Shown: positions 1-64,000 of the stretch, piece after piece
How the letters are laid out: each line of letters starts with the position of its first letter
Numbering within the stretch: the stretch's first letter is position 1
Origin: Candidatus Moraniibacteriota bacterium
GTDB lineage: Bacteria; Patescibacteriota; Minisyncoccia; Moranbacterales; UBA1568
Reading direction: 5' to 3'
Length of the DNA stretch: 64,000 bases
Assembly (NCBI GenBank): GCA_016699975.1
Contig: CP064994.1
Location: 65,222-129,221 of the forward strand
Made by a program: the position numbers and the translations under genes
The notes under the pieces: generated by a model
Told to the model about the DNA's origin: nothing
Databases searched by the model: none
The model's input: only the letters and a program-made list of their open reading frames with translations

Positions 1-220
1 AGGAAAGCGCTTAACTATTTGACGCCGAATGAAGTTTTTGCCAGGGTACTGGAAAAGGGGCATTAAATTCTTGAACTCACCTAGCGAAAGCCCTCTCGAA
101 TAATCCTGCTAAAAGAAACAGTCAGGAGTAAAGCGAAAGCCGTTTGAATTGTTTTCCATCTCTTTTCCCAAGGAACATCCCCTCCACATTATTTCCAGTC
201 GACAACACTTTTTTTGCGAT

Positions 221-1234
221 ATGACACTCACTGCTTCCGAAACAAAGTCCGACGATGGTGCGCTCGACACGACACTGCGTCCACAGGGCTTCGACGAATA
301 TATCGGCCAGGAAAAAATCAAGCGGAATCTCCGCATCTTTATTGACGCCGCCCGAAAGCGCAAAGAACCCATCGAACACGTGTTGTTTTATGGTCCGGCA
401 GGCCTCGGGAAAACAACGCTCTCTCATATTATCGCCAAAGAAATGGGTGTCGGCATGAAGGTAACGAGCGGACCGGCCATAGAGCGGGTGGGAGACCTCG
501 GTTCTATCCTGACAAATTTGGAAAATGGCGATGTTCTCTTCATCGACGAAATTCACCGTCTCAACAAGCTGATCGAGGAGGTCCTCTACCCCGCAATGGA
601 AGACTACAAGCTCGATATTATTATCGGAAAAGGTCCCTCGGCGCGCACCATCCAGCTTGACCTGCCCAAATTCACCTTGATCGGAGCCACGACGCGGCTC
701 GGTTCCATCTCGAACCCACTTCGGAATCGTTTCGGATCCGTACATCGACTCGAATTTTATACCGAGGAAGAAATCGCGCGTATTCTTGCGCGCTCAAGCA
801 GCATTTTAAACGTCGCGATAGACGAAGGTGGCGGGAAGCATCTCGCCGCCGCAAGCCGCAAGACGCCGCGTGTCGCAAACCGGCTCTTAAAGCGCGCGCG
901 TGACTATGCGCAGTCTCGCGACGCAGAAATCATTACCGAAAAAATTGCAAAAGAGGCTCTCGATCTCCTGGAAATTGACGAACTCGGACTCGAACCAACC
1001 GATCGCCACATCCTCGAAACTCTGATCGAAAAATTTGGTGGTGGTCCCGTTGGTATCCAAACGATTGCGGCCGCGACGAGCGAGGAACGTGAAACGATCG
1101 AGGACGTCTACGAACCCTACCTGTTGCAGCTCGGCCTCATCGCGCGCACGCCTCGCGGCCGCGTCGCAAGTCCCGAAGCCTACGCCCATCTTGGCAAATC
1201 TCTTCCCGACGAGCATGCAAACAAATTGCTCTAG
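221..1234 (+). CDS. ruvB: Holliday junction branch migration ATPase RuvB
   Basis: Translation has the AAA+ Walker A (GPAGLGKTT), FIDEIHRL box and a RuvB C-terminal winged-helix region. The internal Met at 221 fits a typical RuvB N-terminus, though the ORF opens at 149. Confidence 0.9.
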
Positions 1235-1329
1235 ACTCCTCTCCCAAAAAGGAAAGAAGTTCCCCGAGCAAGTTCACATAGGGGTCATTTTGTTTTCGAG
1301 AGAAGCGCCACGCATGCTATAATGTGCCC

Positions 1330-1572
1330 ATGAAACTCCTTGTTGTGCCACTCTATCTTCTGTTTTTTCTCGCCGTTTCGTTTACGGGATTTTTTGTTGT
1401 TTTTCACCTGCTGCGTTACTCGGTAAACAAAAGAGTGGCACGCTTCACAGTGCTCCTTTTTATAATCGGCACGGGGATTCTTCTCGTCTCAAATGCCCTC
1501 CTCTTCTTTTCGATTCCCTTCGATACCATCACCAATCCCTTGCCGCCTTTGCCTTCCGAAAGCCAATTTTGA
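1330..1572 (+). CDS. small two-TM membrane protein (hypothetical)
   Basis: An 80-aa ORF with two hydrophobic helices lies directly downstream of a TGcTATAAT extended -10 at 1315-1323. No homology recognised. Confidence 0.3.
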   Translation: MKLLVVPLYLLFFLAVSFTGFFVVFHLLRYSVNKRVARFTVLLFIIGTGILLVSNALLFFSIPFDTITNPLPPLPSESQF

Positions 1573-1585
1573 TACTCCTCCCTTC

Positions 1586-2257
1586 ATGGATCCGCTTCAC
1601 AAAAATTTAAACGATCGATACTCGTTTCACGGGCAGGATTCCGGCGAAACCATTCTTTTTGTTATTCATCGGCATTGGTTCGATATTCTCATTCAATTTT
1701 TGCCATTTTTGGCAGCGCTCATCGGAATCGGGATTGCCTCGGTCGTCTTTGGCATTTTGTTTCCGGAGCTCCTCGCGGGCATCGATACGACACTCTTCTT
1801 TTTTATTGAGAATACGATCCTCGTTTTTCTGTGGCTCTTTGGATTCTTGGTATGGATCGACTACTACCTCGATGTCTGGATTATTACGGATCGACGCATT
1901 GTAAACATTGAACAGAATGGCCTGTTCGTGCGCCATATGAGTGAAGTGTTTCTGTTTCGCATTCAGGACGCAACGAGTGAAGTAGGCGGATTTTTTCCGT
2001 CCATTCTCAATTTCGGCGATGTCTACGTACAGAGTGCCGGTGAACGCGAACGGTTTCGCTTTCACAAAGTGCCCGACCCCTATGGAATCAAAGACACCAT
2101 CATGGACATGGTGCAAGAAACCCATCAAGACGAATCGGTTTTCTTCGAGAACGCCCTGGAAGCAGTCCGGCGAGGCGCCCCTTCTTCTCCCCACTCTTCT
2201 CCTTCCGAAAACCATCCAGGCCCCCCTTCTTCTCCGAAGCGATCCCGCCTTCCTTGA
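1586..2257 (+). CDS. membrane protein with bacterial PH (YdbT/DUF304-like) domain
   Basis: Two TM helices are followed by a region that resembles bPH_2-family proteins by overall pattern. The Pro/Ser-rich tail is low-complexity. Start chosen at the internal Met (MDPLHK). Confidence 0.5.
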   Translation: MDPLHKNLNDRYSFHGQDSGETILFVIHRHWFDILIQFLPFLAALIGIGIASVVFGILFPELLAGIDTTLFFFIENTILVFLWLFGFLVWIDYYLDVWIITDRRIVNIEQNGLFVRHMSEVFLFRIQDATSEVGGFFPSILNFGDVYVQSAGERERFRFHKVPDPYGIKDTIMDMVQETHQDESVFFENALEAVRRGAPSSPHSSPSENHPGPPSSPKRSRLP

Positions 2258-2308
2258 AACCTGGCCGCTTCTCGGATACACTGCGAACGTTATCCGTAGT
2301 GTATTGCT

Positions 2309-3028
2309 ATGTCGGGACATTCGCATTGGGCGGGCATTAAACATCGCAAGGGAATAAACGACGCGAAGCGCGCCAAAATTTTCACCAAACTCGCGCGCCC
2401 CATTACCATCGCCGCGAAGGGAGGGGGGAATCCAGAGACGAACTTCAAACTTCGCCTCGCGATCGATAAGGCACGCGAGTATAACATGCCGAAAGAAAAT
2501 ATCGATCGCGCGATCGAGCGCGGAACCGGTGAAGGAAAAGACGCCGCACGAATAGAAGAATTTGTCTACGAAGGATTCGGCCCGGGAAATACCGCCCTCC
2601 TCATCAAAGCTTCGACGGAAAACAAGAATCGCACCGTGAGCGAAGTAAAAAGCATTTTAACGAAGGGTGGCGGCAAATTCGTTCCCGCCGGCTCCGCATC
2701 CTTCCTCTTCCGAGAGGAGGGGGAAATCGTCCTCGACGTCTCGCCGGAAAACCGCGAATCAGCCGAGCTCGGCGCCATCGAAGCAGGCGCCGACGACACG
2801 GAGTACGATTCAGAGGAACACGCTTTATTTGTCTTTACTTCAGTTTCTTCGCTTCAGTCAGTCCGAGAAGCGCTCGAAAAAATACTCCCGCTCTCTTCGG
2901 TATCAATCGTCTTTCGCCCCAAAGAACGAGTCTCCATAAGCGAGGGTGACCGCGCAAAACTCGATCTTCTCCTTGAGACGCTCAATGATCACGACGATGT
3001 CGACACCGTTTACGACAATGCTGCATAA
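2309..3028 (+). CDS. yebC: YebC/PmpR family DNA-binding regulator
   Basis: The N-terminus MSGHSHWAGIKHRKG and the overall pattern match YebC, and the gene sits upstream of ruvC as in many bacteria. Confidence 0.9.
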   Translation: MSGHSHWAGIKHRKGINDAKRAKIFTKLARPITIAAKGGGNPETNFKLRLAIDKAREYNMPKENIDRAIERGTGEGKDAARIEEFVYEGFGPGNTALLIKASTENKNRTVSEVKSILTKGGGKFVPAGSASFLFREEGEIVLDVSPENRESAELGAIEAGADDTEYDSEEHALFVFTSVSSLQSVREALEKILPLSSVSIVFRPKERVSISEGDRAKLDLLLETLNDHDDVDTVYDNAA

Positions 3029-3097
3029 CAAATATCCTTCCTTTCCCTTGCCCCGAAAGAGAGAAATGAATATTTTTGACTCCCGAAAGAAAAATAT

Positions 3098-3587
3098 ATG
3101 CGCATCCTCGGTATTGATCCTGGAACGGCGACCGTAGGATGGGGCATTCTCGAAGGAGACGGGGATCGAATGGTCGCCCTTGCCTACGGACACATTTCAA
3201 CGAGTCCCACACTCCCGCTTCCAGAGCGGATAGGCGAAATAGCACGTGACCTTCGAACCCTGTGTCGCCTTCACCATCCCGAAGAAGCCTCCGTCGAAAA
3301 AATATTCTTTTCAAAATCAAAAGACCGTGATTGCGGTGAGTCAAGCAAGGGGCGCTATTCTCTTGACGCTCGAAGAGCTTGGCATTAGGCTTTTCGAATA
3401 CACGCCGCTTCAGATCAAGCAATCACTCACAGGATATGGTCGCGCCGACAAACGACAAATGCAGCTCATGGTAAAAAGCGTTTTAAAACTCCATGAGATT
3501 CCCCGCCCCGACGACACAGCGGACGCGCTTGCAATCGCCCTCTGCCACAGAAACAGTCGCGCTATGAACACCATCCTCGGAAAGTAG
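3098..3587 (+). CDS. ruvC: Holliday junction resolvase RuvC (reading frame broken by +1 indel near 3313-3316)
   Basis: ORF 3098..3388 gives the RuvC N-terminus (MRILGIDPGTATVGWGIL). The C-terminal two thirds (KTVIAVSQARG...ADALAIALCH) reads in the next frame from about 3318. Removing one A from the A4 run restores FFSNQKTVIAV, which matches RuvC. Confidence 0.8.
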
Positions 3588-3589
3588 CC

Positions 3590-4471
3590 GTGCTGCGAAA
3601 AAGTTTTTCAAAATGCGACGAAAGAAACGCCTCTTCCCAGAATGACTCCGAAACACACTCACTTCCCTCTCCGTCTCGCGCGATCGAAAAGTTGCGACGC
3701 TCTCGAAGGAAGCCGTTTGCGAAAGAAGAATATTCCGCATCAAAAACATTTTTAGCAGCCTTCTCGAAAAATTTTCATCTTCCTTTATTTTCACGTTCCG
3801 AATCTATAACCTTGTTTCTTATGACGCTGCATCCCCTCTTTCTTAATTTTGTCGCCCAAGGAGTACCAATCGACACGATCCGCTATATTCTCATGTTTCC
3901 CCTCATCGTGACTTTAGTCGCCTTCTTTCGACAAGTCGTGGGTATCAAAGCGTTTGGTATTTATACGCCATCAATCGTCACGTTCGCATTTCTTGCATTC
4001 GATCCGGGCGGCCTCAAATATGGAGTCGCCATTTTTGTGAGCATCATTCTAGTCGGCATGCTCTCGCGACTTCTCCTTCGCAGACTCCGGATTCTCTATT
4101 TGCCGCGCGTCGCAATTTCTCTCACAATCGTCGCACTCGCCATTCTCGCCATTCTCGTCGCGGGCGGTTCACTTCATCGAACCGGCCTCGCTTCCGTTTC
4201 CATCTTCCCTCTCCTCATCATGATCACCCTTGTCGAAAAATTCGTTGCGACGCAAATCGAAAAAGGGGATAAAGTCGCCCTTATGCTTGCGGGCGAGACC
4301 CTTTTCATTTCCCTGGTCGGCTACTTCCTCGCGCGCTCGTCGACTATCGCAGAGTATCTCCTCGCCTTCCCCTGGATCGTCCTCCTCACGATTCCCGTCA
4401 ACATCTTTCTCGGACGATGGAGAGGACTGCGGCTCTCTGAGCTCTTGCGTTTTTCAAAGTTGCTGAAATAG
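3590..4471 (+). CDS. multi-pass membrane protein, 7TM_transglut-like (partner of RimK-like ligases)
   Basis: Six to seven predicted TM helices with an FRQVVGIKAFGIYTPSI-type motif recalling 7TM_transglut (PF14402). It abuts a RimK-like ATP-grasp gene. The N-terminal 77 aa are hydrophilic, so the true start may be the Met at 3821. Confidence 0.55.
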   Translation: MLRKSFSKCDERNASSQNDSETHSLPSPSRAIEKLRRSRRKPFAKEEYSASKTFLAAFSKNFHLPLFSRSESITLFLMTLHPLFLNFVAQGVPIDTIRYILMFPLIVTLVAFFRQVVGIKAFGIYTPSIVTFAFLAFDPGGLKYGVAIFVSIILVGMLSRLLLRRLRILYLPRVAISLTIVALAILAILVAGGSLHRTGLASVSIFPLLIMITLVEKFVATQIEKGDKVALMLAGETLFISLVGYFLARSSTIAEYLLAFPWIVLLTIPVNIFLGRWRGLRLSELLRFSKLLK

Positions 4472-4511
4472 GAGTGGTGCCCTTCCGTTTTCATTTGTTG
4501 TTCTCTCGACT

Positions 4512-5939
4512 ATGATCCCCCTCCTCGAAGCATGGAAAAAAAGTCGCGATATTCTGGGCATGAATGCGCGGAATCTCGATTACCTTCGCCCATACAACAA
4601 AAAGCGCGCCAAGCGATTCGCAGACGACAAAATAGCCTGCAAGCGCCTCCTCGCAAAAAACGAATTGCCGGTTCCCCTCCTCATCGCGCGCATCAAAACA
4701 CTCGATGATCTTGAAAACTTCGACTGGTCAAAACTTCCCGAGAGCTTCGCCCTCAAACCGAATCATGGATTCGGCGGCGAAGGCATTCTCGTCGTATACG
4801 GAAAAAAGAAAAATGAAGAACACACCTGGATTAAAGCGGACGGCTCCCTCATCCGCGTCGAGGATCTGAAAACGCATATTCGAAATATTTTGGACGGTTC
4901 ATTCTCTCTCGCAAACATGCCAGACTCGGCATTTTTCGAAGAGCGCCTCAAGCTCCTCAAACTCTTCAAGCCCTATTCGTGGAAAGGGATCCCCGACATT
5001 CGTGTTATCGTCTTTAACCGCGTCCCGGTGATGGCGATGCTTCGCCTCCCCACCAAAGAGTCAGGCGGGAAAGCGAATCTTCAGCACGGAGCCCTTGGAC
5101 TCGGTATCGATATGGCAAACGGCACTACAACGAGTGCTGTTCAGGGGTTCGGCGGCTTCGCGCGCTCAATAGACTGTGTCCCCGGCACGCGTCTCGTTCT
5201 CTCGGGTATCCGCATTCCTTTCTGGAAAGAAATTCTCCGTCTTGCAGTCGAGGCCCAAAATATTTCGGGACTTGGCTACCTGGGCGCCGACATCGCGATC
5301 GACCGCGACCGCGGCCCGGTCTTCCTGGAATTAAATGCGCGACCCGGACTTTCCATTCAACTTGCCAACCTCGACGGACTCAAGGGTCGCCTAACGCGCG
5401 TTTCGGGACTCAAAGTGAAGACGGCGGAGAAGGGGGTGCGAATGGGCATGGATCTCTTCGGCGGTGAAATCGAGGAAGAGATCGAGGAAATCTCCGGCAA
5501 GAAAATTATCGGCACCGTAGAGAAAGTAAAACTCATCGGCAAGAACGGAAAAGAAATCGAAGTCGAAGCCAAAATAGACACCGGCGCCGACTCTACCTCC
5601 ATCGACACGGAGCTTGCGAGAGAGTTGGGGTTTGGGGAAGTTATGAATTTCTTTGAAACTATTCCAAAGCCGGAAAATACAGAGAATCGCTCAACTCTTA
5701 GCGCACTCTCTGCGGAGTACGATCAAAAATATAAGCACGCTCATCCAGATCTTTCCGGCGTCGTTTTTGTATATGCTCCGAACGGCTTCACAATGAGACC
5801 AAAGATTCTCATCTCATTCTTTCTCCATGGTGCTGAGGTATCTTCGAGGGTAAGCATCATTGAAAGATCCCGCATGCAATACCCTATAATAATAGGACGG
5901 AGAGATCTCAAGAAATTTCTCATCGATTCAAATAAATAA
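4512..5939 (+). CDS. RimK-like ATP-grasp ligase (alpha-L-glutamate ligase-related) fused to C-terminal retropepsin-like PF05618-type domain
   Basis: The N-terminal MIPLLEAWKKSRDILGMNARNLDYLRPYN... matches the RLAN/TIGR02291 pattern, and ATP-grasp motifs are present (KPNHGFGGEGI, ELNARPG). The C-terminal domain carries DTGA (KIDTGADSTS) and a terminal YPIIIGRRDLKKFLID, typical of the RimK-associated retropepsin-like putative protease. Confidence 0.75.
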   Translation: MIPLLEAWKKSRDILGMNARNLDYLRPYNKKRAKRFADDKIACKRLLAKNELPVPLLIARIKTLDDLENFDWSKLPESFALKPNHGFGGEGILVVYGKKKNEEHTWIKADGSLIRVEDLKTHIRNILDGSFSLANMPDSAFFEERLKLLKLFKPYSWKGIPDIRVIVFNRVPVMAMLRLPTKESGGKANLQHGALGLGIDMANGTTTSAVQGFGGFARSIDCVPGTRLVLSGIRIPFWKEILRLAVEAQNISGLGYLGADIAIDRDRGPVFLELNARPGLSIQLANLDGLKGRLTRVSGLKVKTAEKGVRMGMDLFGGEIEEEIEEISGKKIIGTVEKVKLIGKNGKEIEVEAKIDTGADSTSIDTELARELGFGEVMNFFETIPKPENTENRSTLSALSAEYDQKYKHAHPDLSGVVFVYAPNGFTMRPKILISFFLHGAEVSSRVSIIERSRMQYPIIIGRRDLKKFLIDSNK

Positions 5940-5985
5940 GGGGCTTGAGAGTGCCTCTTATTCGAATTTAGCGGAAAGGTATTTT

Positions 5986-6915
5986 ATGAAAGTCTTATTT
6001 CTTCTTGGCCATCAATCAGCCAATAACCATTCAAAAAAATTCCAGAGTAAATTCAGAGATTTTTTTCAATACGCAAGCGAAAGAACTTCTATAAAATTTT
6101 ATATATCAAATATTGAAGACTATGATACGAAACAAAAGCTGTTCTCTCATGCATTTGTAAGAAAATGGAATTCGTGGGACAAAGAGTTCCTTGTAAAGCC
6201 AGATATTATTTACGATAAAACATCGTACTTCCTTTCTCAGAAAAATTTAATGGAAATAAAAGAGGATATTTCTCAAAATTTTCGCTTCCTCAACCCATTG
6301 GAATTCAATAGAATTCTTACTGATAAGTGGGAGACGTATACTGTCATTCCGGATATACATCCGAAAACCATTCTCTTTCAAGAGAACGATGACTCGAAAA
6401 AAATCTTGGATATATCATCTTCATTAGTTGTGATAAAGCCACGATACGGATTCGGTGGAAAAGGCGTCACTGTTTCAACAAAAGAAAATTTCAAGCCAAT
6501 AAAAACTCCTTTCATCGTGCAGGAATTTATCGAAACTAGTGCCGGCATACCAAACATAACAAAGGGTCGCCATGACCTTCGAATATTCCTCAAAAATGAA
6601 ACTCCATTCTACTCAATAATACGCTCCCCTCAAAAAGACCCTTATATCGCAAACATAAATTTCGGTGGCGCATTGAAAGTAGTGCCGCTCGAGAAGATTC
6701 CGAGATCAGCATTCAGAGTCATCAACACCATCAGCAAAACCTTTTCTCGTTTCCCTAAGAAGCTCTACTCAATCGATCTATTTTTTGATAGGAATCAAAA
6801 TCCTTGGGTGGTAGAATGTAATTCTCGTCCAGGAATCATCCTTCATAAGAGTGAGCTCCCTTATCGTGAATTCTATTACGATCACCTTCTTGATTTTTTT
6901 CAACAATCTCTATGA
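5986..6915 (+). CDS. second ATP-grasp family ligase (RimK/cyanophycin-synthetase-like)
   Basis: Motifs VVIKPRYGFGGKGV and VVECNSRPG are ATP-grasp hallmarks. The gene is AT-rich compared with its neighbours. An AGG-rich RBS precedes the ATG. Confidence 0.65.
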   Translation: MKVLFLLGHQSANNHSKKFQSKFRDFFQYASERTSIKFYISNIEDYDTKQKLFSHAFVRKWNSWDKEFLVKPDIIYDKTSYFLSQKNLMEIKEDISQNFRFLNPLEFNRILTDKWETYTVIPDIHPKTILFQENDDSKKILDISSSLVVIKPRYGFGGKGVTVSTKENFKPIKTPFIVQEFIETSAGIPNITKGRHDLRIFLKNETPFYSIIRSPQKDPYIANINFGGALKVVPLEKIPRSAFRVINTISKTFSRFPKKLYSIDLFFDRNQNPWVVECNSRPGIILHKSELPYREFYYDHLLDFFQQSL

Positions 6916-8183
6916 AGATAATAACTATTACTGGGACAAAGGGGAAAACCACCATAACAAGAGCTCTCAGTGCCGTGCTTCATCGATTTGGGGAAACGAC
7001 TCTTCGAGTAGATACGGATGGCTACTACATCAATGAAAAACAAGAAGGAACTCTCGAAGAGAGCAAAAATCTCTATGGCCTTGTTCCTACCGTCTCACCC
7101 GGGAAGTACCTCCTCTCTATGAAAAGATACTATCCAGATTTTGTTGCTATCCTTGAGGCAGCCCTTGGAAGCGGCGGAAAATCAGGAAGAGGCTATGGAC
7201 TTCATACTATAGGGATATTTTCCAACGTCCTCGAAGATCATATGGGTATAGGTAAAATAAGAACAAGGTTGGATATAGCAAAAAGAAAAAATTTTATTTT
7301 TTCAGGTATTGATGTGGGCGGCTATGCCATCTTCAATGCAGATGATCGACTTGTCTGTTCGCAATTAAAACAAATCCCCGATTTCCGTTCTGTCCATCTT
7401 GTTCCTTGCGGTATCTCAAATCGCTTTTTCGACATTGAAAATCACCTTCAAAATGGAGGAAAAGCAGTTACTATCGTCGATGATTCCATCGTCATTCGAG
7501 CAAGAGAAGGCGACCAAAAAATTCTTTCAGTAAAAGATGTTTCATGGACATTCAATGGAAAGTATAGACCCTCCGTAGAAAATCTTCTTTTTATCGTTGG
7601 GGGACTCTATGCCTTCTTCGAGGAAAAGATCCCTCAGAGAGCTTTGCAAATTCTCAAAGAGTATCACCTCAACAGAGACGGGGGGAGACTATCACTTTTC
7701 GAAAATAAAGATGGCATCAAAGTCTTAATAGATTTCGCGCACGAAAAATACTCACTTTCAGAAATTGCAAAACTCGCACATAAACTCAAGAAAAGTAAGA
7801 AGAATAAGACTATCGGGATTTTGCGGTTAGCGCCAGACAGAACCGATAAAATGATTTTCGAAACCGGAAAATTCATTGCCCCTTCTTTTGATCATTTGAT
7901 AATTTATGACAAAATAGATGGCGTTCATAAAATGAAATATATCGGTAAAAAAACAAATATCGTACGAAACATTGGTGAGGTTTCTGACATTTTCCTGAAA
8001 GGAGCTCTGAGTGCAAAGAGAAAAAATATGGTAGAGAAAATACTCCTTGAAGAAAACGCTGTAAGGAAGGCTATCAAAATAGCCTGCCCAGGAGATGTCA
8101 TAATTTATATATGCAATGACGATCATAAAAAAAGTATCACTTATATGCAAAAATATCTCCATGCTAGTAGAAGAAATTCGTAA
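6912..8183 (+). CDS. Mur ligase family protein resembling the C-terminal domain of cyanophycin synthetase CphA
   Basis: The N-terminal P-loop ITGTKGKTTITRAL matches the Mur-ligase GTNGKTT motif, and ILEAALGSGG...NVLEDHMG matches the CphA/MurE central-domain pattern. Its start overlaps the stop of the preceding ATP-grasp gene, implying translational coupling. Confidence 0.7.
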   Translation: MKIITITGTKGKTTITRALSAVLHRFGETTLRVDTDGYYINEKQEGTLEESKNLYGLVPTVSPGKYLLSMKRYYPDFVAILEAALGSGGKSGRGYGLHTIGIFSNVLEDHMGIGKIRTRLDIAKRKNFIFSGIDVGGYAIFNADDRLVCSQLKQIPDFRSVHLVPCGISNRFFDIENHLQNGGKAVTIVDDSIVIRAREGDQKILSVKDVSWTFNGKYRPSVENLLFIVGGLYAFFEEKIPQRALQILKEYHLNRDGGRLSLFENKDGIKVLIDFAHEKYSLSEIAKLAHKLKKSKKNKTIGILRLAPDRTDKMIFETGKFIAPSFDHLIIYDKIDGVHKMKYIGKKTNIVRNIGEVSDIFLKGALSAKRKNMVEKILLEENAVRKAIKIACPGDVIIYICNDDHKKSITYMQKYLHASRRNS

Positions 8184-8226
8184 GATCCTTATTACAGAAA
8201 GCTTTTGAATCTTTTATAGACTATTC

Positions 8227-8255
8227 TTGAACCCCCGCTTCCCTCGCGGTACAAT
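8227..8255 (+). promoter_or_regulatory. sigma70-like promoter TTGAAC-N17-TACAAT upstream of PBP gene
   Basis: TTGAAC (8227-8232) is followed by a 17-nt spacer and TACAAT (8250-8255), about 80 nt upstream of the PBP start. Confidence 0.4.
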
Positions 8256-8335
8256 GCCGGTACTTCCCAGAAAACACTCTTCTCAAAAGAAAGGGTAAAA
8301 GATATTCGAGAATACACACCCTCGTATTTTCTCCT

Positions 8336-11185
8336 ATGGATCACCTGAAAACGGTACTGAGAGAAGCTCGTGCTGCGTGGCGGCGGGAGCGAAATAATCC
8401 TCATTCGTTTGCATCCACGATAGCGACTTCGGCACCCGGAAGATTCTTCTCAAAGATTTTTGCACGACAAAAAATCGGCACGACATCCTTCATTCGCGGA
8501 CCCCTCGGCACTATGAATGTTTCTTCGAATACTCTTTCACGAACACCATCGCCGCGCGACCCCAAACCCCGCGCGGGATTTTGGAAATGGGTACTTCGAA
8601 TCGCAATTGGAATTTTTGTGGGAGGCTTCCTCGCGGTCGTCGGCGTTTTCGCCTATTTTGCAAAAGATCTGCCCAGCCCTGGAAAAGTGAACAGCCGATT
8701 TATCGCCGAGTCGACCAAAATTTTCGACCGCACCGGGACACACCTCCTCTACGAAGTTCACGGCGAGGAAAAACGAACGATTATTCCCTTTTCTGAAATG
8801 CCACAGGTAATCCGCGCCGCCACCATCACTTTGGAAGACCGGGATTTCTATAATCACTATGGTATCAAGCTCGATTCCATCCTCCGTGCCCTCTTCAAGG
8901 ACTTTGTCAAAGGCGGATCAAGGCAGGGCGGCTCCACAATTACGCAGCAGTTTGTAAAAAACTCCCTCCTCACGCCAGAGAAAACACTGACCCGAAAGAT
9001 AAAGGAAGCGATTCTGTCGATAGAGATGGAACAAAAATTTTCGAAAGATGAAATTCTCGCGATGTATTTGAACGAGATTCCCTACGGCGCCAATGCTTAT
9101 GGAATCGAAGCGGCTTCGCAAACTTTTTTCGGAAAGAACGCAAAAAATCTCACTGTTGATGAAGCGGCCCTTCTCGCCGTCCTCCCGAACGCTCCCACAT
9201 ACTATTCTCCGTACGGCTCCCACCTCGACGAACTGAAAGCGAGACAAAAAAATGCGCTTACCCAAATGGCCGCTCTCGGCTATATCACCAAAGAGGCCGC
9301 TGAAGAAGCAAAACAAGTGGAGACCCTCGACAAACTCGTGCCACAACGAGAAGCGATCGCTGCGCCGCACTTCGTCATGTATGTGAAGGAATATCTTGCC
9401 AGGCGCTACGGCGACGAAGAAATCGAGCAAGGCGGGCTGCGAGTCATTACCACTCTCGACTGGGACAAACAGCAAGCCGCAGAAAAAGCGGTTTCGGAAG
9501 GAGCCGAGAAAAATCTTCGCTACAATGCGGAAAATGCCGCGCTCGTTGCGATCGATCCGAAGACCGGACAAATTCTCGCTATGGTTGGTTCGAAAAATTA
9601 CTTCGATACCAAAATAGACGGGCAGGTGAACGTCACCATTCGCGACCGCCAGCCGGGATCCTCCTTTAAGCCTTACGTCTATCTCGCTGCGTTCACCAAG
9701 GGCTATGTGCCCGAGACAATTCTTTATGATGTGCCCACCGAATTTCCGACCGATGACGGAAAAAATTACGCGCCACAAAACTACGATGGAACATTTCATG
9801 GACCTGTCTCGCTCGCAAAAGCGCTCGGCGGATCCCTCAATGTCCCGGCTGTCAAAACGCTCTACTTAGTAGGAGTGAATGATGCCATCGAACTCTCAAA
9901 GAGTCTCGGCATCACCACTCTCACGGAGCCAAAGCGCTATGGCCTTTCTCTCGTTTTGGGAGGAGGCGACGTCAAACTCCTCGATCATGTAAGTGCCTAC
10001 GCAACGCTCGCAACGGGTGGCATACGACGGGAAAAAACTGCCATTCTTCGTATCGAAAACTCGAAGGGCGAAGTGCGGGAAGAATATACTCAGTCGCCTG
10101 GAGAGCGCGTCGTTGGCGAAAAATTTGTCGCCATGCTCGATTCCGTTCTCTCCGAGAACGGAAACCGAGCGTGGATCTTCGGGGAAAATAATCCTCTGCG
10201 GTTCAACAATCGAGCCGTCGTTGCCAAGACCGGTACTACCAACCTCTTTAAAGACGCCTGGACGGTTGGCTATACCCCTTCCCTGGCGGCAGGCGTCTGG
10301 GTAGGAAACAATGATGCCTCTCCCATGAAGCTCGGGGCCGACGGCTCCTATGTCGCCGCTCCCATTTGGCGAGCATTTATGGACAAGGCCCTCGAGAACA
10401 CCGGGACAGAAGAGTTTCCGAAATACCGTCCCGAAGAAGAAATCGCACCGCGCGACGAAAACGGCAACGTCAAAAAAGAAGAGCAAAAAGATGAGAATGC
10501 CGAACAAGCTCCTTCATCCGACACGACATCCAAAGGCGTTCCTGATCCCTTCGAAACCGTCTTCCCGAAAATTGAAAAGCCGCTTCTCGGTGGCTATATG
10601 GAAAAACAAGAAGCCCTCAAAGTCTGTCGCATCCCAGGGAAGGATGATGAATACTGTCTTCCGAGCAAATATTGCCCCGAGAGCGAAGAAGTGAAGCGGG
10701 ACTTCGTAAGCGCAAACGATATTTTGGCCTATGTGGATCGTGACGATCCAAGAGGATCGATCCCAGAAAAACCCGAGCGCGACCCGCAATACAAAGCCTG
10801 GCAAAAAGCTGCGAAAGATTGGTACCAAAAGGATCGCAAAAGAATTTTCTCCGCCCCGCCCGAAAAAGAATGTTCCGAAGAAGATTTCGGCTCCAAGTTC
10901 GATCCCGAGATCTCCCTCTCTGTTCCCGATGAAACAGACTCGTCTTCACTCTCTATTTCCGCAAAAGGAAAAGCGCCTTATGGCGCCGAATCACTCGAAA
11001 TATTTGTCGACGGCGAAAGAATCGCCTCGGACGGAGGAGCTTCACTCTCCACCGATTACTCCATTCCTGATGGAAAGCGAGGGAGCACTCTCTCGATCGA
11101 AGCACGACTCAAGGATAAACTCGGAAACGAAGCGAAAGATACGAAAGATGTCCGCACGAAAGCCCCTGAAACAACGACTCCGTAA
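8336..11185 (+). CDS. ponA: class A penicillin-binding protein (transglycosylase/transpeptidase) with long C-terminal extension
   Basis: A TM anchor is followed by the glycosyltransferase-51 motifs (EDRDFYNHYGI, RQGGSTITQQ) and the transpeptidase motifs (SSFKP, SLN, KTGT). The last ~250 aa are an additional Cys-containing, Ig-like region. An alternative start is the Met at 8513. Confidence 0.9.
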   Translation: MDHLKTVLREARAAWRRERNNPHSFASTIATSAPGRFFSKIFARQKIGTTSFIRGPLGTMNVSSNTLSRTPSPRDPKPRAGFWKWVLRIAIGIFVGGFLAVVGVFAYFAKDLPSPGKVNSRFIAESTKIFDRTGTHLLYEVHGEEKRTIIPFSEMPQVIRAATITLEDRDFYNHYGIKLDSILRALFKDFVKGGSRQGGSTITQQFVKNSLLTPEKTLTRKIKEAILSIEMEQKFSKDEILAMYLNEIPYGANAYGIEAASQTFFGKNAKNLTVDEAALLAVLPNAPTYYSPYGSHLDELKARQKNALTQMAALGYITKEAAEEAKQVETLDKLVPQREAIAAPHFVMYVKEYLARRYGDEEIEQGGLRVITTLDWDKQQAAEKAVSEGAEKNLRYNAENAALVAIDPKTGQILAMVGSKNYFDTKIDGQVNVTIRDRQPGSSFKPYVYLAAFTKGYVPETILYDVPTEFPTDDGKNYAPQNYDGTFHGPVSLAKALGGSLNVPAVKTLYLVGVNDAIELSKSLGITTLTEPKRYGLSLVLGGGDVKLLDHVSAYATLATGGIRREKTAILRIENSKGEVREEYTQSPGERVVGEKFVAMLDSVLSENGNRAWIFGENNPLRFNNRAVVAKTGTTNLFKDAWTVGYTPSLAAGVWVGNNDASPMKLGADGSYVAAPIWRAFMDKALENTGTEEFPKYRPEEEIAPRDENGNVKKEEQKDENAEQAPSSDTTSKGVPDPFETVFPKIEKPLLGGYMEKQEALKVCRIPGKDDEYCLPSKYCPESEEVKRDFVSANDILAYVDRDDPRGSIPEKPERDPQYKAWQKAAKDWYQKDRKRIFSAPPEKECSEEDFGSKFDPEISLSVPDETDSSSLSISAKGKAPYGAESLEIFVDGERIASDGGASLSTDYSIPDGKRGSTLSIEARLKDKLGNEAKDTKDVRTKAPETTTP

Positions 11186-11251
11186 CACAGAGGCGTGAGG
11201 AAGCACAAGAAGAAGAAAGACAGGAAGAAAACACCTGAATACTCAAAAAGA

Positions 11252-11295
11252 GCGCCCTTTCTCGTACTGTGCGAGAAAGGGCGCATTTCTCTTTC
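11252..11295 (+). terminator. rho-independent terminator (13-bp perfect stem, T-rich tail)
   Basis: Stem GCGCCCTTTCTCG, loop TACTGTG, stem CGAGAAAGGGCGC, then ATTTCTCTTTC. It lies 67 nt after the PBP stop. Confidence 0.6.
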
Positions 11296-11401
11296 AATGC
11301 TCTATTGATTACTCATCAATTCAATAAAATAATGTAAACAAAAGCGAATTTTGTGAAAGAAGAAAGGGTTCTTTTTGAAGAAATCTGAGCGTATTTCAAT
11401 A

Positions 11402-11426
11402 AATATAGGCCACAAATATAGGCCAC
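11402..11426. repeat. tandem direct repeat AATATAGGCCAC x2
   Basis: Two adjacent 12/13-nt copies sit in the 400-bp non-coding gap between convergent genes. Confidence 0.5.
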
Positions 11427-11698
11427 GGTAAGTTTGAGCAGTATCTCTTTTCGTTTCTCTTGCAAAAAAATGACAGAAAGTCATTCCTCTCGAGAATTTT
11501 TCGAAGAAACAAAAACATATTTCCTCGTACGAGATTCCTCGCATTTTCAATCACTTCTTCACCGGGGACAAGGCCTGTCCTAAGCAGCAACACGAGTATG
11601 GGGAATCACATTTTCTTGCCCACTCATGAGTTTTCTCCAACTCAATTGTTTTTACAAGAAACGCATCTTTTTCTTCCAGGACTCCTCTCAATTTCCTC

Positions 11699-12292
11699 CT
11701 ATTGCTTCCGGAGGCTTTTAATCTCTTCTGTGAGCGACTGAACGAGGATCTCTATCTTCTCCAATTTTCGATCCGTCTCGGCTTTCTCATCCTTCTCTTT
11801 CCTTTCTTCTTCGCCGATATCTTCCACATCCTCCTGAATGCCATCCACGTCCTTCTGAATATCCTCGACGTCGTCCCCGATTTCTTCCACTTCTTTCTGA
11901 ATTCCCTCGACATCTTCGCCGATTTCTTCGACGTTTTCCTGAATCCCTTCAATATCTTCGGAAATGTCTTCTACATCTTCGCGAATATCTTCGATATGTT
12001 CGTGCACCTCGGTAATGTCTTTTGCCTGACGATTCACAGTCATCTGAATAAAGATCGCGAGATAAATCGCCTCGAGCGAGACGAGTGTTGTGAGGAGAAG
12101 GAGAATTTGATCGAAAGAGAATCCGAAAAACGAAAGCGTAAAGATGCCCACAAAAAGAAACGTGTGCACAAGAAGCGACATCGGAGACCCAATAGAACGC
12201 GCAAACCGCTCCGCGCCTCGCTCAAGTGGCGAAGTTGCAAAGGGGGAGCGCTGCTCTTCTGGAAGTTTCGGTTTATCGAGTGGGTTCGACAT
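11699..12292 (-). CDS. DUF1003 family membrane protein with acidic tandem-repeat C-terminal tail
   Basis: The two-TM core FDQILLLLTTLVSLEAIYLAIFIQMTVNRQAKD matches the DUF1003 signature (FDPYPF..LNL.LS.EAA..AP.ILMSQNRQ). The tail consists of about seven imperfect 8-aa repeats (EDVEDIxx). Confidence 0.6.
   Translation of the reverse strand: MSNPLDKPKLPEEQRSPFATSPLERGAERFARSIGSPMSLLVHTFLFVGIFTLSFFGFSFDQILLLLTTLVSLEAIYLAIFIQMTVNRQAKDITEVHEHIEDIREDVEDISEDIEGIQENVEEIGEDVEGIQKEVEEIGDDVEDIQKDVDGIQEDVEDIGEEERKEKDEKAETDRKLEKIEILVQSLTEEIKSLRKQ
11806..12000 (-). repeat. 24-nt period imperfect tandem repeats (coding, acidic octapeptide repeats)
   Basis: Repeating units of the form gatatcttccacatcctcctgaat... 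encode E/D-V-E-D-I repeats within the DUF1003 gene. Confidence 0.5.
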
Positions 12293-12322
12293 AGAAACAG
12301 TCTATCACGACTCTCTCTCCGG

Positions 12323-12360
12323 AAAAACAAAAAAGAGGAGATCGAACCACCGATCTCCTC
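12323..12360 (-). terminator. rho-independent terminator on minus strand (10-bp stem GAGGAGATCG/CGATCTCCTC followed by U-run)
   Basis: On the minus strand the hairpin is followed by TTTTTTGTTTTT. It lies just downstream of the small membrane-protein gene ending at 12374. Confidence 0.5.
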
Positions 12361-12373
12361 GAAACCTTCACCC

Positions 12374-12601
12374 TTACAGTACGTTCATTGAACTCACTGC
12401 AAGGGTGATAACATACCCCGCAATCCATGCGAGAATCCTCCCTATCAACGTCTCTTCTCGATCGGCGACGATAATGCCAATCGAGCAAAGCGCCCAGGAA
12501 GGGAGAAAAAATACTGACTGGTCGTGCGGCATTACTATTTCCAAAATTACCGCGATGACCACGTAGGGGAGCGCTTCCAGCGCACCCCAGATTATTTTCA
12601 T
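12374..12601 (-). CDS. small membrane protein (hypothetical, 75 aa)
   Basis: A strong SD (AGGAGGCGGAAATG) precedes the ATG, and there are two hydrophobic helices. Confidence 0.45.
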   Translation of the reverse strand: MKIIWGALEALPYVVIAVILEIVMPHDQSVFFLPSWALCSIGIIVADREETLIGRILAWIAGYVITLAVSSMNVL

Positions 12602-12677
12602 TTCCGCCTCCTCTCGTATCCCAACCCGGATATTGGGACACTCCCCAAAGAACATTCGCGACTCCGGCGCGAAAAAA

Positions 12678-13019
12678 CTACTTCTCCTGCTCCGACAACT
12701 CCCCGACATCCGCCGGTTTATCGTTAAAGCAGTTTTCCTCCACCCAGCACTTCCTGTGCACGGGAGTGAGTGGACCAAATATTGGCCCGTCTTCCGCAAG
12801 CAAAATATCTCTCGCGGATTCAAAACTCCTGTATGGCGGGCATATCCTCCTTGCCGCATGCTCCCGCACAGTTGGGCCGATATTTCCGACCGCCTGTCCA
12901 GTAACTGCATACACGAGGCTACTCGCGTATGCAAACCATTCAACATCCGATTTCATCGGATATTTTTCACGAGCAGCTTGGACCGCTCGCAAAAATAAAA
13001 TGCTTATGTCATCATCCAT
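12678..13019 (-). CDS. hypothetical protein (113 aa)
   Basis: An AAGGAGGG SD sits 7 nt upstream of the ATG. No recognisable domain. Confidence 0.45.
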   Translation of the reverse strand: MDDDISILFLRAVQAAREKYPMKSDVEWFAYASSLVYAVTGQAVGNIGPTVREHAARRICPPYRSFESARDILLAEDGPIFGPLTPVHRKCWVEENCFNDKPADVGELSEQEK

Positions 13020-13031
13020 TGCATTCCCTCC

Positions 13032-13355
13032 TTACTTGCCGCCAAACTTCTTCGCAAGGGCGGCGAGCAAATCCGCGGAAGCCGGTTTCTGCCCTCCTTC
13101 CTCCTGAGGATTCGGGAGCGGATTCATCCCTGCTTGCCTCCGAATTCGATCAATTTTCTCCCTTTCTTTCGGATCTTTCGGAGGAAGCTTGTCCAGTTTC
13201 CCGTTTACCAGACGGAACCCGCAATCCGTTGCGCGAGCGCGAATATCTTCCATGATCGCTTCCGCCCACTCGGCAAGTTCCGCCGAATATTCTTTCTCGT
13301 CTTCCGGGGACTGCCAATACGAGCGGAGAGGAAACTCTTTTAGAGTCTCATCCAA
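13032..13355 (-). CDS. hypothetical protein (107 aa)
   Basis: Protein-like composition, and it lies in the same minus-strand operon. No recognisable domain. Confidence 0.4.
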   Translation of the reverse strand: MDETLKEFPLRSYWQSPEDEKEYSAELAEWAEAIMEDIRARATDCGFRLVNGKLDKLPPKDPKEREKIDRIRRQAGMNPLPNPQEEGGQKPASADLLAALAKKFGGK

Positions 13356-14809
13356 CTCATACAGGTCAGCCCGAACTCCATAAAAATATTTCTCGCCTCT
13401 TCAAAGGCGCGAACCGCCCTTTCATGGGCTGTGTTGGCAGCTTCCCAGCCTGCGACAATTCCCTGCCGGCGCGAAACTTCCAGCTCATACGCCTCCTTGC
13501 CTTCGCGGAGAATCTTCTCAATAATTCTCTCGCAAGCCTTTCCATAGGCGCTCTCCCATTTTTCCCGATCGGACTCGGGAACAAATTTGAGGCACCCGCG
13601 GTATGGGTTGTTGCGAGCAAGCTCACGGATCTCCTTCCGGGCATACTCACTCGCCTGCTCGAGAATTTCCCGAGCTCCCTGGAGCATCCCTTCTTCACTC
13701 ACTTCCTGAGAGAAGAAAAGTTTCTGCCGTTCTTCTCCGGAAAGCCCCCAGGAGATTACTCGCCTGGTCACCCAGGTCTCGTAACACCCCCCAGACCGAA
13801 ACCCATCATCGGACTCCGGATAACTCACCCACTGTCGAGATGAAACGGTTTCCATACCGATTTCCCCTGGAGCCTCGAAAGACGCTCGTTCCTTCTCCGC
13901 TTCGAACAGTTTCCGTACCGGTTCGGTTACGGAGAAAGTTTCTTCCGCCGCCTGTTCCGGCGACGGAATCGAACGCCTCATTCTTTCCGCGATTTCTCGC
14001 TGTTCGGCCGCCGGAACAAGTTCCCAGAGCTTGTCCGGACAACTAATCCAGGACCCTCGACCCGAGAGAACCTCGGGGGAGAAAGTCACCTCCGGAAACC
14101 GGCATAACCGGAATGTTCCGGTTATGCTAATTTCATTTACGGGGTTCCATCCTTCCGGGACCTTGGAAAGCGTACCCGGCACATACTCCGCCTCCCACGC
14201 CCGAGTCGCCTCTTCCCAGGAAAGGCGCTTTTCTCCGGGGAGTTTCGGCTCATCTAGTCCAACCCCTCCATACAGGAGGCGGTTCGGATCCATACACCGA
14301 TCGCCGACTCCATTCCAAAAAAATCGAACAGTGTTGTGCTTGCTCGATTCCGTCCGGTCAGGCAGACCGAAAAGCGCAAAGACTTTCCAGGGATCTGGTC
14401 CCTGGAAAACCTCGCGTCGATCCTTGACTTCCCGATACTGGCGGTTTTCCTCTGGTTCATTGGTAGGCGTCCCGCCTAAGTGGGACCAATCTTCGAATCC
14501 TTCTTCGACGCACCGCCATTCATGGCGGCGGAATCCGGAAATCGGTTCGCCGACCGCTATCCAACCAAACCGAGCTGGCCGGATCGGCCTTACAAAGAGA
14601 ACTCCTTTCCTCTCACCCGGCTTCGTTTCCCCAGTAATCTCCACAAGGAAGAGCCGATTTTCTTCCAGCTCGATACCCTTCGGGTTCCCCCGATTGGCGC
14701 GATCGACAAAAACGATTTTTTTAGGGACATCGCCCGCTTGAATTGTCCCTTTCCATCCATCATTTCCATTCGTCCACAAAATAAGTGCGATTTTTTTCAC
14801 GTTCACGAG
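13340..14809 (-). CDS. large hypothetical protein (~490 aa)
   Basis: A GTG start is preceded by GGAGGAG. Minus-strand composition is protein-like, whereas the overlapping plus-strand ORFs are S/R/P-rich antisense artefacts. No recognisable domain. Confidence 0.5.
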   Translation of the reverse strand, partial: LVNVKKIALILWTNGNDGWKGTIQAGDVPKKIVFVDRANRGNPKGIELEENRLFLVEITGETKPGERKGVLFVRPIRPARFGWIAVGEPISGFRRHEWRCVEEGFEDWSHLGGTPTNEPEENRQYREVKDRREVFQGPDPWKVFALFGLPDRTESSKHNTVRFFWNGVGDRCMDPNRLLYGGVGLDEPKLPGEKRLSWEEATRAWEAEYVPGTLSKVPEGWNPVNEISITGTFRLCRFPEVTFSPEVLSGRGSWISCPDKLWELVPAAEQREIAERMRRSIPSPEQAAEETFSVTEPVRKLFEAEKERASFEAPGEIGMETVSSRQWVSYPESDDGFRSGGCYETWVTRRVISWGLSGEERQKLFFSQEVSEEGMLQGAREILEQASEYARKEIRELARNNPYRGCLKFVPESDREKWESAYGKACERIIEKILREGKEAYELEVSRRQGIVAGWEAANTAHERAVRAFEEARNIFMEFGLTCMSWMRL

Positions 14810-14953
14810 AAAACTCCTCCGCGTTTTTAAAAAAACAGACAACTCTCTCCGCCTTCGATTGTTTTTGAAGTAATCAAAGGCGAGGTTGAGCGGGGAGGGA
14901 TGCGATATCACTGTATGCACCCTCCCTCCCGCTAGTACAGATCTAATCTGGCG

Positions 14954-15751
14954 CTACCGGTATTTCGGTGCGCCCCTAACTGTCCCTGTTTCTTTCCAGC
15001 TGCCGTCTTCTTGTTGCTCGAAGACGGCATACATTTGTTTGCCAAAATCATAGCAAACCCCCACCCTTTTTGATCCGAGTGGGGATGGGATCAATTCTAT
15101 GTTTCCGTTTCCGGGGTTACCCTTCCCCGAATGACGGAGGAATGCTTCCAATCCCCGAGTATTCCATTCCTCCCAAATGGGTCGCATCCTATCGACGCCT
15201 TCCTGCGCCTCCTGGAGGGACTTTGCTCGGACACTCCAGTCCGAGAAAACTTCCTGCTCTAGAGTAACCAATACTACAGAGTCATCATCGAAGTAAGCAC
15301 GGATGCTCACTCCAGGGATCGTCGCCATCACCCTTTCTCGGAGCACTTCGACTTCTTCTTCCCTTTTCTTTTCCGCGTCGGCCTCCTCTTGCTCCGCACT
15401 CTTGTAGAAACGGACACGGCCCGGATTGAAATTTTCGGGAAGAATTACCCCCTCCCCAAATCCATTCCGCCACTGAAATTCATAGATTATGATGGCGTGA
15501 GGAATCTTGTTATGCAACTCCTTTGCCTCCGTTTCGCCAAATCTTCCAAATTTGGCATAAATTACAGTGTAACCCTTGAGATCAATTCCCTCCAGCCCCT
15601 GCTTTGGCAGGATAGCTTCCGGCATGCTCTCTTTTGAGAGGCAAACTGTAACCGCTTCTCCCTTACGACGAAACTTAATACTTAATTTCCATCTTTTCTC
15701 TCCTTCAATTTTAAGTAATAAAGAAATTGAAACAAAAAAATTCCACCACAT
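14954..15751 (-). CDS. hypothetical protein (265 aa)
   Basis: Long minus-strand ORF lying 36 nt downstream of the shared ~70-nt repeat. No recognisable domain. Confidence 0.5.
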   Translation of the reverse strand: MWWNFFVSISLLLKIEGEKRWKLSIKFRRKGEAVTVCLSKESMPEAILPKQGLEGIDLKGYTVIYAKFGRFGETEAKELHNKIPHAIIIYEFQWRNGFGEGVILPENFNPGRVRFYKSAEQEEADAEKKREEEVEVLRERVMATIPGVSIRAYFDDDSVVLVTLEQEVFSDWSVRAKSLQEAQEGVDRMRPIWEEWNTRGLEAFLRHSGKGNPGNGNIELIPSPLGSKRVGVCYDFGKQMYAVFEQQEDGSWKETGTVRGAPKYR

Positions 15752-15786
15752 TAACCTAACCGTTTCCGTTAAAATTAATGTGGGTT

Positions 15787-15856
15787 GAATTTTTAAAGAA
15801 CTTCTTCCTCCGAACCTTCAAATCAAATACTTTGAAGATTCTATTGGAAGGAGGAG
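15787..15856 (-). repeat. ~70-nt promoter-like repeat, copy A (upstream of gene 14954..15751)
   Basis: About 80% identical to copy B. Conserved blocks AAAGAACTTCTTCCTCCGAACC and TTGAAGATTCTATTGGAAGG flank a variable hairpin. On the minus strand it reads TTGAAG...N18...TTTAAAAAT. Confidence 0.5.
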
Positions 15857-15977
15857 CCATGCTATGTACTCCTCCAAAAAAATCAAACGTTTTCACGCAC
15901 ATTTTTTCTCGAAGCCGTGCGCAGGCTCCGCTCCTCCCGCGTCTGTCTCACCACAGTCGCGAAAAGAAGATTTTGGA

Positions 15978-16898
15978 CTAGCGGGTCATCATGACCCGCA
16001 TCGCCCTCAATACAAGGGCGATTCGCTCCACTTCGGCAGCGCGCTGGAACGCGCCACCGAAGCCTTCAAGAACAACCAGCGCCGGGCGCTTGTTGTTGGT
16101 CGCTTCCTGCGACCATCTTTCCTGGCAAACGGCGCGAAACTTCAGCGCCATTTCATCATCCTTGAATCCCACCTGGATTCGCCCTTTTTCAGGGCGGGTC
16201 CAGATGGCCCATTTATTTCCCTTGGCCGATTCGGCCAAGACACAATCTCCGCGATCCCCTTCGTACACCTTTTCTCCGTGTACGATGGAAATTTCCTGGG
16301 AAACGTTTAAAGGGCTTCCCGCCCTTTTTAACCATTTCTCAAAGATCTCCTTTTTCTGCAGAGTATCAATCTTCCAGGGCCCACCGCAGTGGGCCTTCAG
16401 AATCACTCGGCGATCCTCAAGTGGTACGATTTCTTCTCCTTGGAGAATCGCTTTTTCCATAGCGAGAAGTGGGTCCTCCTCCTCGCCGGCAGCCCGACGG
16501 GCTGCTGCTTCCATGCAGATTCTTTCCGTCACGGCATCCATGCCGTCGGGGTCGACGAGCCGAATAAGTCCCTGAACTGACTCCGGCGCGACCTCAATGG
16601 CCGCATCGAAAATATAATCCTTGTCAATAGCAAGGTGGGGGCACTCCAGCTCCAACAAACTTTGTATTTCGGGGGTCATATCGACTCCCCCCTCATTGTC
16701 CAGGGAGATCAGGCTCTCTCCGGATAAAAATCTCCCAACCTCTTCTTGGTAGTCGGAATACTCTTCTCTCGAAAAAACAATTTCTTGGAAATTTAGAGCC
16801 ACTTTCTTTCTCCTCTTCTTTGGAGTTTGAACCCTTCCTGCCATGGCGGACAGTGCTGAAGGGCTGCCGAAGAATTCGACGCACGACTTTGGAAACAT
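15978..16898 (-). CDS. hypothetical protein (306 aa)
   Basis: Long minus-strand ORF lying 36 nt downstream of copy B of the repeat. No recognisable domain. Confidence 0.5.
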   Translation of the reverse strand: MFPKSCVEFFGSPSALSAMAGRVQTPKKRRKKVALNFQEIVFSREEYSDYQEEVGRFLSGESLISLDNEGGVDMTPEIQSLLELECPHLAIDKDYIFDAAIEVAPESVQGLIRLVDPDGMDAVTERICMEAAARRAAGEEEDPLLAMEKAILQGEEIVPLEDRRVILKAHCGGPWKIDTLQKKEIFEKWLKRAGSPLNVSQEISIVHGEKVYEGDRGDCVLAESAKGNKWAIWTRPEKGRIQVGFKDDEMALKFRAVCQERWSQEATNNKRPALVVLEGFGGAFQRAAEVERIALVLRAMRVMMTR

Positions 16899-16934
16899 CC
16901 TTTCAAAACCCCGCGTCGAATTCTTGGCTTTCTC

Positions 16935-17004
16935 GAATTTTAAAGAACTTCTTCCTCCGAACCCTCAAACATGTTTCAGATTGAAGATTCTATTGGAAGG
17001 GAGA
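16935..17004 (-). repeat. ~70-nt promoter-like repeat, copy B (upstream of gene 15978..16898)
   Basis: Same conserved blocks as copy A, with the same 35-36 nt spacing to the start codon. Confidence 0.5.
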
Positions 17005-18819
17005 GCGAAAATTCCATTTTCGCTCTCCACATTCGCATGAACTTTCGATGGCATCCCTTTTGTAAGAGCCTTCTACTCATTCATACTTCCCGGCAAGTCA
17101 GTCCGGGCTTCTTTTTTTCCTCGTCCATTTGGGGACGGGTCCGGACTCCTCGCCGGCACAGGCGGCCTTTCTCCAGGCGCGCCACTCAAACAGGATGTCT
17201 CTTCGCTCTGGAGACACACTTGCTTGAGTGACGTACCTATTTCTTTCTCTCCTTTGTAATCGGAACTGCTCCGATCTTCGGACAGCGAAGAAACCTCCGC
17301 ACTGTCCGAAGACCAAAACATACTTCCCAAACAAAGAAATTGAGAAATATTCAAAGAACAGGGACCAGACCTTCTGTGGAAACTCTTTTGCTTTCACAAA
17401 AGAACCTCCATTGAAGGGGCAAGAGAGATTCCATCTCTTCTTGCCCGTAACCTTTCGTGCTCGTCCATGAGCACATATTTTGGCTTTGCGATCGGATCGC
17501 TTCCGAGGGCATCACCCCCCACCCCTCAAAGCCCGAGGTTCTCCGGTTTCTCGTTAACCGGCATCGCCACTCCTCGACCGCCCGATGTCCGGCGGCCTCA
17601 AATGGAGTTTCCCCACCTAACCTAGTTGATGACTCGGTACTCGATGAAGAGAAAAGTCGCTTTCGCGATTTCCTCTTCCGAGTACTCGTGGCGATCAGTG
17701 AGACGTGGAAGACCACGTACTCCCATGACCACCACCGAGTCACCGACCTTGACCACTACGCGCGGCGGCGCTTCGCGTCGATCGTTGGCTTGTGGCTTGG
17801 GTTCAAGCAGGATTCAACACCCTGCGAAACCACAGCCTTGGCCTCATCGACGCTCAGCAGTCGACGTTCGATGGTTTTTGCACCATCGAACATCGAGTCG
17901 GCGAGGGCAAAACCAAAGAAAATTTTTTTCATGGTTTTCTGCCTCTCACTCGTTCCAGAAAGCAACGTGCGCACTTCACCATGATCCGATCATGACTTAT
18001 AGCGCTTCCTCGAAACCTCCGAGGGTTACCCTCCAAAACAAGTGCAAACCGGAGCCCTCACAACGCGCGAGCCTCATACGCGCTCGGTTTTCTGAAAAAC
18101 CGAGAAAATCCGCTATTAATATAATGAAAAGAACAAAAAAAGCACTCTCAAAGGAATGCTTTTTGCAAGATATCTTGAGCAGCTAAACATGACTAAAACC
18201 GCCCAAGAAAGATCTTGCAAGAAATCTTCCTGTGGTTTGTCATGTTTAAAAAATTTCAAGGAACGAAAGCTGATCATCAACCTCTCTTCGAATACGCTTC
18301 CAAATATCTTTTCGTTTCCGAAGACATTCCTCGTGACGAAAGCTGGTTAGACTTCATCGCGAGACGATGTCTTGAGAAAGACTCAAAGAATCGTTCGAAT
18401 CGTGGCGCATTCGGAACGGAGGTACTCGCATGCTATTTGAAACGCCGCGCTGGACGCTTTCGGGATTCTTTCGAAATCCCCTACATGCAAGGACGCTCAC
18501 ACCTCCTGGTGACGGCCCCGGAAACAGCCTGCCACTGAAGCGGCGCTTCTCTACGGAACCTCGCCCAATTCTCTCAGTGTTTTCCTTCGCTCGTCTTGTT
18601 CGTCCATCTTCCATTCGATCTCCCTCCTCGCGAGAAACGGATCGAACGAATACGAACAAGATCGGAAGCGAAATGGAACGCTTCCCGGAACGTTGCCAGA
18701 AAGAGATATGCAAGCGAGGTCGAAGAGAAACGCGCGATCGGGAAGGACAAAGAGAAAAATCATATCCTCCGATTCCCGGCATCCTCATCGTTTCACCTGC
18801 AAATCCCTGTTCAGCAGAA

Positions 18820-19075
18820 AAAGTGTCAATGTGCCTTTTCTTATTCTTCTTCTCTCTTGCGTCACATCCCGACTTCTGTTCCCCTTTTCTTTTTTCATCG
18901 TGACACGCCAGTATATATCAAGAATTTACTTTTGTCAATTCTTTGTGTCATTTATACCATTTTCTCTCATTTTTAAACTATTGAAGAGAATTTTTTTGGC
19001 TTTATATATACTTTTATGTGTCACGTAATTTTGACATTAGAAGAGATTTTTGCTAGCATAAAAGTGTCAAAATTT
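18820..19075 (+). promoter_or_regulatory. cluster of GTGTCA / TGTCAC-N8-TGACA palindromic motifs upstream of TrmB-family regulator
   Basis: At least seven GTGTCA/TGACAC copies, including the palindrome TGTCACGTAATTTTGACA at 19019-19036. Candidate operator for autoregulation. Confidence 0.35.
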
Positions 19076-19089
19076 AAAGAATACTCCCT

Positions 19090-19905
19090 ATGTATGCCTC
19101 TTCTCTCGAGCACATCGGGCTCCGGCCCGAGCAGGCTCTCATCTACGAATCGCTCATGAAATCGGGTCCGTCTTCGGCAGGAGAAGTGCACAAAGCCGTC
19201 CCCCTCAAGCGCGGACTCGTCTACAAGGTGCTCGACGAGCTGGTGCTTCTTGGTCTCGTAGAGAAAAAGAGGGTGGAAACAGAAAAAACCATTCGATTCG
19301 AGGTGTGTCATCCGCTCAAGCTCAAAGCGTTTTCGGAGCGGCGCGAAACAGAAGCAAAAAACGCCACCCTCGCGCTCGAAGGCGTTCTCCCCTCTCTTAT
19401 CTCCGACTATAATCTGGTTTTGGGACAGCCCGGCGTACTAGTGTTCGAAGGACTAAGCGGCGTAAAAAAAGTGCTCGAAGACAACCTTGATCACAATCCG
19501 GAGAAAAAAATTTTTACCTTTTCTGACCTGGACGGATATACAAAATACCTCACCGACTGGAACAAGTGTCACTATGCCCCCAAGCGAAAGCGTCTTGGTA
19601 TTTATGAAAAGGCGCTTGTCTCGAATACCGAACAAGCGAGAGAATTCCTCAAAAACTATGAAGCGAACGAATTTACGGAAATACTTCTTATCGATTACGC
19701 GCGCTACCCCATGAAAACAGAGGTGAATATCTATAGCGGAAAAGTATCATTCGTTACTTTTTCGGAAAATTCCCTCATCGGCGTCATTATCGATAACCGA
19801 GAAATTCATGACACCCTTCTTACAATTTGGAAACTTGCCTGGGACTTGGGGCGAAAATCATTTGCTGAACTCCAACCCTCATGGACCCAGCGATTCGGAG
19901 CCTGA
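19090..19905 (+). CDS. TrmB-family (winged-helix) transcriptional regulator
   Basis: N-terminal HTH LGLRPEQALIYESLMKSGPSSAGEVHKAVPLKRGLVYKVLDELVLLGLVEKK is typical of TrmB, and the C-terminal domain is TrmB-like. Confidence 0.7.
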   Translation: MYASSLEHIGLRPEQALIYESLMKSGPSSAGEVHKAVPLKRGLVYKVLDELVLLGLVEKKRVETEKTIRFEVCHPLKLKAFSERRETEAKNATLALEGVLPSLISDYNLVLGQPGVLVFEGLSGVKKVLEDNLDHNPEKKIFTFSDLDGYTKYLTDWNKCHYAPKRKRLGIYEKALVSNTEQAREFLKNYEANEFTEILLIDYARYPMKTEVNIYSGKVSFVTFSENSLIGVIIDNREIHDTLLTIWKLAWDLGRKSFAELQPSWTQRFGA

Positions 19906-20031
19906 GATGCCCCTCGAAGACTCTTCAGAATCCAATGATCAATCTTTCTTACTCTTTTATTTTTTTTCGAGAAATTTTCATCACCCTGCTACAAATATCT
20001 ATCCTGAGGCGGAGCAAAAAACTGAAACCAC

Positions 20032-22296
20032 TTATGTCGTCTCGCCAACCGAGGGCTTCACGATATGTTTTTGTACGAAACGAAGAAGATCTCCAAGCGT
20101 TTCTGAACGGCGCAGCTCATCGAGAAGTTCCCTGCGCGTCTCTCGCATATTCTCTGAGGAACTCTCTGGCATATCGCTCAAGACTCGAAAGAAATGTATG
20201 AGAAGCGGCAGAACCACAGACTTCGCATATTCTTGTTGCTCTTTGGCAGGGAGCGTCAGTACTTTTCCTGAAATGAATCCTTCCGACGAAGCAATCACCT
20301 GATCTTCGAGCATTTCCATTCCCGCAGCAGGAAAATATGTGCTATAGGGTTCTCGAAAAGAGAGCTTTGTTTGTTCTTCGCCCGCCTTTCCCGAACGCCA
20401 TCCGAAACTTCGTGAATCCGTGGGTGCTACGAGAAACGAGAAGGCCAGTTTTCTCTTTTCAGATTTCGTGAGTATTCCCTGGAGAATCGGCCTCCGAACA
20501 GATAAAAGTGCCTGAGCGGCAGAAGATTTGTAGACTTGTCCACAGACGCTCCGACGGAGCGCCGGGTCGTTATTGAGCCTGTCCTGAATCGCTTCAAGAA
20601 TATCTTTCAATAGTGGCAACAGTTTTTCGTGTTGGTGCACATCAAAAAAATCTACATCTGGCATTTTCTCATGAGCGACTTCTTCGAGATGCTCAAGGAG
20701 CGCCGCCAGAATATCATACCGCGCTTCGTTGGGATGACTCACCTTCATCCCACGTATCGTAAGAATCGCCGCGATTTCTTCGAGAGCGTACGGAAGAAAT
20801 TTTTTCCGCTCTTCTTTTGAAAGGGGCGACGATCGTTTTTCGGAAAGAAGGGGGTTCGAAACCAGTTGACCAAAAGCATGTGCCCAAACGGGGGTTTCCG
20901 AAAGCTCGAACAGAAGTTTCCGGTATCGTTCAAATTGTTCACGTTTTTCCCCCGAAAGAAACGCCTCTGACGAAACAAATTCAAGATTATCGAGATGAAA
21001 CGCCTTTTTCATTCGTTCGTATCGCTCGAGTTCGACACGTGAGACGGCGCGAGCAGCATCAAGCGACTCTTCCCGCGTCATACCGTGGAGTGCCTCATAG
21101 TTCCAGGCCTGCGTTTCTGCGAAAAGAGGAATCGTAATCGGTCGCCCCTCCGACTGCAACCAAAAAAGAAAATTATAGAGATCAATCGGTTTTTCGCTTT
21201 GGCCTTCCCCATCGAGAACTTTTTTCCACTTGAACCATTCTTTAGAAATACCGAACGGAAAATATATTGGTTTGTCCGTTTCTGGAATTTCTGATTTCCG
21301 ATGTCTTACTTCGTTTTCAAAGTCCGAGAGAAATCCCTTGGGGAGGGTCGCGGATTCTCTTCCATACAACAATTCTTCCGATTTGTAGCGAACATGTCGG
21401 AGAAGCGTCTTGGCCGTCTCAAGCTTCTTCATAATTTCGGTGAATCGGCTTGTATTTTCATCCTTCCCTCCAATTCCATGTTCGAGAAAAAATCGGAATT
21501 CATCAATGAGTGACGCCACTCCTTCTTCGTCATAAAATTTCCCGGGAATCCAGCTTTCCTCATCGAAGAGTTCTCCTTCCATAAATTCATTCTCTTTCAT
21601 CTCGACCTCATCCATATCATCCCACTTCCCAACTCGCTGCTTCTCTTCCTTTTCCAAGAGAAGCGTTTTATTTCTTCGCTCAATCATCCACCGGTTGAGT
21701 TCAATTCTTTTCCTGGTTATTTCATCAAAGAGGCTCTTGAGTCGATTCATCGTATTCTTCATTTCAAAGAGCAGCGATTTGCGCGCCCTGATATCCGTCT
21801 CTATTTCTTCAGTAATCTTCTCTGCATCAATCGGAAGTTCGGAATGCAGGCGATCTTTCACCTCAAGAAAAATCGCGTTCGACTTTGCCAGAAAAGCGCC
21901 CGGCAGCCGATCTTGAATCCCGAACTCAAATGGAAAAATCTCCCGGAAAATTTCTGAGAACTCTTGTGTCCAACCCATTGAGGCGTCTGCAAACTCAACA
22001 TATTTAGCAAAGACGGAATCGGCTGCTCCTTGCGAGAGTCGCTCACCGATCTCAAGAATAACGTCTCCCATTTTTTCACCACCCTCCTCAAGAGAAAGGA
22101 AAGACTGAAGACGATCGTGAGCATTGCCATGTGCCAGAAAATCCCGTACACGGTCCGCTTCCGCTTCACTTTTTTCGAACAAAAAATTGAGAAATTGCAC
22201 CTGGGTTCCCACAGAAAAATCCTCGAGCGCTATTCCAAAATGATCCTCGATTTTTTTGCGGAATAGTGGCTCAAGCAGAGTTGAATAGAGGGTCAC
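20032..22296 (-). CDS. large hypothetical protein (754 aa)
   Basis: Long ORF with a 26-nt overlap onto the upstream 325-aa ORF, forming an operon. No recognisable domain. Confidence 0.55.
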   Translation of the reverse strand: MTLYSTLLEPLFRKKIEDHFGIALEDFSVGTQVQFLNFLFEKSEAEADRVRDFLAHGNAHDRLQSFLSLEEGGEKMGDVILEIGERLSQGAADSVFAKYVEFADASMGWTQEFSEIFREIFPFEFGIQDRLPGAFLAKSNAIFLEVKDRLHSELPIDAEKITEEIETDIRARKSLLFEMKNTMNRLKSLFDEITRKRIELNRWMIERRNKTLLLEKEEKQRVGKWDDMDEVEMKENEFMEGELFDEESWIPGKFYDEEGVASLIDEFRFFLEHGIGGKDENTSRFTEIMKKLETAKTLLRHVRYKSEELLYGRESATLPKGFLSDFENEVRHRKSEIPETDKPIYFPFGISKEWFKWKKVLDGEGQSEKPIDLYNFLFWLQSEGRPITIPLFAETQAWNYEALHGMTREESLDAARAVSRVELERYERMKKAFHLDNLEFVSSEAFLSGEKREQFERYRKLLFELSETPVWAHAFGQLVSNPLLSEKRSSPLSKEERKKFLPYALEEIAAILTIRGMKVSHPNEARYDILAALLEHLEEVAHEKMPDVDFFDVHQHEKLLPLLKDILEAIQDRLNNDPALRRSVCGQVYKSSAAQALLSVRRPILQGILTKSEKRKLAFSFLVAPTDSRSFGWRSGKAGEEQTKLSFREPYSTYFPAAGMEMLEDQVIASSEGFISGKVLTLPAKEQQEYAKSVVLPLLIHFFRVLSDMPESSSENMRETRRELLDELRRSETLGDLLRFVQKHIVKPSVGETT

Positions 22297-23248
22297 ACGA
22301 AGCGACGCTTCTGAGTCTTCTTTGTTTTTTTGAGAAAAGCCCTCGCTTTGAAGCTATCTCTTCGACCGACACCTTCTTCACCGGTTTTCTTTTTCCGGAA
22401 AGCGAAGCAGCGTCATCGGGAGTGAGCTCGAAGAAGAAGTCAACGCGGAATTCCGGCGTATACAAAACGGCAAAACGGTCACTCACTCGGCTTACCGTTC
22501 CCCAGAGTTTATGCGGATCTTCGCGTATCAAACCTTTTTCTCGATCCTCTTCCAGCACAGGAAGATCATACTCTTGAGAAATTTTTGGCTCATGAAATCG
22601 TTCGAATGCTTCTGATCGCTCTTCGTGCTTAAAAAAATCAAAACTTTCTTTCCGAAAAGCAGAAAAAAGTGTTTCTACATTTCCTGGTTCCTTGAGAATC
22701 GCCTCCGCACTCCACGAGAGATCTCCTCCCACATTGGCATATTCCTCCGGAAGGACGAACACTTCCACATAGTCCCAGTTCTTTTCCAAAAAAGATCGCT
22801 TTTCCTCAAGACTCCAATGATCCAATTGGTCATGCCGAAGCGCCCCTTCTATCCAAAATCGAACCAATGCGCTTTTTGTTTGGGATCCAATTTCTTCGAG
22901 CGCCTGTTTCCCTTCCTCCAAGAAATTAAGCGCCATTTCTTCATACGAGAAATCTCGAATATCAGAAATAATTTCTGCGGCCTTCAGCGCGACAAGCGAA
23001 TCTTTCTTGTGATCTCGCCAGACGCGAAGAACTTCTTGAAATTCTTCTTCGGAAAAATCGTAGAGGAAATCCCGCGTCGAAAGATCCTTCAAAATTTGAA
23101 GTGCTTCTTCGCGAGACTCTTCTCTTCGCGGATTTTCTTGCGCGACGGGCTCTTTCTTTTCTTCTCTGGGAGAGGATTCCCGAGTCGAACCTTCCAAAGC
23201 CGTCGCGCTCTCTTTTTCAAAAGAAAATCTGGGACTCATACCACCCAT
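22271..23248 (-). CDS. hypothetical protein (325 aa), acidic
   Basis: Long ORF with a Glu-rich N-terminus. No recognisable domain. Confidence 0.5.
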   Translation of the reverse strand: MGGMSPRFSFEKESATALEGSTRESSPREEKKEPVAQENPRREESREEALQILKDLSTRDFLYDFSEEEFQEVLRVWRDHKKDSLVALKAAEIISDIRDFSYEEMALNFLEEGKQALEEIGSQTKSALVRFWIEGALRHDQLDHWSLEEKRSFLEKNWDYVEVFVLPEEYANVGGDLSWSAEAILKEPGNVETLFSAFRKESFDFFKHEERSEAFERFHEPKISQEYDLPVLEEDREKGLIREDPHKLWGTVSRVSDRFAVLYTPEFRVDFFFELTPDDAASLSGKRKPVKKVSVEEIASKRGLFSKKQRRLRSVASCDPLFNSA

Positions 23249-23353
23249 TGTACCATCCTCACTTCTTTCTCGAGAAAATATTTTTTTCTTTACTCAAATC
23301 TGCTGCGTGTGAAGGAGTCTATTCAAGAGCACTCTGAATCGAGCTCTACATTT

Positions 23354-23692
23354 TCACCCTGCATACTCGTGAGAGACTTTTATTTCGAGAACGGCAGAGC
23401 CAGCAGAATCGGTGAGTCGCTCCAAAAGTTCGGGAGCGAAAAGACGCATTTCCTCGGCCCAGAGACTCGACTTCGCCTTCAGGAAGAGTTTGCCGTCACG
23501 AAAAAACGAGGGCCGAACCATGGCCGCCCCACGCTTCCCGTACTCTTCCTCGAGCACTTTGGAAACGAGAAAAAAAATCGTTTTCTCATCGATTTTTTTG
23601 GTGGTGCGACTTCGGAGCGCGGTATCAATCGGAACTCCTTCCGCGCGCTTCGTCACGTATTTCGAACTCAAAAATTTCCCCAGTGATTTCAT
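23354..23692 (-). CDS. DUF721 (DciA-like) protein
   Basis: The pattern LWAEEMRLFAPELLERLTDSAGSAVLEIKV fits the DUF721 signature, and the gene sits immediately downstream of dnaN. Confidence 0.6.
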   Translation of the reverse strand: MKSLGKFLSSKYVTKRAEGVPIDTALRSRTTKKIDEKTIFFLVSKVLEEEYGKRGAAMVRPSFFRDGKLFLKAKSSLWAEEMRLFAPELLERLTDSAGSAVLEIKVSHEYAG

Positions 23693-23706
23693 ACACCTTC
23701 CTCACT

Positions 23707-24859
23707 TCACTTTTGAATCGGCATCATAATGTAGGTAAAGCCGGCCCGAAGAGGCGTATTGTCGGCATTTTTGAGAGCAACCGGTGTGCCAGAGGTATTC
23801 GCGAGAAATACGACCGTGTCGCTCTCGATGAACGACACGCCATCGAGCACCGCTTTGGGAGAGAAGACGGTGCGAAGTTGACCAGCACCGGATCGGGAAA
23901 GAGCGCGCACCTCGGCGCGTTGCTCCCCAACACCACTTCCCACCGCCTCAACGAGAACGAAATCTTCGCCCGAATCGGATCCGAGTTCGATAGCAACTTC
24001 GCCAGAAGAAAAAACGCTTGCAATGCGGAGCGCCCGTTGAAATTCGTCCCGATTGAGCTCCGCAGAAAATGAGAATTCCAGAGGCATAATCTGCCGATAA
24101 TCCGGAAACTTCCCAAGAATAAGGCGGAGAGTACCTCAACGCCATCGAGTTCGAAAAAATCTGATTCTCTTCGAGCGTCATGCGAATCATTTTCTGTTGA
24201 ACACCAATCGCTCGCGATACTTCAAGGAGGGTAGTCGAAGGGAGAATGAGTGAGCCTCCCGCGGAAAACGCTTCAAGAACTTCTGCTTCGAGGGGCGCCG
24301 AAAACGGAAGAATTTCTTCACTCAAACGAAAGCTATCAGTTGCCGCCAGACGAACCCGCTCTTTTTCAAAGAGAAAGTTGACTCCGGTGAGCTCGAGCCG
24401 CGTTTCTTGTGTCGCGACACAAGGCAAGAGCCTCGAAAGAGCGCGCTTCAGCGCTTCCGCCGGAAGTTCGGTCGCAACACCTGCCTTCTTTTGTGGCATG
24501 ATGGGAAACTCGCTCGCGGGAAGCCCCTTTATTTTCACCCGATATCCCGCGCACGAGACCGAAAGCGCCTGATCCTTTTCTTCGAGCGTCACGACTTCCG
24601 TCTCCGGCAAATTTACGACGAACTGCGAGAGAATTTTTGCTGGCACCGTAAGACTTCCTTCCCGCTCCACCTTGGCACCGACGCGAGCTACAACACCGAT
24701 CTCCAAATTCGTCGCCGAAAGTTTGAGTCGACCAGATTCCGTCTCGAGGAGAAAATTGCCGAGAATCGGGAGAGAGCTCTGTCGCCCCGTTACGCGCTCC
24801 GCATATCCGATCGCGCGTTTCAAATTTTCTTGCGTACAAACGAGTTTCATAGGGATCAT
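23707..24859 (-). CDS. dnaN: DNA polymerase III beta sliding clamp (frame broken by 1-nt indel near 24120-24130)
   Basis: The first ~240 aa (SLPILGNFLLE, VNFLFEKERVRLAATDSFRL) match DnaN domains I-II. Domain III (GKFPDYRQIMP...GFTYIMMPIQK) continues in another frame. Removing one C/G in the ctccgcc run restores the frame. Confidence 0.85.
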
Positions 24860-25032
24860 GGTTACGAAGTTACACAGGGTCTCTATTTTCCGAAAATCAG
24901 AGAATATTTACGAGTAGGAAACTTTCTCGATGCTCCGACAAAGTTCGCGTTTTATTTTTTCTATAGAGAGCTATCCTCGTCACAGAAGCTCTCTCTCGCT
25001 TCGAAGAAGGAAGCCGAGGAACGCTGCTTTGC

Positions 25033-26561
25033 TTACGTTCGGTAGAGTCGCTCCCTGAGACTCACAATGTCTTCTTTCAATCGACCGTCTTTCTCAATAT
25101 CCTTTCGGACGCGCTCGATCGCATGGAGTACGGTTGTGTGATCACGTCCACCGAAATACTGTCCGATCGCCGAAAGAGACACCGAGAGTTCCTGTCGCGC
25201 AATGTACATTGCCACCTGACGCGCAAAAGCGATATGCTTCTTTCGTCCCTTTTTTTGGAGTTCTTCTTCCGGCACATTATAGAATTCAGCGGAGGCCTTT
25301 GCGATACTTTCGAGGGTCACCGTTTGTTTGTTGACCGTGATAAGATTACCGAGAATCTTTTCGATATAGGGAACAGTCGGATGCACTTTCTGAAATTCAG
25401 CGGACGCGAGTACACGGTTGAGCGCACCTTCGAGCTCACGCGCATTGTTGGTAATGTTTTCTGCGATAAAACGAACGCATTCGTCATCGAGGACATTTCC
25501 TTTTTCCGTAAGCTTGAGGCGAAGAATCGCCATGCGCGTTTCAAGATTCGGGCGGCTCACATCCGCAATCATCCCACCTTCAAAACGACTTTTGAGACGA
25601 TCTTCCAAGGTCGGGATCGCTTTCGGGGTACGGTCGCTCGTAATCACCACCTGCTTGTTTGCAAGGTGAAGTGTATTAAAGACATGAAAAATTCTTGTTG
25701 CGTTTTCTCACGCCCGGAGAGAAACTGCACGTCGTCGATGAGGAGCACGTCAATTTCGCGGTATTCGTTCTTGAAGGTTTCCATCGACTGATTCTTCAGG
25801 CTGTTGATAAGTTCGTTGGTAAACTCTTCCGATGTGGTGTATCGAACTCTCTTTTCCGGTGACCGCTTCAGAACCTCGTTCCCGATCGCCTGAATAAGAT
25901 GCGTTTTTCCTACCCCAACCACGCCGTAAATGAAAAGAGGGTTGTAAAGCGTTCCCGGACTCTGTGAAACCGCGAAACACGCAGCGCGAGCGAGCTCATT
26001 GTTCTCTCCCACGATAAAATTTTCAAATGTGTAGCGTGGATTTAAGTTCGATCGACGCTTTCTGGAAGATGCGCCCCCTTCCTCAAGAGCCGAGGTTCCG
26101 GAAGGCGCGAACATATGCGGAAGCCGGGGCGACACGACCTGAGACGGCGAAGAGGAAGAAATTCGAACCGGGAGAATGCCATTCGCACTCGCAAGAGAAG
26201 GGGCGACACTCGTCGGAAGAGAGGGCGCGGTAGGAGAGGAGACTGGTGTTACTTCGGGAGTTCTCCTTCCAATATCCATGGCTTTCGGAGTGGCGATTCC
26301 CTCAAGATTCGGCTGATAGAAACAGGAGATTTCTCGAATCGAAGGATCCTGGCGTTCAAGCGCCTGGAGAATAATGTGGTTATACCGATTTTCGAGCCAC
26401 TCTTTTGTAAAGGGGTTTCCCACTGCAATCCGAGCCACACCATCTTCGAGCGCTACGAGACGAGTACGTAAAAACCACGTCTCAAAATTCGCCTTCGAAA
26501 CCGAAAGCTCAAGTTCCCCCAATACAACCTTCCAAAGCTCATCGAGCGACATACAATACAA
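25033..26561 (-). CDS. dnaA: chromosomal replication initiator DnaA (frame broken by 1-nt deletion in T/A homopolymer near 25686-25690)
   Basis: The N-terminal domain is followed by the AAA+ region (GVVGVGKTHL, IDDVQFL). The frame then shifts, and the alternate frame reads [22 protein letters not shown] followed by the DnaA C-terminal DNA-binding domain (HTTVLHAIERV). Confidence 0.85.
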
Positions 26562-26689
26562 TAGAACTCATGCGGCGATTCAACCGTCCTCTTGACATTC
26601 TTCGGGGGCTTTTTCGTTTCGATTTTGTTTGAGAAAAATGAAGCCGTTTTTCTTATAGTACACAATGCGAGGGACGTTGTAAAAAGGCC

Positions 26690-26698
26690 TGTGGATAA
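26690..26698 (-). promoter_or_regulatory. consensus DnaA box (TTATCCACA, reverse orientation)
   Basis: The plus strand reads TGTGGATAA, an exact reverse complement of the 9-mer. A degenerate neighbour TGTGCACAA sits at 26701-26709. Confidence 0.5.
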
Positions 26699-26778
26699 GA
26701 TGTGCACAAATGAATATATGATTTCTTGTTGACGATTTTCAGTTCACTTGATACACTTCCAAATACTTTTTTCACTCT

Positions 26779-26916
26779 ATGAAACGAACGTATCAACCGA
26801 AAAAATTGCGTCGAAAACGCCGACACGGATTCCGAGAGCGGATGGAAACTCCCGGCGGACGCGCCGTCCTCACACGGCGTCGACAAAAAGGACGCAAACG
26901 TCTGACGGTCGCCTAG
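26779..26916 (+). CDS. rpmH: 50S ribosomal protein L34
   Basis: Translation [45 protein letters not shown] is the L34 signature. It is too short to appear in the ORF track. Confidence 0.85.
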
Positions 26917-26926
26917 AAAAGTCTTT

Positions 26927-27364
26927 ATGTTGCCGCGAAATCACCGTCTTGCTCGCGAATCATTAACCATCTTGTTTCGCGACGGAAGAAGAGTTTTCGG
27001 AGATCACTTTTCTCTTATTGTCATCAAATCCTCGCGAGAGACGTCCTCACAATGGGCATTTGTCACGAGTAAAAAGGTGTTTCGAAACGCCACAGACCGA
27101 AATCGCGGTAAGCGCCTGATGCGCGAATCCATTCGCGCGCTCCTCCCAAATATTGCACCCGGCACCAAGGCCATCATGCTCTTTTCCCGAAAGCCAGGAG
27201 AGCCCTTCAAATTTATGTCCGCCCAACATGAAATCGAAAGCCTCCTTCATAAGGCACATCTCCTCAACTCTTCCGCCCCTTCTCAAATGACTCACTCTTC
27301 TCTCAGCACTCCTCACGTATTAGAACGACGCGCCTCTTCTCCAAACAAACATAACGTCTTTTAG
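26927..27364 (+). CDS. rnpA: RNase P protein component
   Basis: Immediately follows rpmH. The sequence LPRNHRLARESLTILFRDGRRVFGDHFSLIV is RnpA-like. Confidence 0.8.
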   Translation: MLPRNHRLARESLTILFRDGRRVFGDHFSLIVIKSSRETSSQWAFVTSKKVFRNATDRNRGKRLMRESIRALLPNIAPGTKAIMLFSRKPGEPFKFMSAQHEIESLLHKAHLLNSSAPSQMTHSSLSTPHVLERRASSPNKHNVF

Positions 27365-27394
27365 CATCTCTTTCTTTATTTTTTATTCCATTTC

Positions 27395-28177
27395 ATGTCC
27401 GCGCTCTTTCACAGTCTCGTCTATCAACCTATTTATAACCTGCTCGTCTTTCTCTACGACTTTGTGCCGGGAGGCGATTTCGGTATCGCTATTATTCTGG
27501 TGACCATTCTCCTCAAAACGGCGCTTTTTCCGCTGTCACAAAAGCAAATCGAATCTCAGAAGAAAATGCAAGATATTCAGCCAAAACTGAAGGATATTCA
27601 AAGAAAGCACAAAGACAATCGAGAAAAGCAGAGTCGTGCCATCATGGAGTTTTACCGAGAAAATAAGGTAAATCCTCTTTCGGGCTGTTTGCCTATTATC
27701 ATCCAGCTTATCATTCTGATTGCCATTTATCGCGTCTTGTTTAATATATCCCAGGCCGACTTCAAAGCGTCTTCCGATGTGCTTTACTCTTTCATAAAAA
27801 ATCCGGGTGATATCGGCCGCTTTTTTCTCGGGATACTTGATCTCTCAAAGCCAAGTATCTTCCTCGCTGTCACGACCGCCCTTGCCCAGTACTATCAAAT
27901 GAAAATGGTGATGGCAAACAAGGAATCAGAGAAGCCAAAAACACTGAAGACGAAACCGGATCAAAAAGAATCTACCTCTCCCGCCGAGCCCGATTTCAGT
28001 GAGATTATGATGAAGCAAATGCTCTATATCGGGCCTGCGCTTACCCTATTCTTCGGCATGACATTTCCCTCTGGACTTGCGCTCTATTGGCTCGCTTCGA
28101 CGCTCTTTATGATCGCGCAGCAATGGTATCTCCTCAAAAAGACACCGGTATCCACACGTCTCCCTGCCGCATCGTAA
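27395..28177 (+). CDS. yidC: membrane protein insertase YidC (short Gram-positive type)
   Basis: Oxa1/YidC core motifs are present (ALFPLSQKQIESQKKMQDIQPKLKDIQRKHKDN; GCLPIIIQLIILIAIYRVL). Confidence 0.85.
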   Translation: MSALFHSLVYQPIYNLLVFLYDFVPGGDFGIAIILVTILLKTALFPLSQKQIESQKKMQDIQPKLKDIQRKHKDNREKQSRAIMEFYRENKVNPLSGCLPIIIQLIILIAIYRVLFNISQADFKASSDVLYSFIKNPGDIGRFFLGILDLSKPSIFLAVTTALAQYYQMKMVMANKESEKPKTLKTKPDQKESTSPAEPDFSEIMMKQMLYIGPALTLFFGMTFPSGLALYWLASTLFMIAQQWYLLKKTPVSTRLPAAS

Positions 28178-28321
28178 AATTTTCTTCGATAAAAAGAATA
28201 TCTCTCTACGCCCCGCCACAGAAAACTGGCGGGGCGGGTCTTTTCAGGGACCGGTAAGGGGTGGTATTCTCCCAAGAAGGACGGGTTACCAATTGTCTTT
28301 TTTCTTCTCCACGAAACCCCT

Positions 28322-28816
28322 ATGAATCATACCGCCGCTCTCGACATCACACGCGCCCTCCTCGAGCAAATGGGAATTTCCGCGGAAGTCTCGCTCGAAA
28401 GTCCCTCACTTCCACTCCAGGGAGAATGTGTGTGTCATATTCGGATCGAGGAAGGATCTCACCTCCTTATCGGGCAGCGCGGACTTAATCTCGAAGCGCT
28501 CCAAACAATCGCTCGTCTCATCGTTCGCAAGAAATGTGATGGGTGGGCGAATTTTTCGGTTGATGTCAATGAATATTGGCACAAGAAAAGCGAGGGGCTG
28601 TTCCGCGAAGCACGGGAAGCCGAACAAAAAGCTCTTGCCGAAAATCTTCCCGTCTCCCTTCGGCCCATGAGCGCTTTTGAACGAAAATGTGTCCACCTCG
28701 CCCTGGCCGATTCGACCGCCGTCACGACCGAGAGTACCGGGAGCAAAGAAAGGCGGCAAGTAGTGGTAACACCTAGTTCCGTGAACCGCACTTCCGATCG
28801 GACCTCAGACGAGTAA
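28322..28816 (+). CDS. jag: Jag/KhpB RNA-binding protein (KH + R3H)
   Basis: Sits downstream of yidC and carries an R3H-like C-terminus (ERKCVHLALADSTAVTTESTGSKERRQVVVTP). Confidence 0.75.
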   Translation: MNHTAALDITRALLEQMGISAEVSLESPSLPLQGECVCHIRIEEGSHLLIGQRGLNLEALQTIARLIVRKKCDGWANFSVDVNEYWHKKSEGLFREAREAEQKALAENLPVSLRPMSAFERKCVHLALADSTAVTTESTGSKERRQVVVTPSSVNRTSDRTSDE

Positions 28817-28857
28817 CACATTCCCCTTCCTCGTTTCATTTTTGAAATCCTTGTTTC

Positions 28858-30306
28858 ATGGCGCTCGCGAGACGGATTGCTTACAATGTTGTCTTTAACT
28901 CGATTGCTAAAATCGCTTCGACCGTGCTCGCGCTCGTCGCGATTGGTTTTATCACGCGCTACCTCGGCAAAGAAGGATTTGGGGATTATGCGACCGTGCT
29001 CGCTTTCTTTTCGCTCTTTAGCTCTTTGGCCGACCTCGGGCTTTCCACCCTCCTCGCACGAGAAATCTCGCGCAAAGACGCACCGGAGCCCACTATCATA
29101 GGAAATGTCCTCGCACTTCGCCTGGGAACCTCGGCAAGTGTTTTTTTGATCGCGCTCGTCTTCATTCCCTTTCTTCCCTATGGATCTGATCTCCGTTTGG
29201 GAATAGCCCTTGCCGCCGCCTCATTCCTCGTCGCATCTTCTTCCGGAATCTTAAATGGTATTTTTCAGAAACGCCTCATCATGTTCCAGGTGGCGGCGAT
29301 AGAGCTTACCGGGAAAGTGCTTCAACTTGGTATTATCATTCTTGCGGTTTTCTTCGATTGGGGATTCATCGCCATCGTTTCGGCGCTTTTTGCCTCTCTC
29401 TTCTGGAATGCCATTTCCGTGTACATTTTCGCTCGGCGAGCCATCTCCTTTCACCTCTCTTTTGACGTTTCCTTCTGGAAATCTTTCCTTCGCGAATCAG
29501 CACCGATCGGACTCATTTCCATCGTCACGTTCACCTATTTCAAAATGGACACTATTTTCCTTTCGGTTTTACAAGGAAGTGCCGATGTCGGTATCTATAA
29601 CGCCGCGTACAAGATTATCGAAAATCTCACCTTTTTCCCCGCAATGATCGCCGGTCTCGTTCTTCCGCTCTTCTCTCGATACATTCTTCAGGAACCAGAA
29701 AAGTTTCGGATAGTAGCCGATAAGACCTTTAAAGTGTTCGTCGCTTTTGCTGCCCCCCTCTCCATTGGAGGATTTTTTCTCGCTGAAGATCTCGCGCGAC
29801 TTATCGGAGGCTCGGAATTCGTTGAGTCTGCGGCGCCGCTTCGCTTTCTCATATTCGCGCTCGGGGCCATTTTCTTTGGGAATTTTTTTAATGCCATTCT
29901 CATCGCAGGAAACAAGCAAAAATATCTTCTCATTGTCCTCTCCGGCGTCGCGCTCATAAATATCGCAGCAAACCTCGTGTTGATTCCACAATTTTCTTAT
30001 ATGGCGGCCGCATTTACTTCGCTCGGTACGGAAAGTCTCGTGGCATTCGCGACCGCCTTTCTTGCCTCGAAACTCCTCGGATATCGCCCTTCATTCGAAG
30101 GTATCATTGGAATACTTTTTTCCGCATTCTTGATGGGCAGCATCCTCTTTTTCTTTCAGAATCTCCCCTTTCCTTTGCTGCTCCTCTTTGGAATAGTCTC
30201 CTATCTCCTCTCCCTCTCACTGACCGGTTCAATTACCAAAAATGAACTCGAACTTCTCTTTTCCCGATCATCCTCTTCGAAAGAAGCATCTCTCCTCGAG
30301 AACTAA
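28858..30306 (+). CDS. polysaccharide biosynthesis protein / Wzx-type flippase (MOP superfamily)
   Basis: About 12-14 TM helices and an N-terminal pattern (IAYNVVFNSIAKIASTVLALVAIGFITRYLGKEGFGDY) typical of Wzx/PST family proteins. Confidence 0.75.
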   Translation: MALARRIAYNVVFNSIAKIASTVLALVAIGFITRYLGKEGFGDYATVLAFFSLFSSLADLGLSTLLAREISRKDAPEPTIIGNVLALRLGTSASVFLIALVFIPFLPYGSDLRLGIALAAASFLVASSSGILNGIFQKRLIMFQVAAIELTGKVLQLGIIILAVFFDWGFIAIVSALFASLFWNAISVYIFARRAISFHLSFDVSFWKSFLRESAPIGLISIVTFTYFKMDTIFLSVLQGSADVGIYNAAYKIIENLTFFPAMIAGLVLPLFSRYILQEPEKFRIVADKTFKVFVAFAAPLSIGGFFLAEDLARLIGGSEFVESAAPLRFLIFALGAIFFGNFFNAILIAGNKQKYLLIVLSGVALINIAANLVLIPQFSYMAAAFTSLGTESLVAFATAFLASKLLGYRPSFEGIIGILFSAFLMGSILFFFQNLPFPLLLLFGIVSYLLSLSLTGSITKNELELLFSRSSSSKEASLLEN

Positions 30307-30342
30307 GGAGAAACAACGAAGACTCATCCTCTCCGAACGCTC

Positions 30343-31200
30343 ATGAATGTTCCTCCTCTTGTTTTCATCGTGATCCTGAACTATAACGCTCGTGCGACAA
30401 TTTTCGACTGCCTGAAGTCAGTGCTCGGGCTCGAAGCGGCACGATTCGAAGTCCTGGTCGTTGATAATTTCTCGACAGACGGTTCGTTCGACGAACTCTC
30501 GAAACGGTTTCCCAAGATCCATACCCTCCAAAACGGTGAAAATGGGGGATTTGCGCGCGGCGTAAATTCTGGGATCCGCGCCGCTCTTCAGAAAGGCGCC
30601 GATTTCATCTGGCTTCTGAACCCAGACACCCTTGTTCAAAAAGACGCTCTCTTTCGCCTTCTCGAGTTCGCGACAAAGTATCCGGACGTTGGCTTAGTAT
30701 CGCCCCTTCTTCTCTCACCCGAAACAAACACTGTATGGTTCGGGGGGGGCACGTACCAGTTTATTCGACAGCGAGTTGTCCATACTCCCCCCACAAGAAA
30801 ACGAGGCGCATACGAAACCGACTTCATTTCGGGCTGCGCTCCGCTCATTCACAAAGAGGTCTTCCGAAAAATCGGGCTCTTCGACGAAACCTTCTTCCTC
30901 TACTATGAAGATGCTGATTTTTCCCTTCGAGCCAAAAAAGCAGGATTTCGACTCATAGTACTTCCGGAAGCTCTTGTGTTTCACTCCGAAGCAAGCACTA
31001 CTCGACCAGAAAAACTTTTTTTTCTCGTCCGTTCCGGTCTCTTCTTTTTTTGGAAACATACACCGCTCTTTCTTCGTCCGCTTTTTTGGCTCATTATTTT
31101 TTCTTCGCTTCGCCCGAGTTTCTTTCCGGAGCGTACTTTCTCGCAAGAATCAAGAGAAGGACGATTCCCTAAAACGCGCCTTCCGAGAATTTCTCTATGA
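30343..31200 (+). CDS. family 2 glycosyltransferase
   Basis: FIVILNYN...VVDN.STDGS is followed by the DxD-type region and YEDADFSLRAKKAGFRL. Confidence 0.8.
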   Translation: MNVPPLVFIVILNYNARATIFDCLKSVLGLEAARFEVLVVDNFSTDGSFDELSKRFPKIHTLQNGENGGFARGVNSGIRAALQKGADFIWLLNPDTLVQKDALFRLLEFATKYPDVGLVSPLLLSPETNTVWFGGGTYQFIRQRVVHTPPTRKRGAYETDFISGCAPLIHKEVFRKIGLFDETFFLYYEDADFSLRAKKAGFRLIVLPEALVFHSEASTTRPEKLFFLVRSGLFFFWKHTPLFLRPLFWLIIFSSLRPSFFPERTFSQESREGRFPKTRLPRISL

Positions 31201-31997
31201 ATAAAGATTCTCCTGATATTTCCTTTCTCATTGTCAATTACCGAAGTGCCTCGCGCTTACCGGCTTGCTTTTCTTCTCTGAAAAATCTGGCGTTGCCGCT
31301 TTCCTTCGAGTGTATTGTTGCAAACAATGACCCTTCGGAAGAAAATGCCCTTCAGGATCTCCAAAAAGATTTTTCGTTTGATCTCCTACCGCTTTCCAAA
31401 AATCGCGGGTTCGGCCGAGCCGTCAACATGGCAGCGAGACGATCTCGGGGGACAGTTCTCTTCCTCTTAAATCCCGATGCCCGCTTTCTTTCGGGAAACA
31501 TGACGGAGCTGGTTCGCTGCTTCGAAAAGAATCCGTCGCTCGGAGCAGTCGGCATGCAACTTCTCGAAGAGAGGGATCGTCCTCAACCATGGAGTTTCGG
31601 CTCTCCGGTTACGCTCCTTCGAATCGCAAGAAATCATCTCAGTCGACCTCAAGAAATTTTACGAGAAACCCCGGAACACTTCGTTGAAACGTCCTGGGTA
31701 AGCGGAGCCGCACTCGCGATCCCACGCTCACTATTTTTTCGAATTCAGGGTTTCGACGAGCGGTTCTTCCTCTATTTCGAAGATATCGATCTGTGTACCC
31801 GCGTACAAATGCTCGGGAAAAAAGTGGGTCTCTTCCCATCGGCGCGAGTTCTTCATGTCGGAGGAGCAAGCATGCCCAAAAAGCGACTGCAAAAAAAATG
31901 GTACTACCGTTCCCAGGATTTCTATTTTCAAAAGCACCGTCCTCCATACGAACAATTTCTCCTCAAAATTCTCCGAAAATGCTTCGGGAAATACTGA
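31197..31997 (+). CDS. family 2 glycosyltransferase
   Basis: FLIVNYRS...NNDPSEEN, GFGRAVN and FFLYFEDIDLCTRVQMLGKKV are present. Its start overlaps the previous gene. Confidence 0.8.
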   Translation: MNKDSPDISFLIVNYRSASRLPACFSSLKNLALPLSFECIVANNDPSEENALQDLQKDFSFDLLPLSKNRGFGRAVNMAARRSRGTVLFLLNPDARFLSGNMTELVRCFEKNPSLGAVGMQLLEERDRPQPWSFGSPVTLLRIARNHLSRPQEILRETPEHFVETSWVSGAALAIPRSLFFRIQGFDERFFLYFEDIDLCTRVQMLGKKVGLFPSARVLHVGGASMPKKRLQKKWYYRSQDFYFQKHRPPYEQFLLKILRKCFGKY

Positions 31998-32101
31998 ACC
32001 GTTCCGCGAAAATTTTTGAAACATTTTCCGCTTCCAATAGAAAGGCTGAGAGAAAGAGAGGAAAAGAGGTGTTTCTCAATCGAGACTGTAAGGCGCTTCA
32101 T

Positions 32102-33481
32102 ATGGCTCTTCCGCAGGAAAAAAATGTTGTTTCTGATTCACACAGATACTCTCATCCTTTTGGGTTCACGGAGATCTTCTTTCTGATTTTCTGCGCCACA
32201 CTGCCATTTCAGTTTGCGATCAACCCCACTTCCACAATAGATCTTCATCTTTCTCGTCTTTTCATTCCGATTCTTTTTCTCGTGTGGGCAGGAAACTCGC
32301 TCCTCCGACGATCTTTTTTTCTTCCGCTCACGAAAGAGACATTGCTCTTGTCCCTCTTTCTCTTTCTGTCGGCATTTTCTCTTCTCTTTACCGAACAAAG
32401 AGAATGGGGAATGAGAAAACTTTTTTTTCTTCTTTCATTTTTCCCTCTTTTCTTGGTAGCAACAGCGCTCTTTCGGAACGTCTCTTTTTTGACACGAGCG
32501 TTTTCTCTCCTTTTTTGGGGAGGCGCACTCTCCGCAATCGCAGGAATAGTGCAGAGCATGCTTCCTTTTTTTCTTGGTCTTGATCCCACCCTTTCTTTGT
32601 GGCATCGATTTCTACTTCCATTTTTCTCGGGAAGAGCCTCCGCAGAAACAATTTCGAACTTCTCGAGTATGGTCGTGAATGTTGGAGGATTCAATTTTCT
32701 GCGGGCGAGCGCCTTCTTTCCGGATCCGCATATCGCTGCTTTCTTCTGGGGCATGCTTCTCCCCTTCGGCGTTCTTTTTACCTTTCATTCCCGAGGACGG
32801 CAGCGAGTTTTTTTCGCGATGGGAACGCTTGCGCTCATTCTTGCCGATCTCCTGACTTTCTCTCGCGGAGGACTCTTCGCGCTTCTTGGCACATTTCTGA
32901 TCTTTTTCTTCATTTCACTTCCTCTTCTCTTCCGAAAATATTCCGTTCTCGTTTTCCTCATTCTCTTTCTCGGAGGAATTTTTTTGCTTGTTCCAAATCC
33001 CTTTTCTCTCCGACTTTTCTCGAGTATAAATGAGAGCGATCACTCTGTTTCCGGAAGAATTGCCATCTTTCACGAAGCACTCGATATCGTACGGGAACAC
33101 CCTATTCTCGGGGTAGGGCTCGGCAACTACTCGAATACGGTGAAGCCATCGGCCGACTATCGAGAGCCGCGCTACGCGCACAACCTTTTTCTCGATATTT
33201 CCGCAGAAACAGGTCTTCCGACCGGTATCATTTTTTTCACGTTCCTCTTTTTTCTCTTAAAAACTTTCTTTTCCCGTGAAGCACATCCGATTCTTCGTGC
33301 TTCTGGATATTCTCTTCTTCTCTTTTCGCTCCATGCTCTCTTTGAAACGCCTCTCTATTCGGTTCATATCCTGCCATTCCTCATCCTTCTCATGGCAGTC
33401 AGCTCTGCAAGATTCTCTTTCCACTCTATCACAACCCCACAAAGCAAAGACTCTTCTTACTCTCTTCCAAACGTACCGTGA
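32102..33481 (+). CDS. O-antigen ligase/polymerase family (Wzy_C) membrane protein
   Basis: Multi-pass membrane protein with a Wzy_C-like loop (RASAFFPDPHIAAFFWGMLLPF...LTFSRGGLFALLGTFLIFF; HNLFLDISAETG). The start is uncertain; the ORF opens at 31793. Confidence 0.65.
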   Translation: MALPQEKNVVSDSHRYSHPFGFTEIFFLIFCATLPFQFAINPTSTIDLHLSRLFIPILFLVWAGNSLLRRSFFLPLTKETLLLSLFLFLSAFSLLFTEQREWGMRKLFFLLSFFPLFLVATALFRNVSFLTRAFSLLFWGGALSAIAGIVQSMLPFFLGLDPTLSLWHRFLLPFFSGRASAETISNFSSMVVNVGGFNFLRASAFFPDPHIAAFFWGMLLPFGVLFTFHSRGRQRVFFAMGTLALILADLLTFSRGGLFALLGTFLIFFFISLPLLFRKYSVLVFLILFLGGIFLLVPNPFSLRLFSSINESDHSVSGRIAIFHEALDIVREHPILGVGLGNYSNTVKPSADYREPRYAHNLFLDISAETGLPTGIIFFTFLFFLLKTFFSREAHPILRASGYSLLLFSLHALFETPLYSVHILPFLILLMAVSSARFSFHSITTPQSKDSSYSLPNVP

Positions 33482-33537
33482 AATCCCTTTCCAGGAAATA
33501 CGGGCAAATAAGAAAAGCCAACCCTTGTCTCAAGAAA

Positions 33538-34845
33538 ATGAACATGGATACATTAAGACTCTTCCTTCTCCTTGTTTCGTTCTCCCTTCTCCCTTTTGAA
33601 AATCTGCGGGGAACTATTTTTGACATTCCGCTTTTTGCGAGCGAGGGAGCAACACTCCTTCTCGTTCTTGCAATTCTCCCTCTTTTCTTTGGAGAAAAAA
33701 GGTGGTTTCGTTTCAAAACGCCATTTTTTCTCGAAAATATTTGGCTCCAAAAATGGTTTTTTCTGGGTCTTCTCTGTCTTCTTCTCGGCGTCATCACTTC
33801 TTTGGTGCGAGGAATGATGCCCGATGCGCTCTGCCCGCTTGAGGCGACACGGACGCGTCACGGACTCGGTATTCTTCTCTCATGGTTCCTCTTTCCTCTC
33901 ATTTTAGGGTATAGCGCCTTCATTCTTGCACAGCGCCACTCCAAAGCGACCGTACTTTTTTTACTTTCTCTTTCTTTCATCCCCCTCTTGATTTTCTTAC
34001 TCTCAATCTGGATCTCGGGAGGCGGGTTTACGTATGATCAGCGGTTCCAAGGGCACATGAACTCTCCAAATGTTCTTGCGATGTATCTGGTTCCCGCAGC
34101 ACTTCTTTTTTGGTATTTCTTTCGACGACGCGGAGAGCTCTTCTCCGCAAAAAATTCTCTTCCACATATTCGTCATTTATTTTTTGCACTCTTTTTCTTG
34201 TCTGTTTTTTTTCTCATTTCGACTCGATCTTTTTCCGGAAGTATCAGCTTTTTCGGCGCCTTCTTGTTTTTTGAATATTCCCTCCTCACACGTCGAATTC
34301 GAATACCACTTCTTCTCGCCGGCATCTTCACCTTGCTTCTTGCAGGGAGTATTTTCTTACATGAACGCTTCGACAACCAATCATTTTTCGATCCAAATTC
34401 ACGATCTTCCTTTGCTTCTCGCGTGATGATTTGGAAAGCTGCCGGACTCATGATAGCCGAAAGTCCGGTTTTTGGTATTGGACCGGGAAATTTCGGTCCT
34501 TGCTACCTTTCTCACCAGCGTTTCTTTCCGCCATACCTTGAATGGTCAGCTCCCGAGCCGCACAATCTCTTCCTTGCCTTCTGGCTGGGGAGCGGTATCC
34601 TTGGAACTTTCGGGTTTTTTTCCCTTCTCCTCCTCTGGTTGTTCGCGCTTTATCCAAAAAGAGAAGAGAAGAGCAAAATAGCACTTCTCTTTCTGGCGAT
34701 TGTCATCGCACTCCTTCTTCACGGCCTTTTCGATACTCCCTATTGGCGCGCTGGACTCGCAGGCATTTTTTGGACGGTGTTTTTTCTCGGCCTACAGCTT
34801 TTGGAACGCAAATCTGAGGCATCTCTCCAAAGAAGAGAAAGCTGA
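33538..34845 (+). CDS. second O-antigen ligase-family membrane protein (paralog)
   Basis: Multi-pass membrane protein with a similar PEPHNLFLAFWLGSGILG loop pattern. Start taken at MNMDTL. Confidence 0.55.
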   Translation: MNMDTLRLFLLLVSFSLLPFENLRGTIFDIPLFASEGATLLLVLAILPLFFGEKRWFRFKTPFFLENIWLQKWFFLGLLCLLLGVITSLVRGMMPDALCPLEATRTRHGLGILLSWFLFPLILGYSAFILAQRHSKATVLFLLSLSFIPLLIFLLSIWISGGGFTYDQRFQGHMNSPNVLAMYLVPAALLFWYFFRRRGELFSAKNSLPHIRHLFFALFFLSVFFLISTRSFSGSISFFGAFLFFEYSLLTRRIRIPLLLAGIFTLLLAGSIFLHERFDNQSFFDPNSRSSFASRVMIWKAAGLMIAESPVFGIGPGNFGPCYLSHQRFFPPYLEWSAPEPHNLFLAFWLGSGILGTFGFFSLLLLWLFALYPKREEKSKIALLFLAIVIALLLHGLFDTPYWRAGLAGIFWTVFFLGLQLLERKSEASLQRRES

Positions 34846-35153
34846 AATTCACCCTTCCTTTTCGCCGCTGGAAAGAAGGGCTCCGAACCAAAAACGAAAG
34901 ATTCTTGAAAATTTTTGGATCGAAAGAGGTTCAGGGCGTCACAAACGAGAAAGACTCGTCTCGAAAGGAGGCGCGAAGGAACTACAAAAGTTTTTTGAGC
35001 AAAAACTTGAAGAAAATGGGGAGCAAAGTAACACTTTTCAAAATCAGTCTATAAAGAATTCCCAGAAGGAGTTTTGACCTCCTACAAAGAGACCCTTCAC
35101 AAGTATGGGTAATTCCCGGCAAAGCGAGGGCTTCACGCTCTCAGCTCTCGTCT

Positions 35154-36299
35154 TCACAAAGAGAGACTCACTCGGTAGAGCTTTCCGTCTCTTCTGTTTC
35201 TGAAAAAAAGTGATGTTTCTTCGGCATCGATCATGAGAGACTCCGCGTCGAAGCTCTGTGTAATATCTTTCGTATCGACAACACGAGATTTCTCACCCGT
35301 TTCTACATCCACTTTCCAAAAAGTATCCGCGGTCAAAATGGGTTTCTCGTAATAGTCGTTGGGAAGAATACTTCCTTGGGGGAGGGTCCCCGGAAGCGCA
35401 TAGTAAACAAATCGTCCATTTCGAGACCAGACTGCCTTTCCTACCAAAGAAGGAATGAAAAGATTCCGATAATTACTCCCATCCAAATCAATAAGGCCGA
35501 GCGTCAGCACTGTTCCTTCGGATTGCGTGACACCACTCACGAGAGTCTCCCCACCACGAGGAGAAAATAAGTAGTCGGTACCATACATGCCGGAAAACAC
35601 TTCTGTCGGTTCCGTCGCCAGGGCCGAAAACACGTGGAGACTGGTCTTCTCAAATGCGTTCGGCGCATTCCAAAAAGCGATACGCGCGCTCTGCGGCACA
35701 GCACTTATCGTCAAGCGGTCGAAGGGAGTCGTTCCGATTTTCTCCCAACCGGTTCCGTCTGGAGCAGCAATATTCACGGTGCGCTCGCCTGTTCCTAAGT
35801 CGGTATAATGGTAAATGATGCGGTCTCCAAGCGTTGTCCAGGCGGGAAATTCTATTCCCTCAGGAAGGGGGAGAAGCTCTTTCGATTCCCGAACAAGCAA
35901 GAACCATTCGGAAGGTTCCTTTTCCACAAGCGCCTTATCGCGAGCATTCGACCATACAATTCCACGTGGCGGAAAGGGAAACTCTATGAGAGTTTTTACT
36001 GTTTCTTCAAGAAGAAATCTTTGTTTCACCGCACGCTCATCTTTCGACACATACAAAACCGAACGACTATCGGCGTCGAGAACCGGCAGAGTCACTTCTT
36101 GTTCGGTGAGTGCGGTAATTTTTTCGATACTCTCTTTCTTTGTCGGTCCTTCATCTTTCCCAAATTCCACTCGAGTATTCGATCCTCCGGAAGACACCTT
36201 TCCTTCGAAAGGGTTGTTCTTGAAGAAAAAGTTGTAAATGAGAAAGAAAACAAGAAAAACAAAAAAAAGAGACGTAAGAACAATGAAGAACTTCTTCAT
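35154..36299 (-). CDS. membrane-anchored secreted protein, beta-propeller (TolB/WD40-like) repeats
   Basis: An N-terminal TM anchor is followed by repetitive beta-strand motifs (DGKLYRVSLS type). It is the first gene of the T4SS-like minus-strand cluster. Confidence 0.55.
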   Translation of the reverse strand: MKKFFIVLTSLFFVFLVFFLIYNFFFKNNPFEGKVSSGGSNTRVEFGKDEGPTKKESIEKITALTEQEVTLPVLDADSRSVLYVSKDERAVKQRFLLEETVKTLIEFPFPPRGIVWSNARDKALVEKEPSEWFLLVRESKELLPLPEGIEFPAWTTLGDRIIYHYTDLGTGERTVNIAAPDGTGWEKIGTTPFDRLTISAVPQSARIAFWNAPNAFEKTSLHVFSALATEPTEVFSGMYGTDYLFSPRGGETLVSGVTQSEGTVLTLGLIDLDGSNYRNLFIPSLVGKAVWSRNGRFVYYALPGTLPQGSILPNDYYEKPILTADTFWKVDVETGEKSRVVDTKDITQSFDAESLMIDAEETSLFFRNRRDGKLYRVSLSL

Positions 36300-36302
36300 A
36301 GA

Positions 36303-37622
36303 TCAACTATGACCATCGCAGCTACACCCAGAAACACTTATGTGTACGTGATTACCCTCGTCATTGACGAAAGGAACGCCACAAGCGCGAGCAGCCGACT
36401 TGATAGATTCCTTCGATGCTGCACTCCCCCTTGTCGATATATCAGCGGCACATGACTTCGGATTCTTTTTCGATCCACCATAATGGCAGGAATTCTTCGT
36501 ATGCGCACAGGCTGCATCACTAAAGTTATTCTGGCAACGACTGAATCCGGCACTATCTGAAATACTCGAGATTTGCATTTTTCCACTTCCAACTTTATCC
36601 GTCATACACTTTAGTGCATCAAGCAGTGGTTGCGATGCATCGCTACTACATTGATTTTGTATACCTGATTGCCATGTTACATCAAGAGCACAGCTTCCTG
36701 ACCCTGCTGGAGGAATCGACCCGATTGGCGAAGAAGATGCGCCTCCATCAACCGCCGCCACAGAAAGTCCACTCAACTTGAGCTTGGTAAGATCGGGATT
36801 GATGGTATCTAAGATAAGCCACGAGATGAGTGCAATAATAAGGCCAATAAGCGCACCATAGATGGTTTTCTTGGCAGTTCCCAGAAGATGTGTATTCCCG
36901 GCACTCGAGAGGTAGAGAAACCCTCCCACGATAAGCATGAAGAGCGCGGAAAGAGCAACCACCCACAAAGCGAAGAGGTAGAGATTTTTAAAATACGTAT
37001 CGAAATTTCCATTTGCATTTTCAAATCCTGGAAGGTTTTCGAGGGGAGTATATTGTAAAGAGGATGCTTTTCCAGAATCGGGAGATAAGTTATTTGTCGT
37101 TGACAATTTACAACAACTTTGAACTGCTTCTGAAGTAGAGCTCTTGCATTCTCCAATCTTTGTACCAGTCGTACATCCAGAGTTTACTGCCCCTGAATCA
37201 AGAGCGCAGATTCCTCCTGCCGCTTTACAAGAAGTATCATCATCGGGGACAGAGCCCGGTGCCATACAGCACATTAAACTTGACCCTCCAGAAATATTTG
37301 AGCTGCACTGTCCAAGAGCACTTTCGCCAAAGGAGCAGCCATTATTATTTTGAGTATACTGACGGCAGATACCACTTTCGTTTTGACCACACTTATCACC
37401 AACATTATAGACCTTCTGACAACAGCTTGAATTCACCGAATCATCACTGCAATTCCCTATTCGAGTTTTCCCATTCGAACACACTGCCTCACAAGAAGCC
37501 GTTTTATCTCCATAAGTTAAGCAGTCCGATCTTGTTTCAGGAGCTGCCCCTACCACAAAAGGACTAAGAAGAAAAACCCAAAGAAAGCTTCTGAAAAAAT
37601 AATGTGGAAAGAGAAATCTCAT
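36303..37622 (-). CDS. Cys-rich secreted/membrane protein with internal pilin-like (VirB2/TrbC-like) two-helix hairpin
   Basis: A signal peptide is followed by an extracellular region with more than 20 Cys. The central hydrophobic pair LYLFALWVVALSALFMLIVGGFLYL ... TIYGALIGLIIALISWLIL is separated by a short polar loop. A Cys-rich C-terminal region follows. Confidence 0.55.
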   Translation of the reverse strand: MRFLFPHYFFRSFLWVFLLSPFVVGAAPETRSDCLTYGDKTASCEAVCSNGKTRIGNCSDDSVNSSCCQKVYNVGDKCGQNESGICRQYTQNNNGCSFGESALGQCSSNISGGSSLMCCMAPGSVPDDDTSCKAAGGICALDSGAVNSGCTTGTKIGECKSSTSEAVQSCCKLSTTNNLSPDSGKASSLQYTPLENLPGFENANGNFDTYFKNLYLFALWVVALSALFMLIVGGFLYLSSAGNTHLLGTAKKTIYGALIGLIIALISWLILDTINPDLTKLKLSGLSVAAVDGGASSSPIGSIPPAGSGSCALDVTWQSGIQNQCSSDASQPLLDALKCMTDKVGSGKMQISSISDSAGFSRCQNNFSDAACAHTKNSCHYGGSKKNPKSCAADISTRGSAASKESIKSAARACGVPFVNDEGNHVHISVSGCSCDGHS

Positions 37623-40315
37623 ACTTGATATTTATTTTTCGAACCTTCAAATATCTCTCCCAATGAGAACGAAAATGCCACTCCCGTAATCAAGAGAATC
37701 ATCCCCAAAGAAAGAAAGAGGCGAACAGAGAAGAGAACAAATGGAGGTACCGAAGAAATGAGTGAGGCAAAGAATGTATTCGTCTTTTCTTTTCCAAGGT
37801 AATTATTACCATCCACAAGCCGAACTTGAATCTCTTTCGAAAAACGAGTGGTCTCTGAACTGAAAGGTGAGATTCTCCAGATATCAAAGAGCGCTTTCCT
37901 CAGTTCTCGCGGTTGATTATAGCTTCCTGAAAGTGTCACTGTATAAATATCCCCAGGAATACCGTTGAGGGCGAGCGAGAGTCCAGAATCGTTCCATTTA
38001 AACGGCTTTCCATTGATAGACCATATCATTTCATTTTGAGTATCTCCATTTTTTATACCATTCACGATAAAAGAGCCGAGTGTTTCTGGACGAAAAAGTG
38101 CCGAAAGTTTCGCTTCCCCGCCAGGAATTCCATCAAAGGAAGTTTTACTGAGGTCGGTCACTTCGGATCCGTCGAGATTCACGTATTTTCCGAGATATTT
38201 CGGCCACGCTATTTCGTCGTCTTCAGAAATAATATCGAAATCGGGCTCGACAATTTGAAATCGCCGAGAAACGGTGAATGATTTTCCAGTTTGCGCATTA
38301 CTCGCCGAAGCAGAAACAATATACACATCTCCTACTTTTCCGGAAACCGGGAAAAAATTGACTGGCCCTTGTTTTCCATCAACACACTCTCCCGAAACTT
38401 GACTCGTGCACACGAGAGCTTCTCCGTTTAAAGTCCAACTGAAATCCCGCATATCGCTGCCAGCATCATCAAGCGAAACGCCAACAATTTGTTGGTTTAG
38501 TACGGGACAAATCGTTTGCTGGAACATATTTTCGGCACAGAAAGAGGTTCCGTTTCGTCGAACGCTGACGAGTCCGGTGGAGGCATTCACTACGGCATCC
38601 ACATCGGAAACGTCAATCGACTTATTGGCCACTACCTTGACAACCAAAGAAGCAGTTCCACTCTGGCTCGCTTTTCCATTAAAGCTTTCGGTGGCATTTA
38701 CCGTAATACGAAGGTAAGCGATGTCATCCCGCAAATACTCTCCGAAACCAGGAATAATAGTGCCCGTCTTCGGATCTCGAAAATCGCTTTCGTTCAAGTT
38801 AAGATTGATCGCCAAATCGGTAAGGCCATTCCCTTGCGCCAACCCGATGTTTCGAGCGGTTTGGAGATCCCTGGTAATATCGACCCACACATTCTCTTCA
38901 TTGAATCGCGTATTGAAAGTTCCATCTTTGCTTGCCTGAACACGCCACACATAATTCGTAAATGAGGAGCCTCGGCGAGCATTCGACGATGACGCTCGTG
39001 CCGTGACAAGGTCACCTGTTTGAGCGAGAGACGATGCGGAAGCTCCGCTTTCCGCCCACGGGATAAGTTTTGCGGAGGGCTCTTCGGGAGTCGCAGAGAG
39101 TGAAACTTCGAGATTCTCTGCTTGTCCTCCTTCAGTTGGATCGACAAGATTTTTCTCAAGACAATCATTCAAACTGAAACCATTCGTTTTTCCCCGTACC
39201 GTTTTTATGGAAACATCGTATCCTTTCACCGTCACGGTTTTTGAGCCTTTCATCTCTTCCGGAATCTGGCAGTTATTTTTCGGCAGCGCCCACATGATCA
39301 TTTTACTGGAGTCGTCGTACTTGGTGGTGTACATCGAAGTACCCTCGACTATTACGCCCACCATATCTTCCGGCGCATACGACCATCGAAAAACATCTTG
39401 TCCAAGCCCTGCCAAGTTCGCTTCGTCTTTATTTCCATTCCGCGCGGTACTCGGATTTTCTGGATCCGTTCTCCAAAAACGCTCTTCTTCTATGGGAAAT
39501 TTCGAAGGACCGTCGTCATTATCACCTATAGGACCCGCTTCTCGCACTTCACCGTTATCGGTAATTCGGTACATCTGAGGAAACAGGTGTTCACAGTATG
39601 AAGTTTCCCCACTGTTAATCTCGTAATTGTGCCCGTCGACAAAGTCATGTACATAACAATAGTAATTTTTGTCTGATTTCGAATCACCGCCAAACGTGGC
39701 GCGATATCCGTCTTCGTCGCGATCGCCCCCCTTAGTTCCCGTTGGACTAATACGACTCGGCGCACTTGAGCGATACATGTTTCTTGCGCAGTTTTCCCGC
39801 TCTTCATCGGAAAGATTTCCATCGAGCGAGCAGGTAGCGTCAAAGTTTCCCGCAGCGATAAGTTGCATCGCTTCTATCTTCCAGTCTTCAACAGTAATTT
39901 TATCATCGTCATTCCTATCGCAGCGTTCGCGCTTTTCTCGGTTGGGTTCATTGTCGAGATCACATCCTTTCCGGCGAATAAACCACGTGTAATAAAGTGT
40001 TTCTTTCGAGCCATCGAAAAATTCCGGAAAAGCGCGTGCCTCAACCGACGTGCCTGGTTTTGGATCGGAAGGACTGAAATACAAAAGCACCTGCGGCGCC
40101 TGGCCCTTCTGAGAAGAAACATTGAAGTTTTCTCCTTGATTCTGAAGGCTTTCCTTATCGAGATGATATCGTTTCTCAAAAGCCTCAAACATGCTGGATG
40201 AGGAGCTACTCACGCTCGGCATGTTGGTCACAAAAACATTCGTAAGCTGCGCGGAAGCAGCCGAGGGAAGAACGAGAAAAAAAATGGTCAGCAATCGAAG
40301 AAAGAACAATCGCAT
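37619..40315 (-). CDS. very large secreted surface protein (898 aa) with C-terminal TM anchor
   Basis: Has a signal peptide (LVLPSAASAQ), a mostly beta-rich extracellular body and a C-terminal hydrophobic anchor. It overlaps the downstream gene by 4 nt. Confidence 0.6.
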   Translation of the reverse strand: MRLFFLRLLTIFFLVLPSAASAQLTNVFVTNMPSVSSSSSSMFEAFEKRYHLDKESLQNQGENFNVSSQKGQAPQVLLYFSPSDPKPGTSVEARAFPEFFDGSKETLYYTWFIRRKGCDLDNEPNREKRERCDRNDDDKITVEDWKIEAMQLIAAGNFDATCSLDGNLSDEERENCARNMYRSSAPSRISPTGTKGGDRDEDGYRATFGGDSKSDKNYYCYVHDFVDGHNYEINSGETSYCEHLFPQMYRITDNGEVREAGPIGDNDDGPSKFPIEEERFWRTDPENPSTARNGNKDEANLAGLGQDVFRWSYAPEDMVGVIVEGTSMYTTKYDDSSKMIMWALPKNNCQIPEEMKGSKTVTVKGYDVSIKTVRGKTNGFSLNDCLEKNLVDPTEGGQAENLEVSLSATPEEPSAKLIPWAESGASASSLAQTGDLVTARASSSNARRGSSFTNYVWRVQASKDGTFNTRFNEENVWVDITRDLQTARNIGLAQGNGLTDLAINLNLNESDFRDPKTGTIIPGFGEYLRDDIAYLRITVNATESFNGKASQSGTASLVVKVVANKSIDVSDVDAVVNASTGLVSVRRNGTSFCAENMFQQTICPVLNQQIVGVSLDDAGSDMRDFSWTLNGEALVCTSQVSGECVDGKQGPVNFFPVSGKVGDVYIVSASASNAQTGKSFTVSRRFQIVEPDFDIISEDDEIAWPKYLGKYVNLDGSEVTDLSKTSFDGIPGGEAKLSALFRPETLGSFIVNGIKNGDTQNEMIWSINGKPFKWNDSGLSLALNGIPGDIYTVTLSGSYNQPRELRKALFDIWRISPFSSETTRFSKEIQVRLVDGNNYLGKEKTNTFFASLISSVPPFVLFSVRLFLSLGMILLITGVAFSFSLGEIFEGSKNKYQV

Positions 40316-40330
40316 ACAAAAAGATTGATT

Positions 40331-41074
40331 TTATGAAATCATCATGGCGAGTACCGAAAGTAGTATAGCAGAAAAAAATGAAAAGCAGAACGAGAGAAAT
40401 ACTGATTCAGTTATAAAAACAATGCTCGCAGAGAGACTCGACCACAAGAAAGTTATGAGGAGCGAAAAATTTCCGCCGCTTCCCGAAAGAGTTCGATGTT
40501 CAAAAAATCCCACAACGAGTATTAACAAAGCATGAGCAAGAAGCGCCCATGTTCCGAACTTTCTTTTCCAGGTAAGCAGGAAGAAGCCGCGAAAAAAGAA
40601 TTCTTTGAGAAACAAAAACCAGGTAAGAAAAAGTGTGGTAACGAGAAAAGCCGAGAAGCTGCGTTGCCATTCGATATTCTTTGGATTCGCAACAAGCGCC
40701 TTTCCGGCTTCGGTCCACGAAAAAAGAATGAAGCAAACAGAAACAAAGAAAGCAAGGTGCGCGCACAAGAGAAATATATTCACGACCCATCCTCTTTTCC
40801 CCCACGAGAGCCCGAAGTCCAAGAGAGATTCTTTGGCGATAAGGCGTAAGAAGAGAACAGGGAGAAGAAAAAGTGCCGAGAAGGAAACGAGCAATTTCTG
40901 AGCGGCACTCTCTTGAGGAAACAAGAGAAGAAGCAGAACGCCCGAAGCGACGATTCCTTGCGAGGCGAGAAATGCTCGGTCGAAAATTCTTCGGGAAAAT
41001 TTGGGAGTCGGTTTCATGGGAACGATTCCGGGAGACCCGGCACAAAAAGCGACAGGTATTACTCTCTTTTTCAC
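40331..41074 (-). CDS. CPBP/CAAX-type intramembrane protease family protein (putative)
   Basis: Six TM helices with the motif EFFFRGFF (ExxxR plus FRG) and conserved His residues (LAHAL, FEH). Confidence 0.5.
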   Translation of the reverse strand: MKKRVIPVAFCAGSPGIVPMKPTPKFSRRIFDRAFLASQGIVASGVLLLLLFPQESAAQKLLVSFSALFLLPVLFLRLIAKESLLDFGLSWGKRGWVVNIFLLCAHLAFFVSVCFILFSWTEAGKALVANPKNIEWQRSFSAFLVTTLFLTWFLFLKEFFFRGFFLLTWKRKFGTWALLAHALLILVVGFFEHRTLSGSGGNFSLLITFLWSSLSASIVFITESVFLSFCFSFFSAILLSVLAMMIS

Positions 41075-41082
41075 TGAAATCG

Positions 41083-42033
41083 CTATGCAGCCTCATTCAC
41101 CTTCCATGTCTCTTGCGCTTGATTCGAAACACGAGATTTATCCGCATTCCTCCGCTCTTTCCAAGCGACTTGGGCCAGAAGGGTGAGATTTTTTTGCATA
41201 CGCTTCCGGTCAAACCTCTTTTCATTTCGGGCGCGGACAAACTTTTTATCGAAATTGTGGATCGCGAGAACCGCAAGGATGGTGAAAGGAAGCAAATTGA
41301 AGGGAAATGTGAGACCCTCAACTGGAATAAGCCCGAGCAGGATAAGCGCATCGATGATCGCAAGCCGCATATTTCCGGCAATTCGGTATCTCTTTTTTGG
41401 AAAAAAGAGGAGGAGAAAGAGAAGAAGAGTAACACAGATGCTGATGAGTGTTCCAATGCCGGGAATCGCAAGGACCATCGTGTAGTCCATAATATCCTTA
41501 AACGTAGCCACCAAAAGAAGGGGCGCGTATGAAGAAAGACGTACGCGCTCTTCTTTGTTTGGGAGGTGAAGAGATGAGGAATCATCCTCTCCTGCAGCCT
41601 CTTCTTCTTCAGCTGCACGCTCAAGAAGACGATTTTGTCTTTCCGCTTCGAGCATGGCCGCATGTTCACGCCGTTCCCACTCTTTTTCCTCCAAAATCCT
41701 TGCTTCTTCGTCGTCTTCTGGCTCCGCCTTTTGTGGCGGAGCAGAACGAGGAACAAGAGGGGTTGGCGGAACAGTACTCGTTCCTTCAACGGGCGTCCGA
41801 GACTGAGATAAGAGAGATCGAGCTCCATTTGAATAAGGAGGGACTTGCGTATCCATCAAAGCGCGTTTTTTGTCAGGATCAATACTCGCGCTCGGCGACT
41901 GCAAAGGAGAAAGAGGGTTTTTCTTCTCAGGCGAAATTTGGAGGAGAGGAGGAGATGTGCGACTCCGTGAAGGAAGCTCTCTTCCCTCAATTTGCCTCCC
42001 TTCCTCACGAATTTTTGCAGACAAAAGCGCCAT
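41083..42033 (-). CDS. membrane protein with disordered Pro/Glu-rich N-terminus (hypothetical, T4SS cluster)
   Basis: The ORF sits immediately upstream of VirB4. The C-terminal half has three to four TM helices. Confidence 0.45.
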   Translation of the reverse strand: MALLSAKIREEGRQIEGRELPSRSRTSPPLLQISPEKKNPLSPLQSPSASIDPDKKRALMDTQVPPYSNGARSLLSQSRTPVEGTSTVPPTPLVPRSAPPQKAEPEDDEEARILEEKEWERREHAAMLEAERQNRLLERAAEEEEAAGEDDSSSLHLPNKEERVRLSSYAPLLLVATFKDIMDYTMVLAIPGIGTLISICVTLLLFLLLFFPKKRYRIAGNMRLAIIDALILLGLIPVEGLTFPFNLLPFTILAVLAIHNFDKKFVRARNEKRFDRKRMQKNLTLLAQVAWKERRNADKSRVSNQAQETWKVNEAA

Positions 42034-42214
42034 ATCGTTTCAAAGAAACTTTCTTCAGAAACTCATTGTGAGCAGCGAATGTTTTTCAGAATTTTCCCCA
42101 GAAACAGAGTGTTCTTTCTCATTCCTTCTGATCGGAAGCAATCTTCTAACCCACAAATAAAGCGTTGATGGAAGCAAGAAAGATGCAAAGCTCTCTCAAA
42201 ACAAAAACATGCGC

Positions 42215-44033
42215 TTACCCGTTCATTTCATCGAATTCCCGCTTCGCTGCTTCGATTTCGGCGAGCTGTTCGGGGTTTGATGTGATAATTTGGTCTTCGC
42301 TGTAGGAAGCAACCACCTTGATCGCGACGTGTTTCGATCCGGCAAAAAATATTCCTTCTCCTACCGCACTTTCGAGCAACAGGAATTTTTCGTGATCCGT
42401 GAGATAAAAAGGTTTCCGAAACGACATCGATGGAAGCGGGTGATTGGCGAAGGAGCAGTTGAAGCGAGGAGTTGGTAACAATGGGTTTTCCGTAACGAGA
42501 ACTCATGAAGTCGCTGATGTCTTGTGTGATAGTCGTAAGTCCTGCAAAGTATTTTCGCGCACGTTTTGCGATACCGAAGAGGAAACTTGCCGCATCGTCA
42601 TTTTGCATCATGATCCACGCCTCGTCGACCACGATCAGTCTCCGGCGAAGCTCCGAACGCATTTCATTCCACACATAGTGAAGAATGAGGTACATCGCTA
42701 CCGGCCGCAATTCTTCTTCGAGGTCTCGAATGTTAAACACCACAAATTGATTATTCATGGTGATATTGCTCGCGTGGTTTAAGAATCCGGAAAATATTCC
42801 TTTCGTATATTTCTCGAGTCGAGCCGAAAGCGACTCGGTTCCTTCCATGTTACGGAGCACTTCATAGAGATCTCCTATGGTGGGGAAGCTCGAAGGGGTG
42901 AGCGTTGAAAGATCAGTTTTTCCCGTGATATCCCGAACGGCATATGTCTCACGAAGAGCCTGATCAAGAATCGAGTCTTCCTCGGGCGTCACGCTTCCGA
43001 GCATCAAATGGAGAAGACCAATCAAGGTAGCAATATTGCTCCGCAGAAGCCCTTCAAAATCCTCTTCTTCATCGCGCTTTTTGGGAAGATCAAACGGATT
43101 GATATGAAAGGGCGAATTGAGACTCATCTGAATAAATGACCCATCAACGGACTCCGCAAGATGCTTGTACTCATTCTCCGGATCAATCACGATCACATTG
43201 GTATCGAACATCATGGAGCGCAGGATTTCAAGTTTGACAAAGTAGCTTTTTCCTGCGCCTGACTTCGCAAAGATGACCATGTTCGCGTTTTCCAATTTAA
43301 ACCGGTCAAAGAGAATGAGACTGTTATTGTGTCGATTAATTCCATAGAGAATACCGTCATTCGAAGAGAGGTCAGCGGAAACAAAGGGAAAGGTAGTCGA
43401 AAGCGGCGCAGTATTGAGGTTGTTTGCCACATCGAGTTCGTCCATGCCAACAGGGCGCGTCGCAGTAAAACCCTGTTGCATCCGCATGACCGCAGGTTTG
43501 ATATAGACAAGTTGAGATTCGAGAAATGCCTCAACGGAACGACTCATGCGATTGAGCTCCTCGACAGAAGAAGCGTAGAGCGAAATGTAAACGCCAAAAC
43601 GAAAGAACTTTTCCGTTCCCTGCTGAAGTTTGTCGCGAAGTTCTTCAATATCGTGAAGCGCGGTTTCAAGAATGGGACTGCGTATCTTCCCCGCTTCCGC
43701 CTCGATTTGAATTGAAGACTCAACCCGAGTCGCCGATTTGAGGAGGTTTCGCAAAATGTCCCGCGTATCGACGGGGTGCACGAACATCGAAACATCCATC
43801 GGAAAATCAAGGTTAATAATCGGAGAAAACCAGTTCGTGTTCAAAAATCGCGGATAGGCGATAATAAAATGCGTGCGTACCAAAGTTTCTCCCGCCTGCA
43901 ACGAATTAGCACTAATTTTAATCGCCGACGGCGCGATAAGATCGCGAATGCGGGCCACTCCCTTTTGGTAGAGCGCCTCACTTTGCAAAATTTCGTTTTG
44001 TTCTCCGTTTGGATTGAGAAAAGGAACGCGCAT
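42215..44033 (-). CDS. virB4: VirB4/TrbE/CagE-family T4SS ATPase (frame broken by 1-nt insertion in A/T run near 42405-42412)
   Basis: Walker A (FAKSGAGKSYF) and Walker B (RLIVVDEAW) are present. The C-terminal 88 aa (YLTDHEKFLLLESAVGEGIFFAGSKHVAIKVVAS) read in another frame, and removing one T restores ...VSETFYLTDHEK. Confidence 0.85.
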
Positions 44034-44261
44034 AAAAAACGTTTTCGTTTTCTTGGCAAAGGTTCATCTCTCCTATTTTCGCACAATGAAAGAAAAGAGG
44101 GAACCGTCGAGGACTTCGTTCAGGAAGAAGGGATAGAGACACAGCACTGTTTCCAAGAGAAGCAGTCGAAGAATGCTTCTCCTTAAGCAAGGAATTCCGC
44201 AAGGTTTCCTTCTGTGCAAAGAAAACGAAGCCTTCTTTCCTGCTCTGCTTCTGTAAGCCCC

Positions 44262-44960
44262 TTACCGCTCCACCTCAACATCGATCGCTTCAATATTTTT
44301 CGTAAGACGCGTAGTGAAAAGCGAAGGATTGTAAGAGTTATACAAAAGCTCGATAATTTCTTCCGTATTGAGGGGCGCTACTTTGAGACCCGTTTGGGAG
44401 AGTCCGAAACTCACATGATCGACACGCTGCCACAACTGATTTTTGTAGGTCTCAAAAAATTCACGTCGTTCCGAAACAGCACCCGCCGGATTAAACAGCG
44501 TAGTAAGTCCTCGGAATAGCCCTTTCTCTTTGTCTTCAACCGGAGAAAACGGCACAACGACATAAAAGAGCTTTGACATAATATTTGATACTTCCGAAAG
44601 ACTTTTGATAAAAGTTTGGTACTCCGAGATCTGCATCCGTAAAAGATCATTTCGCTGCTGATTCTCTTTGTCTTTCAGAAGTTCGATGTAGGGACGGATA
44701 TCAAATCGGCGCGAGGAAATGACCATCTGTATAGGAAAATCGAGAGAATTGAGAAAATTTTGGTACTGAAAAATAATAGCGTCTTGTTCCTCCGCAGATT
44801 TGAGATCAAAGTTGAGCGAAGAAACAAGGAGAATGGACCGCAGTGAACCGTTTTTGAGGACAATCACGCCATCACGTATTTCATTCACGTCGACATATCG
44901 CTGCGTGCTCGACGAAGCGTCCTCGGAAACAGGTTTTCGTGAGGGAGCGAGGGATTCCAT
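44262..44960 (-). CDS. VirB4 N-terminal-domain-like protein (possible detached or frameshifted N-terminus of VirB4)
   Basis: DGVIVLKNGSLRSILLVSSLNFDLKSAEEQDAIIFQYQNFLNSLDFPIQMV matches the N-terminal region of Gram-positive-type VirB4 (PrgJ/TrsE/ConE). The 228-nt gap to the VirB4 ORF is open in a third frame. Confidence 0.5.
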   Translation of the reverse strand: MESLAPSRKPVSEDASSSTQRYVDVNEIRDGVIVLKNGSLRSILLVSSLNFDLKSAEEQDAIIFQYQNFLNSLDFPIQMVISSRRFDIRPYIELLKDKENQQRNDLLRMQISEYQTFIKSLSEVSNIMSKLFYVVVPFSPVEDKEKGLFRGLTTLFNPAGAVSERREFFETYKNQLWQRVDHVSFGLSQTGLKVAPLNTEEIIELLYNSYNPSLFTTRLTKNIEAIDVEVER

Positions 44961-44986
44961 ATGACAAGAGAATAAACAAACTCCTT

Positions 44987-45409
44987 TTATTTGCGATCGA
45001 CCAATCGCGCGAGATCACGGATATCGCGTACCGAGAGCGGCTGAGGCGATTCTTGGGTCACTTTTTTCTCCACCGTTTTCGGCGCCTCCTTCGTCGTCAT
45101 ACCAGGTCGATCCCATGTATAGACTTTCGGTCGAAAGAGATACATCGACGCGTGAATCGTAAACGAAAGAAGGGATTGATTATATGGCCGATAAAAGGCA
45201 AAGAGAGAAAAGAGCAGGATCACCGGGACAGACAGCACGAAAAAAGTCGCCGTATCGAAAAAACTCCACAAAATAAAGAGAACCGCTCCCATGCCGACGA
45301 GCCATGCGATCTGTTTCGCTGTGAGGGGACCAGCTACCTTATCCTCGACATCGATAAATTGGGGGACATTGAAGAGCATACGCTTTCTTGGAAACTCAAA
45401 AAAAGACAC
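44987..45409 (-). CDS. PrgI/VirB3-like small membrane protein
   Basis: FNVPQFIDVEDKVAGPLTAKQIAWLVGMGAV plus two TM helices fits the PrgI family pattern, and the gene lies upstream of VirB4. Confidence 0.55.
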   Translation of the reverse strand: MSFFEFPRKRMLFNVPQFIDVEDKVAGPLTAKQIAWLVGMGAVLFILWSFFDTATFFVLSVPVILLFSLFAFYRPYNQSLLSFTIHASMYLFRPKVYTWDRPGMTTKEAPKTVEKKVTQESPQPLSVRDIRDLARLVDRK

Positions 45410-45501
45410 GCCTCCTCATTTCTCTTTCCGTTACCACCTCAAACGAGAGGGAGAAATACGACGCATCCGATCAGAACAATACTTCCCGGAGAAGAATTGT
45501 A

Positions 45502-46944
45502 TTATACGGGTTCTTTCCCCGAAGGTCGAATGACGCTGACCACTCGAGGATCATTTGAGGAAGCCCGTTCTGCTCGCTTAGGAAGTGAAACCGAAGAAGC
45601 CATGGTACGGTTCGGTTGCGATGTCTCGGGAAGCGTCGCTTTCTCATTTGGGAGAATGTGGCTCGAACTAAAGCTTATCTTCCCCGTTGTCTCACCCCGC
45701 TTCTCACTCTCAATATTTTTTTGAGGAGAAGTTTCTAATTTCAATTCGGATTCCCGTGTCATTTTTTTGGGGGCTGAAAAAACAGGTGAAGTTATCCCCC
45801 CTTTGTTCGTCTCAGGCATTCCTGTAACCGAAAACGAGGAAGGAAAACTATAAACCGGATTTGAAATACCGGAAGATACTTTTCCTCCCAAAGAAGGATC
45901 TGGCGTTGGCATTTTCAGTTCCGAAAAATTCGATGTCTTTGAGGGAAGAGGTTGTTCGTCAGTGCGAGCCGTTCCTATTTCAGGCTTCACTTCACGTTGG
46001 GGTGCGAGAGCCCCCTTGGTACTCCACTCAAGCGCTTTCTTGATGGGTGAACTTGCCGTCGGAAAAACTTCTTTTGGCCGGAATGAAGTACCGATCACTT
46101 CAGACGACGCTCTGGGAGTAACCGATGTAGCACGAGCGTTATCAGAAGGCTTCTCTTCGAAAGCAGGAAAAACAATTTCTTGGCGCTCCTTATCAATGGT
46201 AACGGGAATATTCTCATCGAGAGACCGGAAAAGAAGCGAGAGTTTCTCCCGATCGGGAGCATTTAAGCGCTTTGTATTTTCTCCCTGAAAAAGAAACTGC
46301 CCTCGATCCATTGAAGAGTGCTTCCGAATACCAAGAACGTCTCGATAATGTCGCACCCAGTTTCGGAGCGATCCACGAACCGGTCCCGATTCGCCTTTCA
46401 CAATAATTCGATCTTCCGTAACGGTTTGCTCGGAAAGTCGCTGATATTTTGCCATCGCATCGAGAAGCGGCAGAGATTCTGTTTTTACTGTCTGATTCTC
46501 ATTTTCAATCAATTTCTTTTCTCTCTCTTCCTGTCTTCTATCCTCCAAATACCAAGATTCGAGTTCTCGTGTCTTTCTCTGTGCCTCTTCCTCGGAAAGA
46601 AGTGGCTGTGATGATTTTTTTTGCCATTGAGACAAAAGTTGAATCGAATCCGGAAAGAGGTCCGGAAACTTTTGAAGTATTTTTTTATTCAAACCACAAG
46701 CTATACCAAAAATGATTCCTTCAGGAATCCTCGGTATCTTTATGTGGAGCTCTTGCGGAAGATTCGAAGGTGGGAACGATTTGGTGAGAAGCGGTGCCAC
46801 AATCCCAATTACCTCGCCAACTTCCATTTCATTGTCAATGCCGAATTGAAAACAAATGTCCTGGCATAGAAAACGAGGCTCATCACTCCAGAAGAAAGAG
46901 TGGACTGGTTCCGGCAATTCCCGTGTTTTCCGAAAAAGAGACAT
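45502..46944 (-). CDS. hypothetical protein (480 aa) with S/P/T-rich disordered C-terminal half
   Basis: Long ORF inside the T4SS-like cluster. No recognisable domain. Confidence 0.45.
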   Translation of the reverse strand: MSLFRKTRELPEPVHSFFWSDEPRFLCQDICFQFGIDNEMEVGEVIGIVAPLLTKSFPPSNLPQELHIKIPRIPEGIIFGIACGLNKKILQKFPDLFPDSIQLLSQWQKKSSQPLLSEEEAQRKTRELESWYLEDRRQEEREKKLIENENQTVKTESLPLLDAMAKYQRLSEQTVTEDRIIVKGESGPVRGSLRNWVRHYRDVLGIRKHSSMDRGQFLFQGENTKRLNAPDREKLSLLFRSLDENIPVTIDKERQEIVFPAFEEKPSDNARATSVTPRASSEVIGTSFRPKEVFPTASSPIKKALEWSTKGALAPQREVKPEIGTARTDEQPLPSKTSNFSELKMPTPDPSLGGKVSSGISNPVYSFPSSFSVTGMPETNKGGITSPVFSAPKKMTRESELKLETSPQKNIESEKRGETTGKISFSSSHILPNEKATLPETSQPNRTMASSVSLPKRAERASSNDPRVVSVIRPSGKEPV

Positions 46945-46956
46945 GGGGGAAGAAAA

Positions 46957-49233
46957 CTAAATGTTTCGTACACGATGATCGTTGTTCAGTCTTTTCAATT
47001 GATCAATATTTTTACTTCCCGAGGCATTACCATTACTATTAATATGATCTTTAATAATTTTAGCATTCACCAAACCATCATCTCCTGTTTCTGCCATCTT
47101 GGAAATAATATCCACATATTTCCCGCGAACGTTTTCTGTTATGAGATTAAGATTACTATTGATAACAGAGGATTTGAGACGCTTCAAAGAATCTCCATCG
47201 CCTCGCTGGAACAGGACCTTCTTCGCTTCTTCTTCTGAATCTATAGACTTATGAAATTCTCCCGTTTGTGCGACGTGGGCCGATTGTATATTACGAAGAA
47301 CATCAAAGTCTTTCAAATTCTTCCAGTCGGTCGCTGTTATTTCACTTCCATTCGAATCAACTCCTTTTATTTTACTATCCTTGATATCTTGGCTAATTTT
47401 TGTAATAGCTCCATCAAGCGCGGTTTTAATTTGAGTTGCATAGGCTCCTCCCTTCGACCTCAACTCTTCAAAGTCTTTATTGGTAATCGTCTTTGCTTTA
47501 AAAGCGTACTCCAAAAGCTGAGGAGTCAAGCTCTTATCCGATATTTTCTTCCAGTCAATTTTCCCGGTCGCCACATAGCTCTCCAGCTGCTTCGTATTCA
47601 ACACCCCATTCTTATCGGTAAATGCGGCTACGGGATTAAAGTTGCGCATCTTCGATTCAAAAACTTTTGAAACCTGAGAATTTTCTCCAAAGAGATTCCT
47701 CACCGTGTTCAAATCATTTTGTGTTGCAAGATTACGATCAGCAAGCTCTATAAGCGCCGCCGCTTTCTCGTGAGTATTTCCCTTCTGCACGATCTCATTG
47801 AGTTTATCAGGATCCAAATCAACCATGCCTTTCTTCTTAGCTGCATCGTCAACCAATTTTTTATTTTCTTGGTCAAGTCTCGTTTGAGCAGCATCTCCAC
47901 CACCCGCTCGTACCGCCCACCTGCGTTCCCGGCTAGCAAGTGCTTCTTTTCCAAATCCAAGAGCATTTGCTCTATCTTGAATCGCTTGTTTCACTCCTCC
48001 CGTTATTCCTAATTGCCGCAAAGGGTAAGTAATCGGTGCGTGCCAGCCTCTTCTTACCCAATTTCCCATTTTTCTTCCCGCATTCGAGCCCCACTTTATA
48101 CCAAGCCCTGATATATCATTACTGGATTTCTCGGCCCAGGTAATAGCAATCCAAAAAAGCACAATGGGAATGGCAAAAAATGCAACCGCCGAGACCATAG
48201 AATCATTCACCGAATTCCCCGAAGAAACAAACGCACCTCCAGTTGCATAGTTAGGATAAATCAATGCACCCGCTTCGCGCATAACAATGATCGCAATGAG
48301 GGTCAACATCACGGCAATAGGACCATAAAATGCCCATTTAAAAAGTTTTGACCACCAGTCTCGCGCATAACTTTGAAGTGCTGGGGTAATCATCCCCACA
48401 AAACCAATTGGAGCAAACATTACAAGAATCGCAAGCGAAATCATACGAACCACCATCAAGACTGCGAGCGTCAAAAACGATGCGCCGAACAAAAACATAC
48501 AAATGGTAGCAGCAAGAAGATGGGTGGTACTAAAAGAAGAAATACTTGTCGTACCCTCAATCCCTGGAATAAGAATTTTTTGTATATTTGAAGAGCCAAG
48601 CAAACCTTCGGCAAATTTCCCACTCGTAAAAGCACTCGCTGTATTTGCCTCAGGACTTCCACCAAACACGTTTTGTGCAAAGAAATACATGGGAACATTG
48701 GCAATATCTATTACAAAGCGCGCAATAGGGAAGCTAAAATTCACCAAGAGCGCCATTATAATAAGAAGCGGAATGGTTTTCTTGTATTCATACTTATCAA
48801 GTTGAAATATGGTCGCAAAGGCCGAAAACAAAAGAACAAGGATAAAAAAGATATTGCAAAAATCTCGCACCACTATCCATACCTCATACAGCGCACCGGC
48901 ATTCATGAGTTTGGTGAACGTATTCACATCAATCGCCCACACAAACATATTCGCCGCGAGCATGGTAATCCAAGAAAAAAACACAAAAAAGGGGTAAATT
49001 AAAACATTCAAAGAAGTGGAGAACCAGCTTGACATCGAATCTCCTCCTTGCGTTTGTGCAAATAAAACAGTAGGCAAAAACAAAAAAATCCAAAGAAAGA
49101 TGAAAAATCTTCCCAAGGAGGGGGAATTCAAAAAAATGCGCGAGAAAAATTTCTGTATCGTTTTTATTTGAGAGAGAAGAATCACAAGAAGAGAGGTAAG
49201 AAGCACACTTCTTTTTCGAACAAAGTATATCAC
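46957..49233 (-). CDS. VirB6/TrbL-like polytopic membrane protein with long hydrophilic C-terminal extension
   Basis: A signal/TM segment and six or more TM helices occupy the first ~400 aa, then ~350 aa are hydrophilic and Lys/Asn-rich. AT-rich composition. Confidence 0.6.
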   Translation of the reverse strand: MIYFVRKRSVLLTSLLVILLSQIKTIQKFFSRIFLNSPSLGRFFIFLWIFLFLPTVLFAQTQGGDSMSSWFSTSLNVLIYPFFVFFSWITMLAANMFVWAIDVNTFTKLMNAGALYEVWIVVRDFCNIFFILVLLFSAFATIFQLDKYEYKKTIPLLIIMALLVNFSFPIARFVIDIANVPMYFFAQNVFGGSPEANTASAFTSGKFAEGLLGSSNIQKILIPGIEGTTSISSFSTTHLLAATICMFLFGASFLTLAVLMVVRMISLAILVMFAPIGFVGMITPALQSYARDWWSKLFKWAFYGPIAVMLTLIAIIVMREAGALIYPNYATGGAFVSSGNSVNDSMVSAVAFFAIPIVLFWIAITWAEKSSNDISGLGIKWGSNAGRKMGNWVRRGWHAPITYPLRQLGITGGVKQAIQDRANALGFGKEALASRERRWAVRAGGGDAAQTRLDQENKKLVDDAAKKKGMVDLDPDKLNEIVQKGNTHEKAAALIELADRNLATQNDLNTVRNLFGENSQVSKVFESKMRNFNPVAAFTDKNGVLNTKQLESYVATGKIDWKKISDKSLTPQLLEYAFKAKTITNKDFEELRSKGGAYATQIKTALDGAITKISQDIKDSKIKGVDSNGSEITATDWKNLKDFDVLRNIQSAHVAQTGEFHKSIDSEEEAKKVLFQRGDGDSLKRLKSSVINSNLNLITENVRGKYVDIISKMAETGDDGLVNAKIIKDHINSNGNASGSKNIDQLKRLNNDHRVRNI

Positions 49234-50208
49234 AAAAAAGAGGAGTCAAGAAATTTCCTGAGAAGCACACCCTTTTCTCCTTGGTAATGATATTCTCTTC
49301 TGTATTCTTTAAATAAAATTATCGTTATTAGTGATGTGTGTTTGTTGAAAAGAAGCTTATTTGCTTCTAGATGCAAAAAGATAAGGAAAAGAGAGTGGTG
49401 GAAGAAGTACTAAAGTTTGGTGGAAAAAAAGAAATTTTCTTTTTTAGGAAAGTTATTTACGAGAACATCGGGAGAATTCACAGGGTTTTTCTTTGTTTTT
49501 TCACCGAAAAAGATGAGATAACAACAGGATATCAACAATTTTTCAGATATTTTAAAAAAAGAATTTCTTTTTCTAGAATTATTAATAACAAAAATTTTCT
49601 TGGTGGCTCCTTGTTTTCTGAAAAGGAGGACGTTTTTAGAGGATTTTTACTTTACAGAAGTATCAAAGAAAACTTCATTCTTTCTCTTTGAAGCAGAGTT
49701 TTTGAGTGATATTGCTACAAACGAAACATTTTTTTGGAACCGAACTCCAGAATTCCTGTCATTTCCCATAAGGTTCTTCATTTGATTTGACGGAGAATAC
49801 ACAAAAAAGAGTTTTTCTGAACCTGTTTTTTATGAGAGCTTCCAAAAATTCTCTTGAAATCTTGTCCTTTGACCCATTTGAGCTCATCTGAGAGAAGGAG
49901 TTTTTGTATTGAGTGGTGGAAGTCTTGAAAAGGCAATGCTCTTGATCGTTACTTAAGCAAATTTCTGTAAAATTTTTCAGAGTTCTCAGCATGATTTATC
50001 GTAATTCTTTCTCATTCTCTCTCCATTCACATTTCTTTCGGTAAAGATCACACTCTCATTTCGTTTGATTGAGCGGTGTATTCTTGGTTTTTTTCACTTC
50101 TTCAAATCACATGTTCCCAATTTTTTCAGTGCTGCTTTTAATTTTAGAAAAATACTCCCGAAGGGAGTATTGTAAAGATTTAAAAAATGGTGTTTTGAAG
50201 CCTCTTCC

Positions 50209-51396
50209 TTAGTAAATGTAGCCTTTAATACTTCGACTGGTTGTGGGAAGGGTGCGGCGGTTTGTTTTTCCCCACCCAACATAATTCATTTCGCTGACGG
50301 TAATTTCATCGCCGGACACTTTTTCCACAAGGGCTACGTGTCCGTAATATCGATTTTCGGTGGTGACGACAATGGAGCCGACGCGAGGTGCTTTCCCAGT
50401 TTTGTATCCGAGCGCTTTAGCATTGTAAAGCCATGTCCCAGCATTTCCTCCCCACGGAACATAGCGCTTTTGGGAGACATACCATGTACAGTAGCCAAAA
50501 GGAAAGCGGTGTCCTGAACCGGCTTTCCCTTCCGGAGTGCGCCAACCAGAAATATCAGTTGCTGATCCTCCTGAAGACGTTGCATATTCGCGTCGCTCAA
50601 AAACAGGAGCTGGTTTCGGCGCTTCCTCTTTGTAGCCATCGGGAATAATGAGTTCCTCGCCCGGCTCAATGCGGCCGTCGGCGGGGAGGTTGTTAAAGGC
50701 GATAATTCGATCCTTGTCGCCATGGTACTTCTTGGCGATATCTTCGAGTGTGTCTTTTTCGGAGACAATATGCTTGAGTCCCGCGACCGGAAGAATAAAT
50801 ATCTGATCGCCGGGGCGTATCTCGTCCACATTTTGGAGATCATTCGCCCACAGAATAGTATTAACAGTAATACGATGTTTTTCGGCTACACTGCTTAGGG
50901 TGTCGCCATCTTGAATGGTGTAGATACTCACCCCACCTTCTTCCTCAGGATCTTTTTGAATAAGAGGAGAGAGATCGGCGGAGGCAATGGCGGGCAATCT
51001 TTTGGTTTCCTCGCTTTCTTCAAGGAGTGCCGAGGGATCGACGGGAGTGGATGCTTGAGCGAGGGGAAGTCCAGAGAGACTTTCTCGAATGGAAGGCGCC
51101 GATGGCTTTGGCGTGCCAGTATTTTTGGAATAAAAATAGCCGGAGAGCACGCCCCCAGGCTTTTCAGAAGAAGAGATAATAGTTCCTGTCACCAAAACGG
51201 CGCTTCCGAGCACAACCGAGAGGGCAGAATATTGGCGAAATAAATGAAGAATGCGAACCGTACGGTGTTGTTTGAAAGAAACAACACATTTTCGCTGAAA
51301 ACGGTGAAATTCAGTGTTCCCTCTTTTCAGAAACCCTCGAATTCGCTCTGAGAGACGGGTTTCTGTGGCGCGACGTATACGAGGAGAAATACGCAA
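50209..51396 (-). CDS. peptidoglycan hydrolase: 2x LysM + C-terminal CHAP domain
   Basis: Two LysM repeats (DTLSSVAEKHRITVNTILWAN; DTLEDIAKKYHGDKDRIIAFNN) are followed by a CHAP domain (GYCTWYVSQK...GNAGTW...GSIVV...GHVALVE). The true start is probably internal, at the signal anchor. Confidence 0.75.
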   Translation of the reverse strand: MRISPRIRRATETRLSERIRGFLKRGNTEFHRFQRKCVVSFKQHRTVRILHLFRQYSALSVVLGSAVLVTGTIISSSEKPGGVLSGYFYSKNTGTPKPSAPSIRESLSGLPLAQASTPVDPSALLEESEETKRLPAIASADLSPLIQKDPEEEGGVSIYTIQDGDTLSSVAEKHRITVNTILWANDLQNVDEIRPGDQIFILPVAGLKHIVSEKDTLEDIAKKYHGDKDRIIAFNNLPADGRIEPGEELIIPDGYKEEAPKPAPVFERREYATSSGGSATDISGWRTPEGKAGSGHRFPFGYCTWYVSQKRYVPWGGNAGTWLYNAKALGYKTGKAPRVGSIVVTTENRYYGHVALVEKVSGDEITVSEMNYVGWGKTNRRTLPTTSRSIKGYIY

Positions 51397-51625
51397 TTCC
51401 TTTCAATTGCTTCGCCACCGTAGAGACTCGAAAGAAATGAGTCTCATTGAGAGGGGAAGCCTACGGTTTTTACGCAACGTTGAGTATACGAAAGCGGCCT
51501 TATATTGTCAATGTTTTTTGATATATTTTTGTCAAATATCCTTTGTGAGAGCCAAGAGTTTCCTTCTTCTCCGTGCTATACTGAAAAGACATCAGAAGAA
51601 GAAAAAGCTTTTCAAATCAGCCTCT

Positions 51626-52561
51626 ATGGTGCCTATTCCTCACATGCTTCATCGCTTTCTCGAATATGTAGAAATTGAACGTGGCCGATCTCCAAAAACA
51701 GTGGAGACGTACGCGCGTGTATTGCGGCAGTTTTTCGCGTGGGGGAATATCCAAATGATTGATGATATAACACTTGAAACGCTGCGAAAATATCGAATAT
51801 TTTTGAATCGAAAAACCAACACTCGCGGCGAAGAACTCAGAAAAAGTACACAGAATCACCATGTAATTGTCCTTCGTGTGTTTTTGCGCTATCTCGCAAA
51901 GAACGGGTATACCTCGATTTCTCCGGACATGATTGAAACAGCCAAAGTTCCAGAGCGACAGGTGGAATTTTTAAATCGTGAGGAGTTGGAACGGCTTTTT
52001 GTTGCTTGTGCTGGAATGGGAGAAAACACGCTTCGGAATCGGGCGATTATCGAAGTGTTGTTTTCTACGGGGCTGCGTGTGTCGGAATTAGTTGGTTTGA
52101 ATCGAGAGTCGTTTTCAGGAGCTACAAAAGAATTGAGCGTTCGAGGAAAAGGAGGAAAAGTTCGCCCTATTTTTATCTCTGATCGAGCACGGGAGGCACT
52201 TGATCGTTATCTCGCCGCTCGAAAGGATATTGATCCTGCTCTTTTCATTGCCTCAAAAAAAGGATTTGCGGCCACCTCTTCCCTTTCGGACCGTCGGATA
52301 TCAACGAGAACAGTGGAGCGAATCGTGTCCCAGCTTGCGACGAAGGCGGGAATACTCAAATCCGTTCACCCGCATACGCTTCGACATAGTTTTGCCACGG
52401 ACCTTCTCAAAAATGGCGCCGATATTCGAAGTGTCCAGGCCCTTCTGGGCCATGCTTCCATTACTACGACGCAAATTTATACGCATGTCACCGACCAGGG
52501 TCTTCGTGACATTCACCGGCGTTTCCATGGAAAAGATGAACCAGAAAACGCATCGTCATAA
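51626..52561 (+). CDS. tyrosine site-specific recombinase XerC/XerD-like
   Basis: Catalytic-domain motifs are present (LRNRAIIEVLFSTGLRVSEL; HPHTLRHSFATDLLKNGADIRSVQALLGHASITTTQIYTHV). Start taken at MVPIPHML. Confidence 0.8.
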   Translation: MVPIPHMLHRFLEYVEIERGRSPKTVETYARVLRQFFAWGNIQMIDDITLETLRKYRIFLNRKTNTRGEELRKSTQNHHVIVLRVFLRYLAKNGYTSISPDMIETAKVPERQVEFLNREELERLFVACAGMGENTLRNRAIIEVLFSTGLRVSELVGLNRESFSGATKELSVRGKGGKVRPIFISDRAREALDRYLAARKDIDPALFIASKKGFAATSSLSDRRISTRTVERIVSQLATKAGILKSVHPHTLRHSFATDLLKNGADIRSVQALLGHASITTTQIYTHVTDQGLRDIHRRFHGKDEPENASS

Positions 52562-52692
52562 CTGATCCGTTATTCTCAGGTACCTGACTCCTCGAAAGAA
52601 TGCTCGAATCTTTGTGCGTCGAATAATCAGGATGAGGGGAAGAGTGGGGAGGATTTTCTCGGTTGTTTCGATCCTCTCTTGTCTGTGAAAGT

Positions 52693-54888
52693 TCACGATC
52701 GTGTGAGTGGGGCAATGCCGAGTGCGAGTTTCTTCACTCCTGTCGTTCGAAAAGCGATGGTTGCGAGGGTGCCATCCACTTTAATCACGACGCCATTTCC
52801 GAAGGTGGGATGAGATACGCTGTCTCCGGGACGGAAAGTGTCGGAAGAGAGTTTTTTTCTGGAGGGGAGCGCTTCACGTTGTGAGGAAACAGAGAAATGG
52901 TCATTTTTTTTGGGCCGTGGTTTCTTCTGCTCTATTTCTACCAAATGTTCAGGGATCTCGGCGATGAATCGTGACGGTGCATTCATCTGTGTTGAACCGA
53001 AAATCATTCGCGTTTCCGCAGACACGAGCCAGGCTTTCTCTTTGGCCCTCGTTAATCCGACATACATGAGGCGACGCTCTTCCTCGAGCTCCGCGGGAGA
53101 AAGGGCACTTCGAGAGTGTGGGAATATACCCTCTTCGAGACCCACCAAAAAGACAAAAGGAAATTCAAGACCTTTTGCACTGTGGAGGGTCATGAGATGC
53201 ACGGTGTTCGCGGTGCCATCAATCATATCTGTGTCTGCTACTAGGGCAACCTCTTCTAAGAAAAGCGAAATCGCTTCCGGAAGAGGGGTTCCATCATACT
53301 TTTTTGCAACGGAGAAGAGTTCGCGCACGTTCTCGAGTCGAATTTTTCCTTCTTCCGAGCCATCGTCCAGCATCGAACGGTAGCCGGTTTCGTCGAGAAT
53401 CATCGTAAGAAATGGAGACAGCGTTTCGAATTCGGAAATTTTTTGAGATGCCAAGGTGATGGATTTTGCAAAATCGGCAATAGCTTTTTTCTTGGAAGGC
53501 GGGAGAGGAAGGTTTTCGAAATGAGACCCTTGTGCAAATTCAATCGGATTTTGTCCGGACTTTTTTGACTCTGAAAACCATTTTTCGAGGGTTTTTGCTC
53601 CAATGCCGCGCGCTGGTTCGTTGACGACACGAATGAGAGAGAGTGTGTCCGCGTAATTTGTGACGAGGCGCAGGTAGGAAAGAGCGTCTTTTATTTCTTT
53701 TCGGTGATAGAATTTGAGTCCTCCGACGACACGATAGGGAATCGTGTGGCGCAGGCATGCTTCTTCCAGGGCGCGCGACTGCGCATTTGTGCGGTACAAA
53801 ACAGCGCAGTCGGAAAATGGATGTTGTTTATCGCGGCAGAGTTCGAGAATAGTGCGGGCGACAAAATTTGCTTCTTCGGATTCATCTTCCGCTTCAAAGA
53901 TGCGGATGGGATCGCCACCTGAGGCTTTGGTCCACAGCTTTTTGTGTCGCTGATGAGCATTTCGTTCAATGATGCTTCCGGCAGCGTCGAGAATAACCTG
54001 TGTCGACCGATAGTTCTGATCGAGCGTGACAATAGCTGCTTCTGGATAATCTTTTTCGAAATTCAAAATATTTCGAATATCTGCCTGACGCCATCCGTAG
54101 ATAGACTGGTAATCATCGCCAATCGCAAAGAGATTTCGGTGTTCCTCTGCGAGAAGATGAATAAATCGGTACTGGGCGTGATTGGTGTCTTGGTACTCGT
54201 CTACCAATATGTATCGAAACAGATTTCGGTAGTGATGAAGACGTTCGGGATATTCCCGAAAGAGACGAATGGTGAGCGAAAGAAGATCGTCAAAATCGAG
54301 CGAGTGACTTTCTCGCAGTTCTTTTTGATACCTTCGGTACGATTTGGCAACAAGGTCTTCATAGGCACTCCCTGCTTGCAACTCGAATGCGTTTTCATCA
54401 AGGAGAAGATTTTTCGCTCGGGAGACGGCATCGAGAATTGCGCGTGGATGGATATTTTTGGGATCGATCTCCAGGGACTTCATGACCCGTTTCATAAGGG
54501 CAAGCTGGTCGTCCGCATCGAGAATGGTAAAGGTGGGTTTATATCCCAAGATGGGGATATCTTTTCGAAGAATGCGGGAACAAATACTGTGAAAGGTTCC
54601 GATATGCGGCAGGGCGTCCGTTTTCAAGTGGTGTGATGATGCTTCGGGATCACTGCTCCCCAGGAGAGAGGAGAGGCGTGTTTTCATTTCCTCGGCAGCT
54701 TTGTTGGTAAATGTAACTGCCAGGATATGCCGCGCCAAAACCCCCTTTTCTCGAAGGAGGTGAGCGATACGGTGGGTCAGTGTTTTTGTTTTTCCGCTTC
54801 CCGCACCCGCGACAATGAGAACTGGACCCTCGGTTGTTTCGACGGCACGCTGTTGTTCCGGGTTGAGTTCGGAAGAAGATGATTTCAT
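52693..54888 (-). CDS. uvrD: ATP-dependent DNA helicase UvrD/PcrA
   Basis: LNPEQQRAVETTEGPVLIVAGAGSGKTKTLTHRIAHLL is followed by the full SF1 helicase motif set (YILVDEYQDTN, TLHSAKGLEFPFVFLVGLEEG). Confidence 0.9.
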   Translation of the reverse strand: MKSSSSELNPEQQRAVETTEGPVLIVAGAGSGKTKTLTHRIAHLLREKGVLARHILAVTFTNKAAEEMKTRLSSLLGSSDPEASSHHLKTDALPHIGTFHSICSRILRKDIPILGYKPTFTILDADDQLALMKRVMKSLEIDPKNIHPRAILDAVSRAKNLLLDENAFELQAGSAYEDLVAKSYRRYQKELRESHSLDFDDLLSLTIRLFREYPERLHHYRNLFRYILVDEYQDTNHAQYRFIHLLAEEHRNLFAIGDDYQSIYGWRQADIRNILNFEKDYPEAAIVTLDQNYRSTQVILDAAGSIIERNAHQRHKKLWTKASGGDPIRIFEAEDESEEANFVARTILELCRDKQHPFSDCAVLYRTNAQSRALEEACLRHTIPYRVVGGLKFYHRKEIKDALSYLRLVTNYADTLSLIRVVNEPARGIGAKTLEKWFSESKKSGQNPIEFAQGSHFENLPLPPSKKKAIADFAKSITLASQKISEFETLSPFLTMILDETGYRSMLDDGSEEGKIRLENVRELFSVAKKYDGTPLPEAISLFLEEVALVADTDMIDGTANTVHLMTLHSAKGLEFPFVFLVGLEEGIFPHSRSALSPAELEEERRLMYVGLTRAKEKAWLVSAETRMIFGSTQMNAPSRFIAEIPEHLVEIEQKKPRPKKNDHFSVSSQREALPSRKKLSSDTFRPGDSVSHPTFGNGVVIKVDGTLATIAFRTTGVKKLALGIAPLTRS

Positions 54889-55083
54889 GAGAAAAAAAGA
54901 AGCGATCTTTCGCGGTTTGAACGTTTCGAACGCTCTTTCTAAAAAAGCGCTCTCTCGTGAGGGAAGAGAGTGTGGACTCTCTCATCAGTTGCTGCCTGTC
55001 AGGCGTTGTCGTGAGAGACAGGTAAACTGTACCACACTCTCCCAAAATTGCGCGAGGGAGGAACTCTTTGATATGGTGAAGAT

Positions 55084-55548
55084 ATGTCATTTCTCGCTCG
55101 TATTATTCGATCAATCGAGTTTTCTCCGACCAGCGTCGGCCTCTTTTCGGTTGCGTTTGTGTCGCTTATTGTCTCGAGACTCTTGGTGGAGTCATGGCTT
55201 TTCGGATTTCCAGTCCGTTCGGGGACATTTCTTTTCTACGAATGGTCTCACAACTTCTCTTTCTTTCTCGTAGCCTTCCTGTTGTTCATCCCCCTGCTTC
55301 GATTTTTCGCCCGCATTTCTTTTCGCACCGCTTCTTCCATCATGTTATTCGGATTTCTCATTATCCTCACTCCTCCCGTCATAGATTTTGTTGTTTCTGA
55401 CGGTCGGGGTGTGTGGAGCTTTTATATTTTCGATGGATTTCCTGGACTTCTCAAGCGGTATTTCACGTTTTTCGGTGACCGTCCCGATGTGAGGATCACC
55501 TACAGCGTGCGGATAAAAATAACGCTCGTCACGATATTTATTTCCTGA
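55084..55548 (+). CDS. hypothetical membrane protein (4 TM, 154 aa)
   Basis: Hydrophobic ORF separated from the UbiA-like gene by 25 nt containing T7 and A6 runs. Status uncertain. Confidence 0.35.
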   Translation: MSFLARIIRSIEFSPTSVGLFSVAFVSLIVSRLLVESWLFGFPVRSGTFLFYEWSHNFSFFLVAFLLFIPLLRFFARISFRTASSIMLFGFLIILTPPVIDFVVSDGRGVWSFYIFDGFPGLLKRYFTFFGDRPDVRITYSVRIKITLVTIFIS

Positions 55549-55573
55549 TATATTTTTTTAAAAAACGCGTCGT

Positions 55574-56737
55574 TTGTTTCGTGCTCTCGGAGCGAAAATT
55601 GCTTCCTATACCCTTCTCTTTTTTCTCGGTACATTTCCGTCATGGATAGCGATCATTATGCATGATGTGGTTTCCGGGTCGGGAAGCATTCAAGCCTCTG
55701 ATGTCGCGGGAATATTTTTGTCTCCCTTCTCTTTTTTTTCAAGAGGCGCGATTGATCCGCGGTCGATTCTCAATGCGAAAATGAGCCTCGTTTATTCGCT
55801 CCTTCTTCTTCCGCTCTTTGCGGCGCTTGTTTTTCGTTGGGATAAGAAAGTCTTCTTCGCGCTCTTTCGAAACGCTCGTTTTCCACAAATGCTCTATCAT
55901 GGCGGTCTCCTTGGCATGGGGATGGGGCTTGCCTTTTTTTTCACTCGGCCGGTTGAAGTTTTTGATTTCTTTGATTTTTTGGGGGCAGCATCGCTTCTGA
56001 GCGCGACTTTGTTTGCCTGGTATGCCTCGGTTGTGGTAAATGATACTTTTGACGAAGCGATCGATCAAAAGACCAATTCTTTTCGTCCTCTTCCTTCGCG
56101 AGCGATTGAACCTGTTTTGTACCGAACGATTGGCGCTCTCTTCTTCGCAGCTTCCCTTTTTCTTTCGGCTCTCGTCTCTGTGTCTTCGGCATTGTTTCTT
56201 TTTGCATATCAGGCACTCGCTTGGGCCTACTCTGCTCCCCCCTTTCGGCTCAAGCGTTTTCCGGTGGTCGCATCGCTTCTGAGCGCGGTTGCAAGCCTCC
56301 TTGTTCTTTTTGCAGGCTATACACTCATCTCTTCCGATGGATCCATTCGTACGTTCCCAACCTCGATCGTTTTCCTCTTTTTGTTTGCCTATACTGCCTC
56401 TATTCCGCTTAAAGATTTTAAAGATATCGAGGGTGACCGCTCGGACAGTGTTTGGACACTCCCCGTTCTTCTGGGTCCGGATCGAGCGAAGCTCTTCATC
56501 GCTTCGGGAATGTTTGTTTCGTTTTTGGCGAGCGTATTCGTGTTTCGTGCTCCTCAGCTTTTTTTGCTCGCTCTCCTTTTTGGTGGCTGGTCCTTTTGGG
56601 GAGTTCTCTCAATGAGAGATGCGAAAGTTGTGGCCGGAAAACGAAAAACGGGCAGAATCACGTACCGGTCTGTTTTGTGGTGGATACTTGGAATTGTTTT
56701 TCTCTACGGGCTTTTTGCGGCGGGAATGGTTGTGTAA
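55574..56737 (+). CDS. UbiA-family prenyltransferase (membrane)
   Basis: TTG start. The aspartate-rich motif VVNDTFDEAIDQ (NDxxDxxxD) is present with a second D-rich loop (DFKDIEGD), and there are ~9 TM helices. Confidence 0.7.
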   Translation: MFRALGAKIASYTLLFFLGTFPSWIAIIMHDVVSGSGSIQASDVAGIFLSPFSFFSRGAIDPRSILNAKMSLVYSLLLLPLFAALVFRWDKKVFFALFRNARFPQMLYHGGLLGMGMGLAFFFTRPVEVFDFFDFLGAASLLSATLFAWYASVVVNDTFDEAIDQKTNSFRPLPSRAIEPVLYRTIGALFFAASLFLSALVSVSSALFLFAYQALAWAYSAPPFRLKRFPVVASLLSAVASLLVLFAGYTLISSDGSIRTFPTSIVFLFLFAYTASIPLKDFKDIEGDRSDSVWTLPVLLGPDRAKLFIASGMFVSFLASVFVFRAPQLFLLALLFGGWSFWGVLSMRDAKVVAGKRKTGRITYRSVLWWILGIVFLYGLFAAGMVV

Positions 56738-56904
56738 AGCTCCTTTTCTTCTCTGGCGCTCTTTAGTGCATGTGGGTTAGAGGGCAAGATGGACTCATGG
56801 AAGTATAAACACTCGTTTTTCATGGTTTTGTTGCACGCTTCAGGGATACTTCTGAGACAGCGTGTTTTCGAGAAACGACACCGAAAATTATTCCGAGAGC
56901 GCTC

Positions 56905-57681
56905 TCAGGAGTTCAATCCACTCTTCCTTCGAAAGCTCTTCCCGCGCGCATTTTTCGTCTTTCCGCTCTCGATCAGGAAGCGCTCGATACGGTCTTTTGA
57001 AAACATTCGGTGTGCAGCAAAATTATTGGCAAGCGTTTTTCGCTTTGAAGCGAAACCGATTTTGGCGAGACGAAGCACGGCTTCGCGCATTTCGAACGGG
57101 AGACGATTTGAGTGGGGAATAACCTGGAGAATAGCGCTCTCGACTTGTGGCACGGGAAAGAAACTTTCTTTCGGAACGAGAAAGAGGAGCTTTGCTTCTC
57201 CGAAGAGGCTGATCGAAAGTGAGAGGAGGCTTCTCTTTTTATTCTTCTCCACAATGCGTTCCGCTACTTCTTTCTGAACAAGGAGCACGATCGACTGCGG
57301 CGCCTCTTCAAGTGCGGTAAGCTTTCGGAGGATGCTTCCCGTAATTGCGTAGGGAATATTCCCGAATATGGCCCACGGAAGTTGTTGAGAGGAGTATTTC
57401 TTAACGATCGTGTCGATCGAGGTGTGAAGGATATCTCCTTCGAGGAGAGAGACATTCGAAGAAGGAGGAAATTTTTCTCGAAGAATAGGGAGAAGGTCTC
57501 GGTCGAATTCAAGCGCAAGAACATGGTGGGCGTGTCGCGCGAGAACTTCTGTGAGTGCTCCTTCGCCTGCGCCGATTTCGAAAATAGCATGGAACAGGTG
57601 AGCCCTTCCTTCGCTTGCAATTCTTTCGAGAATCGATTGTTCTGAAAGAAAATTTTGACTCAGGTGTTTTTTGGGGAGCAT
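56905..57681 (-). CDS. rsmA: 16S rRNA (adenine1518/1519-N6) dimethyltransferase RsmA/KsgA
   Basis: HLSQNFLSEQSILERIA and the SAM motif EIGAGEGALTEVL match the KsgA pattern. Confidence 0.85.
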   Translation of the reverse strand: MLPKKHLSQNFLSEQSILERIASEGRAHLFHAIFEIGAGEGALTEVLARHAHHVLALEFDRDLLPILREKFPPSSNVSLLEGDILHTSIDTIVKKYSSQQLPWAIFGNIPYAITGSILRKLTALEEAPQSIVLLVQKEVAERIVEKNKKRSLLSLSISLFGEAKLLFLVPKESFFPVPQVESAILQVIPHSNRLPFEMREAVLRLAKIGFASKRKTLANNFAAHRMFSKDRIERFLIESGKTKNARGKSFRRKSGLNS

Positions 57682-57814
57682 AGTAAAGTGTTGAACTGAG
57701 GAAGAGAAGAGAGCTTTTCCCCCTTTCTCTTAGAATTGCTGTACAGATGAATATTGTGAGAGGAGGCAATTTCTCGATCGTTTCCGATCAAACTTTTGCT
57801 ATCGAAAAAAAGCC

Positions 57815-58771
57815 TTAATTGAGAATCTCTTCCACTTTGACAGGAATAATTCCCGCGCCGAGAGGGGCAATCACTTCGAAAGCGACGGCATCGAGATCGA
57901 TAATACGACCCTTTCCGAAGGGACCGCGATCGTTAATTTTGACGATGACGGATTTTCCGGTATCTGTATTGGTGACGCGGACAGAGCTCCCGAAAGGAAG
58001 CCACGGGTTGGCTGCGGCACGTGTTCCGGTGTGTCGGTACCAGGAGCCGAGACCCTCATGTTTTTTGCCGACTTTTACCTTGGTTCCTTGGGTGACGATC
58101 TCAGTAATGGTCTCTTTCTGAAGAGTGCTCTCAAGGAGCTTTCGGCTTTCCTCTCTGCTGTTGTGCGAAACGATACGGTACCGGAGCGTTCGAATGCCAG
58201 GAGCGCCCTTTTGCGTGACTGTACGGGTTCGCCACGAGAGTGTGGAATCTTCTCTTTCTTCTGTTTTAAAAGGAATTTCTTTATGAACTACTTCTTCCCG
58301 AATCTCCACCCGGGTTACCACGAGATCATTCTTTTCTTTGAGGGCGCGTGTTCTGTGGGGAGACACCAAGTCGTCTTGTGTAATTGATATGCCGGTTTCA
58401 GCAAGAAGCGCTTCGATAGTATGGAGAACAGTCTCTCCTTCCTGCTTGGTTCCATCGACTTCGATTGAGTATTTTTTGGATCTCGTGAGGAGGACAGTAG
58501 TTCCAGGGCCGAGTTTCGTTTCTGGCTGAGGAAAAAGAAGATCACTTTGTCCAAAGGGAATACCGGTGCGATCAAGTAACGCTTGTACCGTTTCTCCTCG
58601 GAAAGCATTTTCAGGAAACCATAGTCCGTCGAGGTTGAGAGTAATTTGAAAGGTTTCGGGAGAGGATTGCTCACGAGGCGTTTTCAAGAAGAAATGGAAA
58701 AACGCTCCTCCCGCTGCCAAAAATACGAGGACGAGAAAGAGATACTTGAGAAAAGGGATAGTTTTCTTCAC
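57815..58771 (-). CDS. YabE-like protein (DUF348/G5-type repeats + C-terminal 3D/RlpA-like DPBB domain)
   Basis: An N-terminal TM anchor is followed by the C-terminal GLGSWYRHTGTRAAANPWLPFGSSVRVTNTDTGKSVIVKINDRGPF, a 3D/RlpA double-psi beta-barrel. Its neighbour ksgA matches the B. subtilis yabE arrangement. Confidence 0.65.
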   Translation of the reverse strand: MKKTIPFLKYLFLVLVFLAAGGAFFHFFLKTPREQSSPETFQITLNLDGLWFPENAFRGETVQALLDRTGIPFGQSDLLFPQPETKLGPGTTVLLTRSKKYSIEVDGTKQEGETVLHTIEALLAETGISITQDDLVSPHRTRALKEKNDLVVTRVEIREEVVHKEIPFKTEEREDSTLSWRTRTVTQKGAPGIRTLRYRIVSHNSREESRKLLESTLQKETITEIVTQGTKVKVGKKHEGLGSWYRHTGTRAAANPWLPFGSSVRVTNTDTGKSVIVKINDRGPFGKGRIIDLDAVAFEVIAPLGAGIIPVKVEEILN

Positions 58772-58834
58772 TTCCCTATTGTGCCTTGAAATTTCGAGAG
58801 AGACAACCGGTTAGTTTGATGGAGAAAAATGCCA

Positions 58835-60361
58835 CTACTCCGTTTTGAATCGATACTGGACGGCTTCTGCGAGGTGCTTCGGAGCAAGATCGGTTGCCTC
58901 TTCAAGGTCCGCGATGGTCCGCGCAAGTTTGATGAGGCGATAGTATGCGCGGGCCGAGAGACGCAAAGATGAGACGGCTTGTCGCAAGAGTTCTTTGGAC
59001 TCATGCTCAAGCGGGCAGAGTTCGCGAATGAGCGCTGAATTCATTTCGGCATTCGTAAATATCCCTCTTCCTTCAAGGCGTTTTCGTTGAAGTTCGCGTG
59101 CTCGTTCCACTCGCTTGCGGATATTGAGGCTCGATTCAGCATCTTCGGTCGCCTCAAGTTTGTCGAAAGGAACGCGCGGCACTTCGATATGGAGGTCGAT
59201 GCGATCCATGATGGGACCAGAAATTTTCGCTTTGTATCGGGCAGTTTCCCGAGGTGAGCACGAGCAGAGTCGTTCGGGATCGCTCAGGTTTCCGCACGGA
59301 CATGGATTCATGGCGGCTACCAGGATAAAGCGTGCTGGAAAATGGAGGGATCCTTTGGCACGGGAGACGGTGATGTGTCCGTCCTCGAGGGGCTGACGAA
59401 GATTCTCGAGCACGTTCTTCGAGAACTCGCCGAATTCATCGAGGAAAAGGACGCCTCGATGCGCGAGCGAAATTTCGCCAGGCCGAGGATAGGCGCCACC
59501 GCCCACCAAAGAAACAGCGCTTGCGCTGTGGTGCGGCGCACGAAATGGCCGGGTGGTCACCAGTGTGTTCGATTTGGTTAAAAATCCTGCTACAGAAAAT
59601 ATTTTGGTGATCTCGATACTTTCTTCGAAATCGAGTTTAGGAAGAATGGAGGGAAGTGTTTTCGCGAGAACGGTTTTCCCGCTTCCTGGAGGGCCGCTCA
59701 TGAGGATATTGTGTCCCCCGGCTGCCGCAATTTCGAGGGCGCGTTTCGCGTGTTCTTGTCCGCGCACATCCTTCATATCAAGAAGAAAGGGTTCTTCTTG
59801 GAACAGGGTTTCTAGGTCGGTAGTGGGATGAGAGAGAGTTTGTGTTGTTCCTGAGAGATGTTGTGCGACTTCGCTGAGAGAGTGAACAGGAAAAATGCGA
59901 ATGTTTCGAACCAGGGCGGCTTCCGGTGCATTTTTTTCGGGAACATAAATTTCGGAAAACCCGAGTCTTTCTGCGAGGAGCGCAATTGGAAGAACGCCGC
60001 TTACCGGACGAACTTTGCCATCAAGAGAAAGCTCGCCGATGAAGAGTTTGTCTCGAAAATCAAACTGGAGTTGTTCGGTCGCGAGAAGAAACCCAAGTGC
60101 CATCGGCACATCGTAGACCGGGCTGTTTTTTGGGAGATCGGCTGGAGCGAGATTCACAGTAATGCGCCCGAATCGGTGTGGCGGTACGAAACCACTGTTC
60201 TTGAGGGCGGAGCTGACACGGTCGCGCGATTCTTTGATAGTGGTGTCGGGAAGTCCGACCACGGTAAAATGGTGCATGCCGGTATTGAAGGCATCCACTT
60301 CTACTTCCACAAGTTCGCTGTCGAGCCCGAGAGTCGCAGCGGAAAAAATTTTAGCAGGCAC
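58835..60361 (-). CDS. comM: Mg-chelatase-like AAA+ protein YifB/ComM
   Basis: The ChlI-type N-terminal domain (FSAATLGLDSELVEVEVD) is followed by AAA+ motifs (MSGPPGSGKT, VLFLDEFGEF) and a C-terminal Mg_chelatase_C region. Confidence 0.85.
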   Translation of the reverse strand: MPAKIFSAATLGLDSELVEVEVDAFNTGMHHFTVVGLPDTTIKESRDRVSSALKNSGFVPPHRFGRITVNLAPADLPKNSPVYDVPMALGFLLATEQLQFDFRDKLFIGELSLDGKVRPVSGVLPIALLAERLGFSEIYVPEKNAPEAALVRNIRIFPVHSLSEVAQHLSGTTQTLSHPTTDLETLFQEEPFLLDMKDVRGQEHAKRALEIAAAGGHNILMSGPPGSGKTVLAKTLPSILPKLDFEESIEITKIFSVAGFLTKSNTLVTTRPFRAPHHSASAVSLVGGGAYPRPGEISLAHRGVLFLDEFGEFSKNVLENLRQPLEDGHITVSRAKGSLHFPARFILVAAMNPCPCGNLSDPERLCSCSPRETARYKAKISGPIMDRIDLHIEVPRVPFDKLEATEDAESSLNIRKRVERARELQRKRLEGRGIFTNAEMNSALIRELCPLEHESKELLRQAVSSLRLSARAYYRLIKLARTIADLEEATDLAPKHLAEAVQYRFKTE

Positions 60362-60487
60362 ACGATAAAAGAGAGAGGAATATTCTTGAGCGCGTTTTTT
60401 TGCTTTTTCTTTGCATTATTTTCTCCCTACTTCTTTTATTTTTTTATTTATTGTTGAACGATTCGATACCCATGTTGTTGAGATATT

Positions 60488-60928
60488 TTACTTTTGATTT
60501 TTGGTATTCGTCTCGGCACAAAAAAGAGTGAACAAAAGGAGGACCGCCCCGAGACTAATGCCAACATCGGCTATATTGAAGGCTGGAAAGAAGAATAGTG
60601 GAAAAAAGTCCGGAACACAACCCCAGCGAAGTCGATCGAGAAAATTGGAGGCAGCCCCTCCTCCCAAAAGTGCTATTGCTACCGCCCTCATTTTGTACCA
60701 GGAAGAGCTGTCTCGAATGCCGATTCTGAGAAAAGAGGCAATCATGAGAATGCCAAGAAGTGTGGAAAGAAGGAGAAATTTTTGGGGAATGGGTATGCCG
60801 AAGCCAATCCCCGGATTACAGAGAAGGGGTTTTCCGAGGAGGGCATTTCCTCCTTGAGCACACAAGAAAAAAAATACTCCGCCCAAAAAAGCGGAGTATT
60901 GAAGACGATTTCGAGACATAGAACTCAC
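60488..60928 (-). CDS. lspA: lipoprotein signal peptidase II
   Basis: Carries the NPGIGFG, SNFLDRLRWGCVPDFF and FNIADVGI motifs and four TM helices. Confidence 0.8.
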   Translation of the reverse strand: MSSMSRNRLQYSAFLGGVFFFLCAQGGNALLGKPLLCNPGIGFGIPIPQKFLLLSTLLGILMIASFLRIGIRDSSSWYKMRAVAIALLGGGAASNFLDRLRWGCVPDFFPLFFFPAFNIADVGISLGAVLLLFTLFCAETNTKNQK

Positions 60929-61272
60929 TATTTTACTATGGTCCGCGCGGCGGGATAGGCACGAAGTCGTTCAAGCGGAATTTCCTGTCCACTTTCTTCG
61001 CATATGCCGTAGTTTCCTTCCTCCATTTTTTTGAGAGCGCTCAGAATATCGCGCAGTTCTTGCTCGAGGTTCGCTTCGACTGCGATATTGTCGACGTATG
61101 CTTCGACTTCCGTTGCATTTTCGTCCATGTCGGTACCGATTTCCTCCATGCGAGTTTGATAGTCACCGTCGGCATTTTTGACTGCAAACTTTGAGAGAGC
61201 CTCTTCGATCCGTTTCTTTTCGAAGAGGAGCTTTTCTTTGAGTTCGCTCAGGATGGCGGGGTTGAGAGACAT
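60928..61272 (-). CDS. DksA/TraR-family zinc-finger protein
   Basis: A coiled-coil N-terminus is followed by the C-terminal GNYGICEESGQEIPLERLRAYPAARTIVK, DksA/TraR-like. Its stop overlaps the lspA start. Confidence 0.6.
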   Translation of the reverse strand: MSLNPAILSELKEKLLFEKKRIEEALSKFAVKNADGDYQTRMEEIGTDMDENATEVEAYVDNIAVEANLEQELRDILSALKKMEEGNYGICEESGQEIPLERLRAYPAARTIVK

Positions 61273-61404
61273 AGGAAAATGTTATCGGATACAGGAGAGT
61301 ATACGGCGAGAGTGACGACTTGTAAAGTAAAATATGAATCGGATTTTTCCAGAACGGAGGAGAATTTGCTCAAAAAACTTCTGGGAGCATTAAGCCCCTT
61401 TCAT

Positions 61405-61777
61405 TTAGAAAAACAAATGTTCAAAATGCTGGAAAGATGCTTTGTGGTTCGCGTCAAAGAGAACAGTGACGGCGTCGAAGTGATAGGGGGCGTCGCGTAA
61501 ATTTTTTGATTGCAGAAAGTGTGTTGCGATTCTCTCAAGCTTCCCAAGTTTGGCAGGAGTAAGGTTGTCTTCCGGAAATGTGTTTTTTGCATCACCTTGC
61601 CTTGTTTTTACTTCTACAAAGATGATTACCCCTTCTTTTTGCGCGACAATGTCTATTTCCCCAAGCTGTTTTCCTGTCGGATTTCGATAATTGGTTTCGA
61701 GGATTCTGAAGCCTTTCTTTTGAGATAAGACCCTGCGAGGCGCTCCCCCTTCTTCCCGAGGGACTCGTGGTGGTCAA
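61405..61777 (-). CDS. yraN: UPF0102/YraN-family endonuclease (frame broken by indel in G5/C5 run near 61743-61750)
   Basis: The minus-strand translation GFRILETNYRNPTGKQLGEIDIVAQKEGVIIFVEVKTRQG...PYHFDAVTV matches YraN. Only the N-terminal ~12 codons (MTTTSPSGRRG) are in another frame. Confidence 0.6.
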
Positions 61778-62227
61778 ACAAAAAAGAAAGCGAAGAAATG
61801 ATTATCATAGCTTTATATAAGCAAAAACTCTCATTTCCGACAAGAGAAGAAAAGGCCCTCAGAAAATAAAAAATACCCTCTCGGGTTTTTGGATAGCGGC
61901 ATTGAAAGAGAAAGGAGTTGGTTGCCGGGCGTCATACGCCCGATTAATAATATAATTGGCGAGACGCCCGGCTGATGCGCCAACGCGTGCTTTTGGTACC
62001 TCGCTCCGGGTGAAGAAGCGTTCGTACTACAGACTTCGCGTATTTTGTGCGCATTATTTATGCACTCTTCCGATACTTGAGTGCCGCCCATACCGTATCC
62101 TTGGCATTCGCCGTCTTCGAGATGTTTTCTCATCTCGTTTTTTGAAAGAACTGTGATTTTCTTTTCTTTTTCTTTTTCTGTCTTTAATTTTTGTGCGACA
62201 GATTTTTGTTTTTGTTTTTTTTGTGGT

Positions 62228-62327
62228 GCTCCTCCTCGGATCGAGGAGCGCCCCGAATTTTTCGGGGAGGAACAGTAGGGGGGTTCCAATCGCAAATAGG
62301 GGGAAATTGCGATTGGAGCCCCACTAC
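62228..62327. other. cluster of three consecutive stable hairpins (7-bp, 7-bp, and 21-bp near-perfect stem) in an ORF-poor region
   Basis: The three hairpins are GCTCCTCCTCG-GAT-CGAGGAGCGCC, CCCCGAA-TTT-TTCGGGG and GTAGGGGGGTTCCAATCGCAA-ATAGGGGGAAA-TTGCGATTGGAGCCCCACTAC. Confidence 0.4.
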
Positions 62328-62824
62328 CCTTTCTGAAAGAAGGACAATGACGGTTGGGATTTCCAAAAATTTTTAAAGAGCGTTATTTCACTGGAACAAT
62401 TTCAGTATATCAAAAAAGAAAGTGCGGGTCAATCAAAATTATTTGTGGTTTCGAAGTCTCGTGTGGAGCGGAATTTTTCTTGCTGGAAAATTTTTCTCTC
62501 AACCATGTTCTGTGAATAAAAATCTTGATTTCAAAAAGAAATTTTTTTCTTTTTGGCTCTCTTCCGCCACAATGCCATATCACTTCAAGAAAAACGCCTC
62601 TTCTTTTTCTATTTTTTCTCCATTTGTGAGTCTGGAGGATTTTGAAAAAGGAAAGTGACGTTATTTCTTTTGAAATCTTCACCATCTTTGTCGATGAGGG
62701 ATCCCCTTTCCGGAACTTCTCGGAACGGAATCAGCCTTTCCTCCTTCTTGGTGGGACTCAAGGGATTGTTCGCAGGGAAAGGAAAAAAATCCCTCATTTT
62801 TCCTTGCAGGGCACTCCTTCCTTG

Positions 62825-64000
62825 CTAGAGAGCAGGTTTTTCGATCAGGATGTCCACCAGTGCTTCGGAGGTGTTTTTGCTGGTAGCGATCACGAGGAAG
62901 TCTTTTGCGAGGACGTAATCAAGAGAAAGATTATTTTGAGCAGGAAAATTGAAGTATCGAACCGGCGCCTCTCGATATTTTGCACTCGCAAATACGGGGA
63001 AGGCTTCTGTTGGAGGCTTCTCCACTAAGAGAAGGTTCTTAAGGCTGATCGGAAGAGTTCCTTCTGAAGCGGCGAGAAATTTTTTGGCATCGCTCTTCCC
63101 CTTTATTTTTATGGAAAGGCCAAGACGAGGAGAACCCTTGTCGAGAAAGAGGAAGAGGGTAAAGTTATTTTCGAGACTGTTTAAGAGGTCTCCGGAGAGA
63201 CTGAGATTGAGCACTGATGCGAAGATGAAAAAAGCGATCGGAGTATTTGTTTTATCAACCACGGCAAATGGAACGGGACCGTTCATGCCAGCCTCTTTCA
63301 TGGTTTTTGCATGAGTGAGAAGGCGTTCGCGAATCGTTGATACGGTTTCTGTTTCGACGTCGATAATGAAAGGGTTTGATTTTTCAGCAGAAAAAGGAAG
63401 TTTTTCGAGCGCCTTTTTTTGTTCGAGTGTTGTGAGGGATGTATCAACGGAAATGTCCGGAAGCGAAAAGAAAGAATTTCCCGGTGAATTCGAAGGTTGT
63501 CGTGTCGTCCAAAAATAATATCCGCCCGATGCGATGAGAAGCGCCACTACTGCAGCCAGAAGGAATTTTTTCCATCCCCACCCTTGATCAAATACAATAT
63601 TGTCGGGAAGAGTTTTGGAGCCTGGGGTTTCCGAAACCGAAGTCGCGCGCGGAGGGAGAACAGCACTTTTTTTGGAAGCTTCCTCTATGGGCCAGGTGCC
63701 CGTTCGAAGAGATGCTTCTGCAGAAGGAGTGGGCGGAGAAGAAGGAGGGGTCTCTCTGGAAGGAAGTGTTTTCCTTTCGATTCCGATGGCTGCTGTCTTT
63801 GGGAGTTGGTTGGTGAGGGATTCTTGAGGAGACCTTTGAAATGAAGGGAGATTCAGTGAGGGACTTCGAGGAGGCATGAATGTCTTTGGGGCGCGAGGAA
63901 GCTCTGTTCGAGACGGGGAAGGAAGTGTTGCAGGAGGAGCTTTGGTGGGAGAGGGTTCGAGTGACGGAGTTTTTGTGGTTTCTTGAGTAGGAGGAGTTGG
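62825..64000 (-). CDS. hypothetical membrane-anchored protein with Pro/Thr/Ser-rich N-terminal region (5' partial, continues beyond window)
   Basis: The minus-strand frame is open from 62825 to the window edge. There is one TM segment (LLAAVVALLIASGGYYFW). No recognisable domain. Confidence 0.45.
   Translation of the reverse strand, partial: PTPPTQETTKTPSLEPSPTKAPPATLPSPSRTELPRAPKTFMPPRSPSLNLPSFQRSPQESLTNQLPKTAAIGIERKTLPSRETPPSSPPTPSAEASLRTGTWPIEEASKKSAVLPPRATSVSETPGSKTLPDNIVFDQGWGWKKFLLAAVVALLIASGGYYFWTTRQPSNSPGNSFFSLPDISVDTSLTTLEQKKALEKLPFSAEKSNPFIIDVETETVSTIRERLLTHAKTMKEAGMNGPVPFAVVDKTNTPIAFFIFASVLNLSLSGDLLNSLENNFTLFLFLDKGSPRLGLSIKIKGKSDAKKFLAASEGTLPISLKNLLLVEKPPTEAFPVFASAKYREAPVRYFNFPAQNNLSLDYVLAKDFLVIATSKNTSEALVDILIEKPAL

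Follow-up and report, generated by a model that had tools for sequence, protein, structure and literature searches.

A repeated double-hairpin RNA at cistron boundaries in a Candidatus Moraniibacteriota gene cluster: a candidate punctuation module

Intergenic hairpins of the REP/BIME type can shield upstream mRNA within operons from 3' exonucleases, and REPs are dispersed genome-wide in both orientations. Integron attC sites combine conserved ends with a variable hairpin centre, occur once per cassette boundary, and are recognised by structure rather than by sequence. Hammerhead ribozymes flank single genes in prophage polycistronic RNAs, which they cleave in vitro (Perreault et al. 2011, PMC3088659). 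In the early polycistronic RNA of phage T7, RNase III cuts at five hairpin signals and leaves stabilising 3' hairpins: after a single-strand cut, the hairpin caps and stabilises the product (PMC3867540). In T4-like phages, the short conserved intergenic motifs termed PeSL, each a genuine early promoter plus terminator, bracket variable small ORFs at points of gene gain, loss or replacement (PMC2839356, PMC4122927). Lastly, the twister, pistol and hatchet ribozymes were discovered through shared gene context, twister through a neighbourhood shared with hammerheads (PMC6765202).

The element described here, X, is most likely an RNA double hairpin read on the minus (gene-sense) strand; it is followed 3' by Y, a short single-stranded motif (GUUCUUU), and is repeated in a gene cluster of the window (the whole 64,000-nt stretch of DNA that was analysed). 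Like the prophage hammerheads (PMC3088659), X is a repeated, ~60-100-nt structured RNA on the sense strand between non-paralogous, mostly hypothetical genes; unlike them, it lacks a CUGANGA/GAAA core and a three-way junction, and its cleavage is only putative. It shares with the T7 signals (PMC3867540) homologous intercistronic hairpins with an asymmetric internal loop, a likeness of architecture: X has a 4-bp P3, an extra abutting P1 and the following GUUCUUU, and its host is a CPR bacterium rather than a phage, with no match to the phage database by protein or by DNA. X-Y modules resemble PeSLs (PMC2839356, PMC4122927) in being short conserved intergenic motifs that coincide with the replacement boundaries of variable ORFs, but they carry no promoter-like site and are constrained on RNA pairing. 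In contrast to REP/BIME elements, X-Y is confined (as far as visible) to one gene cluster, is always in the sense orientation, and has a conserved internal loop. It also differs from attC in having no RYYYAAC...GTTRRRY core pair, no integrase and no extrahelical-base signature; attC identity was rejected, as GTTCTTT has pyrimidines after GTT and is direct rather than inverted, and neither an inverse core nor an integrase occurs in the loci.

Table 1. Features of the minus-strand cluster (positions in the window; RNA sequences in gene sense).
Feature	Position	Strand	Remarks
Gene 3' of module A	14954..15692	-	245-aa family; ancestral start ATG 15692
5'-UTR hairpin after module A	15735..15794	-	20-nt arms; spurious ATG 15751 in 3' arm
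Module A, Y motif GUUCUUUAAAAA	15790..15801	-	'-10' of the original prediction
Module A, P3 (UUCC/GGAA), AAUA/GGA loop and P2 (GAAUCUUCAAA/UUUGAAGGUUC)	15805..15849	-	CM 77.9 bits
Module A, P1	15850..15875	-	GGAGGAG-UACAUAGCAUGG-CUCCUCC; stem covaries among copies
Gene between repeats	15978..16802	-	306-aa ORF; real product 274 aa from GTG 16802
5'-UTR hairpin after module B	16870..16925	-	25-nt arms; spurious ATG 16898 in loop
Module B, Y motif GUUCUUUAAAAUUC	16935..16948	-	
Module B, P3, AAUA/GGA loop and P2 (GAAUCUUCAA/UUGAGGGUUC)	16952..16998	-	A-to-G change gives G-U pair
Module B, P1 GGAGAGCGAAAAU-GGA-AUUUUCGCUCUCC	17000..17028	-	
Non-coding unit between modules C and B	17034..17345	-	candidate ncRNA cistron
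Module C, Y motif GUUCUUUGAAUA	17348..17359	-	
Module C, third diverged copy	17367..17451	-	P1 GGGCAAGA..UCUUGCCC; P3 CUUC/GAAG; loop AAU/ACA; P2 13 bp
Terminator-like hairpin (18164-18137) and fourth GUUCUUU motif (18134-18128)	18120..18164	-	
Sigma-70-type promoter-like site TTGACA-17-TATACT	18910..18938	-	cluster head; 11/12 consensus

The original prediction had described two copies of a ~70-nt promoter-like element, each 35-36 nt upstream of a different hypothetical gene. Both copies are present, with exact 22- and 20-nt blocks in 15787-15857 and 16935-17006; 15791-15822 and 16938-16969 are 97% identical, and 15832-15857 and 16981-17006 are 92% identical. The central part between the blocks differs between copies and folds as a hairpin, as had been proposed. 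Tolerating up to 3 mismatches, a search of the 64 kb gave two occurrences of the 22-mer, two of the 20-mer and no more (0.00 and 0.03, respectively, expected by chance). The count of two holds for these words but misses a third, diverged copy at 17451-17367, and the ~70-nt extent was too short: a further hairpin, P1, lies upstream in both copies (15875-15850 and 17028-17000). The pair is not an assembly artefact, as it recurs in L001 (ENA) and L002 (Logan), which are independent assemblies of the same species. The proteins encoded downstream are unrelated (BLASTP E 0.73), in keeping with the earlier view that a cis element is shared before non-paralogous cistrons and that no gene duplication is involved.

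Searches for further copies by sequence gave no match to the exact 22-mer in GTDB genomes or IMG/VR, and none to a degenerate two-block pattern in JGI metagenomes or GTDB genomes; the single IMG/VR match to the degenerate pattern was a chance hit inside a coding region and was rejected by the covariance model (CM). Within the 64 kb, the range over which dispersal was checked, the three copies all lie within 1.7 kb on one strand of one cluster. An alignment of copies A and B with their flanks revealed no hallmarks of a MITE, neither terminal inverted repeats nor a target-site duplication.

The spacing of 35-36 nt did not survive, since ATGs 15751 and 16898 are the ATGs of the longest ORFs and not starts. 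Homologues of the 306-aa ORF begin at MALNFQ, which corresponds to GTG 16802 with an AGGAG ribosome-binding site, and those of the 265-aa ORF begin at MEIK, corresponding to ATG 15692 with a GGAGAG ribosome-binding site. The real distances from element to start are therefore ~135 nt and ~98 nt, respectively, and the equal spacing is a coincidence arising from two spurious ATGs. For annotation, this means that both starts used in the original prediction, and one in the public annotation, are wrong. Each module is followed by a hairpin in the 5' UTR, and the 25-bp hairpin after module B is kept in L003 with compensatory changes. Compared with L001, the 306-aa ORF gene has lost 37 aa through an in-frame deletion; the frame of the gene at 14954..15692 is shifted by a 7-nt tandem duplication (15686-15673). 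Pfam and PHROGs returned no families for the flanking proteins, and protein-guided scans (A2 in metagenomes, A3 in IMG/VR) found no relatives. The 245-aa family protein yielded a confident structure model with no recognisable RNA-binding fold. Pfam lent no support to a DUF1874/AcrIII-1-like identity for the frameshifted ORF at 17932-17626. A leader peptide starting from UUG inside Y was also discarded: the window copies have no UUG, and differences between the window and L003 include a 1-nt indel.

In X, P1 abuts a second hairpin whose helices P3 (4 bp) and P2 (10-13 bp) are split by an AAUA/GGA internal loop. Both conserved blocks of the original prediction fall in the P3-P2 segment of module A, and the P1 loop of this module is common to two hairpins in L004. 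The P2 loop varies among copies (10, 11, 12 nt and more). Several lines of evidence favour the gene-sense strand. The CM score is 77.9 bits sense (minus strand) versus 20.8 bits antisense (plus strand); the free energies of the three modules in sense are -30.9, -37.8 and -39.5 kcal/mol (z -5.0, -6.5 and -7.0), and the antisense fold is weaker by 3.4 to 8.8 kcal/mol. In an alignment of nine copies, pairing holds in 97.2% of cells and double changes are seen at 19 of 24 pairs; the alignments were made with the CM and so lean towards the modelled structure. None of 500 shuffles was as good, and slid controls were 38-63% paired. (An earlier covariation run used six copies; the main figures are from the nine.) G-U pairs account for 27 of the 208 paired cells counted from the nine-copy alignment, one of them a near-constant U-G in the middle of P2. 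As each G-U pair would be an A-C mismatch on the other strand, the fold is strand-specific. Some 42 nt of X hardly vary between genomes in which the flanking proteins share only 70% identity.

X matched no described RNA. No Rfam 15 family, those of the known self-cleaving classes included, passed the gathering threshold anywhere in the window; a scan of 11-20 kb at E≤5 left the element without a match as well, and ARAGORN found no tRNA or tmRNA in the window. A tRNA-like processing signal was ruled out by the lack of any ARAGORN or tRNA-clan Rfam match at the element. Hammerhead identity was likewise discarded, with no CUGANGA/GAAA core and no hammerhead match in an Rfam cmscan at E≤5 over 11000-20000, as was a three-way junction closed by an enclosing helix, since the flanks of X show no consistent pairing. 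K-turn, loop-E and T-box readings of the internal loop and Y did not fit the sequence on inspection.

The third copy, module C, scored 27.3 bits (E 5.6e-5) with the first model and 66.4 bits with a broadened model; its fold has z -7.0. Between modules C and B lies a non-coding unit whose 3' 200 nt are ~80% identical to L013, with compensatory pairs. A strong sigma-70-like site (TTGACA-17-TATNNT) occurs once per cluster, at the head only: L013, L021 and L019 have equivalent sites at their cluster heads, and by its sequence and position the one at 18910..18938 would be the operon promoter of the minus-strand cluster. The nearby TrmB gene, whose product had been suggested as the cognate regulator, is transcribed divergently from its own promoter, and nothing links it to the element. 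In related contigs, the sister clusters carry Csx3 ring-nuclease genes at their heads; the window yielded no homologue of Csx3.

The CM identified ~15 further copies in related Candidatus Moraniibacteriota-like contigs, a small sample (~10 distinct contigs, all of one narrow lineage). An iterated model produced 21 matches, and all 18 that were checked against gene calls (from the window, L004, L012, L013 and L021) are intercistronic on the gene-sense strand. Of the three left over, L004 912-988 was outside the check, L011 3834-3900 falls within a gene call and window 32001-32123 is coding. GTTYTTT follows 16 of the 18 checked matches at -2 to +26 nt from the 3' end of the match, and in 30.7 kb of cluster DNA GTTCTTT occurs 28 times in sense and once in antisense (~1.9 expected). 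It is also found directly after some stop codons with no hairpin before it, which a punctuation model does not explain.

Other kinds of RNA occupy the same boundaries. In L019, a type III hammerhead with a perfect core (43.7 bits, E 9.5e-7) ends at 6967 and GAGTTCTTTG begins at 6968. Beyond the 306-aa gene and its conserved 3' UTR comes X-Y in the window but a hammerhead in L003. A hammerhead also lies between two cistrons in L005/L007, and a tRNA-Gly between cistrons in L013 and L021. Y follows just one of the four distinct hammerheads in the relatives.

Together, these patterns lead us to propose, with moderate confidence and from sequence comparison, that X-Y is an intercistronic RNA punctuation module, acting in processing or stability, and not a promoter. 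The cluster would be transcribed as one polycistronic RNA from the site at 18938-18910; a terminator-like hairpin stands between this head promoter and the modules, so read-through is assumed. Modules A, B and C each precede a structured 5' UTR, that of the 245-aa gene, the 274-aa gene and the ncRNA-like unit, respectively. An endonucleolytic cut at or beside the module would separate the cistrons; it could be self-cleavage by the RNA, or the work of an RNase, encoded by the host or by the cluster, with the internal loop or single-stranded Y as its target. Stable hairpins would then cap the ends so created and determine how stable each piece is. The layout (4-bp P3, loop, 10-13-bp P2 and stacked P1) is compatible with an RNase III signal; the P3 plus P2 helix of 14-17 bp is short for a classical site of this enzyme. 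In related clusters, the same boundary would be made by a type III hammerhead directly 5' of Y or by an intercistronic tRNA. As a side effect, repeated modules may serve as recombination points for the exchange of gene cassettes.

The reading first proposed, in which each copy is a promoter for the gene 3' of it and TrmB or another regulator binds the hairpin-forming inverted repeat, now appears unlikely. The minus strand does read TTGAAG in copy A, 18 nt and then TTTAAA, and copy B also offers TAAAAT, but its '-35' is TTGAGG; a consensus scan of 14800-19200 called no sigma-70-like site at the copies, TTTAAA has neither the key A2 nor T6, and relatives read TGAAAT at the '-10', with G at the critical -11. 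Y is precisely where homology between the gene units of the window and of L003 sets in, as expected for the start of a transcription unit, and the terminator-like hairpin at 18164-18137 upstream would make internal promoters useful. Yet in L013, L019 and L021 Y lies 300-500 nt 3' of a canonical promoter, inside the leader, the strong sites are restricted to cluster heads, and L012 keeps X without an adjacent Y. Nor is the spacing of the hexamers maintained: in L013 (1708-1830) and L021 (3149-3260) a hairpin of 17-20 nt is inserted between the '-35' and '-10' blocks, both of which are conserved, and the varying P2 loop excludes a fixed dimeric operator. The G-U-only substitutions on the gene-sense strand and the 57-bit gap between sense and antisense point instead to RNA, and the ATG spacing that suggested a promoter was spurious. 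Thus the shared promoter or operator is unsupported as a mechanism, although an internal promoter outside the recognised type may overlap Y. Quite improbable, in our estimation, is that the repeats act at the DNA level with no RNA function, mainly as recombination substrates that shuffle cassettes, as PeSLs do in T4-like phages (PMC2839356, PMC4122927), or as a scar. The scar had been the original prediction's alternative, and part of it stands: the direct repeats flank the 306-aa gene unit and coincide with cassette boundaries, exactly where homology among relatives breaks. Gene content differs at module boundaries in L012, L013, L021 and the window (X1 is followed by the 306-aa gene, by an HD_4 gene, or by an ncRNA with 82-aa, tRNA and 60-aa units), and homology of the window with L003/L004 stops at Y and ~85 nt past the stop codon. 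Cassette shuffling by itself does not account for the compensatory changes, the strand asymmetry of G-U pairs, the 42 nearly invariant nt at 70% protein identity or the strict sense orientation; in the gene tables of the loci no recombinase or integrase lies next to the clusters, and the repeats have no terminal inverted repeats or target duplications.

Two further readings keep the function in RNA. X might regulate without cleavage, as a leaky terminator or attenuator, a put-like antitermination element, or a site bound either by an RNA-binding protein encoded in the cluster or, as in a STAB-SD-type stabiliser acting through GGAGG, by the 30S subunit; we consider such a role doubtful. Hairpins followed by UUCUUU within 0-4 nt were flagged as terminator-like in L013 (405-426), L021 (1794-1815) and L019 (607-622), but in the window the U-tract is short, interrupted and 4 nt from the helix, and copies A and B were not called terminators. 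Two stacked hairpins resemble HK022 put, and a purine-rich GGAGGAA 100-135 nt 5' of start codons resembles the cryIIIA STAB-SD; here, however, the conserved fold pairs most of GGAGG. The conserved P2 stem sequence suggests a protein ligand, while the modelled 245-aa family protein offers no recognisable RNA-binding fold, and none of these roles explains hammerheads and a tRNA at equivalent positions. The other reading is a special case of punctuation, for which we see a small chance: X would belong to a new self-cleaving ribozyme class and replace the hammerhead at cistron boundaries. X sits in the hammerhead's slot both directly 5' of Y (L019) and after the conserved 3' UTR (L003), it matches no Rfam family, and conservation is strong in and around the internal loop (C-AAUA-G / C-GGA-G), with covarying helices on both sides; twister, pistol and hatchet came from the same kind of shared context (PMC6765202). 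Against this, the fold is a simple pair of hairpins whose single internal loop is small, neither an enclosing helix nor a conserved tertiary contact emerged, and most of the conservation lies in the P2 stem sequence rather than in junction nucleotides.

Self-cleaving ribozymes are found between genes both in bacteria and in the mobile elements of bacteria. Here, equivalent boundaries between cistrons are occupied by four devices within one narrow lineage of ultra-small CPR bacteria, namely a tRNA, a hammerhead and the double hairpin in two variants, and most of these modules are followed by a common GUUCUUU motif. The presence of a hammerhead and X in equivalent slots amounts to a swap made by nature, and X probably shares whatever function the hammerhead has there. 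The same swap logic earlier yielded the twister, pistol and hatchet ribozymes, and there is a slim prospect that X, possibly together with GUUCUUU, is an undescribed self-cleaving ribozyme or ribozyme-like processing signal that would be interchangeable with hammerheads and tRNAs in CPR polycistronic RNAs.

The repeat pair of the original prediction was recovered at its predicted positions by a repeat search (15791-15822/16938-16969 at 97%; 15832-15857/16981-17006 at 92%), and pairwise alignment confirmed two conserved blocks flanking a divergent centre that differs by 2 nt in length. As had been proposed, the proteins downstream of copies A and B are unrelated to each other. Two independent assemblies of this species (L001 from ENA, L002 from Logan) likewise carry both copies, and the pair is therefore real sequence and no assembly artefact. 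Within the 64-kb window, a 22-mer and a 20-mer of the repeat each occur exactly twice even at 3 mismatches (0.00 and 0.03 occurrences expected, respectively). Searches of GTDB genomes, JGI metagenomes and IMG/VR gave no copies, and the element matched no Rfam family. The evidence base comprises about 10 distinct contigs, with the source genome seen over 64 kb.

Read on the minus, gene-sense strand, each copy reaches further upstream than originally described and has two parts, X and Y. X is a double hairpin: P1 directly adjoins UUCC, followed by AAUA, P2, GGA and GGAA. Helix P3, in which UUCC is paired to GGAA, encloses the AAUA/GGA internal loop and P2, a 10-13-bp hairpin (GAAUCUUCAA...UUGARGGUUC). 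Y (GUUCUUUAAAA) lies 4 nt after X. The two blocks noticed originally correspond to both sides of P3 and P2, plus Y. The folds of A and B are far stabler than those of shuffled sequence (z of -5.0 and -6.5) and are better in sense than in antisense by 7.6 and 8.8 kcal/mol; copy A scored 77.9 bits in sense versus 20.8 bits in antisense against a covariance model of the element. The P1 loop of module A (15858-15868, minus strand) reads UACAUAGCAUGG, a sub-motif that recurs on covarying stems in the related contig L004 as UACAUGGAAUGA (1838-1848) and UACAUGGCAUGG (3142-3152).

Further copies were found on related contigs bearing homologues of the flanking genes (in L012, L013, which has two, and L021). 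A first covariance model, built from five copies, retrieved a diverged third window copy, module C, which differs in sequence, retains the P1/P3/loop/P2 plan and has GUUCUUUGAAUA 7 nt downstream. Among the nine best copies, 97.2% of cells were paired and 19 of 24 pairs showed changes on both sides, figures that lean towards structure because the model itself made the alignment, albeit with a large margin. None of 500 shuffles reached these values, and sliding the partner by 1-3 columns lowered pairing to 38-63%. G-U occupies 27 of the 208 paired cells by our count, among them an almost invariant U-G pair within P2; these cells would become A-C mismatches on the opposite strand. The iterated model gave 21 matches. 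The 18 checked against gene calls (in the window, L004, L012, L013 and L021) are all intergenic and on the gene-sense strand. Set aside were L011 3834-3900, a probable false positive that lies within a called gene; window 32001-32123, scoring 20 bits within coding sequence; and L004 912-988. Good scores in the window were confined to the three clustered copies. Y is strand-biased: GTTCTTT occurs 28 times in sense and once in antisense in 30.7 kb of cluster DNA (~1.9 expected per strand), and GTTYTTT falls -2 to +26 nt from the match 3' end in 16 of the 18 checked matches, the longer distances reflecting one extra small hairpin (UCCGCC-loop-GGCGGA).

The claimed spacing of 35-36 nt between each repeat and an ATG did not survive comparison with homologues. 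Those of the 306-aa ORF, which lies between copies A and B, form only three clusters among 5.8 billion proteins and all begin MALNFQ; in the window this start is GTG 16802, with AGGAG just upstream. Homologues of the 265-aa ORF downstream of copy A begin MEIK(F)RRKGE, equivalent to ATG 15692, preceded by GGAGAG. The true starts are thus ~135 and ~98 nt away. ATG 16898 falls within the loop of a 25-bp hairpin that is kept in L003 with compensatory changes and without the ATG, and ATG 15751 lies within an arm of a 20-bp hairpin. The longest ORF extends back to ATG 15751 because a 7-nt tandem duplication (ATTAAGT ATTAAGT, 15686-15673, minus strand) right after MEIK frameshifts this 245-aa family gene; L001 shares the duplication, which is therefore not a sequencing error. 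The 14954..15751 product is 100% identical to the hypothetical protein IPL87_00365 of a Candidatus Moraniibacteriota MAG. Public annotation places the start of the 245-aa family gene at M43.

Several observations count against the proposal of a shared promoter or operator. No sigma-70-like site was called at any copy; instead, a single strong canonical site heads each cluster (see table). The TTTAAA lacks two essential -10 bases, and relatives show TGAAAT there. The '-35' block (a P2 arm) and the '-10' block (Y) are 17-20 nt further apart in L013 and L021 and unlinked in L012. In L013, L019 and L021, Y also occurs within the leader, several hundred nt 3' of the head site. The P2 loop varies in length, which a dimeric operator would not allow. 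An unconventional promoter at the repeats is accordingly unlikely. The window head site and a divergent sigma-70-like partner lie back to back in the interval 18910-19059, which separates the cluster from the TrmB-family gene (19090-19905); were TrmB to control the cluster, this interval and not the repeats would be the likely place for its operator. The 330-600-nt leader that precedes the first gene in L013, L021 and L019 is conserved, contains a long hairpin and then a U run (GCGGTTGG.AGATCTCTTC...CCAACCGCTTTTTGTT), matched no Rfam family and is a candidate attenuator or riboswitch.

Coordinates of modules and associated features in the window and in related contigs
Feature	Sequence	Position	Detail
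Module A (two repeat blocks)	window	15787-15857 (-)	
Module B (two repeat blocks)	window	16935-17006 (-)	
Module C	window	17451-17367 (-)	27.3 bits, E 5.6e-5
Sigma-70-like head site	window	18938-18910 (-)	TTGACA-17-TATACT, 11/12
Divergent partner	window	19031-19059 (+)	10/12, with TG
Sigma-70-like head site	L013	94-122	
Sigma-70-like head site	L021	1481-1509	
Sigma-70-like head site	L019	93-120	
Conserved leader	L013	~125-520	
Conserved leader	L021	~1510-1945	
Conserved leader	L019	~120-710	
P-loop/Csx3 first gene	L012	1-1179	
P-loop/Csx3 first gene	L013	523-1646	
P-loop/Csx3 first gene	L019	712-1878	
P-loop/Csx3 first gene	L021	1948-3084	
Type III hammerhead	L003	1413-1453	intact core
Type III hammerhead	L005	6795-6849	intact core; same in L006-L010
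Type III hammerhead	L019	6878-6970	intact core
Type III hammerhead	L019	7825-7870	intact core
tRNA-Gly(UCC)	L013	2484-2554	CCA encoded
tRNA-Gly(UCC)	L021	4534-4603	CCA encoded
306-aa gene 3' UTR	window	15890-15975 (-)	
306-aa gene 3' UTR	L003	1243-1330	
306-aa gene 3' UTR	L004	3011-3090	
GTTCTTT after stop codon	L013	1647, 5691	no preceding hairpin
GTTCTTT after stop codon	L019	5944, 7720	no preceding hairpin
GTTCTTT after stop codon	L021	3085, 8394	no preceding hairpin

Other RNAs occupy the slot of X in sister clusters, where type III hammerheads lie between or after cistrons. One in L019, whose core is perfect (43.7 bits, E 9.5e-7), extends to 6967 and is followed directly by GAGTTCTTTG from 6968, which puts the ribozyme in exactly X's position relative to Y. 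Past the conserved 3' UTR of the 306-aa gene stands X-Y in the window and a hammerhead in L003, and in L005-L010 a hammerhead separates the 245-aa gene from the next. All score below the Rfam gathering threshold (26-44 versus 48.5 bits), and standard annotation would therefore miss them. In L013 and L021 a tRNA-Gly lies between two small cistrons; the gene caller absorbed the L013 tRNA into an ORF of 113 aa, the actual gene being 60 aa, as in L015. With hammerhead and tRNA in equivalent slots, known RNA-cleavage signals account for two of the four module types seen between cistrons. The 306-aa gene 3' UTR, conserved across 57%-identical homologues, carries a covarying CUGUC-GUGA-GACAG hairpin and a second hairpin with conserved loop GGCUUCGAGAAAAAAU.

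The window comes from the chromosome of a CPR bacterium, close to the origin of replication, and also encodes dnaA, dnaN, PBP1 and pcrA. No recognisable function was found for the flanking proteins. In sister clusters a P-loop domain comes first, with a Csx3 (Crn3 ring-nuclease) domain either fused to it or next in line; this family has 454 matches and is widespread among CPR bacteria, and tblastn found no homologue in the 64-kb window. The window cluster looks partly decayed: besides the 245-aa gene frameshift and an ORF-poor stretch (17000-18900), the 306-aa gene (15978-16802, minus strand) lacks 37 residues (GIPQDDDGEPWRV...ASHN, at ~16637) present in L001/L002 and L003/L004, an in-frame deletion or strain variant, and the counterpart of the L001 629-aa gene is broken at ~13383 (minus strand) into 526 aa and an ORF of 107 aa (tblastn pieces 14920-13382 and 13385-13083) by a frameshift that may be a long-read assembly error. 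The dnaA gene appears split too (25644-26561 and 25033-25650). Between modules C and B, a ~300-nt unit (17034-17345, minus strand) has no conserved ORF and no Rfam match; its 3' 200 nt are ~80% identical to L013 (1815-2072), above the identity of neighbouring proteins, with four compensatory pairs and a 2-nt indel, making it a candidate structured ncRNA. Elsewhere, three genes follow one another at 4512-8183 (plus strand): the first encodes a RimK-like glutamate ligase whose C-terminus is retropepsin-like, the second is also RimK-like, and the third, for a cyanophycin-synthetase-like Mur ligase, falls where GC is low (38%).

We class the element, which has no Rfam counterpart, with intercistronic RNA elements of processing or stability. 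Precedents exist: in polycistronic prophage RNAs, hammerheads flank single genes and cut the RNA in vitro (PMC3088659), and in the T7 early transcript homologous RNase III hairpins bearing internal loops serve as punctuation (PMC3867540). New ribozyme classes have been discovered through such shared contexts (PMC6765202); that X-Y is itself a new self-cleaving ribozyme, a special case of the processing reading, has a low probability. A regulatory RNA that is not cleaved (a leaky terminator, a put-like or STAB-SD-like signal, or a protein site) is unlikely given the company of hammerheads and tRNAs. A cassette boundary of the PeSL type, acting at the DNA level alone, fits the comparison of the window with L003, in which homology of the 306-aa gene unit starts exactly at Y and stops ~85 nt past the stop codon; set beside the strand-specific pairing of X, it is improbable. 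GTTCTTT directly 3' of stop codons is not accounted for by any reading offered.

The reading we favour, at roughly even confidence, is that X-Y marks cistron boundaries. Transcription of the cluster as a single unit would start from the head promoter, X would fold co-transcriptionally, and the RNA would be cut at each boundary by an RNase or by itself, the hairpins then capping the products. Because the gene content of relatives differs exactly at the modules, these probably also serve, as a by-product, as boundaries of gene cassettes.

Follow-up and report, generated by a model that had tools for sequence, protein, structure and literature searches.

What kind of machine is encoded by the 16-kb block of minus-strand genes near the replication origin of a Candidatus Moranbacteria (CPR/Patescibacteria) chromosome, a routine conjugation module or an apparatus for contact with a host cell? 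The window (the whole 64,000-nucleotide stretch analyzed) is the origin region, with dnaA (25033–26561), dnaN (23948–24859), yidC, jag, and ksgA, and dnaA lies about 9 kb from the T4SS locus. The original prediction described eleven ORFs forming an unbroken run, and all of them were confirmed with their coordinates and order (Table 1). They are on the same strand, but the run is not gap-free. An ORF-poor, AT-rich spacer of 976 bp precedes the VirB6-like gene, and a second gap of 229 bp is found at 44034–44261. The GC content of the 48–50 kb region that includes the long spacer is 0.376. The spacer contains only short unsupported ORFs, with neither an Rfam match nor a DnaA-box cluster, and similarly long gaps are present in four related loci (L001, L017, L028, and L029). 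We infer that the spacer probably acts as promoter/regulatory DNA for the T4SS operon.

Table 1 Features of the T4SS locus (35154–51396, positions counted from the first nucleotide of the window)
Feature	Position	Strand	Remark
LysM-LysM-CHAP peptidoglycan hydrolase, N-terminal TM/signal anchor (VirB1 functional analogue)	50209–51396	−	
AT-rich spacer between the hydrolase gene and the VirB6-like gene	49234–50208	.	976 bp
Extended VirB6-like polytopic membrane protein	46957–49233	−	
480-aa soluble protein	45502–46944	−	
PrgI/VirB3-like two-TM protein	44987–45409	−	
TrsD-like ORF, 232 aa (detached VirB4 N-terminal domain)	44262–44960	−	
VirB4 ATPase (605 aa when intact)	42215–44033	−	
316-aa Pro/Glu-rich membrane protein	41083–42033	−	
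CPBP/Rce1-like polytopic membrane protein, possibly non-catalytic	40331–41074	−	
898-aa secreted protein, C-terminal TM anchor, mainly Ig-like/β-sandwich domains	37619–40315	−	
439-aa Cys-rich protein with VirB2-like TM hairpin	36303–37622	−	
381-aa TolB-like (PD40) β-propeller, N-terminal TM anchor	35154–36299	−	

In the HMM searches, VirB4 scored 95.6 bits with P-loop_TraG and 43.2 bits with AAA_10, and the intact 605-aa form scored 355.8 bits with NF045971 (VirB4-like, CD1110 family; cut-off 325) over model positions 178–734. Its closest homologues, with 70–92% identity, belong to Candidatus Moranbacteria/Moraniibacteriota, and the best homologues are all from Moranbacteria/Patescibacteria. 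Among plasmid VirB4 proteins, identity does not exceed 36%, and the closest one carries a CD1110 family annotation. Based on the profile score and these identities, VirB4 is classed as MPF-FATA/CD1110 type within a Patescibacteria clade, in agreement with the minimal Gram-positive-type T4SS core that had been predicted. The adjoining 232-aa ORF matched only N-terminal positions of VirB4 models (NF045971 positions 5–118; NF045975 positions 98–233, E = 3.5e-10), as expected from its earlier description as a VirB4-N-domain-like protein. It also aligned with positions 26–198 of the 201 positions of TrsD (NF041427; E = 8e-7, under the curated cut-off), and a TraC-like match (PF26593) is precomputed for it. 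This TrsD-like ORF adjoins virB4 in all 50 loci compared, and the PrgI/VirB3-like gene was likewise found in 50 of 50; the PrgI assignment held in the window itself (PF12666, 34.9 bits versus a cut-off of 27; two predicted TM segments).

The VirB6/TrbL-like protein was identified less directly. The window sequence had no match in local Pfam or NCBIfam scans, but the identical 663-aa VirB6-like protein carries a precomputed PF19590 (TrbL_3) match, 3 of 26 homologues matched PF04610 (TrbL/VirB6), and the AF2 model (pLDDT 78) resembled the R388 TrwI/VirB6 chains 7o3v, 8rtd, and 8rt9 (probability 1.0, TM 0.40–0.54). The VirB6 assignment is therefore a putative one, made by family- or fold-level transfer for a sequence that itself falls under the curated thresholds. 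Five to six TM helices are followed by a C-terminal armadillo-like helical domain of ~300 aa, and the gene is upstream of VirB4 in 43/50 loci. Between the VirB6-like gene and PrgI, always in this position (43/50 loci), is the gene of the 480-aa protein. The disorder predicted for this protein applies to its Pro/Ser-rich tail and not to the whole chain, since the alignment revealed conserved helical domains in the N-terminal part. No TM segment was predicted in it, and its family profile had no PDB match. In a pooled scan of 90 proteins, which matched five Pfam families, none of its 40 family members was tied to any of the five, and the same was true of the 26 members of the 316-aa protein family. 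The latter protein is rich in Pro and Glu over its N-terminal half, has three TM helices toward the C-terminus, and is encoded directly downstream of VirB4 in 27/55 loci. No sequence match to a VirB8-like component (PrgL/TcpC, NTF2-fold) was found in the cluster.

Conjugative elements of Firmicutes carry the same VirB4, PrgI, TrsD, and VirB6 families, and a tyrosine recombinase gene abuts the cluster as predicted, so that the locus could be read as the routine conjugation module of an ICE or plasmid with the recombinase as its integrase. The recombinase, however, is Xer-like and is a syntenic chromosomal gene in 14 loci, and it does not constitute evidence of a mobile element. Comparison across related genomes gave a consistent result: the complete genome CP064989.1 has exactly the same order (UbiA-UvrD-Xer-LysMCHAP-VirB6-...-VirB4-...-propeller-Wzy-Wzy), and the core order is retained in 80 other Patescibacteria loci from one-per-species genomes, with flanks and order (UvrD, Xer, Wzy) kept in dozens of these species-level genomes. 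Since synteny extends across the locus and the housekeeping genes on either side, the locus is not an ICE. VirB4 identity declines alongside that of the flanking genes, with VirB4 being the more conserved (90 and 74% against L001 and L003, compared with 68 and 57% for the flanking UvrD). Neither a relaxase nor a T4CP family was matched in the 64 kb among the ORFs scanned (at least 150 aa; ~53 of 74 judged likely coding), as the original prediction had stated, and no att-like repeats or tRNA were found. The GC content of the cluster (0.43–0.47 outside the AT-rich 48–50 kb) is near that of the flanks and slightly under it, and siting near dnaA is reported to be phylum-wide (PMC12102498). The mobile-element explanation is already largely refuted by these observations and is hardly tenable. 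The T4SS locus is, as judged from its gene neighborhood, chromosomal and vertically inherited. In most Patescibacteria, the T4CP is located far from virB4 according to the literature, and it could be elsewhere in this genome. A second possibility is that the locus is decaying. The VirB4 ORF of the window, unlike the intact form, is C-terminally frameshifted, because one extra T in a T-run (~42406) places the last ~63 codons out of frame, and this might be taken as the mark of a pseudogene. In a contig 99.93% identical over 21.8 kb (L002), however, the 605-aa gene is intact and no other indels are present, and the essential dnaA gene of the same window is likewise split by an indel, which points to sequence error. 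The frameshift is probably such an error, and decay of the locus is very improbable.

The LysM-LysM-CHAP hydrolase was readily recognized by Pfam (two LysM, 74.8 bits; CHAP, 67.6 bits) and has a hydrophobic segment at residues 57–75. Its gene adjoins the T4SS in only 9 of the 50 loci with sufficient upstream flank, and these are the closest Moranbacteria. The 439-aa protein consists of a signal peptide, a Cys-rich N-domain, a hairpin (residues 209–273), and a Cys/His-rich Hedgehog/LAS-peptidase-like C-domain. The pilin-like nature proposed for the hairpin was borne out at the family level, where 55 of 58 members matched PF18895 (E < 0.01, best 2e-20) and three matched TrbC/VirB2 (PF04956), but not by the window protein, whose own PF18895 score was 23.8 bits (cut-off 26.6) in an atypical architecture with two extra domains. 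Its assignment as a pilin is thus a candidate one by family-level transfer, the window sequence being under the curated threshold. The profile of the C-domain matched Hedgehog N-domains as the sole PDB family, at E values of 0.12–1 that are not significant. The alignment to the Hedgehog zinc site (E about 0.12) runs on an H..D..E..HxH motif, whose residues H72, D86, E114, H117, and H119 (A10 numbering) vary little or not at all and are aligned with zinc-site and catalytic positions in Hedgehog N-domains. In contrast to the Hedgehog/DD-peptidase (LAS) zinc hydrolases, the His–Asp spacing is longer, and the domain is rich in Cys and follows a VirB2-like membrane hairpin to which it is fused. One pilin-like family member matched PF01085 (E = 0.005). 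The C-domain was found in 301 clusters, and the hairpin was also present in 125 of the best 150. Proteins at the orthologous position bear SLT, SLT_3, or NlpC/P60 in place of the Hedgehog/LAS-like domain. A hairpin joined to a muralytic domain (here the Hedgehog/LAS-like one) is thus a recurring arrangement.

The pilin-like gene is paired with the propeller gene downstream of VirB4 in 39/55 loci. The family profile of the 381-aa protein matched TolB structures with an E value of 1.4e-15 over the propeller region, 12 of 44 family members matched PD40, and a TM segment occupies residues 4–22; it is classed with the six-bladed TolB-like PD40 propellers, and the original prediction had likewise described a membrane-anchored β-propeller. 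A TolB orthologue was considered and rejected, as the N-terminal TM anchor replaces the TolB N-domain and no Tol-Pal context is present. The CPBP-like protein showed no Pfam match with its own sequence. Among the 90 proteins of the three pooled families, 15 matched PF02517 (best E = 4.5e-9), and they were attributed to the 24-member CPBP-like family (p228) from the family name and the EVFFRG motif. The motif (Y/K)-E-x-F-F-R-G is conserved in this family, but the His motifs FxxxH and HxxxN are missing in most members. The CPBP-type affiliation that had been proposed is a candidate one, by transfer from the family, and the protein is possibly non-catalytic. The gene is confined to a Moranbacteria-like subset (18/55 loci), and its pairing with the Ig-array gene is Moranbacteria-specific.

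The original prediction regarded the combined system as poorly characterized, and this does not hold. Patescibacteria T4SS were described in 2023–2025 (Wang 2023, PMC10633639; Quinonero-Coronel 2025, PMC12102498), catalogued across about 2,400 Patescibacteria genomes (PMC12102498), and found essential for epibiotic growth in one cultivated member, Southlakia epibionticum (PMC10633639; review PMC12857230). In another cultivated member, cryo-EM revealed tubular structures at the host interface (bioRxiv 10.64898/2026.06.21.733656). The suggestion of an episymbiont-like organism with contact-dependent host interaction is supported by the CPR affiliation and agrees with the literature (PMC12102498; PMC10633639). 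Of the features reported in PMC12102498, the TrsD split, lack of a relaxase, and dnaA proximity are recognizable here, and the PF18895 pilins have a candidate counterpart in the hairpin protein. The present locus shares with those systems a Patescibacteria/MPF-FATA-related VirB4 with the TrsD-like ORF directly upstream, PrgI/VirB3, VirB6, a virB4-linked VirB1 analogue with LysM domains, which has been reported for Paceibacteria, and a chromosomal site adjoining dnaA, dnaN, and ksgA with no relaxase/T4CP matched nearby among the ORFs scanned. The hairpin protein is a candidate for their PF18895 VirB2-like pilin, with an own-sequence score under the cut-off. Saccharimonadia have arrays of small pilins, whereas here a single gene encodes a large pilin-like protein with two extracellular domains, one Cys-rich and one Hedgehog/LAS-like. 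A term search through the full text of PMC12102498 returned neither fusion of the hairpin to muralytic domains nor any of the conserved partners seen at this locus (TolB-like propeller, 480-aa soluble protein, Pro-rich membrane protein, and the CPBP-like and 898-aa pair), and no adhesins were detected according to that study.

Compared with the MPF-FATA systems of Firmicutes (CTn2/CD1110 subclass, pCF10 Prg, and pGO1 Trs), the locus has a VirB4 that passes the CD1110-family model, PrgI, a TrsD-like ORF, a VirB6/TrbL-like protein, and a CHAP-type wall hydrolase in a monoderm architecture with no VirB7/9/10 core. It differs in that a relaxase, T4CP, oriT, and PrgB-type adhesin are missing and a VirB8-like PrgL/TcpC was not detected, in having a candidate VirB2-like pilin, which monoderm conjugation systems do not have, in not being on a mobile element, and in the low identity (at most 36%) to any plasmid VirB4. 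The R388/Ti-type (MPF-T) systems are similar in the VirB6 TM fold (TrwI chains) and the VirB2/TrbC-like hairpin. Unlike in these systems, the outer-membrane core, VirB5, VirB8, VirB10, and VirB11 are absent, and VirB6 is prolonged at its C-terminus by a long armadillo-like region, a feature of "extended VirB6" proteins.

What passes through the apparatus, and in which direction, is the next point. An import machine (Ced-like or ComB-like), by which host nucleic acids or macromolecules are taken up as food with no export of protein, would suit an organism class in which nucleotide biosynthesis is missing. The 2026 preprint cited above proposes host-RNA feeding and ties VirB4 to macromolecule transfer, the ABY1-class genomes have the T4SS locus beside comF/recG/radA (PMC12102498), relaxase and T4CP are absent from uptake systems as they are from the ORFs scanned here, and VirB4 weakly matched archaeal CedB (E = 2.3e-13, far under the cut-off). 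The CedB match, however, reflects the homology shared by VirB4 proteins in general, a component that binds DNA or RNA was not found in the cluster, and competence in Southlakia needs ComEC and type IV pili, while the T4SS is essential independently of ComEC (PMC12857230). We consider import unlikely, although it retains some weight. Alternatively, the locus may serve the growth or division of the cell's own envelope (wall remodeling or surface-layer assembly), with the hydrolases, the propeller, and the Wzy-like genes being its point. Two Wzy_C genes and glycosyltransferases are located directly downstream, the top NCBIfam matches of the hydrolase are the division hydrolases PcsB (CHAP region) and DipM (LysM region), and the essentiality of the T4SS in Southlakia could mean a housekeeping role. 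The PcsB and DipM scores are far under the cut-offs, though, and reflect shared CHAP/LysM domains only. Moreover, what is conserved as the core is a translocon of VirB4, VirB3, and VirB6 together with VirB2-like pilins, and no part in envelope growth is known for such a machine. Linkage to VirB4 is also partial for both LysM-CHAP (9/50 loci, as above) and Wzy (18/55). An envelope function for the locus as a whole is improbable, but the propeller, the Wzy genes, and LysM-CHAP individually could belong to general envelope biogenesis instead of the T4SS.

Here, we propose that the locus is, with good confidence, a chromosomal and vertically inherited Patescibacteria-type T4SS of Candidatus Moranbacteria, derived from monoderm (MPF-FATA, CD1110-like) conjugation machinery. 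The predicted cytoplasmic-membrane translocon consists of the split VirB4 (TrsD-like ORF and 605-aa ATPase), PrgI/VirB3, and the extended VirB6. Muralytic activity may be provided by the LysM-CHAP hydrolase and the hairpin protein with its extracellular Hedgehog/LAS-type putative zinc peptidase domain, and the TolB-like propeller, the Ig-array protein, and the CPBP-like membrane protein constitute a lineage-specific surface module. In this T4SS, the ATPase-driven channel would assemble a short VirB2-based pilus or stalk, which the wall-cutting enzymes and adhesin-like proteins may decorate or accompany. The pilus or stalk would bridge the epibiont and the host cell, and macromolecules would cross at the contact. 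Because no relaxase or coupling protein was matched nearby, conjugative DNA transfer is less favored than the export of proteins and the building of a pilus, which would serve to attach to the host and breach its envelope.

The system is already known, with the exception of its unannotated surface and cell-wall-cutting accessory genes. For these, we tentatively suggest, as an idea that may well not hold, that the Paceibacteria-type CPR T4SS has a new extracellular half. In this half, the hairpin would be a membrane/pilus anchor for interchangeable muralytic domains (Hedgehog/LAS-like, SLT, and NlpC/P60), and together with an obligately paired TolB-like propeller and, in Moranbacteria, the CPBP-like and Ig-array proteins, it would form a host-wall-breaching tip. 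If true, such a tip would account for the penetration of another bacterium's envelope by a monoderm-derived T4SS.

ORF calling in the window identified eleven ORFs in succession on the minus strand, in the order foreseen by the original prediction: a LysM-LysM-CHAP hydrolase, a VirB6-like protein, a 480-aa protein, PrgI/VirB3, a TrsD-like ORF, VirB4, a Pro-rich membrane protein, a CPBP-like protein, an 898-aa protein, a 439-aa Cys-rich pilin-like protein and a 381-aa propeller protein. The run had been called unbroken; the ORFs are indeed consecutive, but two spacers break the coding sequence. The TrsD-VirB4 distance, which is usually <100 bp in relatives, is widened in the window, and this spacer holds an imperfect inverted repeat that may be regulatory or a remnant. 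An Rfam search of the whole window at the gathering threshold returned no non-coding RNA, and promoter and terminator scans gave chance-level results only.

Positions of the features discussed in the text
Feature	Position	Strand	Remark
T4SS cluster	35154-51396	-	eleven ORFs
AT-rich spacer, 976 bp	49234-50208		separates hydrolase gene from VirB6-like gene
Spacer, 229 bp	44034-44261		separates TrsD-like ORF from VirB4
Inverted repeat arms	44030-44061, 44212-44243		32 nt, 75% complementary
Surplus T in VirB4	~42406		in T-run
Two Wzy_C genes	31793-34845	+	converge on cluster end
Perfect DnaA box	26690-26698		upstream of dnaA
dnaA, two overlapping ORFs	25033-26561	-	junction near 25650-25690
dnaN, 303 aa	23948-24859	-	first two domains only
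Five ORFs, 526, 265, 306, 754, 325 aa	13340-16898, 20032-23248	-	
Operon-like run	3590-8183	+	

Profile searches bore out the predicted core. The hydrolase was matched solidly by LysM (twice) and CHAP, the PrgI/VirB3-like protein by PrgI (34.9 bits; cut-off, 27), and the VirB4 ATPase by P-loop_TraG (95.6 bits). The 232-aa ORF, predicted to resemble the VirB4 N-domain, matched only N-terminal positions of full-length VirB4 models, together with TrsD below the cut-off. This ORF and the ATPase ORF jointly tile most of one VirB4 (positions 5-118 and 178-734, respectively, of the 752 in the CD1110-family model). Some VirB4 homologues (P0046-P0052, P0101 and P0108) are 857-881 aa long, with ~250 additional residues at the N-terminus; that they are TrsD-VirB4 fusions was ruled out by BLASTP, as the extension has no similarity to TrsD, and TrsD stays a separate gene in these loci. 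PF19590 (TrbL_3, VirB6-like) and PF26593 (TraC-like, for the TrsD-like ORF) were unmatched in the local Pfam copy and are both in the precomputed table of the collection, and these two assignments therefore rest on precomputed hits. A PHROGs search yielded nothing further than LysM/CHAP.

The VirB4 ORF in the window ends out of frame, and the conserved C-terminus (YLTDHEKFLLLE...GEGIFFAG...) lies in a different frame. Compared with a Logan contig of 99.93% identity across 21.8 kb, the window has one surplus T and otherwise zero indels over that length. With 355.8 bits, the intact 605-aa VirB4 exceeds the cut-off (325) of the NCBIfam equivalog "VirB4-like conjugal transfer ATPase, CD1110 family". 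The dnaA gene is also divided, into a piece with the N-domain and ATPase positions 1-125 and a piece with ATPase positions 133-161 and the C-terminal HTH, and the break resembles an indel of 1 nt. The split dnaA and the short dnaN suggest indel errors in the assembly, which bear on the VirB4 frameshift. Because a single T in a T-run is involved, no other indel is present and dnaA is likewise split, a sequence error is the likeliest cause of the frameshift.

Four of the predicted labels do not hold for the window sequence taken alone; searches with their families recover them. The VirB6-like protein was unmatched in the local Pfam and NCBIfam, whereas family and fold support the label: an identical protein has a precomputed PF19590 match, three of 26 homologues match PF04610, and the transmembrane half of the alignment-based AlphaFold model (pLDDT 78) resembles several R388 TrwI/VirB6 chains in a fold search (prob 1.0, TM 0.40-0.54, E only 0.09-0.3). 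The 300-residue tail is modeled as an armadillo-like helical repeat. The family profile found no match among PDB sequences, the TrwI link coming from the fold search only, and the 480-aa family profile likewise had no PDB match. The predicted CPBP-type protease belongs to a family, p228, for which PF02517 was recovered: in a pooled scan of 90 proteins from three families (24 from p228), 15 members matched, and we attribute these to p228 on the strength of its name and its EVFFRG motif. The protein may be non-catalytic, because E-x-x-x-R-G is the sole conserved part of the catalytic signature.

The Cys-rich protein, predicted to carry a pilin-like hairpin, scored 23.8 bits against PF18895 (cut-off, 26.6), but its relatives at syntenic positions do match (PF18895 in 55 of 58, TrbC/VirB2 in three). 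Downstream of VirB4, the product of the pilin-like gene is often larger and has a muralytic C-terminal extracellular domain (SLT in 3, SLT_3 in 2 and NlpC/P60 in 1 of the 58). In the window and five further loci, a C-terminal Cys/His-rich domain takes this place. Among 1.84 billion proteins, this domain occurs in the representatives of 301 clusters, and 125 of the best 150 have the VirB2-like hairpin as well. Clustered at 50% identity, proteins that combine a pilin-like part with a wall-cutting domain number 125 clusters or more. Against the PDB, the domain profile matched Hedgehog N-domains only, aligned on the zinc/catalytic H..D..E..HxH (E ~0.1), and the domain is probably a LAS-type peptidase, an assignment that we regard as putative.

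The beta-propeller prediction for the 381-aa protein proved correct, its own sequence being unmatched and its family profile matching TolB structures (E 1.4e-15). In different lineages, the propeller gene stays adjacent to the pilin-like gene, with either of the two coming first. The 898-aa protein is modeled (pLDDT 78.7) as a signal peptide, a series of Ig-like/beta-sandwich domains and an anchor at the C-terminus, and its matches are solely to generic adhesion-molecule, complement MG and S-layer families. A homologue search with the concatenated 898-aa and 439-aa proteins gave only 898-aa homologues among the matches listed. The CPBP-like and Ig-array pair is an addition of the Moranbacteria branch. 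The two Wzy_C (O-antigen-ligase-like) genes keep their position beside the cluster across lineages (18 of 55 loci with enough flank). The Wzy_C domain is common to PglL/PilO-type pilin O-glycosyltransferases, and by this analogy the two proteins might act as glycosyltransferases on the pilin-like protein or on surface proteins.

The top VirB4 homologues come without exception from Candidatus Moranbacteria/Moraniibacteriota (70-92% identity), and the housekeeping and envelope genes of the window include dnaA, dnaN, yidC, jag, ksgA, ruvB, a class A PBP and polysaccharide genes. These identities and the dnaA/dnaN/yidC/jag/ksgA content identify the window as the origin region of a CPR chromosome. 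Since the cumulative GC skew minimum lies near 50 kb, within the T4SS cluster at the AT-rich gap, oriC was considered there and set aside, as no DnaA-box cluster was found; dnaA and the sole perfect DnaA box lie ~24 kb from the minimum. Elsewhere in the window, five sizeable ORFs, two of which directly adjoin dnaN, had no Pfam match at E up to 0.001. The operon-like run encodes 7TM_transglut, an ATPgrasp_ST and Zn_protease-like fusion, another ATP-grasp and a protein resembling Mur ligases; it constitutes a peptide-ligase/modification cassette and has no relation to the T4SS.

In the complete genome CP064989.1, the genes run in identical order from UbiA-UvrD-Xer across the full cluster as far as the Wzy_C pair. 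Scanning contigs from one genome per species gave 80 loci (VirB4 identity, 55-74%), in whose ORFs the components were counted by iterative searches wherever enough flank was available. PrgI and the TrsD-like ORF are each kept in 50/50 loci, the VirB6-like and 480-aa proteins each in 43/50, and LysM-CHAP in 9/50; the propeller occurs in 39/55, the pilin-like protein in 35/55, the Pro-rich membrane protein in 27/55, the 898-aa protein in 20/55 and the CPBP-like protein in 18/55. Many MAG records among loci L003-L082 bear the title "uncultured Bdellovibrionales", "Micavibrio" or "Candidatus Saccharibacteria"; the taxonomy in them seems mislabelled, because VirB4 is 56-74% identical and the synteny is that of Moranbacteria. 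VirB4 is more conserved than the adjacent UvrD helicase in two relatives (90/74% versus 68/57%). The tyrosine recombinase does abut the cluster as predicted, and it is syntenic in 14 loci; its true length is ~300 aa with a XerC/D-like N-terminus, according to the sequence and the CP064989.1 gene call. As predicted, the ORFs scanned gave zero relaxase or coupling-protein matches, and no att-like repeats or tRNA were found. An ICE or plasmid origin is rejected because of the synteny and the absence of att repeats, of tRNA and, among the ORFs scanned, of relaxase and T4CP.

Southlakia cannot grow epibiotically without a T4SS cluster that includes pilin genes and lacks both coupling and relaxase proteins (Wang et al. 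2023, PMC10633639). The Patescibacteria T4SS has been catalogued in ~2,400 genomes (Quinonero-Coronel et al. 2025, PMC12102498): its VirB4 clade is sister to MPF-FATA, TrsD is the most frequent partner, PrgI/VirB3, VirB6 and PF18895/VirB2-like pilins are present with almost no relaxases, LysM-bearing VirB1 analogues are linked to virB4 in Paceibacteria, and the loci lie near dnaA, dnaN and ksgA. In a 2025 review, it is regarded as a novel branch within the T4SS superfamily (PMC12857230). The window shares these listed features, its pilin matching PF18895 at the level of the family; therefore, the predicted interpretation was right, and the system, which had been called poorly characterised, is already described (PMC10633639, PMC12102498). 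The locus exemplifies a known system, and some of its accessory parts are undescribed. A term search showed that PMC12102498 leaves propeller, TolB and pilin-hydrolase fusions unmentioned, and that study detected no adhesins. The pilin-muralytic fusions, the TolB-like propeller and the Moranbacteria CPBP-like/Ig-array pair may be new beyond it.

Here, we propose a mechanism to accompany the observed gene content, topology, conservation and chromosomal context. VirB4/TrsD would power a VirB3/VirB6 channel, which would assemble a pilus or stalk based on VirB2. Peptidoglycan, either the bacterium's own or that of the host, would be opened by LysM-CHAP and by the hydrolase carried on the pilin, and the Ig-array and propeller proteins would mediate contact. 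We consider protein export and pilus biogenesis more likely than conjugation, and import of host macromolecules by the T4SS is a live alternative.

Few machines are known to be indispensable to the epibiotic lifestyle of this huge and largely uncultured bacterial radiation, and the Patescibacteria T4SS is one of them. To its existence, this locus adds nothing. Gene conservation in the Moranbacteria/Paceibacteria branch reaches past the catalogued VirB components to pilin-like proteins with wall-cutting domains, a TolB-like propeller, an unannotated soluble protein between VirB6 and VirB3, and lineage-specific surface proteins. For the end of the machine that contacts the host, these additional proteins offer concrete candidates.

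Follow-up and report, generated by a model that had tools for sequence, protein, structure and literature searches.

The gene under study occupies positions 36303..37622 (-) of the window, i.e. of the whole 64-kb stretch of DNA that was analysed. It starts with ATG and encodes a protein of 439 amino acid residues, whose computed domain architecture consists of an N-terminal signal peptide, three beta-defensin-like repeats, a pilin-type hairpin, a Gly/Ser linker and a LAS/M15A-like domain. All genes and protein features given below are encoded on the (-) strand. Judged by gene content and the names given to homologues, the source is an ultra-small bacterium of the Patescibacteria/CPR type, close to "Candidatus Moraniibacteriota".

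The operon and its orthologous loci

The 5' start of the gene shares four bases (37619..37622) with the stop of its upstream neighbour, and the downstream gene starts three bases past its own stop. Because of this 4-base overlap and 3-base gap, the three genes are regarded as a tightly packed operon. The upstream gene (37619..40315) encodes a conserved secreted protein of 898 aa with a C-terminal hydrophobic anchor and is always located directly upstream of the pilin gene. The downstream gene (35154..36299) codes for a conserved, N-terminally anchored protein of 381 aa, which always follows the pilin gene, either directly or, in the loci L004 and L005, after one gene of ~230 aa, and which is kept even where VirB4 is not adjacent. 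Neither of these two flanking proteins obtained a Pfam or PDB assignment.

The initial annotation had placed the gene in a T4SS cluster, which is borne out by a VirB4-like ATPase and a PrgI/VirB3-like protein in the window and by additional TrbL_3 and TraC-like proteins in orthologous loci. The VirB4-like ATPase (42215..44033; PF19044, E=3e-27; PF12846) has a frameshift close to its 3' terminus in the sequence analysed. The cluster further contains a 232-aa protein (44262..44960) with TraC-like orthologues (PF26593; 84% identity), the PrgI/VirB3-like protein (44987..45409, 140 aa; PF12666, E=2.4e-8) and a polytopic, VirB6-like membrane protein of 758 aa (46957..49233), an orthologue of which affiliates with TrbL_3 (PF19590). 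A cell-wall hydrolase with CHAP and LysM domains (50209..51396; PF05257, E=1.4e-18; PF01476, E=5e-21) is located upstream of the cluster and represents a VirB1-like candidate. No relaxase and no coupling protein were seen in the window. The pilin operon lies near dnaA. The dnaA gene is split, and since its two parts are in different frames, an alternative genetic code was dismissed as the explanation.

The gene order in the orthologous loci L001, L002 and L008 is VirB6-like, X, PrgI, TraC-like, VirB4, two genes of ~230 aa, a ~900-aa gene, the pilin gene and a ~385-aa gene. The shorter contigs L004 and L005 comprise only the part from VirB4 to the 385-aa gene, including the extra ~230-aa gene after the pilin gene. 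Of the six loci examined, five have the pilin gene closely packed against the VirB4 operon and in the same orientation. In L003, the pilin gene and the gene 3' of it adjoin Wzy_C and glycosyltransferase genes and VirB4 is not adjacent; envelope-polysaccharide genes border the pilin gene in every locus. In another CPR genome (L009), a pilin+LAS protein and three small PF18895 pilins are encoded together in one array.

Domain architecture of the 439-residue protein

Cysteine is strongly enriched in the protein, with a share of 6.4% versus 0.66% in the 37 other ORFs of the window (binomial P ~8e-19). Of the 28 cysteines, 18 fall within aa 34-171 and ten within aa 311-435, while aa 172-310 are free of them. 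Both external parts hence contain an even number and the hydrophobic hairpin contains none, which concurs with the initial description of a 439-aa protein with more than 25 cysteines outside a helix pair. Of the CxxC/CC-type patterns named in that description, CC is present in all three repeats, whereas a literal CxxC does not occur; instead, the C..C..C..C..CC repeat occurs three times, accompanied by a single C-x3-C and a terminal C-x-C. The proposed decoration of a pilin-like core with disulfide-rich domains stands as well, with the amendment that it involves two unlike domain types, defensin-like repeats on the N-terminal side and a LAS/M15A-like domain on the C-terminal side. Across orthologues, the hairpin is conserved best (median identity 79%), followed by the enzyme-like domain (51%) and the repeats (28%).

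The predicted Sec-type signal peptide (aa 1-27, 37542..37622) has a basic n-region, a hydrophobic stretch at aa 8-27 in the hydropathy profile, a cleavage-like site between VGA and A, and an AlphaFold2 (AF2) helix at residues 5-18. The hairpin (aa 207-279, 36786..37004) appears in the hydropathy profile as two hydrophobic segments (aa 214-240 and 253-275), with K251 and K252 in the loop between them, and in the AF2 model as two long antiparallel helices (207-239 and 244-274, pLDDT 84-92; loop SAGN). The two-helix hairpin with a short loop that had been recognised initially is thus confirmed by hydropathy and model alike. It is preceded by a low-confidence linker rich in Ser, Thr and Asn (aa 174-190, 37053..37103; pLDDT <50 for 176-189) and, immediately before helix 1, by a conserved Y-T-P-L-E-N-L-P-G-F motif (aa 191-200, 37023..37052), which in short-form relatives such as P0037 stands directly after the signal peptide. 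A flexible Gly/Ser/Pro linker (aa 280-305, 36708..36785; pLDDT <50 for 281-297) follows. Predicted signal peptide, two helices and basic loop correspond to the topology of pilins, and with this topology both Cys-rich parts would be located outside the cell.

In a comparison with PF18895, the hairpin aligned to profile positions 7-70 of 71 with E=4.6e-5 and 23.8 bits, just below the Pfam cut-off of 26.6 bits; the hairpins of orthologues scored between 24.1 and 30.3 bits, i.e. around this cut-off, and some of them pass it. The relative P0108, which shares the C-terminal domain and whose hairpin matches the hairpin HMM of the query family at E=7e-12, passes both PF18895 (37.9 bits) and the TrbC/VirB2 model PF04956 (28.3 bits, cut-off 27.9 bits). 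The initial assignment of a VirB2/TrbC-like hairpin is therefore supported, and the sequence comparisons argue for a putative VirB2/TrbC-class T4SS pilin core. Further pilin-like ORFs were not detected in the 64-kb window with the family HMM and a two-TM screen, and a scan of a collection of genome contigs retrieved a single, weak pilin relative. Pilins of the VirB2/TrbC type are small mature proteins (~7-12 kDa) that consist of the hairpin only and polymerise with phospholipid into an extracellular pilus. The query, with 439 aa and ~300 aa of extra folded domains, is far larger than is usual in this class.

The N-terminal part contains three repeats at aa 30-70 (37413..37535; C34, C44, C48, C58, C67, C68), aa 74-121 (37260..37403; C78, C86, C96, C106, C118, C119) and aa 128-173 (37104..37241; C132, C139, C150, C159, C170, C171). 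Their six-Cys order and terminal CC are the same in 3/3, with spacings of 9-3-9-8(-0), 7-9-9-11(-0) and 6-10-8-10(-0) compared to a canonical ~6-4-9-6, and each has a Gly-x-Cys4 (IGNC, LGQC and IGEC), as do 73 of 84 homologue repeats. In the PDB, the profile of the repeat family matched defensins in 12 of 14 cases, the best being BNBD-12 (E=0.0038), together with human, avian and mouse beta-defensins; hhalign of the repeats against beta-defensins resulted in a probability of 87.9% and E=3e-6. Pfam Defensin_beta matched six of 36 repeats, and one orthologue repeat exceeded the cut-off (PF00711, 25.5 vs 21 bits). Searched singly against the Pfam defensin models, the three repeats of the window gave no meaningful match (best Defensin_1, E=5, repeat 2). 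Neither reversed sequences nor sequences with fixed cysteines and the rest shuffled yielded a defensin match, and composition as the source of the matches was rejected on the basis of these two clean controls. The AF2 models (pLDDT ~80-90) display a short helix and three strands with the cysteines on matching elements (H31-36, E43-45, E52-58 and E65-70 in repeat 1; E84-88, E101-106 and E116-120 in repeat 2; H129-134, E137-140, E154-160 and E167-172 in repeat 3). The nearest small PDB folds in Foldseek were alpha-defensins (6dmm: TMt 0.74, rmsd 1.3 A, 30 residues), at an E-value of 3.5, which is not significant. The repeat family is tiny, with seven cluster representatives among 1.84 billion proteins, and the number of repeats varies from zero to three among orthologues, some of which have none.

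With beta-defensins (PF00711, PF13841; trans-defensin superfamily), the repeats share the six-Cys order C..C..C..C..CC with its terminal CC, a Gly two residues before Cys4, a Gly before Cys2 and, in the models, the short helix and three-stranded sheet with cysteines on corresponding elements. The disulfide connectivity of beta-defensins is C1-C5, C2-C4, C3-C6. In contrast to these free, secreted and cationic peptides, the repeats are bacterial, arranged in tandem inside a membrane protein and neutral to acidic (mean net charge -0.2, range -6 to +3), and their Cys2-Cys3 and Cys4-Cys5 loops are longer. The N-terminal part comprises three repeats that resemble beta-defensins, be it by homology or by convergence.

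The C-terminal domain (aa 306-439, 36306..36707) contains ten cysteines and five residues, H374, H380, D394, H425 and H427, that are invariant in alignments of 30 and 25 diverse sequences. Its profile retrieved Hedgehog N-domains from the PDB in 14 of 16 matches (best E=0.024), and a wider profile (A7) did so in 15 of 16 with worse E-values; these matches are marginal (E between 0.02 and 1). In the top alignments, H374, H380, D394, E422 and H425-x-H427 fall on the His/His/Asp/Glu/His-x-His of the Hedgehog stretch 'GHHSEESLHYEGRAVD...ESKAHIH'. Zinc in Shh is bound by H141, D148 and H183, with E177 as the catalytic Glu (mouse numbering). H380 and D394 align with H141 and D148 but are 13 residues apart, as a result of a 7-residue insertion, versus six in the canonical H-x(6)-D; H425-V-H427 aligns with the H-x-H formed by H183 and the His two residues before, and E422 with the Glu of Shh 'YYESKAHIH', a position taken by His in one subclade. 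An hhalign comparison with ShhN gave E=1.3e-4. The AF2 model (pLDDT 91.2, pTM 0.86) adopts the alpha/beta sandwich fold of the LAS/M15A family, and a fold search in BFVD returned Murein endopeptidase K as best match (E=1.2e-3, probability 1.00), followed by a phage peptidase (target-normalised TM-score, TMt, of 0.63), several entries for Peptidase M15A and one that is Shh-like. Foldseek against the PDB had no significant match for either the C-terminal or the repeat model, and Pfam, with its M15 and HH_signal models included, gave no match at E<=10 for the C-terminal domain, nor for a single one of 30 homologues. Single-sequence searches of the N- and C-terminal parts against Pfam and PDB gave nothing; the family profiles alone were informative.

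The LAS/M15A enzymes (Streptomyces zinc DD-peptidase, MepK, phage M15A endolysins) and the Hedgehog N-domain, grouped as the Hh/DD-peptidase family (Roelink 2018, PMC6027127), have in common with the domain the conserved His, Asp, His and Glu and the succession of a helix, a strand, a His-bearing loop, a strand with Asp, a helix and two strands with E-x-x-H-x-H. The domain differs from them by its longer His-Asp spacing, its ten cysteines, the lack of a Pfam M15 or Hedgehog match and its confinement to CPR-type metagenomic proteins, mostly pilin-fused. According to sequence and model, the C-terminal part thus resembles an enzyme-like zinc domain of the LAS/M15A (Hedgehog/DD-peptidase) type. 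About 100 retrieved protein clusters at 90% identity contain this domain, with names including Moranii-, Falkow-, Komeili-, Azam- and Parcubacteria; most are fused to the pilin hairpin, and P0087, P0096 and P0100 are stand-alone copies without it. The module is swapped in a smaller group of orthologues, which carry at the same locus of other genomes either NlpC/P60 (PF00877, 26.4 vs 23-bit cut-off) or an uncharacterised module. On visual inspection, the latter ('TGGTE.GH.SHG.GKP.VD...HFHL', alignment A2) resembles a LAS domain; it had neither a PDB match nor an hhalign link to the query domain, and hence it is not claimed as a peptidase.

Possible roles of the protein

The best reading of these features is a surface-displayed pilin of a Patescibacteria T4SS, predicted to cut peptidoglycan and equipped with hypervariable binding modules. 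We give about an even chance to a VirB2-like pilin of the monoderm-type T4SS of Patescibacteria (CPR) that was turned into a carrier for surface modules, namely the repeats and a wall-cutting domain. Domain architecture, conserved residues, synteny and the swapping of modules are established by the computations, and from there we infer its export, zinc binding, catalysis, polymerisation and cutting target. The protein would be exported via Sec, the signal peptide cleaved and the hairpin inserted with its basic loop in the cytoplasm and both ends outside. At the N-terminal end, three disulfide-locked, beta-defensin-like modules, with hypervariable loops on a fixed scaffold (six Cys, Gly-x-Cys), may bind the protein to, or space it against, an envelope surface. 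The C-terminal end, on its Gly/Ser tether, would be a zinc peptidase of the LAS/M15A type with His/Asp/His ligands and a catalytic Glu, which may cut peptide stems or cross-links of peptidoglycan. The VirB4/VirB3/VirB6 machine presumably treats the hairpin as a VirB2 pilin, by polymerising it or by retaining it at the channel, and the tethered peptidase could then open the wall locally for the T4SS, that of the own cell and possibly that of the host. In this way, the pilin fusion might supply in cis a VirB1-type function that most pilin-bearing T4SS loci of Patescibacteria appear to lack. Several of the results above weigh against this reading: the PF18895 score of the query below the cut-off, the lack of Pfam and PDB fold matches for the C-terminal domain, its marginal Hedgehog E-values and longer His-Asp spacing, the repeats of the window with neither a Pfam defensin match of their own nor a cationic charge, and L003, where VirB4 is not adjacent. 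Two further aspects do so as well. To our knowledge, none of the known T4SS pilins carries ~300 aa of globular cargo, so that polymerisation may be sterically impossible; and with the CHAP/LysM hydrolase beside the cluster, a second hydrolase is not strictly needed.

The initial annotation had considered a pilus-tip or adhesin subunit, i.e. a non-enzymatic protein that sits in small numbers on the tip of a pilus made of another pilin, with Cys-rich domains that just bind. The hypervariability of the repeats fits a binding role, and hypervariable loops on a fixed scaffold together with a varying copy number, here zero to three among orthologues, are typical of host-recognition modules; moreover, the array with three small PF18895 pilins in L009 fits a specialised minor subunit, and Hedgehog itself is a ligand with this fold. 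Nonetheless, no other pilin-like gene was found in the 64-kb window or the orthologous operons, which speaks against the protein being only a minor tip subunit in this case. A domain that does nothing but bind would not be expected to conserve all metal ligands and the catalytic Glu, and the C-terminal position is alternatively taken by an NlpC/P60 peptidase. We regard this explanation as unlikely. An improbable alternative is a housekeeping wall peptidase, in which the hairpin would be a two-pass anchor and the enzyme would remodel the own wall during growth or division independently of the T4SS. The Wzy_C/glycosyltransferase surroundings of L003, where no VirB4 is adjacent, the envelope-polysaccharide genes at every locus and the three stand-alone copies of the domain are in line with such a role, although the hairpin, which belongs to the T4SS_pilin/TrbC class, exceeds all other parts in conservation (79%), as a mere anchor need not do, and the shared orientation and tight packing with the VirB4 operon in 5/6 loci also speak against it.

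Defensin-like modules and peptidoglycan peptidases are, on the other hand, classic antibacterial weapons, and Patescibacteria frequently live as epibiotic parasites that depend on their T4SS to grow on the host (PMC10633639; PMC12857230). An offensive effector that lyses hosts or competitors, with the hairpin as an element for recognition or translocation by the T4SS, is nevertheless the least probable of the readings: the repeats are neutral to acidic, an immunity-like small gene is not evident adjacent to the gene, and signal peptide and stable hairpin predict retention in the membrane of the producer. Finally, the similarities to defensins and LAS enzymes might be convergent or spurious and the external parts disulfide-rich domains that are specific to the lineage and unrelated to them in fold and function. 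The marginal E-values in the PDB, the lack of significant PDB Foldseek matches for both models, the absence of Pfam matches for the window's own repeats and the tiny size of the repeat family speak for this explanation. The matches are specific, however (12/14 for defensins, 14/16 and 15/16 for Hedgehog), both negative controls were clean, the aligned positions are the functional ones and an independent fold search recovered M15A peptidases with probability 1.00; we regard this explanation as improbable.

If the reading as a pilin carrier is correct, the protein would be the first VirB2-type pilin known with folded cargo domains, and the fusion may show how the secretion machines of Patescibacteria get through cell walls. 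Since the C-terminal domain is mostly fused to the pilin hairpin and replaced by NlpC/P60 in some orthologues, the hydrolase may be built into the pilin. The most far-reaching version, genuine modules of the beta-defensin (trans-defensin) fold in bacteria combined with a tethered M15A peptidase into an armed T4SS pilus, each subunit of which bears an enzyme and a variable head, is a tentative and rather doubtful proposition; such a pilus would allow an epibiotic cell to drive a conduit through its own and the host wall without a separate VirB1. A bacterial domain that is beta-defensin-like in sequence and predicted fold is also relevant to the question of where trans-defensins come from, a group regarded at present as confined to animals, the bacterial defensins reported in the literature found being cis-defensins only (PMC11561630).

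Comparison with known systems

T4SS of Patescibacteria are unusual among monoderm systems in having VirB2-like pilins. The genes of such pilins have virB4 as a neighbour and dnaA in their vicinity (Quinonero-Coronel et al. 2025, PMC12102498), and most of the genomes that contain them lack VirB1 according to the same survey. In one system tested, the T4SS is essential for epibiotic growth, and the pilin array of Southlakia epibionticum ML1 is essential (Wang et al. 2023, PMC10633639). The query shares with the Patescibacteria pilins of PF18895 the order of signal peptide, two-helix hydrophobic hairpin and short basic loop as well as the location in a CPR genome beside virB4, prgI and a virB6-like gene and close to dnaA. 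Unlike these pilins, which are small and often arranged in tandem arrays, it is encoded by a single 439-aa gene and has ~155 aa of defensin-like repeats before and a peptidase-like domain of 134 aa after the hairpin. Pilin fusions to such domains are not described in the literature found, and PMC12102498, PMC10633639 and PMC12857230 make no mention of them.

The cell-wall hydrolases of T4SS share with the query a membrane-held, wall-facing domain of the hydrolase type that is encoded in the T4SS locus, and the same proposed role in wall opening. Known representatives (VirB1, PrgK of pCF10, TcpG and the CD419/TrsG class) are of the lytic transglycosylase, CHAP or lysozyme type and are attached by ordinary TM anchors. 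In contrast, the enzyme-like domain of the query is of the LAS/M15A type, replaced by NlpC/P60 in some orthologues, and is anchored by a pilin hairpin.

Genomic context of the pilin-like gene

The gene at 36303..37622 on the (-) strand encodes a protein of 439 aa, as given in the initial annotation. Its ATG overlaps the stop codon of the upstream gene at 37619..37622 and the downstream gene starts 3 bases past its own stop; this 4-base overlap and 3-base gap place it in a tightly packed operon. The 5' neighbour (37619..40315, (-)) encodes an 898-aa secreted protein and the 3' neighbour (35154..36299, (-)) a 381-aa anchored protein, both without assignment in Pfam and PDB searches. Both neighbours recur beside the pilin gene across the T4SS loci that were examined. 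In two orthologous loci (L004 and L005) one extra gene of ~230 aa lies between the pilin gene and the 381-aa homologue, and in another (L003) the 381-aa gene is still beside the pilin gene although VirB4 is not adjacent.

The same strand carries genes for a VirB4-like ATPase (PF19044, E=3e-27, and PF12846), a PrgI/VirB3-like protein (PF12666, E=2.4e-8), a polytopic protein of 758 aa whose orthologues carry PF19590 (TrbL_3, VirB6-like), a 232-aa protein whose orthologues carry PF26593 (TraC-like), a 480-aa protein encoded between the 758-aa and PrgI/VirB3-like genes and, between the VirB4-like and 898-aa genes, two membrane proteins. The proposed location within a T4SS cluster is borne out by these annotations. 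The orthology is corroborated by tblastn, at 91% identity for VirB4, 84% for the TraC-like protein, 66% for the 898-aa protein, 52% for the 381-aa protein and 45% for the pilin-like protein, whose homologues bear the name "pilin [Candidatus Moraniibacteriota]". The window represents chromosomal DNA from an organism of CPR/Patescibacteria type, with dnaA, dnaN, yidC, R3H/Jag-like, class A PBP, Wzy_C and glycosyltransferase genes, and the locus matches the published Patescibacteria T4SS, described as MPF-FATA-like, near dnaA, without relaxase and with VirB2-like pilins (PMC12102498; PMC12857230; PMC10633639). Neither a family HMM nor a screen for two TM segments revealed a further pilin-like ORF in the 64-kb window. 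Just upstream of the cluster, a CHAP + LysM cell-wall hydrolase (50209..51396, (-)) is a VirB1-like candidate, coexisting with the pilin-borne peptidase-like domain.

A frameshift, either due to an assembly error or marking a pseudogene, divides the dnaA gene (25033..26561, (-)) between two ORFs that overlap in different frames: 25644..26561 (-), with DnaA_N and most of the ATPase, and 25033..25650 (-), with the ATPase end and DnaA_C. A perfect DnaA box, TTATCCACA, is located at 26690, just upstream. The VirB4-like gene (42215..44033, (-)) has a frameshift close to its 3' end: ORF 42228..44033 runs out of frame over its final ~60 aa, which are junk, the true C-terminus being encoded by ORF 42215..42481, and the alignment with the L002 orthologue stops at residue 542. 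The dnaN gene (23948..24859, (-)) encodes just 303 aa and matches the N-terminal and central beta-clamp domains alone, so a further frameshift may have truncated it. Taken with each other, these defects suggest indel errors in the assembly. An AT-rich gap of ~1 kb without a long ORF (49234..50208; GC 0.376 for 48–50 kb) coincides with the cumulative GC skew minimum of the window; DnaA boxes near it have one mismatch at best. Besides a 7TM_transglut membrane protein and a Mur-ligase-like protein, the operon 3590..8183 (+) encodes two ATP-grasp enzymes, of which one has a fused Zn_protease-like domain; it may represent a peptide or polymer ligase system.

The hairpin and the distribution of cysteines

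Hydropathy analysis gave three hydrophobic stretches. The first, aa 8–27, resembles a signal peptide; aa 214–240 and 253–275 correspond to the two helices noticed initially, and the polar loop that links them contains two lysines. PF18895 (T4SS_pilin) aligned to aa 209–273 over profile positions 7–70 of 71 (E=4.6e-5), its 23.8 bits being just under the cut-off of 26.6 bits; orthologues scored 24.1–30.3 bits. P0108, which is more distantly related but shares the C-terminal domain, passes this cut-off (37.9 bits) and also that of PF04956 (TrbC/VirB2) over the same residues (28.3 bits vs 27.9), and the hairpin HMM of the family matches it at 7e-12. These matches support the VirB2/TrbC-like assignment. 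The topology likewise agrees: AlphaFold2, with a 53-sequence alignment, modelled long antiparallel helices (207–239 and 244–274; pLDDT 84–92) joined by a four-residue turn, with K251/K252 near the turn. No other part of the protein is as conserved as the hairpin (median identity 79% across 28 long homologues).

More than 25 cysteines had been claimed and 28 were counted: aa 34–171 contain 18 and aa 311–435 the other 10, and the stretch 172–310 has none. They make up 6.4% of the protein vs 0.66% of 37 other window ORFs (binomial P ~8e-19). Regarding the reported CxxC/CC-type patterns, CC ends each of three C..C..C..C..CC repeats, whereas a literal CxxC is absent from the 439 aa; one C-x3-C and one C-x-C also occur. 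With the signal peptide cleaved and the basic loop cytoplasmic, both protein ends would lie outside the cell, which agrees with all 28 cysteines lying outside, in even numbers per side.

Affiliation of the two cysteine-rich regions

Each of the three N-terminal repeats (aa 30–173) has six cysteines, a CC end and a glycine two residues ahead of Cys4; among 84 distinct repeats of homologues, G-x-C4 occurs in 73. In a search of a 36-repeat profile against the PDB, 12 of 14 matches were defensins, with bovine BNBD-12 (E=0.0038), a human beta-defensin (0.0066) and hBD-3 (0.018) as the best, followed by avian BD-3, hBD-2, mouse BD-8, hBD-104 and three alpha-defensins. All six cysteines and both glycines were aligned in the three printed alignments (BNBD-12, 6mjv and hBD-3). 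A reversed-repeat profile had no PDB match at E<=10, and a profile with fixed cysteines and the other residues shuffled gave no defensin, only two RNase matches at E>2.6; the signal is thus not due to composition or cysteine spacing alone. Hhalign against four beta-defensins gave 87.9% probability (E=3.2e-6). Pfam Defensin_beta matched 6 of the 36 repeats, one orthologue repeat reaching 25.5 bits over a 21-bit cut-off; the window's own three repeats had no meaningful defensin-model match, only a trace of Defensin_1 (E=5, repeat 2). In the AlphaFold2 model (pLDDT ~80–90) Cys1 is in a short helix, Cys2 on strand 1 and Cys3 in the next loop, strand 2 ends at Cys4 and the CC pair is on strand 3, the order seen in beta-defensins. 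The best small-domain Foldseek matches were alpha-defensins (for 6dmm, a TM-score normalised to the target, TMt, of 0.74, with 30 residues at rmsd 1.3 A), at non-significant scores. With a mean net charge of -0.2, the repeats are not cationic; they are hypervariable (28% median identity, mostly Cys and Gly) and rare (seven cluster representatives in 1.84 billion proteins). One of the seven, P0112 (L007 162..620, on a 645-bp contig), is a 152-aa metagenomic protein with a hydrophobic N-terminal segment and two near-identical repeats of the pattern C-x6-C-x6-C-x9-C-x7-CC, the sole stand-alone case found. By profile and model similarity, we regard aa 30–173 as beta-defensin-like; in the literature searched, cis-defensins are the only kind recorded from bacteria (PMC11561630).

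For the C-terminal domain (aa 306–439), single-sequence searches and the Pfam M15 and Hedgehog models gave no match. In 30 aligned homologous domains C363, C372, H374, C379, H380, G382, D394, H425 and H427 are invariant. Their profile retrieved Hedgehog N-terminal domains as 14 of 16 PDB matches (best E=0.024), and a second, more diverse profile as 15 of 16, with weaker E-values (0.19–1.1). The top printed alignments placed H374, H380, D394, E422 and H425-x-H427 on the Hedgehog His, His, Asp, Glu and His-x-His (stretch 'GHHSEESLHYEGRAVD...ESKAHIH'). Hhalign against human ShhN gave 54% probability (E=1.3e-4). The AlphaFold2 model (pLDDT 91.2, pTM 0.86) comprises a helix, a strand, the His loop, the Asp-bearing strand, a helix and two strands with E-x-x-H-x-H, presumably the order of the Hedgehog/DD-peptidase fold. 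Foldseek found no match in the PDB; in BFVD, the top matches comprised Murein endopeptidase K from phage phiM12 (E=1.2e-3 at probability 1.00), a "Peptidase" of phage origin (E=3.6e-3, TMt 0.63, with 112 columns at rmsd 3.5 A), several proteins annotated "Peptidase M15A C-terminal" and one Shh-like entry. Unlike the Hedgehog/M15 family, the domain contains ten cysteines and a His-Asp spacing of 13 residues instead of 6. From profiles and model we class it as a divergent LAS/M15A-type zinc peptidase domain, with putative activity. The initial observation holds, and its interpretation does so in part: the pilin core and T4SS context stand, and the Cys-rich parts are an enzyme-like domain and defensin-like repeats, which it had not foreseen.

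Module exchange and possible function

The family of this protein is modular. Contigs that share the locus, the VirB4-to-Wzy_C stretch, differ in the 3' part of the gene: L001, L002 and L008 have the LAS-like domain (the L008 orthologue having 281 aa and no Cys repeats), L004 has an NlpC/P60 peptidase (PF00877, 26.4 bits vs 23) and L005 a third, uncharacterised module. Its replacement by NlpC/P60, a bona fide cell-wall peptidase, in the same position independently supports a peptidoglycan-directed function for the LAS-like domain. A further 47 CPR proteins possess this domain, among them some named as Falkow-, Komeili-, Azam- and Parcubacteria; most are ~280 aa long (hairpin and domain) and a few are stand-alone. 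The third module (alignment A2: P0014, P0026, P0038, P0048 and others; L005 5125..6510) has the motif 'VTGGTE.GH.SHG.GKP.VD ... HFHL.F', LAS-like by eye; comparisons by PDB, Pfam and hhalign linked it to nothing that was tested. In Parcubacteria LiPW_15 (GCA_007375645.1; L009 9544..12765) a 275-aa pilin+LAS fusion is encoded in a pilin array together with three small PF18895 pilins and two small genes of unknown kind, so that some lineages may use the fused form as a specialised subunit.

Our preferred reading, to which we give about an even chance, is that the protein is the organism's T4SS pilin used as a carrier, with the LAS domain cutting the wall and the repeats binding or spacing. The hairpin would be handled by the VirB4/VirB3/VirB6 machine, and the tethered domain would cut peptidoglycan peptides locally so that the structure crosses the wall, supplying the VirB1 function in cis; VirB1 is missing from most pilin-bearing Patescibacteria loci (PMC12102498). 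The variable defensin-like modules may bind or space the protein against a surface, possibly the host envelope. It could form a polymer (a bottle-brush pilus), cap a filament or be retained at the channel. Residues 176–189 and 281–297 have pLDDT <50 in the AlphaFold2 model, and such flexible linkers would allow cargo to splay outward from a filament, but no VirB2 pilin is known to bear cargo of this kind.

A non-enzymatic adhesin or tip subunit, the role first suggested, appears unlikely. A housekeeping wall peptidase with the hairpin as mere anchor we find distinctly improbable, and it is slightly more improbable that the defensin and LAS similarities are spurious. An offensive effector seems the least probable reading. 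The literature searched contains no description of the fusion to a peptidoglycan-peptidase-like domain, of its exchange for NlpC/P60 or of the beta-defensin-like repeats, and the pilin core and its T4SS context are those already known for Patescibacteria.
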